Shown here: positions 1 to 39,226 of the stretch, one piece after another
Position numbering within the stretch: position 1 is the first letter of the stretch
Layout: each line of letters opens with the position of its first letter
NCBI GenBank assembly: GCA_963776345.1
Contig: CAVZMH010000011.1
Coordinates: forward strand, 1-39,226
Direction: 5' to 3'
Source of the DNA: an uncultured delta proteobacterium
GTDB lineage: Bacteria > Myxococcota > Myxococcia > Myxococcales > Myxococcaceae
Length of the DNA: 39,226 bases
Notes under the pieces: generated by a model
Told to the model about the DNA's origin: nothing
Databases searched by the model: none
The model's input: the letters and a program-made list of their open reading frames with translations, nothing else
Made by a program: the position numbers and the translations under genes

Positions 1-126
1 GTGAGCACCCCCGCCGAGCGCCTCCGGCCCGACTCTCGCGGCCCGTTCCGGCCGAGCGGCGCCGCCCGCCACTCGTCCGTTACTCGGCCTCCGCCGCGAG
101 AACCCGGGTTTGTTCTTCCTTGGATC
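1..126 (+). mobile_element. Repeat copy 1: putative IS91/ISCR-like oriIS end (non-autonomous; may extend upstream of the window)
   Basis: Matches 2368-2492 except for 1 substitution and a 1-bp indel. Nested inverted repeats at 34-41/94-101 and 50-56/83-89. Ends GAACCCGGGTTTGTTCTTCCTTGGATC. The repeat is seen directly; the oriIS identity is inferred. Confidence 0.6.
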
Positions 127-293
127 GGAAGGGCGTCGCTCGCGTGCAGGATCACGGCCTGGGCCGCTGCGCGCGACGACGAGTGAGCCGCCAACACGAC
201 GGCATTACGCGATGAAGACCCTCTACTACGGCGTCGAGCCGTTCACGGTCATCTCGATCCCGAAGTGACGCGCCATCTTCCAGCGCGACGACT

Positions 294-818
294 TCATGAC
301 CGTCCCACGCTCGCGCCCAGGGTGACGAGAAGCTCGTCCAGTTGCTCGAACGTCTCGCCCATCCCACTCGTACTTCCGGAGGCGATGGCAGCGTCGAGAG
401 CTTCCTTCGAGGGATAGAGGTCGTGCATGACGACCAGCGTCTTGCCGCCTTTCTCCTCGAAGGTCACCGTGGTGACGGCCCCACCGTCACCACCTTCGTC
501 ATTCGTCCAGACGAGGCGCGAGTGCGGTGTCACTTCGATGTACCTACCGAAGAACTCCATCGGCTTTGAGGCAGCGTGGCCGAACACGAAACGGTACCTG
601 CCCCCGACACGAACATCGGCCTCGCAGGAAAGGAGGGACACGCCAAACGACTTCGGTACCCACCACCGCTTGAGCAGCTCGGGCTTGGTCCACGCCTCAA
701 ACACGATGCGCGCCGGGCCGTTGAAGGTTCGCGTGACGACGAGCTCACGCTCGGACTTCCGTTCCACCGTCGTGCGGTTCTTCACGGGGGTGGGCTCACT
801 CTCTCTTCTTGCGTCCAT
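294..818 (-). CDS. SRPBCC/AHSA1-like family protein
   Basis: ELVVTRTFNGPARIVFEAWTKPELLKRWW...DVRVGGRYRF...GRYIEV pattern; overlaps the upstream ArsR gene, a common pairing. Confidence 0.9.
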   Translation of the reverse strand: MDARRESEPTPVKNRTTVERKSERELVVTRTFNGPARIVFEAWTKPELLKRWWVPKSFGVSLLSCEADVRVGGRYRFVFGHAASKPMEFFGRYIEVTPHSRLVWTNDEGGDGGAVTTVTFEEKGGKTLVVMHDLYPSKEALDAAIASGSTSGMGETFEQLDELLVTLGASVGRS

Positions 819-1161
819 CGACCTTCTCCTTCCGTTTCAGTTCCTCGACAACCTTGTCCAACTCGTCGAAGCGTGAGGCCCAGAGCTGGCGGTACCTCTC
901 GATCCATGCCGTCTCTTCCTCCAGTCGGCGCGGGCCGAGCTTGCAGGTCCGCACGCGCCCGACCTTCTCCGTGGCGACGAGCCCGGCCTGCTCCAAGACG
1001 CCGACGTGCTTCTTCATGCCCGTGAGGGTCATGTGGAACTTCTCGGCAAGGTCCGTGATCGAAGCGTCTGCACGTCCGAGCTGCTCCAGAACGCCGCGTC
1101 GGGTCGCGTCCGAGAGCGCGGCGAACGAGGCATCGAGGCGGGTACCCGAATACTGAACCAT
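796..1161 (-). CDS. ArsR/SmtB family transcriptional regulator
   Basis: FAALSDATRRGVL...KHVGVLEQAGLV..EKVGRVR wHTH motif; start placed at ATG 1161. Confidence 0.9.
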   Translation of the reverse strand: MVQYSGTRLDASFAALSDATRRGVLEQLGRADASITDLAEKFHMTLTGMKKHVGVLEQAGLVATEKVGRVRTCKLGPRRLEEETAWIERYRQLWASRFDELDKVVEELKRKEKVDGRKKRE

Positions 1162-1173
1162 GTGGTTCAGTAT
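1150..1173. promoter_or_regulatory. Palindromic operator over the ArsR start codon
   Basis: ATACTGAACCA-TG-TGGTTCAGTAT has perfect 11-bp arms; ArsR genes are commonly autoregulated. Confidence 0.7.
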
Positions 1174-1399
1174 GTAGCGCACGGATTGGCGGCATGCAAG
1201 GGGAGGCCGAGCGCGCGCTGCGGGGCCGGCCGCCTTCGCCCCAAAATCCACGCCCAAGTCTTTGATCGAGCGCGTCGCCGGACGTACGGGCCTTTGCCTA
1301 TGCGAATGATGGTTCAAGCCGAGAGCCAGATCCGCAAGACGACCCCCGTGGTGATCGTCCTCAGCTCATTCCGTGACGGACGTCGTCCCCTTCCCCCTG

Positions 1400-1487
1400 G
1401 CCAGGCTCCGGCCCGACGTCGTCCCCGCCCCCGCTGCCCCCACGCCGCTCGCCGACAGAGCCTCCTGCACGGTGCCAACCAGGCCCG
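1400..1487 (+). pseudogene. IS91/ISCR-like transposase scrap (ARLRPDVVPAPAAPTPLAD)
   Basis: The 5' part matches about 15228-15266; the 3' part (1431-1487) matches 2275-2331 with 4 mismatches in 57 bp. Confidence 0.55.
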
Positions 1488-1567
1488 TCCCCCTGCTCGA
1501 GGGGAAGCGAATTGGGGCTCCTTCGACAACTGATTCAGCGGAAGCGGCGCCGGTTCCCAACTCCCGG

Positions 1568-2017
1568 CTAGGAGTGGAAGTGAACTCCTGCGACGATCTC
1601 TATCCCGATGATCAAGGCAACGACCCAGTCGACGGCAGCGCAGAATGGCGGCCACCACCGGGTTCCGGACACGAACTGACGGCGTTGCTGCCATGCATCT
1701 TTGACCCCGTGGGCCGCGAGCCCGAATGCGAGCAGCCACGCCGATCCTGTGATGCCGGCCGTGGCGACGAGCACGAATGCCATCGCGACGACACACTCGA
1801 CTACGATAACCCTCACCCGTCCGTCGGCCACCGCGAAGCCGATGTAGACGAACGCGATCACGGCCAGTCCGACGGCATAGACGGTCGCCGCATCAAGCCA
1901 CCAGAGGGCGAGCGGCGTCGCAGCCTGGGCCACGCCAACGATGATTCCCCAGGCGATGCCTGCACGCATCGACGGCTTCTCGGCGGGGAGGGGAGAGCTC
2001 GCGCTAGGAGCTGTCAT
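1568..2017 (-). CDS. Hypothetical multi-pass membrane protein (DUF6010-like)
   Basis: 149 aa, hydrophobic; YIGFAVADGR...HGVKDAWQ...TRWWPPFC; GGAGG upstream. Confidence 0.7.
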   Translation of the reverse strand: MTAPSASSPLPAEKPSMRAGIAWGIIVGVAQAATPLALWWLDAATVYAVGLAVIAFVYIGFAVADGRVRVIVVECVVAMAFVLVATAGITGSAWLLAFGLAAHGVKDAWQQRRQFVSGTRWWPPFCAAVDWVVALIIGIEIVAGVHFHS

Positions 2018-2274
2018 GGACGACCTCCTTCCGAGGACCCCGCGTCGGTGTGGCGCGCGTCTGCCTCGTCGGTCCTCGACAGTACAGCGACTGCGCCGCG
2101 GACGGCCTCGATCACTGAATCTGCCCCTTCCGGGCCCCTCCGGGCTCGAGTTATCGGACGCTCGAACCGCGGGTTCAACTTCATTACCCGCTCGGCTGCG
2201 CGAGGCGCTCGAAGTCGAGTTCGCTCAAGCCGTCCTCGACCCCCTCCCCGACTCGGAGGAGGTCGACACCGGCG

Positions 2275-2492
2275 CCGCTGGCCCCACGCCGCTCGCCGAC
2301 ACAGCCTCCTGCACGGGGCCAACCACGCCCGACCGCCCAAGCCGGCCTCGCCGCCCCATCCCCTGCGGTGAGCACCTCCGCCGAGCGCCTCCGGCCCGAC
2401 TCTCGCGGCCCGTTCCGGCCGAGCGGCGCCGCCCGCCACTCGTCCGTTACTCGGCCTCCGCCGCGAGAACCCGGTTTGTTCTTCCTTGGATC
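2275..2492 (+). mobile_element. Repeat copy 2: internally deleted IS91/ISCR-like element (transposase scrap fused to oriIS-like end at 2368-2492)
   Basis: PTPLADTASC...RPRRPIP scrap joined directly to the 125-bp end repeat terminating CTTGGATC. Confidence 0.6.
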
Positions 2493-2614
2493 AGCGTGTT
2501 CTCGCTTGACGCGTACGCCGAAAACCTGACGTCCTCTTCCGAAATGCGCCGGGAGGGTGTGGACTGACCGAGGAGCACCAGACGGCTTCGGTGGCGGGCG
2601 CGGCCGGAGACACC

Positions 2615-4870
2615 ATGCCCTCGGCCGCGGAGACGCTCCTCGGTCGCTTCAGGCTGCTGCGGCGAATCGGCGCGGGCGGGATGGGGGAAGTCTTCGAGGC
2701 ACGCGACCTCTCGCTCGGAACGACGATCGCGCTGAAGACGGTGCGCCAGGAGATCGCCTCCGACCCCGGAGCGCTGGAACGACTGCGCCGCGAGGTGGTC
2801 CTCGCGCGAAGCGTCACCCATCCCAACGTCTGCCGGGTCTTCGAGTTCTTCGAGGCTCCGGACACGGCCTTCCTGACCATGGAGTTCCTCGAGGGAGTGA
2901 CGCTGTCCGAGCGGCTGAAGCGAGCGGGCGCGCTCTCGACGAGGGAGGCTCTCGAGGTGCTGCGGGAGGTCGCCGCCGGGCTCGAGGCCATCCACCAGAG
3001 CGGGATCGTTCACCGGGACGTGAAGGCCGGGAACGTGCTGCTGGTCGAGGACGCCCGGCGCCGAGCAGTGGTGACCGACTTTGGCATCGCCCTGGGTGGA
3101 GCGGGCGAGCGGTTGACCGCGGCGGGCGGGGTGGTGGGAACCCCGGCGGCGATGGCACCCGAGCAGCGTTCAGGCAAGGAGGTCTCTCCGCGCACGGACG
3201 TGTATGCCCTCGCCCTCCTCGCCTGCGAGATGGTCGCCCCCCACGGCGACGGGGTCGGGCTGGAGGGGGTGCCTCGTCGCTGGCGAGCCCCGCTGGCGCG
3301 GTCGCTCGCCGCGGATCCGCAGCGGCGGCATGCCTCCCCGACGGAGCTGGTGTCCGCGCTGGGGGCGGGACGGCAGCGGTGGTCGGGGTGGGCAGCGGTC
3401 GTGGGGGCGCTGCTGCTGGCAGGGGCAGCCGGGCTGTTCGTGGCGCGGGGGCCAGGAGGGACTGCCGTCGATCGCCGTTCGCTGGCGGTTCTGCCGCTGG
3501 CAAACCTCGGCGGTGATCCGTCGGACACCTGGTTCTCGGATGGTCTGACCGATGACATCCTGACCCAGCTCGCGCACGTCCCGGGCCTGAAGGTCATCTC
3601 CCGGACCTCGTCCATGGCCTACCGGAACAGCAGCAAGCCCATCCGGCAGATCGCGTCCGAGCTGGGAGTCGCGGTGCTTCTCGAGGGCAGCGTGCGTCGG
3701 GCCGACGGCCGGGTCCGCATCACCGCCCAGCTCGTCGATGCCCGCAACGACCGGCAGCTCTGGGCCGAGACCTACGACCGTGACGTTCGGGCGGTTCTCG
3801 ATCTCCAGACCGAGGTGGCGCAGAGGGTGGCCGCGGCGTTGAAGCTGCGGCTGGGATCGGGCGAAGGGGCGCAGGTCGGCCTCGGCGGAACCCGGAACCC
3901 GGAGGCCTACGACGCCTACCTGAGAGGACTGTATGCCTCGGATCGATGGGAGCTCGCGCGCGAGAACCTCGAGGCGGCGCCCGCTGCCTTCGGCCAGGCC
4001 ACGGAGCTCGATCCCGGTTACGCGCTCGCCCACGCCCAGCTGGGATACGCCTACGTCAGGCAGTTCCTGTACGAGGGTTACGAGCCCGATGCCCAGCGTC
4101 TGTACTTCGAGCGGGCACGCGATGCCCTCGGGCGGGCAGAGGCCCTCGCGCCCTCCCTGGCGCTGGTGCACGTGGTGCGGGCCGAGATGCTCTTCAGCCA
4201 GCAGGGCGGCTGGGATGTGGATGGGGCGCTCGCGTCGCTGCGCCGAGCGCGTGCGCTGGACCCCCAGGCGGGGCAAGTGGAGGCCGCCGGCCTGTTTGCC
4301 CACATCGGGCTCGCAGACCAGGCGGTCCGGGAGGCCGTGGCAGCTCTGGACCGCGACCCGGCCAGCGCGCGGGCGCTCGGTGCGGTGGTGGAGGCCTACG
4401 CCTTCGCAGTTCGCTACCCCGAGCTGCTGGCCCGGCGCGGACAGCTCTCACCACCTCCGGAGATCCGTGGCTTCATCACCCTGGCGCTGCTCGGTGATCC
4501 GGCGGGCCGGGGCGAGCTCCGGAAGGCCGAGCTCGGGCAGCAGACGGTGCTGATCCGGGCCCTGATCGACGCGCTGGAGGGCCGCACCGCCGACGCCGAG
4601 CGAGCGCTCCGTTCCTATTCCACCCAGGGCGAGGAGAGACGCCGCTACTACCACCACTTCACCTTCTACCGGGCGATGGGGTTCGCGCTGGTGGGGCACC
4701 CGGACGAGGCGGTGCGGTGGTTGCGGAAGACCGCGGAGTCCGGCTACCCGAACGTGGTTGCCTTCCGCCGCGAGCCCCGCCTGGCCAGCCTGCACGGGCA
4801 CGCCGACTACGAGCAGCTCCTCGCCGGGCTCGAGGCTCGGCGCGCCCGCTGGGCGGCCGAGAACCCGTGA
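2615..4870 (+). CDS. Ser/Thr protein kinase with TM segment, TolB-like (SLAVLP.AN) domain and TPR-like repeats
   Basis: GAGGMGEV, IALK, HRDVKAGN, DFG and MAPE motifs; SLAVLPLANL...DGLTDDI...EGSVRR; alternative GTG start at 2591. Confidence 0.9.
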   Translation: MPSAAETLLGRFRLLRRIGAGGMGEVFEARDLSLGTTIALKTVRQEIASDPGALERLRREVVLARSVTHPNVCRVFEFFEAPDTAFLTMEFLEGVTLSERLKRAGALSTREALEVLREVAAGLEAIHQSGIVHRDVKAGNVLLVEDARRRAVVTDFGIALGGAGERLTAAGGVVGTPAAMAPEQRSGKEVSPRTDVYALALLACEMVAPHGDGVGLEGVPRRWRAPLARSLAADPQRRHASPTELVSALGAGRQRWSGWAAVVGALLLAGAAGLFVARGPGGTAVDRRSLAVLPLANLGGDPSDTWFSDGLTDDILTQLAHVPGLKVISRTSSMAYRNSSKPIRQIASELGVAVLLEGSVRRADGRVRITAQLVDARNDRQLWAETYDRDVRAVLDLQTEVAQRVAAALKLRLGSGEGAQVGLGGTRNPEAYDAYLRGLYASDRWELARENLEAAPAAFGQATELDPGYALAHAQLGYAYVRQFLYEGYEPDAQRLYFERARDALGRAEALAPSLALVHVVRAEMLFSQQGGWDVDGALASLRRARALDPQAGQVEAAGLFAHIGLADQAVREAVAALDRDPASARALGAVVEAYAFAVRYPELLARRGQLSPPPEIRGFITLALLGDPAGRGELRKAELGQQTVLIRALIDALEGRTADAERALRSYSTQGEERRRYYHHFTFYRAMGFALVGHPDEAVRWLRKTAESGYPNVVAFRREPRLASLHGHADYEQLLAGLEARRARWAAENP

Positions 4871-4880
4871 GCGGTCATGG

Positions 4881-4976
4881 CGACTCTCGCGGCCCGTTCC
4901 GGCCGAGCGGCGCCGCCCGCCACTCGTCCGTGACTCGGCCTCCGTCGCGAGAACCCGGTTTGTTCCTCCTTGGATC
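4881..4976 (+). mobile_element. Repeat copy 3 of the oriIS-like end (96 bp, 5'-truncated)
   Basis: 3 substitutions relative to copy 2; same CTTGGATC end. Confidence 0.6.
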
Positions 4977-5049
4977 CGTTCGCGGACAAAGAGGCCGGGC
5001 GGCGGGGCAAGGGTTTACGCTCCGCGCCCTTCGCGCCAGAGGAGGCCCC

Positions 5050-7071
5050 GTGCTGCGTCCACTGCTCTTCGTCGCCCTCGTCGCCTCTCCGTTCGCCCGT
5101 GGGGCCAGCGTCGAGCGGTACGCGCTCGTCACCTCCACCGGACGGATCGGAACCCTCGCCGTGATGACGGAGGGTCGCGCGGTGGACGTGGACTGGCGCG
5201 TCGACGACAACGGCCGCGGGCCGAAGATCCGTGAGCACATCGTGCTCGGGCCGAAGGGTCTCCCGGTCTCCCGGGCGATCGAGGGCACCTCGACCTTCGG
5301 CGCCCCGGTGAAGGAGACCTTCGCCGTCGCGGACGGCCGGGCCCGGTGGACCAGCCTGGACGACCAGGGCGAGGCACCGGCGGGCGACGCGCTCTACATC
5401 GACAACCGCGGAAGCCCGTGGAGCCTCCTGCACTACGTCCGGGTCCTGCTGGCGAGCAAGGCGCTGACCCGCGCCGCGCTTCCCTCCGGATCGCTGCGGC
5501 TGCAGAAGCTGAACGAGGTGACCATCGGCCCCTCTCGGCAGAAGGTCCAGGCCTATGCCCTGTGGGGGACCTCGATCGGCAGCCCCACCCTGCTCCTGGT
5601 CCGGGGCACGACGCTGGTCGCCTCGGTCACCCCCTATGCCGTGTTGACGCTGGAGGAGCACGCCGGCCGCTTCGCGGAGCTGTCCGGCGTCGCCCGCGAC
5701 CTGAACGCGGAGCTGCTCCGGGACCTCGCCCGGCGCCTCACCCACCGCCCGGACGGTCCGGTGTGGATCACCCACGCCCGGCTGTTCGACCCGGTCTCCG
5801 GCACCGCCAGCACCGGACAGAACGTGGTGCTCTACCGCGACCGGATCGTCGGCCTGCGCGCGGACCCACCTCCCGCCGGAGCGACGGTGATCGACGCGCA
5901 GGGAGGTACCCTCCTGCCCGGACTCATCGACTCGCACGCCCACACCGGCGACTGGGACGGCCTGCTGGACATCGCCTCCGGGGTGACCCAGGTGCGAGAT
6001 CCGGGGAACGACAACACCTCGCTCCTCACGCTGATGCCGCGCTTCGACTCGGGAGAGCTGATCGGCCCCCGCGTCTTCGCCAGCGGCTTCCTGGAGGGGA
6101 AGTCTCCCTTTTCCGCCTCCGGAGGCTTCACGGTGACGACGCCCGAGGAGGCGGTCGACCGGGTGCGCTGGTACGCCGACCACGGCTTCTGGGGCATCAA
6201 GATCTACAACTCGATGCCGCCAGCCTTCGTGAAGCCGATGGCCGAGGAGGCCCATCGGCTGGGACTGCACGTCTCCGGGCATGTCCCGGCGTTCATGACC
6301 TCGGAGCAGGCCATCCGGGACGGATACGACGAGATCAACCACATCAACCAGCTGGTGCTGATGTTCGTGCTCCGCCCGGGCGAGGATCCCCGGACCCCGG
6401 TTCGCTTCACGGTGATCGGCGAGCGGCTGGCGGACCTGGACCTCCAGGGGCCTGAGTTCCGCCGCCTGGTCAACCTCATGAGGGAGCGGCGGACGACGCT
6501 CGAACCGACCATGGCCACGTTCGCGCCGCTCTTCGTCGGCCGTCCCGGCAAGGGCTCCCCCACCGACGCCCCGTGGATCGACCACGTTCCCGCGCCTGTT
6601 CAGCGCGATAGGAGGACGCTGGTCCTCGACGTGAAACCCGAGCAGTACGCCCGCTACGACGCGAGCTGGAAGAAGCTCGAGCAGATCCTGGTGACGCTGC
6701 ACCGCGAGGGCATCCCGCTCGTCCCGGGCACCGACGAGCTCGCGGGTCTCGTGCTGCACGGCGAGCTCGAGTCGTGGGTCACCGCAGGTCTCGCCCCGGT
6801 CGACGCTCTCCGGGCGGCGACGCTCGGAGGTGCGCGCTTCCTCGGCCGCGAGGCGGAGCTGGGAACCATCGCCGTGGGCAAGCGGGCCAACCTCTACCTG
6901 GTGGAGGGCGATCCGCTCACCGACATCCATGCCATCCGGAAAGGGCGGCTGGCGGTGAAGGACGGGGCGCTGTTCTACCCGGACGAGATCGACACCGCGC
7001 TGCAGATCACCCCCTTCGCCCGGCACGTCGAGCCCCAGCCCGCCGGGGTGGCGAAGCCCGCGAGCCGCTGA
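5050..7071 (+). CDS. Secreted amidohydrolase family protein
   Basis: GGAGG RBS then GTG 5050; signal peptide; IDAQGGTLLPGLIDSHAH metal motif; GTD; GTIAVGKRANL. Confidence 0.88.
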   Translation: MLRPLLFVALVASPFARGASVERYALVTSTGRIGTLAVMTEGRAVDVDWRVDDNGRGPKIREHIVLGPKGLPVSRAIEGTSTFGAPVKETFAVADGRARWTSLDDQGEAPAGDALYIDNRGSPWSLLHYVRVLLASKALTRAALPSGSLRLQKLNEVTIGPSRQKVQAYALWGTSIGSPTLLLVRGTTLVASVTPYAVLTLEEHAGRFAELSGVARDLNAELLRDLARRLTHRPDGPVWITHARLFDPVSGTASTGQNVVLYRDRIVGLRADPPPAGATVIDAQGGTLLPGLIDSHAHTGDWDGLLDIASGVTQVRDPGNDNTSLLTLMPRFDSGELIGPRVFASGFLEGKSPFSASGGFTVTTPEEAVDRVRWYADHGFWGIKIYNSMPPAFVKPMAEEAHRLGLHVSGHVPAFMTSEQAIRDGYDEINHINQLVLMFVLRPGEDPRTPVRFTVIGERLADLDLQGPEFRRLVNLMRERRTTLEPTMATFAPLFVGRPGKGSPTDAPWIDHVPAPVQRDRRTLVLDVKPEQYARYDASWKKLEQILVTLHREGIPLVPGTDELAGLVLHGELESWVTAGLAPVDALRAATLGGARFLGREAELGTIAVGKRANLYLVEGDPLTDIHAIRKGRLAVKDGALFYPDEIDTALQITPFARHVEPQPAGVAKPASR

Positions 7072-7091
7072 GGCGGGAGGGGAGCTAGCAT

Positions 7092-7117
7092 GAACCCGGT
7101 TTGTTCTTCCTTGGATC
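7092..7117 (+). mobile_element. Repeat copy 4: minimal 26-bp oriIS-like end
   Basis: GAACCCGGTTTGTTCTTCCTTGGATC, identical to the end of copy 2. Confidence 0.6.
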
Positions 7118-7122
7118 TGAGG

Positions 7123-7155
7123 TGACCTGCCCCCCTAGAGACGGGGGGCAGGTCA
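7123..7155. repeat. Perfect 13-bp inverted repeat (TGACCTGCCCCCC-N7-GGGGGGCAGGTCA)
   Basis: Seen directly; could be a hairpin or collapsed IS3-family termini. Confidence 0.75.
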
Positions 7156-7297
7156 TCGGCATCCTCGCGGTCAGCGTGACTCGGCGAGCCGCTGGCTGAG
7201 TGGACCTCGTCTCCCAGGAGTTCGCCACGGCCGTCCGCACTCGAATCTCGGGTACAGAACGCCCATCGAGTTCAGTCGAGAGCAGGAGCAACAAACA

Positions 7298-8186
7298 TCA
7301 ACCCTCAGAGAGGCAGCCTTCACGCAACCACTGGTCCGATGAACGCCCAGCCCTTTTTTTGTAGCGCAAGCTGGCTTTCCACGGCGCCCGCCTCCTGCGA
7401 GCAGCCAGGACCATGCCGAGTAATCCCAACATCAGCGGTGTCGTGGCCTCTCCACTCCTGCCGCTGCTGCTGCAGCCACCCCAGGGTCGGACCATCACCT
7501 TCAGGTAGCCCGGCGCGGCGGCAGGAACGGGCAACGCCGGTGCCGGCTTCACCCCCACGGCGAAGAGATCGGTCCGGGCATCGACGGGCTCTCCGCGCGA
7601 CTGCTCTGGCGACATATAGGCCAGCTTGCCCCTCAGCATTCCCGCGGTGGTGGCCTGATGTCTCAGCTTGGCGATGCCGAAGTCCGCGAGCTTCACTGCG
7701 CCCTCGAACGACACCAGGATGTTGTGCGCGGGTCACATCGCGGTGAACGAGGCCCAGGGGGCGGCCCGCTTCGGTGAGGCGGTGGGCGTATCCGAGCCCG
7801 CGGAGAAGCTCGAGGCAGATGTGGGCGACCAGCATTGGGCCCGGCGGTTGACCGTGCTGGAACGCGCGCTTGAGCAGTTGCGCGAGTGACCGACCGCGCA
7901 CGTACTCCATGGCGAGGTAGTAGGTGTCGCCCACGCGATCGAAGTCGAAGATCTGGACAATGTTGGGGTGGTTGAGGCGGCTGGCCAGACGCGCCTCGGA
8001 CACGAACATTTCGACGAAGCTCGGCTCCGTCGCCAGATGGGCGCGAATACGCTTGATCACCACCTCCTTGACGAAGCCCTCCGGGCCGTGAACGGAGGCG
8101 AGGAAGATCTCCGCCATCCCGCCCTCGGCGAGCTTCCGGCGAATGACGTACCGCCCGATGTTCGGCTCAGGTGGCACGGAAATCAT
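7298..8186 (-). pseudogene. Frameshifted, truncated Ser/Thr kinase fused to PEGA-like and MYXO-CTERM-like scraps
   Basis: AEGGMAEIF, VVIK, HRDVT, then a frameshift near 7728, then KLADFG..YMSPE..DLFAVGV. Abrupt join near 7549 to [10 protein letters not shown] and [19 protein letters not shown]. Confidence 0.8.
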
Positions 8187-8213
8187 GAAAACCAAGGGAG
8201 ATCATCTGATCAC

Positions 8214-8236
8214 AACCCGGTTTCGTCTTTCACTCC
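8214..8236 (+). repeat. Degenerate copy 5 of the oriIS-like motif
   Basis: AACCCGGTTTCGTCTTTCACTCC compared with AACCCGGTTTGTTCTTCCTTGGA; intergenic between divergent genes. Confidence 0.35.
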
Positions 8237-8310
8237 GGCGGGACGACGAGACCCAGCTTGACACTCCTGAAGCGACGGTGCGCTCATGGACGCAACGAGG
8301 GGGGGGAAAC

Positions 8311-8904
8311 ATGCAAGGCCTGGGGCGTTGTTCCGCCGCGCTTCTCCTGTTCGCGGGAGTGGCGCAGAGCGGCTGTTCGTGGATCTTCATGTCGCGGGCT
8401 CCGGATCCGGTTCCGGTGCCGACCGCGCCAGTGGACTGCACGACATCGAGGGCGGCGCCGATCCTGGACACGATCTGCTCCGCGTACTTCGTGGCCAACG
8501 GCGTCGTCTTGGCGGCGTCGCAGACGTGCCCGAGCGCCACCGGCGGAACCTGCTTCGATCAGGGAACCAAGGTGGCGGGAATCATCACCTCGGCTGCGCT
8601 CGCGGGGGTCTGTGGGTTCTCGGCTGCCGCGGGGTTTGGGTACGCCAATCGCTGCGAGGAGACGAAGGAGGTCAACGGGCTGTGCATCAGCGGGAACGAG
8701 CGAGCCTGTCTGAAGCTCAACCCCGACTGGTCGCCCCCGCGCTTCGTTCCCGGGGCTCCCGCACAGCCTCCTGCGCCGCCCCCGGTGGCACCGCCTCCCG
8801 AAACGCCCGCGGTCCCACCTCCCTCCGGCCCTTCCCCGCCCTCGGCGACCCGCGTCGATCTCTTCGATCCAGCCGCGGTCGCCAGAGCACGAGCGGAGCA
8901 GTGA
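8311..8904 (+). CDS. Cys-rich putative lipoprotein with Pro-rich C-terminus
   Basis: G-rich RBS, ATG 8311, signal peptide ending QSGC, many Cys, internal hydrophobic segments. Confidence 0.7.
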   Translation: MQGLGRCSAALLLFAGVAQSGCSWIFMSRAPDPVPVPTAPVDCTTSRAAPILDTICSAYFVANGVVLAASQTCPSATGGTCFDQGTKVAGIITSAALAGVCGFSAAAGFGYANRCEETKEVNGLCISGNERACLKLNPDWSPPRFVPGAPAQPPAPPPVAPPPETPAVPPPSGPSPPSATRVDLFDPAAVARARAEQ

Positions 8905-8952
8905 CCTCGGGGGGGAGGACCTCCGCGTCGCCTACCGTTCGCAGCTTGCCTC

Positions 8953-9537
8953 ATGCTGGCCACGTGGTGCGCCTTCGGCAATCGGCACGCCAACCTGCAC
9001 TACCCTCCGGCGGGTGAGCCTCAGGGCCCATTGGCCGTCGTCGCCGTCTCCACCGACGCTCCGGCGGTCGCGGTGCGGGTGACCGACATGCGGCAGGGTT
9101 CGCGGACGACGGTGGGCGAGATGCGAAACGGGTTCGGCATGCACACCGCGGACGTCGAAATCCAGCAGGATGCGGTGCTCTGGGTGAAGGGGGCGCTGGA
9201 GCGAGAGCTCACCGTCCAGGGCTTCCGCGTCGCCCAGTCCGAAGGCGCACCGGGGCTACTGAACAGCGAACTGCTCGCTCTCCATTGCGGTGCCTATTTG
9301 AGCCACGGAGGCGAGGTGTCCCTCCGGGTCGAATTCAAGAGCGGGCAGAACGCGATTCCCCCGGCGGTGTACGTGGGGCACGGGAGCGCCGGGGTGAACA
9401 TGGCGGCGAGCGAGGATTCGTACTCGGAGAGCATGGCCCTGGCGCTCCAGGACGCGCTCCGACAGGTCGCCGCCCAGCTGAAGTGGGCGCTGACTCAGCC
9501 GGGGCAGCCGCCGCCGGTCGCCGGACCGTCCTCCTGA
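8953..9537 (+). CDS. Putative YajG-like lipoprotein
   Basis: VAVRVTDMR..TVGEMRNGFGMHTADV...ALQDAL pattern. The true start may be GTG 8901, out of frame across a G7 run. Confidence 0.6.
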   Translation: MLATWCAFGNRHANLHYPPAGEPQGPLAVVAVSTDAPAVAVRVTDMRQGSRTTVGEMRNGFGMHTADVEIQQDAVLWVKGALERELTVQGFRVAQSEGAPGLLNSELLALHCGAYLSHGGEVSLRVEFKSGQNAIPPAVYVGHGSAGVNMAASEDSYSESMALALQDALRQVAAQLKWALTQPGQPPPVAGPSS

Positions 9538-9564
9538 CCATGGTGACGCCTCCCTCGCTCCGGG

Positions 9565-10002
9565 CACCCCCTCGAGCAGCGCCACCTCCCAGGCGAGCCG
9601 AACCGCCAGGAGTTCGACAAGCGTGCCGTCGCGCCTTCCGTCTCGCTCGGCCTCCCACCCCCGCTGCCGAGCCACCGCCGCCCATCCGGAAATGGTCGCC
9701 GGCAGCCAGCCGGCGGGCACGCCGAGTCGGGTCAGCGCGGCGATGGCTACCTCGCCGGGCTCCGCCGGAGGGCCGCGCACCGTGGCCCGGTAGCCCTTTA
9801 CCCCGAGCACCTCGGGTGCATGGTCGTGCAGCGCCTCGGCGCGCCACGCGGGGTAGGGCTCGAGGTGGCGCGACGGGGAGGGCCAGGAGGCCTGACCCTC
9901 GTCGAAGCACGCCGCTGCCCAGGCCGAGAGCCGGTCGGTGAGAAGCGTCCCGTGGTCCCTCCCGGTGAGCTGAGCGGTCACCTCTGCCACGTTGGGAAGC
10001 AG
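9565..10002 (-). pseudogene. Internal fragment of DabA/DUF2309 (YbcC) inorganic-carbon transporter subunit
   Basis: WAAACFDEGQASW...AWRAEALHD..PEVLG...GWAAVAR...WEAERDG...LLAVRLAWE; no start and no C-terminal part. Confidence 0.7.
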
Positions 10003-10037
10003 GCGCGCCGGTCCCGCCGGAGCGCGGCTGACGACCC

Positions 10038-10076
10038 CGGCCTCCGGAGCGAACGCCCCGCTTACTCTTCCCTGGA
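10038..10076 (+). repeat. Degenerate copy 6 of the oriIS-like motif
   Basis: CGGCCTCCGGAGCGAACGCCCCGCTTACTCTTCCCTGGA; shares GCGAACGCCCCG with copy 7. Confidence 0.45.
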
Positions 10077-10130
10077 GTGGTCGATCGCCTCGATCGTTCG
10101 CGCCGCGACGCTCACGCACTCGGAGCATCG

Positions 10131-10544
10131 CTATTTCTTCGACGCCACGGAGCGCTCCTGGATCGCCCGAACCTGGTCGAGCACCTCGGGAATGTCGCTC
10201 AGCTCGAAGAACGGGCGGATCTCGATCTCGCTGGCCTCGGCGTCCGGGGGCGGGTTGGGGCGACGCTTGACCCACTCGATCGCTTCTTCGAGCGACTTGC
10301 ACTGCCAGATCCAGTAGCCCGCGACGAGCTCCTTGGCCTCGGTGAACGGCCCGTCGACGACGGTGGGCTTCTTGCCCGACGAGCACTTGACGCGCGCGCC
10401 GTACTTGCTCGCCTTGAGACCCGCCGCGTCGACCATCACGCCCGCCTTGACCAGCTCCTCGTTGAATCTGCCCATGCACGTCAGCGTCTCCGGCGAGGGC
10501 CGCGCGCCGGTCTCGGATTCCTTGGTGGCCTTGACGATGATCAT
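10131..10544 (-). CDS. YciI family (DGPF-domain) protein
   Basis: MIIVKATKESE..., VVDGPFTEAKELVAGYWIWQCKSLEEAIEW. Confidence 0.88.
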   Translation of the reverse strand: MIIVKATKESETGARPSPETLTCMGRFNEELVKAGVMVDAAGLKASKYGARVKCSSGKKPTVVDGPFTEAKELVAGYWIWQCKSLEEAIEWVKRRPNPPPDAEASEIEIRPFFELSDIPEVLDQVRAIQERSVASKK

Positions 10545-10599
10545 GAAAGCACCTGCACCCCCGCCTGACGCCAGGCTCGGGACTTCACCACCCTCGGCA

Positions 10600-10680
10600 G
10601 CGGTGAGCACGCCTCCGCAGCGCCTCCTGGGTTCGTCGTCCTGCCTCGAGGCGAACGCCCCGTTCGTCCTTCCTTGGATC
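10600..10680 (+). mobile_element. Divergent copy 7 of the oriIS-like end
   Basis: Starts GCGGTGAGCAC..AGCGCCTCC like copy 2 and ends GTTCGTCCTTCCTTGGATC. Confidence 0.55.
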
Positions 10681-10761
10681 GCTGGTCGCCGGTCGCGGAT
10701 GGCGTAGACTCGCCGCGCCCGCGCTTCCGCGGGACGGAGCGGAGCGACGAAGGGGGAGCCG

Positions 10762-11349
10762 ATGAAGCGCTGGATGATGCTCGGTCTGCTTGTCGGTGCG
10801 TGCGGGAGCAACAATGGATCTGGCAGCTCGGGGCCAGGATCGATCTCCGGAACGGTCGGCGGACAGCCGTTGAACGTGAAGGATGCGGTGTTCAGCCTCG
10901 AGAACAACGCGGTCACGGTCGTGGTCACCGACCGCGAGAACATCTGCTCGCTGCTGAGCGGAACGACCTTGCCCGGCACGACCACCGCGCTGTTCCTCTC
11001 CATCGCCAACTTCGTCCCTCCGTCGACGGTCAGTCCGCACGTCACGGGCGACTACGCCTTCTTCGACCTGGGCGGATCGACCCTCCCGACCACTGCGGGG
11101 CGGTACTGGTACGGCGGATTCGAAACGGTCACCGCCAGCTGTACCCAGGCCACCGCCGCGCTGGCCACCGGCGGCACGGTCACGGTGACCCAGACCGGGA
11201 ATACGTCGGGAACGCAATTCAAGGCGAATCTCACCGGCCTCCAGTTCGGAGGCGACACCCTGAACGGAAGCATCGAGGCCACCTACTGCCCCGCGCTCTC
11301 CACCACCACCTGCGGGACGCTGCTCGCCCGACCAGGACCGACCGAATAG
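10762..11349 (+). CDS. Gly/Ser/Thr-rich lipoprotein
   Basis: GGGGAG RBS; MKRWMMLGLLVGAC lipobox. Confidence 0.8.
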   Translation: MKRWMMLGLLVGACGSNNGSGSSGPGSISGTVGGQPLNVKDAVFSLENNAVTVVVTDRENICSLLSGTTLPGTTTALFLSIANFVPPSTVSPHVTGDYAFFDLGGSTLPTTAGRYWYGGFETVTASCTQATAALATGGTVTVTQTGNTSGTQFKANLTGLQFGGDTLNGSIEATYCPALSTTTCGTLLARPGPTE

Positions 11350-11449
11350 GAGCCCCGCGCGGAGCGCACGAGCTGCGCATAGGCGTAGGCTGCGAGGGCC
11401 AGAGGCCAGTCGGCGACCGTCCAGAAGAGGCGCGAGGCGAGCGAGGGCT

Positions 11450-12022
11450 TCATCGCGCCCTGGCCTCGCGCAGCGGCTTGAGCGCCGTGGCCCAGCGGTG
11501 CAGCTCGTCGAGCATGTCGGCCGCCGCCTTGTGCTGGGCGTCGGTCGGGGTGAACGTCCCGTTGGCGATCTGCTTGGAGACGAACGGGATCGCCACCTGC
11601 TCGACGATCGGCATCACCTTCACCGAGGTGAGGGGCACCTTCGCCATCTGCGTCGATCGGAGCCCGCCGCTCACCCCACCGTAGCTGACGAAGCTCGCCG
11701 GCTTGTAATTCCACTCGCTGTAGACGAAGTCGATCGCGTTGAGCAGCGTGGGCGGCATCCCGAAGTTGTACTCCGGGATGACGAAGGTGAAGGCGTCGGC
11801 CGCGTCCACGATCTTGCTCCAGGCATGGGTGTGCGGCTTCGTGTACTTGCGGAGCTTGGGGTGCTCCGGCTCATCGAGGAGCGGAAGGGCGAGGTCCTGG
11901 AGGTCCGCCAGGGTCACCTCGAAGTTCCCGTGCTCCACCGCGCGGCGATGGAACCACTGCCCCACCGCGAAGCCGACCCGAGCCGGTCGGGTGCTGACCA
12001 CGACCACGTTGAGCTTGAGCAT
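11450..12022 (-). CDS. NADPH-dependent FMN reductase family protein
   Basis: STRPARVG, ADAFTFVIPEYN, EWNYKPASFVSYGGVSGGLR. Confidence 0.92.
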   Translation of the reverse strand: MLKLNVVVVSTRPARVGFAVGQWFHRRAVEHGNFEVTLADLQDLALPLLDEPEHPKLRKYTKPHTHAWSKIVDAADAFTFVIPEYNFGMPPTLLNAIDFVYSEWNYKPASFVSYGGVSGGLRSTQMAKVPLTSVKVMPIVEQVAIPFVSKQIANGTFTPTDAQHKAAADMLDELHRWATALKPLREARAR

Positions 12023-12031
12023 GATCCCGCC

Positions 12032-12919
12032 TCAGGCCAGGTTCTTCTCGAGGAAGTCGATCGTCCGCTGCCACGCCAGCTGGGCCGCGGCCTTGTCATA
12101 GCGAGGCGTGGTGTCGTTGTTGAAGCCGTGCTGGGTGCCGGGATAGGTGAACATGTGGTACCGGACGTGGTTCGCCTCGAGTGCCGCCTCGTAGGCCGCG
12201 GCGCCGGCGTTGATCCGATCGTCGTGCTCGGCGTAGTGGATGAGCAGCGGCGCCCTGATGCGAGGGACCTCCTCGGCCCTGGGCTGGGCGCCGTAGAACG
12301 GAACGGCCGCTGCCAGGTCGGGGAGACGGGTCGCCAGGAAGTTGGCGATTCCGCCGCCGAAGCAGAATCCCACCACGGCGATCTTGCCGGTGCAGTCCGG
12401 ACGGCTCCGGAGGTAGCCCGCGGCGGCGACGAAGTCCTCGCGGACCTTCGCCGGGTCGAGCTTGGCGAACAGCTCGCGCGCCTTGTCCTCGTCGCCGGGG
12501 TAGCCGCCGAGCGGCGCCAGCGCGTCCGGCGCGAAGGCCATGAATCCCTCGAGGGCGATCCGCCGGGTGATGTCCTCGATGTGCGGATTCAGCCCGCGGT
12601 TCTCGTGAACCACCAGGACCCCGGGGAGCTTCCCGGATGCGCTGGCCGGGCGCACCAGGTAACCCCGCATCTTTCCCTGGCCCTGCGGCGACTGGAACTC
12701 GACCGTGCTCGCCTTGACCCGGCTGTCGTCCTTCGAGATCTGCTGGGCCTCGGCGAAGCGCGGGCTGAGCGCATCGAGGAGCATCGACGCGGTCATCCCG
12801 CCGACGGCGTACTTGGTCGCCCGCCGGAGAAACCCTCGGCGATCGATGTCGCCGTGTACGTACTTGTCGAAGAGATCGAGCAGCCCCTGATCGAAGTCGG
12901 CTGAGGTCTTCGGGTCCAT
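12032..12919 (-). CDS. Dienelactone hydrolase family protein (YghX-like)
   Basis: DRRGFL Tat-like motif, HENRGLNPH, GFCFGG nucleophile motif, HGFNNDTTPRYD. Confidence 0.92.
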   Translation of the reverse strand: MDPKTSADFDQGLLDLFDKYVHGDIDRRGFLRRATKYAVGGMTASMLLDALSPRFAEAQQISKDDSRVKASTVEFQSPQGQGKMRGYLVRPASASGKLPGVLVVHENRGLNPHIEDITRRIALEGFMAFAPDALAPLGGYPGDEDKARELFAKLDPAKVREDFVAAAGYLRSRPDCTGKIAVVGFCFGGGIANFLATRLPDLAAAVPFYGAQPRAEEVPRIRAPLLIHYAEHDDRINAGAAAYEAALEANHVRYHMFTYPGTQHGFNNDTTPRYDKAAAQLAWQRTIDFLEKNLA

Positions 12920-12949
12920 GTGGCGGCCTCCGGGCGCGGTCAACATACG

Positions 12950-13100
12950 CAGCGGTCGCGCCGCGCGCCTGCTCTACCCGTGCGAGAAAGGGCGGGTCGT
13001 TCTCCATCCGGAAGTCGAACCAGTCGTGCTCCGACGCGAAGCCGATGAGAACCCGGCGGGCTCGCTCCTCGGCCTGGCGGAGGTATCGAGACGAACTGGG
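12950..13100 (-). pseudogene. Phd/YefM-family antitoxin remnant
   Basis: SRYLRQAEE..(PAG in a shifted frame)VLIGFASEHDWFDFRMENDPPFLARVEQAR; the central ITRHGK-like segment is absent. Confidence 0.6.
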
Positions 13101-13286
13101 GCGAGCCATGGACCGAGACGCCCAAGGCCAGGCCTATCCCAATCAAGTCGGCCATTCGCTAGAGCCGGGCGGGCTACGCTCCTCGGCCTGGCGGAGGTAT
13201 CGAGACGAACTGGGGCGAGCCAGGACCGAGACGCCGCAACGGCCAGGCCTATCCCACATGCAACGTCGGCCATTCGCTAGAGCCCG
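13055..13286 (+). repeat. Tandem duplication, unit about 113-119 bp
   Basis: 13055-13167 compared with 13168-13286; the copies differ almost only by single-base indels. Confidence 0.9.
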
Positions 13287-13444
13287 GAGGGCCAGGCTCG
13301 CCGGCCGCGGATGCGAGCCCCGGTCCGTGCGGATGAGCTTCCAGGAGGTCGCGGCAATCGACGACGCCGCTTGAGCATGCTGACCCGCTGGCCGCCGGTG
13401 TTCCCGGTGGGCACCTTTCCGATGGACGGCATCGCGTGAGCGAG

Positions 13445-13709
13445 CAAGCCACTCGTCAGCGGCGCCAGCTTCGAGAGGCTTCCATCGACCCGAGCGCCAG
13501 CGGTGGGTCCACTGGGGCTGCGCCTGTCCGTCCCGAGCAGCGGACGCGGGGGCCTCGACTGCGGACCCGGGGAGCGGCGGGCAGCCACTGAAGTGGCCCA
13601 AGCTTCGAAGGCTTCCATCGACCCGAGCGCCAGCGGTGGGTCCACAGAGCTGGCCTGTCCGTCCCGAGCAGCGGACGCGGGGGCCTCGACTCGACCCGGG
13701 GAGCGCGGC
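13445..13709 (+). repeat. Tandem duplication, unit about 134 bp
   Basis: AGCTTCGA at 13467 and 13601; long identical blocks GGCTTCCATCGACCCGAGCGCCAGCGGTGGGTCCAC and GCCTGTCCGTCCCGAGCAGCGGACGCGGGGGCCTCGACT. Confidence 0.9.
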
Positions 13710-13755
13710 CGGCCCTTGCTCCCAGGCCCGGCAGACCTCGGAAAAGGGGGCACGG

Positions 13756-14007
13756 GTGAAGGTCAGGAGCGATGCGAGGCAGGAGTCGGAGTGGAAGCGA
13801 GCCGCGAAGATCTCCGGGATGTCGCTGGACGAATGGGCGGGGATGCACTTGGACATCTGCGCCGGGCTCGCGCTCGCCAGCGTGGGGTCCTGCGAGCTCT
13901 GCAGACAGAACGCCGACGCACCGGGCGGGAGCCTGCAGATCCACGAGCTGCCCGAGCCGGAAGACGAGGCGGAGGGGAGGCAGAACGAGCTCGACGCCAG
14001 ATCTTGA
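13756..14007 (+). CDS. Small hypothetical protein, possible ribbon-helix-helix N-terminus
   Basis: AAGGGGG then GTG; VKVRSD..EWKRAAKISGMSLDEWA; CELC; acidic tail. Confidence 0.35.
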   Translation: MKVRSDARQESEWKRAAKISGMSLDEWAGMHLDICAGLALASVGSCELCRQNADAPGGSLQIHELPEPEDEAEGRQNELDARS

Positions 14008-14032
14008 AAGTGTCTAGTTGTATGGGCCGGAG

Positions 14033-14145
14033 GTGAGATCGAGAGATCTGCTGCGGCTTCTTCGTCGGCTGGGATGCAGGGAGGTCCGACGCAAGGGCTC
14101 GCACCGATCGTCCGATGCGGAAACTGTCAGACAGTCGTGCCCGTT
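14033..14145 (+). pseudogene. hicA: HicA-family toxin remnant (frameshifted, 3'-truncated)
   Basis: VRSRDLLRLLRRLGCREVRRKGSH, a frameshift near 14105, then IVRCGNCQTVVPV; no C-terminal helix and no hicB. Confidence 0.7.
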
Positions 14146-14164
14146 GGGTCGGAGCTTCGTCCGG

Positions 14165-15076
14165 CTACCTGCCGAGGCCGATGTCGAAGATGCCGTCGCT
14201 CACGTTCAGCGCGCTCCCCCCTCCCGAGCCGATCGTCCCGCTGAAGGTTCCCTTCAGTCGATTGGCGTCGACGGAGGTCACCACCACCGAGCCCGACGAG
14301 CCGGAGAGGCTCGAGTTGTAGCCGGTACCTCCGATGGTCACCGAGACTTGGTTGGCGGTGCCCGTCCCGCCGAATGGGAAGGTGCCCGGCCCGTTGACCC
14401 CGCTGAGAATGATGTTCACGGTGGACAGGCCGGCCCCCAGGCCGCCGGTCTGGGACGAGCCGCCGAAGGCGTAGCTCCCGCCGGTCTTGGCGACGGTCAC
14501 GATGGTCGCCCCGATCCACGCAGTCCCGCCAAGCGTGGCCTTCATCGTGCTCCCTCGATACGGCTCCAGCGTCCCGGGGGCTCCGCTGACCGCCAGGTCG
14601 AACGCGCCGTTGGTCACCGATTTTGTGGAGGTCGGGTTCACGAGATCGGACGCGGTGAAGCTGAAGGTTCCGGCGATCCGGCTGGAGGTCAGGCTGGTGA
14701 CGATCACCGTTCCGGCGGTGCCGTTCAGGGGCGTCGACCACGATGACGCGCCCTCGCTGACCGTGCCGATGCCGCCGAAGTTCGTCGAGTTCACCCCGAG
14801 CGGATAAGTCCCCGGTGCGGCGATGTTGTAGAGAATCAGGATGATGGTCTGGGCCGTGGTCCCGGAGACGATGTGAGATCCGGTGATGGTGTAGACCGGC
14901 CCCCCGGCTGAACTCCTCGCCGACGCTCCCGCGAACTGATCGGCCGAGAACGACTGGCCGTCGATGGAGGCGGTCATCGGCCCGCCCCCACCGCCGCCGT
15001 TCCCTGGGTTGTTTCCGCCTCCGCCGCACCCCGTCCAGAGGATGGCGGTCACCAGCATCCCGAGCGTCGTTCTCAT
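14165..15076 (-). CDS. Lipoprotein with two tandem beta-rich repeat domains
   Basis: LWTGC lipobox, poly-Gly linker; GTVIVTS..RIAGTFS..VTNGAFDL and GSVVVTS..RLKGTFS..VSDGIFDI. Confidence 0.8.
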   Translation of the reverse strand: MRTTLGMLVTAILWTGCGGGGNNPGNGGGGGGPMTASIDGQSFSADQFAGASARSSAGGPVYTITGSHIVSGTTAQTIILILYNIAAPGTYPLGVNSTNFGGIGTVSEGASSWSTPLNGTAGTVIVTSLTSSRIAGTFSFTASDLVNPTSTKSVTNGAFDLAVSGAPGTLEPYRGSTMKATLGGTAWIGATIVTVAKTGGSYAFGGSSQTGGLGAGLSTVNIILSGVNGPGTFPFGGTGTANQVSVTIGGTGYNSSLSGSSGSVVVTSVDANRLKGTFSGTIGSGGGSALNVSDGIFDIGLGR

Positions 15077-15188
15077 TCCTCGAGGCCTCCGTTGCCACGC
15101 GCTTCGTCGCGCGTGCTACGTCCTCCGGTGCGCGGAAACAGAGCAGGAACCGTCATGGCACGGGCAGGACCCGACCGTCAGGTGTAGG

Positions 15189-15266
15189 TCCAACCTCGCC
15201 CGGTACTTCGCCGTCTTCGCCCCCAACGCCAGGCTCCGGCCCGACGTCGTCCCCGCTCCCGCTGCC
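15189..15266 (+). pseudogene. IS91/ISCR-like (Y2_Tnp) transposase scrap
   Basis: Translates SNLARYFAVFAPNARLRPDVVPAPAA, resembling the NLxRYxGVFAPNxxLR segment around the catalytic Tyr. Confidence 0.65.
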
Positions 15267-15595
15267 CTTCTTCGCCGCTCGACCTGTTTCGAGACCTCTG
15301 CAGGCATCCTGGGCGCGCGCGGGGGGAAGCTCAGGCCCAGCTCGCGCCGGACGAGCCGCGCAGGGCGGCCCGGACGAAACGCGAGCGCAGCTGGTCGCGA
15401 CGGTCGTGGTGGGCCTGAGAGTCACCATCGCCGTGCCCTGATCAGACGGAGCGGATTCCCCGGAGACACCCTTCGCCGCGGTTCTGGACGGACGAGCAAG
15501 AGTCGAGGACGCCAGGGCAAGCGCGCAGCTCGCCCGCCGCGAAGACAACCTTCATCTCTCACCGTCACCCGGTGCCGAGACAGGAGGACTGCACA

Positions 15596-15943
15596 ATGGG
15601 CTCAACGAAAGAAATCCTGGACCAACACCTCAACTCCTTCAGGGAAGGCAATCTCGAGCGCATCCTGTCCGACTATGCGCCGGGCGCAATTCTGTTCACG
15701 CCCGCGGGGCCACTCACCGGAGAGGCGATCCGAGCATTCTTCAAGGGGCTGCTCGCGGAGTTCGCAAAACCTGGCGCCGTCTTCAGACTGGGCGAGCAGT
15801 TCGTCGACGGCGACTATGGCTACATCCTCTGGACGGCCGAGACTGCCGACCAGCGCTACGAGCTCGGCACCGACACCTTCGTCGTGCGCAACGGGAAGAT
15901 CGCGCTTCAGTCGTACGCCGGGAAGACGGCGCCGCGGAGCTGA
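15596..15943 (+). CDS. SnoaL-like/NTF2 family protein
   Basis: AGGAGG RBS; ILDQHLNSFREGNLERILSDYAPGA...GTDTFVVRNGKI. Confidence 0.85.
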   Translation: MGSTKEILDQHLNSFREGNLERILSDYAPGAILFTPAGPLTGEAIRAFFKGLLAEFAKPGAVFRLGEQFVDGDYGYILWTAETADQRYELGTDTFVVRNGKIALQSYAGKTAPRS

Positions 15944-16024
15944 CCGCGCATCGCGAACACGGGACCAGCACCTCACCCGCTCTTCGAGGTGAGCGACGTC
16001 GCTTCCTGCCCGGGCTCCCTCGCG

Positions 16025-16050
16025 GAAACCCGGGGTTGTTCTTCCTTGGA
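16025..16050 (+). mobile_element. Repeat copy 8 of the oriIS-like end
   Basis: GAAACCCGGGGTTGTTCTTCCTTGGA; GGTGAGC at 15988. Confidence 0.55.
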
Positions 16051-16132
16051 GCTCGCGCGCCGGGCTGCTCCAGGAGATCGGGCACCTCCGGGGCGTTGAC
16101 GACCTGGAGCTCGCCGCTCGCCGCGTCCGACC

Positions 16133-16519
16133 TCAGCCGAGGTAGGCGGTCGCCTCGAGCCCGACGAGCGTCCCCTCCGGGATGCGCGGGCCTTGCACCA
16201 CCGAGCGGGCGGGCGGCTTGGCTCCGAAATAGCTCGCATAGACCTCGTTCATCGCCGCGAAGTCCTCCCACCGGCCGAGGAAGATAGTCACCTTCACCAA
16301 CCGATCCATCGAGGCGCCGGCCGCGGCGAGGACAGCCCGGAGATTCTCCATCACTTGCCGCGTCTGGGCTGCGATGCCCTCGGCGAGCTTCCCGGTTCGC
16401 ACGTCGACTGCGACCTGGCCGGAGACGAAGACGAAGTCGCCCGCGCGGACGGCCTGAGAGTAGGGCCCGAGGGCCGGCGGTGCAGTGAGTGTGGCGATCA
16501 CCTCGATCGGCTTGCTCAT
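16133..16519 (-). CDS. RidA/YjgF family enamine deaminase
   Basis: APPALGPYSQAV, SGQV, FAAMNEVYASYF..PARS. Confidence 0.93.
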   Translation of the reverse strand: MSKPIEVIATLTAPPALGPYSQAVRAGDFVFVSGQVAVDVRTGKLAEGIAAQTRQVMENLRAVLAAAGASMDRLVKVTIFLGRWEDFAAMNEVYASYFGAKPPARSVVQGPRIPEGTLVGLEATAYLG

Positions 16520-16810
16520 GGCGGGCCAGGATGTACGTCAGGCCCGCACGGCGCCGGTACAGGGCGGCGCTTCGGGATGCGGATCAGCGAGCGCCCCGTG
16601 TGCCACCTGGGGCCAGGAGCCCGACGCCCTCCTGCATCCCGGTGTCACCAGCGACGCCCGCGACCCGACACCGTCCTGTGGAGCGATTGACTCGGGGCGA
16701 GGCGCGCCGTTGCCGAACTCGAGGATTGAGTCGGCGAGGCCCCCCCGTGCGAAGCGCGTTCCCGGGGGAGCCCGGCCATCGTCGACTGCAGGCTTCGTTC
16801 CTTCGACCGG

Positions 16811-17161
16811 TCAGGTCGTGGGCTCGCGGATCATGATCAGCAGCATCTTGAACCGCTCGACCGCCTTCAGCGCGTGCGGGACGTTGGCCGGCATCAGGAT
16901 GAGCTCACCCTGGACGACCCGGTGGGGCTCGCCGCCGACGGTGATCTCGGCCACGCCGTCCACCACGTGGACCAGCGCGTCGAAGGGTGAGGTGTGCTCG
17001 CTCAGGCCTTCCCCCTGGTCGAAGGCGAACGCGGTCACGTTGCCGGTCTTCTTCTTCACGATCTCCCGGCTCACGACCGCGCCGGGCTGATAGGCCACCA
17101 GCTCGAGCGCCTTTCCGCCGGTGAACTTCCCGGCGGCCTTGTCCTCTGGGTGCTTCGTCAT
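16811..17161 (-). CDS. Cupin domain protein
   Basis: FAFDQGEGLSEHTSPFDALV..DG...MPANVPHALKA; GGAGG upstream. Confidence 0.88.
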   Translation of the reverse strand: MTKHPEDKAAGKFTGGKALELVAYQPGAVVSREIVKKKTGNVTAFAFDQGEGLSEHTSPFDALVHVVDGVAEITVGGEPHRVVQGELILMPANVPHALKAVERFKMLLIMIREPTT

Positions 17162-17196
17162 CGTGGGCCTCCACTCGCTCTGGTCGGCAGCGTCGC

Positions 17197-18828
17197 CTAG
17201 GCCTGTCCGGCCGCCGCGACCCGGCTGGCCTCGTGCAGCTGGGGAGCCTCGGCCAGGAACTGGAGCTCGGGGTGCTTCTCCTGCGCGTGCTGGAGCGCCC
17301 AGTCGTCCCGGAAGAGGACCAGCGGGAGCCCGTCCCGGTCCTGGACCGTCTGACGGTTTCCCTCCCAGTCGAACGAGCGCGGATCGAAGCTCTCCCCCAC
17401 CACCCAGCGGGCGTGGGCGTACGGGAGGCGGTCCAGGGCGATGGCCGCGCCGTACTCGTGCTCGATCCGGTACTGGAGCACCTCGAACTGGAGCGCGCCC
17501 ACCACGCCGACGATGGGGTCGCGCATGCCCATCTGGAGCTGCTGGAAGATCTGGATGGTGCCTTCCTCGCTGAGCTGCTCCAGGCCCTTCTCCACCTGCT
17601 TGCGCCGGAGCGGGTCCTTGCTGCGGACCACGGCGAAGTGCTCCGGCGAGAAGCGGGGGACGCCGTCGAAGCGGAACGGCTCGCCGTCCACCAGGGTGTC
17701 GCCGATCCGGTAGAGCCCCGGGTCGAAGAGGCCGATGACGTCTCCGGGCCAGGCCTCCTCGATGGCGGTGCGCTCGGCGGCCATGAACTGGCTGGGGTTG
17801 GCGAGGCGGACCGACTTCCCGAGCCGCACGTGGTGGGCGTTCATCCCCTTCACGTAGCGGCCGGAGACCACCCGGATGAAGGCGATCCGGTCGCGGTGCG
17901 CGGGGTCCATGTTCGCCTGGATCTTGAAGACGAAGCCGCTGAAGCGATCGGCGGTGGGCGGCTGCGACCCCTGGTCGGTGTGGCGCGCGGCGGGCGGCGG
18001 GGCGAGGTCGAGGAAGGCGTCGAGGAACGGCCGGACGCCGAAGTTGGTCATCGCCGAGCCGAAGAACATCGGGGTGATCTGCCCCTGGTCGCTCTTCTCG
18101 CGGTTGAAGGCGTCGCCGCCGACGTCGAGGAGCTCCACGTCCTCGCGCAGCTGCGCCAGCTCGGCGGGGGCGAGGACCTGGGAGATCTCCGGGGAGTCGA
18201 GCGAGACGCTGCGCTCTCCGACCTCGGCCTCGCCGTGGGTGCCCTCGGAGGAGAAGACGTGCACCACCCGGGCCGCGCGGTCGTAGACGCCGCGGAACTC
18301 GGGGCCCATGCCGATGGGCCAGTTCATCGGGTAGGCGCGGATGCCGAGCACCTGCTCCAGCTCGTCCATGAGGTCGAGCGGCGCGCGGCCGTACCGGTCG
18401 AGCTTGTTGACGAAGGTGAAGATGGGGATGGCCCGCATCCGGCAGACCTGGAAGAGCTTCTTGGTCTGGGGCTCGACGCCCTTGGCGGCGTCGATGAGCA
18501 TCACCGCGCTGTCGGCGGCGGAGAGCGTCCGGTAGGTGTCCTCGGAGAAGTCCTGGTGGCCCGGGGTGTCGAGCAGGTTGACCGCGTGGCCGCGGTAGTC
18601 GAACTGGAGGACCGAGGAGGTGACGGAGATGCCGCGCTCCTTCTCCAGCTCCATCCAGTCCGAGGTGGCGTGCCGGCGCGCGCGGCGGGCCTTGACGCTC
18701 CCGGCGAGGTGGATGGCCCCGCCGTAGAGCAGCAGCTTCTCGGTGAGCGTGGTCTTCCCGGCGTCGGGGTGGCTGATGATGGCGAAGGTGCGCCGGCGGG
18801 CGACCTGCCGTTCGAGCTCGGACGTCAT
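17197..18828 (-). CDS. prfC: Peptide chain release factor 3
   Basis: RRTFAIISHPDAGKTTLTEKLLL, SDWMELEKERGIS, DTPGHQDFSEDTYR, FKIQANMDPAHRDR. Confidence 0.98.
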   Translation of the reverse strand: MTSELERQVARRRTFAIISHPDAGKTTLTEKLLLYGGAIHLAGSVKARRARRHATSDWMELEKERGISVTSSVLQFDYRGHAVNLLDTPGHQDFSEDTYRTLSAADSAVMLIDAAKGVEPQTKKLFQVCRMRAIPIFTFVNKLDRYGRAPLDLMDELEQVLGIRAYPMNWPIGMGPEFRGVYDRAARVVHVFSSEGTHGEAEVGERSVSLDSPEISQVLAPAELAQLREDVELLDVGGDAFNREKSDQGQITPMFFGSAMTNFGVRPFLDAFLDLAPPPAARHTDQGSQPPTADRFSGFVFKIQANMDPAHRDRIAFIRVVSGRYVKGMNAHHVRLGKSVRLANPSQFMAAERTAIEEAWPGDVIGLFDPGLYRIGDTLVDGEPFRFDGVPRFSPEHFAVVRSKDPLRRKQVEKGLEQLSEEGTIQIFQQLQMGMRDPIVGVVGALQFEVLQYRIEHEYGAAIALDRLPYAHARWVVGESFDPRSFDWEGNRQTVQDRDGLPLVLFRDDWALQHAQEKHPELQFLAEAPQLHEASRVAAAGQA

Positions 18829-18880
18829 GGCGGGCCGGTCCCTCTAACACGGCCGGAGCCCCTCCGCCGGCCGGCCGAGC

Positions 18881-18961
18881 GCCTCCGAGGTGTCCCGCCT
18901 CCGAGGTCGCCTCCGAGGTGTCTGACACCTCCGGTGGGCCTCCGAGGTGTCAGACACCTCC
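18881..18961. repeat. REP-like cluster: GCCTCCGAGGT x4 and two GAGGTGTC(T/A)GACACCTC palindromes
   Basis: Palindromes at 18915-18931 and 18944-18960, intergenic upstream of prfC. Confidence 0.75.
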
Positions 18962-18990
18962 GACGCGCGCCCGGGAACAGGCAGGTGCGG

Positions 18991-19034
18991 GAAAAGAGAA
19001 GCCCCGACCGCCCGGGGTTGGGAGCGGTCGGGGC
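18991..19034 (-). terminator. Rho-independent terminator
   Basis: GCCCCGACCGC/GCGGTCGGGGC stem followed on the minus strand by TTCTCTTTTC, about 25 bp after the stop at 19060. Confidence 0.7.
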
Positions 19035-19059
19035 CTGGCCCCGGGGGCTCGGCGCTCGA

Positions 19060-20253
19060 CTAGCTGTTGCCCGAGGGCATCGTGTCCGGGACCGTCGGGA
19101 CGTCGCTGGCCGGCGCGTCGGGGTCGGGGGCGGCGTCGTTCTGCTCGGAGGGATCCATGTAGTCGCGCATCCCGGTGGCGAGCACCACGTCACAGGCGGA
19201 CTCGTCACCGGTCTTGGTCCAGGTGCAGCTTCCGGTGCCGGGCTCGTCACCGGGCGAGCAGAGCGCGGTGGCCTTGAAGACCAGGGCCTCGGCCCGGTCC
19301 CAGCACTCGCGACCGAAGAAGACCTTGTCCCCGAGGTCGCCGCCGAGCACCGCCACCTCCGCGCGCCCGCCCACGCCGGGGTTGAACCGGGCCCGGCCGA
19401 GCAGCAGCTCCTTGGCGGGGGTGTCGTTGGGGATCTCCGGGATGTCGCCGTAGCGGGCCACCCGGACGCTGGTCACGCCGCTGAGACCGTTCTTGTGGGC
19501 GTAGAAGACGGCGTCCACCGGCTGCCACTGGGTGGTGTCGGCCGAGAAGTTCCTGAGCGCGTACACCAGCGTCTTGCTCTGGTCGTTCGACACGCCAGCA
19601 TCCGCCGCGCCGACGCCGAATCCGTGGTGGCTGAAGGCGACGAAGAGCTTGCCCTGACCGGGGAAGGTGGTGACCACGGTCTTGTAGGCGTCGAGATCGA
19701 TGCCGATGGTGCCGCGGCCGCGGTGCACCTGATCGCTCGGAACCTTGAAGGTGGTGCCCGCGACGAAGGCAACGTACGCGGTGTCGGCGTCGCCGGTGGC
19801 CTTGACTTGAAGTCTCCAGCCGTAGTGGTTGCCCGCGACGCGGACCACGGAGAGCAGGTAGCTGAACCCGTCCTTGTCGTAGGGACCGTACTGGTAGACC
19901 TGCCCTCGGGTCTGCGAGGGGCCCTGGGTGAGGACCAGCTGCTCCACCGGGCCGAAGGCGTCCTTCAGGCCCTGGTTGAGGCTCCTGATGGCGTCGCGGA
20001 TCTTCGGAAGCCACTCGGGCGAGGTGCTCGCCTGGAGGTCCGCTCCCGGCGCCGGCGCGATCAGGCTCTGCTCGGATCCGGTGGACGCGGTGAGACTCGT
20101 GCCCTCGGACGCGGCGCCGGAGACCTCGGCAGACAGGCCGGAGAAGGTGGGAACTGCCGACTGGTACTCGTCCGGCCCGTTGCTGGTGCTGTTGCCACAC
20201 GCGGCCGCCAGGAACAGGCCGGCCACGAGGAACGATTGACGTGCGAGCTTCAT
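19060..20253 (-). CDS. Myxobacterial-type lipoprotein of unknown function
   Basis: GGGAG RBS; MKLAR..LFLAAAC lipobox; Cys-containing C-terminal region. Confidence 0.8.
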   Translation of the reverse strand: MKLARQSFLVAGLFLAAACGNSTSNGPDEYQSAVPTFSGLSAEVSGAASEGTSLTASTGSEQSLIAPAPGADLQASTSPEWLPKIRDAIRSLNQGLKDAFGPVEQLVLTQGPSQTRGQVYQYGPYDKDGFSYLLSVVRVAGNHYGWRLQVKATGDADTAYVAFVAGTTFKVPSDQVHRGRGTIGIDLDAYKTVVTTFPGQGKLFVAFSHHGFGVGAADAGVSNDQSKTLVYALRNFSADTTQWQPVDAVFYAHKNGLSGVTSVRVARYGDIPEIPNDTPAKELLLGRARFNPGVGGRAEVAVLGGDLGDKVFFGRECWDRAEALVFKATALCSPGDEPGTGSCTWTKTGDESACDVVLATGMRDYMDPSEQNDAAPDPDAPASDVPTVPDTMPSGNS

Positions 20254-20374
20254 GACTCCCTCTTTCGACAAGGCATCGAGTGACACCGCGCACCGCGACG
20301 GCCGGTGCGTCCGGGTGCCTCCAGGAACCCGGGAGGGAGGGGGCGAGTTGCGGGGCTGAGCCTCATCGGCCCGG

Positions 20375-21172
20375 CTAGCTGCTGGCGGAGGTGTAGCGGG
20401 CGATGCTCGACAGCCAGACCCGCCTGGAGAGCCACCCGAACGCACCCGCTCCCACCACCGACCAGGCGAGGGCGGGGAGTGGAAGCCGACCCAGCATCGC
20501 CTCCGCGGGGAAGGTGGTCATCAGCGCCAGCGGCACGATGAAGGTGAACACCCAGCGCATCACGCCGCGGAAGACGTGCACCGGCCAGCGGGCGGCGTCG
20601 AAGATGGAGTTGAAGAGGTTGGTGAGGTTGTCGATCTTCACCACGTAGAAGGCGGCGCTCACGGTGAGGATCCACAGCGAGTAGAGCAGCGCGGTGGCGT
20701 TGAGGAGCAGGAGCACCGCCGCGAACGAGCCGGGCAGCGAGGGCGGCCGGCCCATCCGCACGAAGGCCACGGTCCACAGCACCACGGCGGTGACGACGTT
20801 GGTGCTGCGCCAGGGCTCGAAGCGCGCGGTGGACACCAGGAACTGCGCGTCCGCGGGCTTGAGCAGCACGAAGTCCAGGGTGCCCTTCCGGATGTGCTCC
20901 ACCACCGCGGTGAGGCTCGGGTTGATGGCGCCCTCGAGGATGGCCTCGAGGAGGGTGAACCAGCCGGTCACCACCAGCGCCTCCTCGAAGGTCCACCCGG
21001 CCACGCTCTCCCGGAGGTGGAACACCGTGAACAGCGGCACCAGCGCGGTGAGGGTCCAGAACAGGGAGACCACCCCGTCGAGCACGAAGTCCGCCCGGTA
21101 CTGGAGCCCGAGCAGGACCGAGCTGCGGACCTGCACCCGGAACAGCCGCCAGTAGCGCCCGACGCCGCTCAT
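20375..21172 (-). CDS. ABC-2 type transporter permease
   Basis: LQYRADF, ESVAGWTF, IRKGTLDFVLLKP. Confidence 0.9.
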   Translation of the reverse strand: MSGVGRYWRLFRVQVRSSVLLGLQYRADFVLDGVVSLFWTLTALVPLFTVFHLRESVAGWTFEEALVVTGWFTLLEAILEGAINPSLTAVVEHIRKGTLDFVLLKPADAQFLVSTARFEPWRSTNVVTAVVLWTVAFVRMGRPPSLPGSFAAVLLLLNATALLYSLWILTVSAAFYVVKIDNLTNLFNSIFDAARWPVHVFRGVMRWVFTFIVPLALMTTFPAEAMLGRLPLPALAWSVVGAGAFGWLSRRVWLSSIARYTSASS

Positions 21173-21972
21173 CCGCCGTAGGCCGCGAAGCGCCGCAGCC
21201 CCTTCCGCCAGATGGCGCGCACCCCGAGCAGGAAGAGGCCCACCCAGATCCACTGCCCGAGCAGGAGCCGGAGGGCGGTCGCGCGGTCCAGCCCGCGGGT
21301 GAGGAGCTCGACCGGGAAGCCGATCTGGTACCGGAAGGGGAGCACCTCGATGGTGCCGCGGATGACCGGCGGGAAGAGCTCCACCGGGATGAGGTACCCG
21401 CTGAAGACCATGTAGAGGGCGAGCCACACGTCCATCACCTTCACGCTGCTCCCGGTCCAGAGCGCGAGCGTGCCGATGCCGGCGTTGGCCAGGAAGGTGA
21501 TGAGCCAGCCGCCGAGCAGCGAGAGCAGGAACACCCCCCAGAGCACCGGGTCCCGGGGCAACCGCTGGGCGCCGGTGAGGACCAGGGCCAGCACCGCCAC
21601 CGGGAGCGACACCAGCAGCCGCAGCGGGATGGCCGAGAGGTTCTCCACCGCATAGGACACCATGGGGTGCAGCGGGCGGAGCAGGCGCATGGCCAGCGTC
21701 CCGGTGCGCACCTCGAAGCTCAGCTGCCAGGCCAACCAGGCGCCGGTGAGCTGGCGGACGATGAAGGTGGCGAGGAAGTAGGCCACGAAGTCCGCCTGGT
21801 CGAAGCGGCCCACCGGCGCGTCGTGGGCCACCGCCGCCCAGAGCGCGAGCATGATCAGCGGCATGGTGGTGGCCAGCACCCAGACCAGCATCTCGGCCCG
21901 GTAGGCCACCATCTCCGCGAACCCCACCCGGAAGAGGGTCGGGAGGGCGCGCACGGTGCTCCGCAGGCTCAC
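21169..21972 (-). CDS. ABC-2 type transporter permease
   Basis: MVAYRAEM, EVRTGTLAMRLLRP, FSGYLIPVELFP; GTG start overlaps the ATPase stop. Confidence 0.9.
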   Translation of the reverse strand: MSLRSTVRALPTLFRVGFAEMVAYRAEMLVWVLATTMPLIMLALWAAVAHDAPVGRFDQADFVAYFLATFIVRQLTGAWLAWQLSFEVRTGTLAMRLLRPLHPMVSYAVENLSAIPLRLLVSLPVAVLALVLTGAQRLPRDPVLWGVFLLSLLGGWLITFLANAGIGTLALWTGSSVKVMDVWLALYMVFSGYLIPVELFPPVIRGTIEVLPFRYQIGFPVELLTRGLDRATALRLLLGQWIWVGLFLLGVRAIWRKGLRRFAAYGG

Positions 21973-22983
21973 GCCGCGTCCTCCACCTGGCCGCGGGCCG
22001 CCCGGCTCTGGGCGAAGAGCTCGCTCATCACCTCCTCCAGCGGGGCGTTCTCCACCGTGAGGTCGTGGACCGGGAGGGTGGCCAGGGCGCGCGAGACCGC
22101 CGCGCTGACCGCGTCCTGGGGGACCTGGAGGACCACCCCCGCGGCGTCGGTGGAGACCACGCGGCCCACGGCGTCGAGCACGGCGCGATCCACCGGAGCG
22201 TCCAGGCGGAGGACCAGCCGCTTCTCGGGCCGGATGCGGCGCACCAGCTCGTCGAGCGCGCCGTCGTAGCTGAGGACGCCCTTGTCGATCACCACCACCC
22301 GGGGACAGAGCGCCGCGACGTCGTCCATGTAGTGGCTGGTGAGAATGAGCGTGGCGCCGGTGCGCTCGTTGTAGGCCTTGATGAAGTCGCGGATGACCAC
22401 CTGCATCGACACGTCGAGCCCGATGGTGGGCTCGTCGAGGAACAAGCACCTGCGGCCGGTGGATGAGCGAGGCCGCGAGCTCGCACTTCATCCGCTCGCC
22501 GAGCGAGAGCGTGCGGGTGGGCTGGTTGACCAGGTCTCCCAGCTCGAGCAGCTCGGTGAGCTCGGCGAGGGTGCGGCGGAACTCGGGCTCGGGCACCTCG
22601 TAGATGGCCCGGTTGAGGGCGAAGGTCTCCGAGGGAGGGAGGTCCCAGAGGAGCTGCTGCTTCTGGCCCATGACCAGGGTGATCTTCTTGAGGAACGCGT
22701 CCTCGCGGCGCTGGGGCACGTGGCCGTCGACCCGGACCTCGCCGGACGAGGGGAAGAGCAGGCCGGCGAGGACCTTGAGGGTGGTGGTCTTCCCCGCGCC
22801 GTTGGGGCCGAGGAACCCCACCCGCTCGCCGCGGGCGATCTCGAACGAGATGCCGTCCACCGCCTTCACCACGGTGGGGACGCGCCGGAAGAGCGAGCCC
22901 AGGGCGGCCTTGAGTCCAGGCGGACGCTTGTGGACGGTGTAGTGCTTCCGCAGAGCCTGCACCGACACCATGGTCTGAGCCAT
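21969..22983 (-). CDS. ABC transporter ATP-binding protein with a +1 frameshift near 22445
   Basis: GPNGAGKTT and LSLGERMK in one frame; FLDEPTIGLD and TSH in another. Confidence 0.9.
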
Positions 22984-23024
22984 CGGGTCTCCACTCCTAG
23001 CGTGCTACGCTCTTCACCGCAGCG

Positions 23025-24179
23025 GTGAACCTCGGCCTCGTTCTCACAGGCGGCGGAGCGCGCGCCGCGTATCAGGTCGGCGCTCTCAGGGCGCTGGCGG
23101 AGCTGTTCGAAAAAGGACCCCTCCCCTTCCAGGTCGTCTGCGGCGTCTCGGCGGGGGCGATCAACGGCTCCGCGCTCGCCGCGGAGGCGGAGGACTTCCC
23201 CCGGGCGGTGGAGCACCTGGCGAACACCTGGCTCACGCTGACCCCGGACCACGTCTACCGGACCGACGCCCTCAGCCTGGTGTCCATCGGCTCGGGCTGG
23301 TTCCGGGGACTGACCGCGGGTGGGGCGCAGCCTCCGCGGCGGTACAACCACCTGCTGGACACGGCGCCGCTGCGCGAGCTCCTGGAGCGGGAGATCACGT
23401 TCGAGCGGATCCGCGAGAACGTGGAGCGGGGGCTGCTGCGCGGGCTGGCGATCTCGGCCACCAACTACGAGACCGGCACCTCGGTGACCTTCTTCGACGG
23501 CGCGCCCGATCTTCACCCCTGGGCCCGGAGCCGGCGGATGGGGGTGCGGACCGCCATCACCCTCGACCAGGTGATGGCCTCGGCGTCCATCCCCATCTTC
23601 TTTCCCCCGGTGCAGGTGGGGCGGGCCTGGTACGGCGACGGCGGGGTGCGGCTGAGCGCGCCGATGAGCCCGGCCCTGCACCTGGGCGCCGACCGGGTCC
23701 TGGCCATCGGCATTCGACACCCGCGCAGCGCCGAGGAGACCGCCGAGCTGAACGAGGTGCCGGCGCGCGACGACCTGCCGCTCTCGGAGATCCTCGGCGT
23801 GCTGATGAACGCGGTGTTCCTCGACTCGCTCGAGCCGGACATCGAGCGGGTGGAGCGGGTGACCGACATGCTGGACTCGATCCAGCGGCCGGCCGATTCG
23901 CACCTCCGGCCGGTGCGCATCCTCCTGCTGCAGCCGAGCCAGGACCTGGCGGCGCTCGCCGCGGACCAGGTGATCCGGTTCCCGCGCGGGTTGCGGTTCC
24001 TGCTCAAGGGCCTGGGGGTGAGCCAGAAGGGCGGCGCGGACCTCCTGAGCTACCTGGCATTCGAGCACGAGTACATCGAGCGGCTGGTGACGCTCGGGTA
24101 CGAGGACACCCGGGCCCGGTCCGACGAGGTCCGCGAGTTCGTGCGGGGCGGAGCGGGCGCGCTGACCCAGGCGGGGTGA
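23025..24179 (+). CDS. Patatin-like phospholipase
   Basis: GGGARA, GVSAG and DGG motifs. Confidence 0.92.
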   Translation: MNLGLVLTGGGARAAYQVGALRALAELFEKGPLPFQVVCGVSAGAINGSALAAEAEDFPRAVEHLANTWLTLTPDHVYRTDALSLVSIGSGWFRGLTAGGAQPPRRYNHLLDTAPLRELLEREITFERIRENVERGLLRGLAISATNYETGTSVTFFDGAPDLHPWARSRRMGVRTAITLDQVMASASIPIFFPPVQVGRAWYGDGGVRLSAPMSPALHLGADRVLAIGIRHPRSAEETAELNEVPARDDLPLSEILGVLMNAVFLDSLEPDIERVERVTDMLDSIQRPADSHLRPVRILLLQPSQDLAALAADQVIRFPRGLRFLLKGLGVSQKGGADLLSYLAFEHEYIERLVTLGYEDTRARSDEVREFVRGGAGALTQAG

Positions 24180-24253
24180 GCAGCAGCCGCTGCGAGGGCG
24201 GCCACCACGGCGCTCGGAGCGCGTGTCCCGCCGCGGTGCTAGTGAGGCGAGCC

Positions 24254-25408
24254 GTGGCCGCTCTCGACGTCGACCGCTCGCTCGCCCGCTGGATGCCGCG
24301 CCTGGTCGCGGTGTGGCGGCGTCACCGGGGGCTTCCCGAGGGACCGCCCACGCTGGGAGGGCGCGAGCTGAAGGAGGTCGCCCAGGGGATCCGGACGCTG
24401 TCCGCCGGGCTGACCCGCGAGCGGTCCCTGGTGGGCGCGCGGTACCTGGACGATCCGCGGCTGCTCGGGGCGTACCTCCTCTTCTACTGGCCGGTGAGCT
24501 ACGCGCAGGCGCGGGCGGTGCTCGGCGAGCTCCCGCGGCGACCGAGGACGGTGCTGGACCTCGGCTCCGGGCCCGGGCCGGTGGCCTTCGCGGCGCTGGA
24601 CGCCGGGGCGTCGGAGGTCACCGCCGCGGACCGGAGCGCTCCGGCTCTGGCGCTCGCCCGGGCGCTGGCGGCGGAGGCGGAGGAGCCGCTCGGCACCCGG
24701 CCGTGGAACGGGGGTAGGGAGCTTCCCGAGGGCGCGTTCGACGCGATCACCCTGGGGCACGTGCTGAACGAGCTCGGGCGTGGGCCGGGGGCGCTCGCCG
24801 ACCGCGCGGCGCTGCTCGAGCGGGCGGCGGCGCTGCTCCGGCCCGGAGGTTCGGTCATCGTGCTCGAGCCCGCGCTGCGGGACACCTCGCGCGAGCTGCT
24901 TCAAGTCAGAGATCTCCTGGTGGCGCGCGGGTTCGCGATCCGGGCGCCCTGTCTGTGGCGGGGCGGCTGCCCGGCGCTGGTGAAGGGGTCGGACTGGTGC
25001 CACGCCGAGCGAACCTGGTCGCCGCCACCGCTGCTCGATGCGCTGGCGCGCGAGGCCCGACTGCACAAGGAGGCGCTCAAGATGAGCTACCTGGTGCTCG
25101 CGCCTCGCGGGGAGGCCTGGCCCGAGCCTCCGGCGGGCAAGCTGTTCCGCATCGTCTCCGAGCCGCTCGAGGGGAAGGGGCGGCAGCGGTACATGGGCTG
25201 CGGCCCCGAGGGCCGGGTGGGCCTGGCGCTGCAGGACAAGCACCGGACGCCGGCGAACGAGGCGTTCTTCTCGCTCCGACGGGGCGACGTGGTGGCGGTC
25301 GAGGGCACCGAGCCACGGGGCGATGGGCTGGCGCTCGGCGAGGGGAGCTCGGTCCGGAAGGTCGCCGCCGCGGGCCAGGCGCTCCCGCCGCCCGCCCGGG
25401 AGCCCTGA
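24254..25408 (+). CDS. SAM-dependent methyltransferase, Rsm22-like
   Basis: AYLLFYWP, VLDLGSGPG, LEP, APC..GCP..DWCH; start uncertain (24176 or 24254). Confidence 0.82.
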   Translation: MAALDVDRSLARWMPRLVAVWRRHRGLPEGPPTLGGRELKEVAQGIRTLSAGLTRERSLVGARYLDDPRLLGAYLLFYWPVSYAQARAVLGELPRRPRTVLDLGSGPGPVAFAALDAGASEVTAADRSAPALALARALAAEAEEPLGTRPWNGGRELPEGAFDAITLGHVLNELGRGPGALADRAALLERAAALLRPGGSVIVLEPALRDTSRELLQVRDLLVARGFAIRAPCLWRGGCPALVKGSDWCHAERTWSPPPLLDALAREARLHKEALKMSYLVLAPRGEAWPEPPAGKLFRIVSEPLEGKGRQRYMGCGPEGRVGLALQDKHRTPANEAFFSLRRGDVVAVEGTEPRGDGLALGEGSSVRKVAAAGQALPPPAREP

Positions 25409-25518
25409 CGGTCAGGCCCTCGAGACTCCGCGGAGCAGCGCTTCGAGCCGGAAGCGGGAGCCCCGGGGGATAAGCCCCGAAAAGTCAGGTAAGTCACCTG
25501 ATTAATTTCGAGAACTCG

Positions 25519-27741
25519 TCAGAGGGCGCGAATTCCGGTCACGAAGAGCAGAAGGGCAAGGATCACCCCGATGGCCAGCGTCACCGCGCCGAAGATGTTC
25601 GCGCGCCGGCGCGCCCGGTCGCTGGGCGGCTGCATGAGCAGCTTGTCGAGTGTGCCGTCCTTCACCGCGCGCGCGTACTCCTCGGGCCGCTCGTGCTCGA
25701 AGCGCGACAGCGGCATGCCGCCGAGGAACATGACCGGGTCCATCGGAAACGCCTCCGGACGCAGGTGGGTGTGGAAGAAGTGGAAGAAGAAGATGAAGCC
25801 GGTCGCGAGCAGCGCCTCGTCGCTGTGGATGACGTAGGCCACGTTGAGCGCCCAGCCGGGGAGGAACTTCGTGAACCACATCGGCGCCCACAGCATCAGG
25901 CCCGAGATGCCGATCATCGGGACGCCCCAGAAGACCGCGAAGAAGTCGAACTTCTCCCAGTAGGCCCAGCGGTCGAGGTGGGGCGGCTTGCCCCGGTAGC
26001 AGAACCACTTGAAGTTGGCCCACAGGTCCTGAAGGTCCTTCCACCGGGGAGTCATCGACGCCCAGCCCCAGAACAGGCCCTTGGTGCGCTTCACCAGCGC
26101 CTCGTAGAGCAGGTAGGCGAGGAAGACCGCGGCGTAGCCGAACGTCAGGACGCCAGCAATGCGGTGCAGGAGCTGGTTCGCCGCCGGCCCACCGAACAGG
26201 CTCTCGATCGGCCGGGCCCAGCCCTGGCCGCTGAACTTGAGCGGCAGGCCGGTGGCGCCGAGAGTGAGGAAGGTCAGCACGATGGCGACGTGGATGCCGA
26301 TGTGGATCGGCCGGAAGCGGCGCACCCACGGCTCGCCCGGCTTCTCGCTCTCGGGCAGCTCGTGGCGCCACGCCGCGACGAGGGCGCGCTGCAGCCACAG
26401 GAGCGCGTGCACGCCGAAGAAGCCCATGACCCCGAAGAGGAGCAGGGTCATGAACTTGTAGATCCAGTACACCTTGGCGTTGCGCGCCTTGCTGTCCGGG
26501 TCGGCGTGGACGTCGAACTTGAGGAACTCGCCGCTCGCGCCCGCGTGGCAGCGGCCGCAGGTCGCGGCCAGGTTCTTTGGCTGGACCGTCGACCTCGGGT
26601 CGGTCGCGGGCAGCATGTAGTGTGGCGTGTGGCAGTCCGCACAGGTCGCGGCGGCGGCCTGGCCGAGCCGCGTCGCCTTGCCGTGGAAGCTCTCCCGGTA
26701 GGTACGGCTGGCCTCCTCGTGGCAGGCGCCGCAGGTGTCGGCCATCTTGAGGTTGTTGGCGTAGACCATCGGGTCGAAGGTCTCGTGGCCCGAGTGGCAG
26801 TCGACGCAGACCGGGTACTTCTTGGGGCGTTCGGCCGCGGGCGTCTGGGGCTCGGCGCCGGGCTTGACCCGCGCCGGGTCCTTGTCGGCGAGCCACTTCT
26901 GTCCGTGCGTGCTCTCCTTCCAGCGCGAGACGATGAACTCGTGGCACTGGCCGCAGGTCTCGACCGAGTTGACCTTCGCGACCTTCGAGGTCTCGCTCTT
27001 GACCTTGGCGATGTCGTGCGCGCCGTGGCACGTGCTGCACGTCGGCGCGACGGCGAGCCCGGAACGAAGCAGCCCTTGGCCGTGGACGCTGGTGCGGAAG
27101 GCGCGCACGTGCTCCGTGTCGTGGCATTCGCCGCAGGTCGTGACCTGCAGCACCTTCGACATCGGCGCCGTCGGGTCCTTGTGCGCCTTGGGCGCGTGCA
27201 GGTCGCCGTGACAGTCCATGCAGCGGACCCGCTGCTTCTCGGTGGTACCGTGGATGCTGGCATTGGCTGCCGTCACCTGATCGCCGTGACACCTCTTGCA
27301 GGTCGAGCTGTCGTCACGCTTGAACGCTCCGTGAGCGGACCCGTGGCAGTTCTCGCACAACAGATCCTTGTGCAGCCCCGAGGTCTGTCTGCGTGTTTCG
27401 TCGGGATGGCATCCCGTGCATGTCTTCTCTGGAGGGAGCTCGTCGAGCGCGCGCTCGTGTTTTACCTGGCCGTCGGTCACGTTCGCATGGCACTGGGTGC
27501 ACGCGAGCTCCTTGTGTGCCGGGTGCTCGACCGCTTTCAGATCCTGATGGCAGCCGGCGGTACATGCGGCGCTCTTCTGTCTCGCCTCGGCGGACGGCAG
27601 GCGCTGCACCGGCGTGGCCGCGCCAGGCAGAGTTCCAGCGTCCTGCGCGGCCACCGGGGCTGTCACCGAGAGCGCCGCCCAAAGGGCGAACAGCACGCTC
27701 GAGCCCGGCCTCACCACCAGCGCGAAGCGAAACCTGTGCAT
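25519..27741 (-). CDS. Multiheme cytochrome c fused to a cytochrome b membrane domain (CbcL-like)
   Basis: Signal peptide; 12 CxxCH plus one CX3CH (CTAGCH); C-terminal TM domain with TGLP, HR, YWEKFDF, HSDEALLATGFIF, HFFHTHLRPE. Confidence 0.85.
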   Translation of the reverse strand: MHRFRFALVVRPGSSVLFALWAALSVTAPVAAQDAGTLPGAATPVQRLPSAEARQKSAACTAGCHQDLKAVEHPAHKELACTQCHANVTDGQVKHERALDELPPEKTCTGCHPDETRRQTSGLHKDLLCENCHGSAHGAFKRDDSSTCKRCHGDQVTAANASIHGTTEKQRVRCMDCHGDLHAPKAHKDPTAPMSKVLQVTTCGECHDTEHVRAFRTSVHGQGLLRSGLAVAPTCSTCHGAHDIAKVKSETSKVAKVNSVETCGQCHEFIVSRWKESTHGQKWLADKDPARVKPGAEPQTPAAERPKKYPVCVDCHSGHETFDPMVYANNLKMADTCGACHEEASRTYRESFHGKATRLGQAAAATCADCHTPHYMLPATDPRSTVQPKNLAATCGRCHAGASGEFLKFDVHADPDSKARNAKVYWIYKFMTLLLFGVMGFFGVHALLWLQRALVAAWRHELPESEKPGEPWVRRFRPIHIGIHVAIVLTFLTLGATGLPLKFSGQGWARPIESLFGGPAANQLLHRIAGVLTFGYAAVFLAYLLYEALVKRTKGLFWGWASMTPRWKDLQDLWANFKWFCYRGKPPHLDRWAYWEKFDFFAVFWGVPMIGISGLMLWAPMWFTKFLPGWALNVAYVIHSDEALLATGFIFFFHFFHTHLRPEAFPMDPVMFLGGMPLSRFEHERPEEYARAVKDGTLDKLLMQPPSDRARRRANIFGAVTLAIGVILALLLFVTGIRAL

Positions 27742-27761
27742 GTTTCCCTCTGGTGAGACTC

Positions 27762-29183
27762 CTACGGGTGGAGCAGATCGAGGATTTCTGGCTTCTCTTC
27801 TTCGGCGGCCAGTACCTCGTGGCAGAGGCTGCAGCTCTTGGAGATCTTCCTTCCCTGCTCGTTCTTGTGCTCGTTGTCGTGACAACGGAAGCAGCCGGGC
27901 TCGTGCTTGAGGAAACTGGGGTAGGTGCCCCAGGTGATCCTCATCTCCGGAAACACGTTTCGTGCGTACACCCGGGTGAGCGTATCGGCAGCGCGCTCGA
28001 TTCGGTCCGCGTGTTTTTCGAGTAGATCGGGAGAGTTGGTCCGGTAGAACTCGGTCAGCGCCTTGTGAATGCCCTCTTTGGCATCAGCGTGTGATGCATA
28101 GGTTTGCTGGATGGCCTTGAGCCCCTCGCGTTTGATGAAGGGGAGCGTCTTGTCCAGCTCGCCGGATGTGAGAACGGCGTCCAGCTCGTCCTTGGGCAGT
28201 TGGTAGACATGGGTCGGGCGATTGTGACAGTCGACACAGTCCATCACCCGCCACCCCGGCTCGGCCTCGTCAGGCTTCGCGCCGTCGACCTTGTACACCT
28301 CCGGCTTCCCGTTGGCCCGGGTCAGCTCGATGTCGAAGATTTTCTGCCGTGACTTGTCCGACCGGTAGCGAATCCTGAGGTCTGGATCGACGTGCCAGTG
28401 AATGCCGTGAGCGCGCCCTGTCTCTCCGCCCCCGATCTTCATATAAAGGACCGTCTTCTTCTCGGTTTGCTTCTCGTCTTCGGCGAAACGGTTGAAGAAC
28501 CGGAGCCGCTCGCCGATGAACCTGGTGGGCCAGTGGCAATGCTCGCAGGTCTCGCGGGCCGGCCGCAGGTTCTCCACCGGGGCGGGAATGGGCCGCGGGT
28601 AGAGGTCGAGCGCGACGGACACCAGCTGCCACGACCCCGAGAGCTTCGACTTCACGAACCAGTCGGCTCCCGAGCCGATGTGGCACTCGGTGCACTTGAC
28701 GCGCGAGTGCGGCGATCTTTGGTAGGTGGTGAACTCGGGCGTCATCACCGTGTGACAGGTGCCCCCGCAGAACTGCGTCGAGTCCATCACCTCGACGCCC
28801 TTGAAGGTCCCGGCGGAGACGATCATCAAATTCACCACCGTCAGCACCATGACCAGCAGGGCGACGGAGCGCAGCCGGGGATTATTGAAGTCGAGGACCG
28901 GGAAATGGCTCGGCTGGCCCGACTTCTGCTCCTTCTTGCGCTGCAGGCGCAGCCCGATGGGAATCAGCACCAGCCCGACCACGAAGATCGCCGGGAGGAT
29001 CAGGTAGCTGAAGATGCCGGCGTAGTTTCCGATCGGTATGCCAGCGACCTCGAGCGCGAGGATCGCAAGAAACGAGATCGCGCCCAGCGTGGCGAGAGCC
29101 ACTCCGATCACCGAGACCCAGTTTGCGGTCGCTCGCCAGAGGAAGTCTCGAATCGCCGAAAGAACCTGTAGAATGTATTTCAC
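27762..29183 (-). CDS. NapC/NirT-family multiheme quinol dehydrogenase (ImcH-like)
   Basis: 3 N-terminal TM helices; FCGGTCH, CTECH, CEHCH, CVDCH, CFRCH, CSLCH; LRPARETC, GIHWH, FPEMRITWGTY. Confidence 0.85.
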   Translation of the reverse strand: MKYILQVLSAIRDFLWRATANWVSVIGVALATLGAISFLAILALEVAGIPIGNYAGIFSYLILPAIFVVGLVLIPIGLRLQRKKEQKSGQPSHFPVLDFNNPRLRSVALLVMVLTVVNLMIVSAGTFKGVEVMDSTQFCGGTCHTVMTPEFTTYQRSPHSRVKCTECHIGSGADWFVKSKLSGSWQLVSVALDLYPRPIPAPVENLRPARETCEHCHWPTRFIGERLRFFNRFAEDEKQTEKKTVLYMKIGGGETGRAHGIHWHVDPDLRIRYRSDKSRQKIFDIELTRANGKPEVYKVDGAKPDEAEPGWRVMDCVDCHNRPTHVYQLPKDELDAVLTSGELDKTLPFIKREGLKAIQQTYASHADAKEGIHKALTEFYRTNSPDLLEKHADRIERAADTLTRVYARNVFPEMRITWGTYPSFLKHEPGCFRCHDNEHKNEQGRKISKSCSLCHEVLAAEEEKPEILDLLHP

Positions 29184-29225
29184 GAGCGGGTTCCCATCGA
29201 GGCGCGCAAGGCGCCTGCCCTCGGG

Positions 29226-29460
29226 CTAGTGCGTGTGGCTTGGAGACAGGCGCGGAATGAGCAGCAGGGCGGCTCCGTAGAGGACGAAGGAGACGAGCAA
29301 CAAGAGTGGCCTCCCAGCCGGTAGCCCCCTGACGACCAGCTCCACTCCTCCCAGAGCCAGCGCGAGGTTCACGATCCACGTGAGCCCGGGGCATGCCACA
29401 CGCCTTCGGATCAGTGCAAGCGCCAAAGCGAGCGCCACGGCCACCAGGGTCCGCGCGGTG
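29226..29460 (-). pseudogene. C-terminal fragment of a membrane protein (possibly DUF2339-like)
   Basis: RTLVAVALALALA..LTWIV..GGVELV..LPAGRP..LYGAALLLIPRL; no convincing start. Confidence 0.4.
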
Positions 29461-29747
29461 TGAAGGGGCGACAGGCCTCCGGGACGGGGGTGGCCAGCCC
29501 TGCGGCGCTCGATGACGCCGGCTCGCCGCGATGGAGTGAACGCCCACTTGCTCCACGGGTCGTACGTCGATGGGGTTGTCGTAGACGGTGCTGCGGAACG
29601 TGCGCCATTTGCGCAGTGAAACGTGCATGAGCGCAATGCGTGCGGGGTTCAATGCAAGGCCTGCGCTCCTGCCCTTCCCTTGAGCTCTTCTTTGGTCTTG
29701 GCTGCGCATGGCCCATGCAACGCCACCCGTTTGAGGGAGATACAGCC

Positions 29748-30023
29748 ATGACCATCTTCGCGCTTCTGAGTTGGCAGGTGCTCGGGGCGGTGCTCGGCGC
29801 AGTGATCGCGGCGATGTGGAAGGTCCGTGGCCTCACCCTGGCCTGGGGGATCGTCTCGGGCGGCGTCGGCGGGGTGGTGGGCGGACTGCTCTGTCGGACC
29901 GTCCTCCCCCCCGGAATCCTCTTCGAGGCACTGGCCATGGCCGCCGCCGTCGTGGGTGCGGTGGTGGCCCTGTTCATCGCCCGGGCCAGCATCGGCAGGG
30001 AGCGCCCAGGCACCGTTCGATGA
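29748..30023 (+). CDS. Small Gly-rich membrane protein (GlsB/YeaQ/YmgE-like)
   Basis: GAGGGAG RBS; 91 aa with 3 TM segments; GGVGGVVGG and AVVGAVVAL. Confidence 0.65.
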   Translation: MTIFALLSWQVLGAVLGAVIAAMWKVRGLTLAWGIVSGGVGGVVGGLLCRTVLPPGILFEALAMAAAVVGAVVALFIARASIGRERPGTVR

Positions 30024-30232
30024 GGTGCCCGATGGCACGACCTCGCCCAGCGCGTTGAACGCCGTGACCAGCTGCCCGGGATCGTCTGCGGCCCGAGCTT
30101 CGCGGCGAGCTCCTGGCGCTCGGTGAAGGACGAGTTCAGGCGGTAGAGCGAGGGCGCGGTCTGGAGCCGCAGCGGCAGCCCGTTCCTGTCGAGATCGGAA
30201 TGCGTCGGCCGGTGCCGGGGGAGCGGCTCGAC

Positions 30233-31354
30233 TCAGAGGCTGAGGTGCCTGGCCAGCTGCTCGAGGCTGGCCAGGTCGTTCGCCGGCGCGAACACGTCCA
30301 GGTGCGGGAGCGCCGCCTGCATCCCGCGGGTCAGCGGCTCGTACCCGGGGCTCCCGAGGAGCGGGTTCAGCCAGACCAGGCGGCCCGCCCGGCGGCGAAG
30401 CGTGGCGAGCGCCTCCCCGAGCACCTCGGGGTCCCCGGTCTCCCAGCCGTCGCTGAGCACCACCACCACCGTCCGGCGATCCACCAGCCGGGGCCAGCCG
30501 GCGACGAAGGCGGCGAGCGACTCGCCGATGCGCGTGCCTCCGCTCCAGTCCTGCACCCGCTCCGAGAGGCTCCCCAGCGCATCGCGGTAGCCGGGCGCCC
30601 GGAGCTGGTCGGTGACCCGGCTCAGGCGGGTGGCGAAGACGAAGGTCTCCACCCGGGAGAAGGCGTTCTGCAGCGCATAGAGGAACTGGAGGAGCAGACG
30701 GGCGTAGAGGTCCATCGAGCCCGAGACGTCGGCGAGGATGACCAGGCGGGTCCGCCGGAGCTTCCGCTCGCGGTAGCTCAGGGTGGAGAGCTCCCCGCCG
30801 GTCTTCATCGCCTCGCGGAGCGTTCGCCGGAGGGAGACCTGCTCCCCGCGCCGCGCCTGACGCCATCGCCGGCCGGGCCGGGCGCTCAGCCGCCGGGCGA
30901 TACGACGGGCGAGCGCGGTCACCGCCCGGAGCTCCTCCTCGCCGAAGGTCGCGAAGTCCTGGCGCCCCAGCGCCTCCCGAGGGCTCGGAGCCGGGACCGG
31001 GAGCTCCTCCACCTCCTGGACGGACTCGCCGGTCCGGCGGCGCTTCGAGGCGGCGCCGAGCGCCTCCCGGTCCTCCTCGGCGTCCGGCGGGATGACCGGG
31101 GGGTTGCGGGCCACCGGAGCGCCGCCGCCCCAGAAGGACTCGAAGAGCTCGTCGAACAGCGGGGCATCCTCGGCGCGCTTCACCAGCGCGGTGCGCAGCG
31201 CGAGCCGGACGTCCTCCCGGTCGACGAGGTCCACCGAGTCCAGGGCGCGGGTCGCGTCCAGCGTGTCTCCCGGCCCGAGCCGGAGCCCCTCCGCCCGGAG
31301 ACGGCGGCAGAAGCGGGCGGTGTGCTCGACGAGCGTGGCCGGCGACGCGGTCAT
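30233..31354 (-). CDS. coxE: CoxE-like vWA domain protein
   Basis: DVSGSM MIDAS motif, FATRL, WSGGTRIG, SDGW, WLNPL. Confidence 0.92.
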   Translation of the reverse strand: MTASPATLVEHTARFCRRLRAEGLRLGPGDTLDATRALDSVDLVDREDVRLALRTALVKRAEDAPLFDELFESFWGGGAPVARNPPVIPPDAEEDREALGAASKRRRTGESVQEVEELPVPAPSPREALGRQDFATFGEEELRAVTALARRIARRLSARPGRRWRQARRGEQVSLRRTLREAMKTGGELSTLSYRERKLRRTRLVILADVSGSMDLYARLLLQFLYALQNAFSRVETFVFATRLSRVTDQLRAPGYRDALGSLSERVQDWSGGTRIGESLAAFVAGWPRLVDRRTVVVVLSDGWETGDPEVLGEALATLRRRAGRLVWLNPLLGSPGYEPLTRGMQAALPHLDVFAPANDLASLEQLARHLSL

Positions 31355-32241
31355 GCCAGCGGCGACGAGAGCGCAGCCAGCTCGCCCGCGTCGAGCCTGG
31401 CGGTGACCGTCCGGAGGTCCTCCTCGTCCTTGAGGAAGCACCCCAGGGTCTCGCGGACCAGGTCCTCGTCCAGGTGCGAGGCGTGCAGCGTGACCAGGGC
31501 CTGCGCCCAGTCGAGCGACTCGGCCACCCCCGGCACCTTGGCCAGCTTCATCCGGCGCAGCGCGTGGATGAAGGCGGTGACCTCGCGCGCCAGCCGCTCA
31601 TCGATGCCGGGGACCCGCGTCCGGACGATGCGGAGCTCCTTCTCCAGCGGCGGGTAGTCGATCCACAGGTAGAGGCAGCGCCGGCGCAGCGCGTCGGAGA
31701 GATCGCGCGCGCGGTTGGAGGTGAGGACCACCGCCGGCCGCGCGGCGGCGCGCACCGTGCCGATCTCGGGGATGGTGACCTGGAAGTCGGAGAGCACCTC
31801 GAGGAGGAAGGCCTCGAACTCCTCGTCCGCCCGGTCCACCTCGTCGATGAGCAGCACCGGCGGGCGGCCCTGGTGAGTGATGGCCTGCAGGAGCGGACGC
31901 TTGAGGAGGAACCGCTCGCTGAAGATGTCCGCCTCACGCGCCGCCGCCGAGCGCTCCCCGTCCTGCTGGAGCCGGATGTGGAGCAGCTGCTTCGGGTAGT
32001 TCCACTCGTAGAGCGCGGTGGTGGCGTCGAGCCCCTCGTAGCACTGGAGCCGGATCAGGTCGCCCTGCAGCATGGCGGCCAGCACCTTGGCGATCTCGGT
32101 CTTGCCCACGCCGGGGTGCCCCTCGACCAGCAGCGGCTTGCCCAGCGCGGTCGCCAGATGGACCGCGGTGGCCACCGCGCGGTCGGTCACGTACCCCTCG
32201 CGCTCCATCGACTGCTGGATACGCTGGATCTCCTCGCGCAC
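31351..32241 (-). CDS. coxD: CoxD-like MoxR AAA+ ATPase
   Basis: EGHPGVGKTE, RLQCYEGLD, LLIDEVDRADEEFE, DALRRRC. Confidence 0.92.
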   Translation of the reverse strand: MREEIQRIQQSMEREGYVTDRAVATAVHLATALGKPLLVEGHPGVGKTEIAKVLAAMLQGDLIRLQCYEGLDATTALYEWNYPKQLLHIRLQQDGERSAAAREADIFSERFLLKRPLLQAITHQGRPPVLLIDEVDRADEEFEAFLLEVLSDFQVTIPEIGTVRAAARPAVVLTSNRARDLSDALRRRCLYLWIDYPPLEKELRIVRTRVPGIDERLAREVTAFIHALRRMKLAKVPGVAESLDWAQALVTLHASHLDEDLVRETLGCFLKDEEDLRTVTARLDAGELAALSSPLA

Positions 32242-32249
32242 GGTCGGGG

Positions 32250-33116
32250 TTACCCGCCCGCCCGCTCGAGCGCCGTGGTCACCGCCCGCCGGGTGAAGGT
32301 CACCGCCAGCGCGCGCCAGTAGTCCGCCTCCATCCGCGGGTCGGAGCGGACGGTGAGCCCGTCGACGACCTTCTCCGCCGCGGAGGCGACCGCCGTGGCG
32401 TCGGCGGCATTGCCGATCAGCGCCGCCTCGGTGCCGCTCGCGCGGGACGCCTTCGGCCCCACCCCGGTGATGGCCACCCGCGCCCCGGTGATCTTCCGGG
32501 CGGCCACGGTGATCATCGCCGCGACGCCGACGATGGCGTAGCGCGAGGCCGGGTGGGCGAACTTGGCGTAGGCGCCACCCGTTCCGGCGGGCGGCAGCGG
32601 GAGGCGCACCTCGGTCAGCACCTCGCCGGGGCCGAGCGCGGTGGTGAAGAGCTTGAGGAAGAAGAGGCCGATCGGGATGCTCCGCGTGCCCTTGGGCCCC
32701 ACCGCCACCAGCTCGGCGCCGAGCGCGAGCATCACCGCGGGGAGGTCGGCCGCGGGGTCGGCGTGGGCCAGACTCCCGCCGATGGTGCCCATGTTCCTGA
32801 CCTGGGGATCGCCGATCTGCGCGGCGGCCTCGGAGAGGATGGCGAGGCGCTGGCGGACGACCGGAGAGCGCTCGAGGACCTGGTAGGGCGTGGCCGCGCC
32901 GATCACCAGGGCGCCCGACTCCTCGCGCACCCCCGACAGGCCGGGGATGCGCCGGATGTCGACCAGATGCTTCGGGTCGGCGAGCCGCAGCTTCATCAGC
33001 GGCAGCAGCGAGTGCCCGCCGGCGAGGAGCCTGGCCCCGTCGCCGTAGCGGGCCAGGAGGTCCACCGCCTCCTGGACGCTCCTCGCGCGGTGGTACTCGA
33101 ACGGGCCGGGGTACAT
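32250..33116 (-). CDS. coxM: CoxM-like FAD-binding subunit
   Basis: LAGGHSLLPLMKLR, VRNMGTIGGSLAHADPAAD. Confidence 0.92.
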   Translation of the reverse strand: MYPGPFEYHRARSVQEAVDLLARYGDGARLLAGGHSLLPLMKLRLADPKHLVDIRRIPGLSGVREESGALVIGAATPYQVLERSPVVRQRLAILSEAAAQIGDPQVRNMGTIGGSLAHADPAADLPAVMLALGAELVAVGPKGTRSIPIGLFFLKLFTTALGPGEVLTEVRLPLPPAGTGGAYAKFAHPASRYAIVGVAAMITVAARKITGARVAITGVGPKASRASGTEAALIGNAADATAVASAAEKVVDGLTVRSDPRMEADYWRALAVTFTRRAVTTALERAGG

Positions 33117-33118
33117 GA

Positions 33119-35494
33119 CTATCTCCTCCCCGCTGCGCGGGCCGCCTGGATCGCCTTCCAGACCTTCTGCGGCGTGAGCGGCAGGTCCAGGTGGGTGATG
33201 CCAAACGGCGAGAGCGCGTCCATCACCGCGTTGGCCACCGCCGGCGTCGAGGCGATGGTGCCCGCCTCGCCCGCGCCCTTCACCCCCAGCGGGTTCACCG
33301 GGGAGGGAGTCACCGTGCGGTCGGTCTCGAACTTCGGGAGCTGGTCGGCCCGCGGCAGGCCATAGTCCATCAGCGAGCCGGTGGTGAGCTGCCCCGCGTC
33401 GTCGTAGCTGGCCCACTCCCAGAGCGCCTGCGCCACGCCCTGGGCGATGCCGCCGTGGAGCTGGCCGTCGACGATCATCGGGTTGATGACGTTCCCCACG
33501 TCGTCCACCGCCACGTAGCGGATCAGCGCCGTCCGCCCGGTCTCCACGTCCACCTCCACCACCGCCACGTGCGTCCCGAAGGGGAAGGTGAAGTTCGAGG
33601 GGTCGTAGAAGCTGGTCGCCTCCAGGCCGGGCTCCATCCCCGCGGGCATCTTGTGGGCGAGGTAGGCGGCCAGGCTCACCTCGGCGAAGGCCTTGCCCCG
33701 GTCGGGGGAGCCCTTCACCGAGAACCGACCGCCCTTGAACTCGACGTCGTCCGGCGCCGCCTCGAGCAGGTGCGCGGCGAGCGCACGGCCCTTGTCGATG
33801 ACCTTCTGCAGGCTCATGTAGATCGCCGTGCCGCCCACCGCGCCGCTCCGGCTGCCGTAGGTGCCCATCCCGAAGGGGATCCGGCCGGTGTCCCCGTGCA
33901 CGATCTCCACGTCGGTCAGCGGGATGCCCAGGGTGTCCGCCACCAGCTGGGAGAAGGTCGTCTCGTGCCCCTGGCCGTGGCTGTGCGAGCCGGTGAGGAC
34001 CGTCACCTTGCCGGTGGGATGGACCCGCACCGTGCCGCTCTCGTAGAGGCCGGCCTGCGCGCCGAGCGAGCCCACCACCTGCGAGGGGGCGATGCCGCAG
34101 GCCTCGATGTAGCAGGACAGCCCGAGCCCGAGGTACTTGCCCTGCTTGCGCGCCTCGGCCTGCTCGGCGCGGAAGCGCTCGTACCCCACCATCTGCAGCG
34201 CCCGGGCGAGCGCCGGGGCGTAGTTGCCGCTGTCGTAGGTGAGGGCCACCTGGGTCTGGAACGGGAAGCGCTCCTTGGGGATGAGGTTCCTGCGGCGGAG
34301 ATCCGCCGGGTCCGCGCCCAGCTCGTGGGCCGCCAGGTCCATGGTCCGCTCGAGCAGGTAGCAGGCCTCGGGACGGCCGGCGCCGCGGTACGCGTCCACC
34401 GGGACGGTGTGGGTGAAGACCCCGTCCACCTCGCAGAAGATGGCGGGGATGTCGTAGACGCCGTTGAGCAGCGTCCCGTAGAGGTAGGTGGGCACCGCGG
34501 GCGCGAAGAGCGTCAGGTAAGCACCGAGGTTGGCCACGGTCTTGACCCTGAGCCCGGCCAGCTTGCCGCCGGCGTCGAAGCCCATCTCCACCTCGGAGAC
34601 GTGGTCGCGACCCTGGGCATCGGTGAGGAAGCTCTCGGTGCGCTGGGCGGTCCACTTCACCGGCACCCCGAGCTTTTTCGCCATCCAGGCCACGGCGACC
34701 TCCTCGGGGTAGATGAAGATCTTCGACCCGAAGCCGCCGCCGACGTCCGGGGCGATGACCCGGAACCTCTGCTCGGGCAGGCCGAGGACGAACGCGCCCA
34801 TGATCAGCCGATGCACGTGCGGGTTCTGGGAGGTGACCCAGAGGGTCAGCTCGTCGGTGGCGGCCTGGTAGCTGGCGAGCGAGGCCCTGGGCTCGATGGC
34901 GTTGGCGATCAGCCGCTGGTTGACCAGGTGGGTGCGGACCACCTTCGCCGCTCCGCCGAGCGCGGCCTCGGTCTTCGCCCGGTCGCCGATCTCCCAGTGG
35001 AAGCAGCGGTTGTCGGGCGCGCTGGCGTGGACCTGGGGCGCGCCCGGCCGGAGGGCGGCCACCGCGTCCACCACCACCGGGAGCCCCTCGTAGTCCACCT
35101 CGACCAGCTCCGCGGCGTCGCGGGCGATCGCCGCCGACTCGGCCACCACCACCGCCACCGCCTCGCCGGTGTGGCGCACCAGGTCCACGGCAATGGCCCG
35201 GAAGTCGGTGGTCTTCAGGCCCGGGAGGAGCCACCCCACCGGGATGGGGTTGACCCCTGCGTCGGCGAGGTCCTTCCCGGTGAACACCGCCCGCACTCCG
35301 GGGTGGGCCAGCGCCCGCGAGCCGTCGATGCGGCGGATGCGGGCGTGGGCCAGGGAGCTGCGGACGAACACCGCGTGCTGCGTCCCCGGGAGCTTCACGT
35401 CGTCGGTGTACGTCCCTCGTCCGGTGATGAACCGGGGGTCCTCTCGCCGCCTGATGGCCTTGCCCATCAGACGCTCGACGCTCGCCGTCGCCAT
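33119..35494 (-). CDS. coxL: Molybdopterin-binding large subunit, form II CoxL-like (xanthine dehydrogenase family)
   Basis: GGGFGSK, AYRGAGR (form II signature), [22 protein letters not shown]. Confidence 0.92.
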
Positions 35495-35504
35495 GCGCAG
35501 CCTC

Positions 35505-36011
<507 letters not shown>

Positions 36012-36216
36012 CGAGGCACCTCCAGAGCACGCGCCCCGGGAACAGCTCGAGGCGGCCACGGACATTGCCGAGCGCGGTCGGTGCGGGTCAAGCACGCGAG
36101 CAGGCGACACCGCTTCCGACGCAGCGTGGCAATAGCCCCGGGGCTCGTTGACAGTGCCGGGACGCCGCGCGTTCATACGCCGCTCGTCCGGCTCGGAGTC
36201 CGAGGGAGGTCCTTCG

Positions 36217-36825
36217 GTGGATCGAGGTGACAGCATCGCCGGCGTGCTCCTCGCCGCGGGGACCTCGAGCCGGATGGGCCGGAACAAGCTGCTCCTCGAG
36301 GTGGCCGGGCAGAGCGTTCTCCGCCGAGCGGTGGGCACGGCCCTCCAGGCGGAGCTCGACCCGGTCCTGGTGGTGCTCGGGCACGAGAGCGAGGCCGCCC
36401 GTGGCGAGCTCCAGGGCCTTCCCTGCGAGGTGGTGCTCAACCTGGGCTACCAGGAGGGGATCCACAGCTCGCTCCGCACCGGCATCGCCGCGGTGCCCGG
36501 GCGGTGCGCCGCCGCGGTGGTGCTGCTCGCGGACATGCCGCTGGTGGACGCGGGGATGATCCGCACCCTGGTGGACCGCTACCGCGCGGGCGGCGCCCCC
36601 CTGGTGGTCTCGGAGTACGAGGGAGTGGACGCTCCGCCGATCCTCTACGACCGGCGGCTCTTCCCCGAGCTCCGGGCGCTGGAGGGCGAGGGCTGCGGGA
36701 AGCGGGTGGTGAAGCGGCACAGCGCCGAGGCGATCCGCATCCGCTGGCCCGCGCGCGCCCTGACCGACCTCGACCTCCCGGACGACCTGGAGCGGGTGCG
36801 CTCGGCCCTGGCGGGTGGGCGATGA
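36217..36825 (+). CDS. Molybdenum cofactor cytidylyltransferase (MocA-like)
   Basis: [34 protein letters not shown] before the GTG. Confidence 0.88.
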
Positions 36826-37808
36826 GGGCCGAGCTCCTCCAGCTCGCGGCGGACCTCGCCAAGCGACGGCAGCCCTTCGTCCTGGCGATGGTGGTCCGGC
36901 GTCAGCCGTACAGCTCCGCGCAGCAGGGCGACATGGCGATCATCACCGCCGACGGCGGCTACCACGGGTGGCTGGGCGGGAACTGCACCCAGCCGGTGGT
37001 CAAGCGCGAGGCGGGCCGGGCGCTGGCCGACGGCCGGCCGCGGCTGCTCTCGCTCTCACCCGAGGCAGGCAGCGACGACCGTCCCGGGGTGACCGTGCTC
37101 CCGATGGTCTGCCAGAGCGGAGGAACCGTGGACGTGTACCTCGAGCCCGTCCTCCCGCCGCCGCGCCTGGTGCTCTTCGGCCTCTCCCCCGTCATCCGGG
37201 CCCTGGCGCAGCTGGGGAAGGGGCTGGGCTACTCGGTGGACGCGGTGGACCCGCACGCCGAGGCCCGGCTGCTCCCCGGCGCGGACCGCATCTTCGTCGA
37301 CTGGGCCAGCCCCGAGCTCCGCGACGGAGGGGCGCTCCAGCGGACGTACGCGGTGGTGGCCACCATGGGGGAGCACGACGAGGAGGCGGTGACCACTGCG
37401 CTGGCGCTCCGCCCGGCGTACCTGGGAGTGGTGGCGAGCCGGACCCGCTTCGGGCAGCTGCGCGAGGCGCTGGTGGCGCGGGGAGTGGCCGCCGAGCCGC
37501 TGGGGCGGATCCGGAACCCGGCCGGCCTGGACATCGGGGCCCGGCTCCCCGAGGAGGTGGCGCTGAGCATCCTGGCGGAGATCGTCCAGGGCGCGAGGAC
37601 CCACGCGACCCCCGAGCCACCGTCCCCTCCTCCGCCCACGGCCGACGAGGCGCTGGACCCGGTGTGCGGGATGACCGTGGTGGTGGCCACTGCGCGGCAC
37701 CGGGCCGAGCACGCCGGACGGACCTTCTTCTTCTGCAATCCCCGCTGCCGCGAGAAGTTCCTCGTGGCGCCGGAGCGGTACCTCACCGCCTTGCCCGCGG
37801 AGTCCTGA
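36822..37808 (+). CDS. XdhC/CoxF family Moco chaperone with C-terminal YHS domain
   Basis: GWLGGNC, NPAGLDIGA..PEEVALSILAEI; DPVCGM...FFFCNPRC. Confidence 0.9.
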   Translation: MRAELLQLAADLAKRRQPFVLAMVVRRQPYSSAQQGDMAIITADGGYHGWLGGNCTQPVVKREAGRALADGRPRLLSLSPEAGSDDRPGVTVLPMVCQSGGTVDVYLEPVLPPPRLVLFGLSPVIRALAQLGKGLGYSVDAVDPHAEARLLPGADRIFVDWASPELRDGGALQRTYAVVATMGEHDEEAVTTALALRPAYLGVVASRTRFGQLREALVARGVAAEPLGRIRNPAGLDIGARLPEEVALSILAEIVQGARTHATPEPPSPPPPTADEALDPVCGMTVVVATARHRAEHAGRTFFFCNPRCREKFLVAPERYLTALPAES

Positions 37809-37814
37809 GCGCCG

Positions 37815-38528
37815 ATGGCCCTGGAGATCGCCAAGACCTTCGTGGTGAACGCCGCGCCCGACGCGGTCTGGAGCTTCCTGATCGACCTCCCGCGGGTGGC
37901 GCGCTGCCTCCCGGGCGCGGCGATCGGCGAGCGGCTCGACGAGCGGACCTCCACCGGGACGATGACCATCAAGGTGGGACCGGTCTCCTCCAGCTACCGG
38001 GGGAAGGTGGTCTTCGAGCGGCTGGACGCCGGCGCCCGGACCGCGGAGCTGGTCGCCAGCGGGCAGGACGTCCGGGGCAAGGGGGGAGCCGACCTCCGGC
38101 TCACCAGCAGCCTGAAGGCGCTCCCCGGCGGGCAGACCGAGGTCACCGCGGTGTCCCTGGTGAACGTCACCGGGATCCTCGCCCAGATGGGCCGGGGGAT
38201 GATCCAGGACGTCAGCGACGAGATGTTCCAGATCTTCTCCGAGCGGATGCGGGCGGAGCTCGAGTCCGGCGGCGCGGCGGCTGTGGGGGGGGCCGGGGAA
38301 CGGCCGCCCGCCGCGAGCACCGCGGCGCCGGCGGGCGCAGGCTCGGGCGTGAGCGCTCCGGCGACGGCCGCCCCGGCCGAGGCGCTGGACGCGGCGGCGC
38401 TCGGGGCGCGGGTGGCACGCCGCTCGGCGGCGCGCTGGGCCCGGCGGCCGGGCTTCTGGGTGATCGTCCTGCTGATCCTCGCCGGCATCCTCTACCTGCT
38501 TCTGCACCGGTCGTCGTCAGGCCCGTAG
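37815..38528 (+). CDS. coxG: CoxG-like SRPBCC protein with C-terminal TM anchor
   Basis: VWSFLIDLPRVARCLPGA..IKVGPV..YRG..GILAQMGRGMI; Ala/Pro linker; hydrophobic tail. Confidence 0.88.
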   Translation: MALEIAKTFVVNAAPDAVWSFLIDLPRVARCLPGAAIGERLDERTSTGTMTIKVGPVSSSYRGKVVFERLDAGARTAELVASGQDVRGKGGADLRLTSSLKALPGGQTEVTAVSLVNVTGILAQMGRGMIQDVSDEMFQIFSERMRAELESGGAAAVGGAGERPPAASTAAPAGAGSGVSAPATAAPAEALDAAALGARVARRSAARWARRPGFWVIVLLILAGILYLLLHRSSSGP

Positions 38529-38536
38529 GAGGGACC

Positions 38537-39226
38537 ATGATTCCTGCGTCGTTCGACTACCACGCACCCGGCTCCTTGCCGGAGGCGCTGGCGCTGCTCT
38601 CCAAGTACGGAGACGAGGCGAAGGTGCTCTCCGGGGGGCAGAGCCTGCTGCCCCTGCTCAAGCTGCGGCTCGGACAGGCCGGACACCTGATCGACATCGG
38701 GCGCATCCCGGGCCTGGAGTACCTCCGCGAGGAGGGCGGGATGCTCCGCATCGGCGGCCGCACCCGCGAGTCGGCGCTGGAGAGATCCGACCTCATCCGG
38801 ACCCGGTACCCCATCCTCCTCGACACGGCGAAGGTGATCGCCGACCCGCTGGTGCGGAACATGGCGACGATCGGCGGGAACCTGGCCCACGGCGATCCGG
38901 GGAACGACCACCCGGCCACCATGCTCGCGCTCGGGGCGCAGGTGGTGGCCACCGGCCCGAAGGGGGAGCGGGTGATTCCCATCGAGCAGTTCTTCCTCGG
39001 CCTCTTCCGGACCGCGCTCCGTCCGGACGAGGTCCTGACCGAGATCCGCATCCCCGTTCCACCGGCCCGCTCCGGCGGGGCGTACGTCAAGCTGGAGCGG
39101 AAGGTGGGGGACTACGCCACCGCCGCCGCCGCGGTGCAGGTCACGCTCGACGGGAAAGGCGCCTTCGAGCGAGTCGGTCTGGCCCTGACCAACGTCGGGC
39201 CCACGCCGATCAAGGCCACCGATGCC
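38537..39226 (+). CDS. coxM: Second CoxM-like FAD subunit (runs off the window)
   Basis: AGGAGG RBS; MIPASFDYHAP..LSGGQSLLPLLKLR..VRNMATIGGNLAHGDPGNDHPA; absent from the ORF track because it has no stop in the window. Confidence 0.9.
   Translation, partial: MIPASFDYHAPGSLPEALALLSKYGDEAKVLSGGQSLLPLLKLRLGQAGHLIDIGRIPGLEYLREEGGMLRIGGRTRESALERSDLIRTRYPILLDTAKVIADPLVRNMATIGGNLAHGDPGNDHPATMLALGAQVVATGPKGERVIPIEQFFLGLFRTALRPDEVLTEIRIPVPPARSGGAYVKLERKVGDYATAAAAVQVTLDGKGAFERVGLALTNVGPTPIKATDA

Follow-up and report, generated by a model that had tools for sequence, protein, structure and literature searches.

The locus raises the question of how cargo genes came to be stacked between short repeats that all face the same way. 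It lies at the left end of the window, i.e. the whole analysed stretch of 39,226 nt from an uncultured soil member of the Myxococcaceae. We searched the window with a 17-mer core of the repeat, allowing at most two mismatches, and obtained six matches, all on the plus strand and ending at 126, 2492, 4976, 7117, 10680 and 16052; by contrast, 0 of 100 shuffles of the sequence gave any match. The repeat reported in the initial annotation is thus confirmed, with six co-oriented copies in 16 kb rather than about eight: the copy listed in brackets at 10076 (nhmmer E 1.7; 76-79% to longer copies of the element across 42 nt) is weak but a probable decayed oriIS end, while the one at 8236, at 2.3 bits, was rejected as an oriIS end. 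The copy placed at 16050 in fact ends 2 nt further, at 16052. Five copies end in GGATC and continue with GGAA, AGCG, CGTT, TGAG and GCTG, as claimed. The 5' extents of at least 126, 96 and 26 nt also stand, but the 218 bp given for copy 2 describe a composite of 128 nt 3' UTR and an upstream transposase-ORF piece starting about 2259-2287, and the copy ending at 10680 is at least 125 nt long instead of 81. The intervals 2493-4976 and 4977-7117 do hold one gene apiece, and nhmmer and the core search gave zero copies beyond 16.1 kb. Transposase-ORF fragments at 1400-1493, 2259-2383 and 15186-15279 had gone unmentioned. Copies 1-3 are mutually 95-98% alike and at most 84% alike to any other end of the genome; copies 5 and 6 belong to other subfamilies.

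Table 1. Features of the island and its right border in the window.
Feature	Position	Strand	Basis or remark
oriIS end, copy 1	1..126	+	contig begins inside; 98% to copy 2
Cargo: ArsR-type HTH gene and SRPBCC/AHSA1 gene	294..1161	-	Pfam
Transposase-ORF fragment	1400..1493	+	1415-1493 and 2259-2337 form a direct repeat (86%)
Cargo: hydrophobic protein between two transposase fragments	1568..2017	-	no Pfam or NCBIfam match
Copy 2: transposase-ORF piece fused by internal deletion to 128 nt 3' UTR and oriIS	2259..2492	+	
Unit: Ser/Thr kinase-TPR gene (ORF 2591-4870) with own upstream region	2493..4883	+	Pfam, homology
oriIS end, copy 3 (96 nt)	4881..4976	+	97% to copy 2
Unit: amidohydrolase gene (ORF 5050-7071)	4977..7092	+	Pfam, homology
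oriIS end, copy 4 (26 nt, no difference from copy 2); strain X1 breakpoint	7092..7117	+	
Debris, presumably IS3-like: 33-nt palindrome and 3' remnant	7123..7343		82% to G000:C16
Frameshifted kinase gene	7320..8195	-	Pfam
Two hypothetical proteins	8311..9537	+	no family match
DabA gene fragment	9559..10005	-	covers 87-242 of the 747 profile positions in Pfam PF10070
Probable decayed oriIS end	10035..10078	+	nhmmer, alignment to element copies
YCII gene, first codons clipped by following fragment	10131..10544	-	Pfam; homologs begin 3-4 residues earlier
oriIS end, copy 5, different subfamily	10556..10680	+	
Cargo: hypothetical protein, FMN reductase, dienelactone hydrolase, DUF6252 protein	10762..15076		homologs scattered in relatives
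Transposase-ORF fragment, C-terminal motif of catalytic domain	15186..15279	+	81-84% to element copies
Cargo: SnoaL-like gene	15596..15943	+	
oriIS end, copy 6 (ends GGAGC), different subfamily	16005..16052	+	
58-nt copy of G000:C20 gene end, RidA gene, cupin gene	16064..17161		
9-nt sequence, right island border	17187..17195	+	recurs at the opposite side's backbone contig end
prfC (RF3), conserved backbone	17197..18828	-	

Sequence comparison identifies the repeat as the oriIS end of an ISCR-type element of the IS91 family. The end sits 182 nt 3' of an intact transposase of 484 aa in another genome of the genus (locus L016) and 186 nt 3' of a truncated transposase (L001; G000:C16), i.e. 3' of Y2 transposase genes, and it can be aligned with the ends of ISCR1 and ISCR2, its last six bases being variant, in agreement with its first description as an IS91/ISCR oriIS end. 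The L016 transposase, which is the relative's intact copy of what the window holds only as fragments, matches the Y2_Tnp domain (PF04986) with 91.6 bits and the zinc-binding domain (PF14319) with 60.1 bits and has the HFH motif. It has one catalytic Tyr, which aligns with the only such Tyr in ISCR1 and in ISCR2, whereas in IS91 proper (IS91, IS801, IS1294) two tyrosines with a spacing of four residues are catalytic (PMC5714925). Moreover, it scores 293 bits for NCBIfam ISCR clade Ia and 93 bits for IS91, each below its cut-off, and its plasmid matches are ISCR1/ISCR2-type. Directly after the end, GAAC or CAAG was found in 0 of 56 ends and GGAC in one; among sister ends, CAAG came next in 2 of 55. 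With a single Tyr and no tetramer target, the lineage is ISCR-like; the IS91/ISCR label therefore holds for the broad IS91 family, on its ISCR side, but not for IS91 proper.

The 3' end of the element is exact and lies directly after GGAYC. A homologous native flank was identified for 13 of 60 ends and begins at base +1 in 8 of them; the precise-end result refers to native flanks only, and no full filled/empty pair turned up for TSD comparison. None of the 13 informative flanks carries GAYC, which ruled out GATC as a target instead of a part of the element. At some 47 ends the flanks are unrelated, and a fixed site is not apparent. Two long element copies share 5' sequence from about position 849 of L016, with an inverted repeat that may or may not be the subterminal palindrome of a terIS.

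The kinase and amidohydrolase units appear to begin and stop at oriIS ends, so that the proposed placement of unit boundaries was borne out for two units. The donor sequences compared come from other species at 70-88% identity, and junctions placed by eye are therefore uncertain by several bases: the kinase unit is homologous to G011 from 2505 (BLAST) or ~2498 (by eye), its match to G000:C15 runs to 4883, where there is CGA microhomology, and the amidohydrolase unit is homologous to G003 from 5036 (BLAST) or ~4977 (by eye), while the motif downstream in G007 extends to ~7092. Each flank of copy 3 loses its native neighbours exactly at the fragment border, as does the left side of copy 4. As the same-facing ends lie between accessory genes unrelated to one another, two of which are cut flush with them, the element likely gathered genes into a swappable island. 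In a ~99% identical strain, X1, one contig departs from the window sequence at 7117/7118 (end 4); this joint is seen in a single contig of depth 6 with 135 letters unplaced, and uncovered parts were not scored absent in the strain comparison, save where the X1 contig joins across.

The array occupies an island between two genes that touch each other in 4 of 9 relatives. The ArsR-type HTH and SRPBCC/AHSA1 cargo lies at different loci in relatives and occurs two further times in its own genome; for the body of the hydrophobic-protein gene, no counterpart is among the matches listed for 201 family genomes. No contig-end overlap was found to extend the window, and the GC skew of the G000 contigs was too weak for strand assignment. 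No integrase (IntI) was present among the ORFs scanned in 1-18.8 kb, and the repeats are accounted for as oriIS ends. Describing the array as integron-like overstated its order, as clean units of one gene make up only 2 of its intervals, of which there are about 6, and others contain pieces of genes and IS3 debris. An integron-like machine is also disfavoured by the broken state of several cargos, by the mixture of subfamilies and by the lack of an intact transposase in the assembly. The 9-nt repeat at the island border may point to a different founding mechanism.

Similar arrays are found in five complete family genomes, and complete genomes contain young ends that are 99-100% identical. As anticipated, copies cluster and face one way, and gene order across the repeat is not conserved. 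Neighbouring ends 0.3-20 kb apart have the same orientation in 54 of 64 pairs, compared with 32 of 55 pairs beyond 20 kb (Fisher p=0.002). For ends >200 kb apart in the five complete genomes, 20 of 39 pairs were co-oriented and 19 opposite; this gives no sign of replichore bias, which was rejected as the source of the orientation. Over 60 nt, the median likeness of ends was 0.86 within clusters and 0.82 between clusters (p=0.054), a slight and borderline difference, and neighbouring ends were not taken to be of one subfamily as a rule.

Four cross-genome pairs (G004/G005, G089/G071, G000/G010 and G109/G071) share a module with its border inside an end fragment, the shared sequence reaching 45-220 nt into the fragment or ending ~98 nt before the tip. 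Because shared modules break inside end fragments, these borders point to recombination between remnants. Native left halves were detected beside 0 of 7 testable ends. In the complete genome G089, an end truncates an amylase gene whose matching 3' half is absent from that genome, and no gene was convincingly restored when the flanks of five fragments from G089 were rejoined. Plain fragment insertion into genes was rejected on the rejoined flanks and the missing left halves, which can likewise result from long cargo or later deletion.

In total, we favour, with a probability of about 0.6, that ISCR-type ends built the island in two steps, in which a transposase joins ends to foreign DNA and recombination among remaining ends stacks the pieces head-to-tail. 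The repeats are oriIS ends, truncated at the 5' side, of a rolling-circle transposon of ISCR type from myxobacteria. Rolling-circle copying would begin at oriIS and end early, giving short fragments, or late, giving captured DNA, and it would yield precise oriIS-to-cargo junctions as well as circles of cargo plus an end. These circles would then recombine into a resident remnant, which would force one orientation and leave each end trailed by the next cargo, and later deletions would trim the remnants. Passages of PMC7707992 explain tandem ISCR-linked units by such a circle and recombination model for ISCR1, and passages of PMC3189936 and PMC6354349 describe ori801 fragments that are short and mobile, and the use of fragments as regions of recombination. 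In our contigs, neither a cargo-end circle nor an insertion event was observed. Today copies 5 and 6 differ too much to recombine readily, and copy 4, with its 26 nt, is short for RecA.

In its own assembly (G000), no intact transposase was found (PF04986, two fragments; PF14319, zero; control silent), and a loose tblastn search gave mainly low-complexity noise; intact transposase is present in relatives. The transposase presumably acted in trans and may have come from a full copy since lost, unassembled or visiting.

The repeated one-ended insertions invoked in the initial annotation are not enough alone, as module breaks inside fragments point to remnant recombination. In its full form, nested one-ended insertions plus deletions, each new cargo-end unit would insert at random into the dispensable DNA to the left of its predecessor, deletions would remove what was left over, and stacking by recombination would play no part. 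Ends do land inside ordinary genes (in G005, a gene is interrupted by L044 behind its first three codons), arrays are of mixed subfamilies and the site is a general debris hot spot with remnants that we take to be IS3; however, nested insertions alone leave the distance-fading co-orientation, the missing target halves and the module breaks unexplained, and we consider them an unlikely origin of the island.

We give still less credence to the idea that the junction of a resident oriIS and its flank is both preferred target and terminator, giving precise end-to-end units without host recombination. Units 2 and 3 span end to end, the sequence of X1 switches precisely where the 26-nt copy 4 lies, mixed subfamilies are compatible with a short recognition site, and one IS801 event listed in PMC6354349 (Table 3 note h) terminated precisely at a second IS801 end. 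Nevertheless, the four cross-genome pairs break away from the nick, many cargos are broken and the unrelated flanks of some 47 ends reveal no fixed site. It is just as doubtful that the ~26-nt oriIS tip, as start and landing site, would provide an integrase-free cassette platform of precise end-to-end units with which myxobacteria routinely sample genes from relatives. Most improbable of all, short ends could have hopped into gaps of an already assembled island, carrying nothing. IS801 inserts ori fragments of 229-679 nt alone, according to passages of PMC3189936, and the island contains the 9-nt border repeat and other mobile debris, but native neighbours end exactly at both borders of copy 3 and left of copy 4, and a contiguous empty allele was not found at testable ends.

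One mobile end per unit and units stacked in one orientation are also features of integron cassette arrays, which depend on IntI and attC, and of the translocatable units of IS26, a DDE element bounded by inverted repeats. In the array, neither an IS26-type DDE transposase nor IntI turned up. ISCR elements are held responsible for the assembly of resistance clusters, and the circle-plus-recombination model was inferred from plasmids; as stated in PMC13393415 and PMC6218425, ISCR transposition has no experimental proof yet. Multi-unit chromosomal islands of ordinary genes with the same design in Myxococcaceae thus offer harmless and testable material for the mechanism. Because the remaining ends are just 26-230 nt, such accessory islands are missed by IS annotation.

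Among known elements, ISCR2 / ISVsa3 has the closest end match, AAAA-N5-TTTRTTCTTCCT followed by 6 variable bases, and a transposase with 37% identity, but its terminal bases are different, and the ends here are short, arrayed and without resistance cargo. Right-end fragments truncated at the 5' side are also found for IS801 of Pseudomonas syringae; according to passages of PMC3189936 and PMC6354349, movement occurs with the transposase in trans, a plasmid may carry up to eight ori ends, the fragments act as recombination regions and deletions have an ori end at their border. By contrast, the targets of IS801 are GAAC/CAAG-type tetramers, found at 0 of 56 ends here, and co-oriented cargo stacks are not described in these passages. 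In complex class 1 integrons, ISCR1 has a related single-Tyr HUH transposase (34% identity) and a homologous oriIS, and in passages of PMC6218425 and PMC7707992, which cite the Toleman 2006 ISCR model, variable genes directly follow oriIS and tandem units are attributed to rolling-circle circles and recombination. The same passages describe a near full-length element on plasmids, with resistance genes, few units and recombination in the integron 3' segment, whereas here a chromosomal island has remnants of 26-234 nt, at least six ends and non-resistance cargo, with the terminal sequence CCTTGGATC compared with CCTATACCC in ISCR1. By this analogy, the island is likely a chromosomal counterpart of the process proposed for antibiotic-resistance plasmids; the process itself has already been proposed, and what is likely new here is the known ISCR design as a chromosomal multi-unit array with non-resistance cargo.

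The core TTGTTCTTCCTTGGATC has six matches in the window, which is the entire contig C11 of a 5.1-Mb genome, with at most two mismatches, all on the plus strand and ending at 126, 2492, 4976, 7117, 10680 and 16052 (copies 1 to 6), and it has none in 100 shuffled sequences. All six were in the initial annotation's list; of its other two entries, the copy near 10078 is probably a decayed oriIS copy and the one at 8236 is unsupported. The genome (G000) contains about 21 ends in total, six of them inside 16 kb of the window compared with 0.07 expected. Over 90 nt, copies 1 to 3 match one another at 95-98%, and no other end in G000 resembles them by more than 84%; copies 5 and 6 fall into other subfamilies. 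We conclude that the repeat array is a real feature.

Transposase-ORF fragments and other features of the window (positions in nt; X1 and X5 are other strains)
Feature	Position	Remark
Transposase-ORF fragment	1400-1493	
Transposase-ORF fragment	2259-2383	
Transposase-ORF fragment	15186-15279	
33-nt palindrome	7123-7155	right after copy 4; resembles two fused IS3-type inverted repeats
Near-tandem duplication, 110-130 nt	13048-13311	119 nt of it missing in X1 and X5
Near-tandem duplication, 110-130 nt	13458-13714	part of the two duplications matches G000 contig C1 near another element remnant
HicA toxin-antitoxin gene fragment	14018-14140	Pfam PF07927
ABC ATPase gene	21169-22983	frameshift into the following gene, perhaps a sequencing error
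Two multiheme cytochrome c genes	25519-29183	many CxxCH motifs (ORF list)

The proposal that the motif represents ISCR/IS91 ends located 3' of Y2 transposase genes was borne out: the repeat's end lies 186 nt past the stop of a truncated Y2 transposase on G000 contig C16 and 182 nt past an intact 484-aa transposase in the same-genus genome G010, and the repeat can be aligned with the oriIS of ISCR1 and ISCR2. The intact protein contains the PF04986 and PF14319 domains, shows 34-37% identity with ISCR1 and ISCR2, has in common with both a single Tyr at the catalytic position, and scores higher against the NCBIfam ISCR clade Ia model than against the IS91 model, with both scores below cut-off. 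The element is not IS91 proper. No intact transposase was detected in G000, whose assembly is 98% complete and has a gap directly left of the window. The intact G010 element lies in a small island beside two tRNA genes (locus L016, 160-330 and 3361-3403), bounded by a repeat of a tRNA 3' end. The motif is present in 7 of 13 genus genomes, and an exact scan of a species-genome collection returned 33 stretches, most of them carrying the label Myxococcaceae, Myxococcota or uncultured delta proteobacterium. On L058, from a contig labelled Thermoanaerobaculaceae, two co-oriented ends accompany a RidA gene 82% like that of the window, reflecting either interphylum transfer or misbinning.

Among 56 ends, one of which is probably a false match, GGA is invariant, partly as a product of the search pattern, and is followed by YC and then by no conserved tetramer. 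At +1, T is over-represented (24 of 56), and neither GAAC nor CAAG directly follows any of the 56 ends. Of 60 ends, 13 could be matched to a native homolog of their right flank; homology begins at +1 in 8 of these 13 informative ends, and GAYC was found upstream of it in none of them. Because flank homology starts at +1, native flanks lack GAYC and no tetramer is conserved, we conclude that the element terminates after GGAYC without an IS91-type target of the kind given in PMC13181058. On C16 (locus L001, 2260-2356), an end is followed directly, from +1, by a degraded tRNA-like gene copy that includes 26 nt of upstream DNA; its intact counterpart lies at a distance of 60 kb.

The kinase unit matches the relative G011 from 2505 in BLAST, or about 2498 by eye, and a paralog on G000 contig C15 to 4883, with three shared bases running into copy 3. 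For the amidohydrolase unit, homology to G003 begins at 5036 in BLAST, or about 4977 by eye; on the right, the unit keeps to the downstream motif native to G007 as far as about 7092, the start of copy 4. In relatives, as in the 72% copy elsewhere in G000, the amidohydrolase gene has a different conserved downstream neighbour. These borders and the altered neighbour support that copy 3 is flanked by breakpoints on both sides and that copy 4 has one on its left. The remaining intervals are untidy: they hold remains resembling IS3, a kinase gene with a frameshift, a piece of DabA, a YCII gene that has been clipped, and a 58-nt copy of a gene end. The array, previously termed integron-like, is not an integron.

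Comparison of relatives identified prfC as a backbone gene. Among nine relatives with a readable flank, prfC directly adjoins a metallophosphoesterase-like gene in four, lies ~5.4 kb from it in two and has other neighbours in three. In G000, contig C24 opens with the end of the metallophosphoesterase-like gene, and thus the first 17.2 kb of the window are the right part of a larger island. Both island borders (window 17187-17195 and C24 1-9) carry an identical 9-nt sequence, which is the end of this gene. Cargo homologs in relatives lie at scattered loci. Within the genus, the 3' end of prfC acts as a hot spot for insertions, and the G010 insert at this place contains a duplicate of that 3' end.

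The sister end GCCTATACGC has 95 matches in five complete family genomes, clustered far beyond chance (6-12 close pairs vs 0.2-0.7 expected). G089 has eight co-oriented ends within 38 kb, and four of these eight are 99-100% identical with 5' extents of 220, 191, 495 and 325 nt. Neighbouring ends 0.3-20 kb apart have the same orientation in 54 of 64 pairs compared with 32 of 55 at >20 kb (p=0.002). Genus loci entered this count on account of their clustered look; with complete genomes only, the figures are 34 of 39 and 27 of 48. Kin genomes are not independent in these statistics. Lone ends on a contig gave no pair, the weak 10078 copy was excluded, and pairs <300 nt were tallied separately (n=4, all same). 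In G125, three sister ends in direct tandem with 171-nt spacing (L148, 12376-13022) might have arisen by rolling-circle run-on or slippage.

Four genome pairs have a common module with a border inside an end fragment and a different far side: 3.9 kb at 99.3% in G004/G005 (border 45 nt into the fragment), 4.2 kb at 99.8% in G089/G071, 2.4 kb at 98.8% in G109/G071, and 1.4 kb at 93% in G000/G010 (both borders within element DNA). In G089, 1,059 nt from the right-hand side of one end are duplicated and joined to the left side of an end fragment identical to it. Native left halves were found beside none of seven testable ends, and the 3' half of an amylase gene cut at a G089 end is absent from G089, where only a 73% paralog was found. 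From these sequence comparisons, we infer that the transposase would generate precise end-to-cargo junctions and short fragments, and that recombination between remnants would stack and swap units. Three points speak against this model: ends from one cluster resemble each other only slightly more than other ends do (p=0.054), copy 4 is very short, and no circle was seen in contigs. We consider it unlikely that the transposase itself directs stacking at the oriIS tip, and favour junction formation together with remnant recombination.

Public sequencing runs of soil, peat and sediment yielded contigs that match portions of the array at ~99% identity. A contig of strain X3 crosses the copy-4 junction in the window arrangement (6973-7341). 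In X1, one contig agrees with 6440-7118 apart from a single difference and continues with 76 letters of 12962-13037 and then at 10327; this joint is present in a single contig, at depth 6 and with 135 of its letters unplaced. X1 cover at 96% likeness is almost nil over 7153-10281. X1 also contains a same-subfamily end followed by unrelated sequence.

A literature search, with most subscription papers and the main ISCR reviews outside its scope, returned neither chromosomal arrays of many co-oriented ori remnants nor such elements in myxobacteria. Papers on ISCR/IS91 elements (PMC13181058, PMC5737581, PMC6218425, PMC3575428, PMC7707992, PMC6354349, PMC3189936, PMC13393415, PMC5714925) describe variable genes after the ISCR1 oriIS, tandem ISCR1 units as the product of circles and recombination (including PMC7707992), short mobile ori fragments of IS801 (including PMC3189936), and several ori801 ends per plasmid (including PMC3189936 and PMC6354349). 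By comparison with these systems, we infer that the window array works like, and is of the type of, ISCR1-linked gene stacking.
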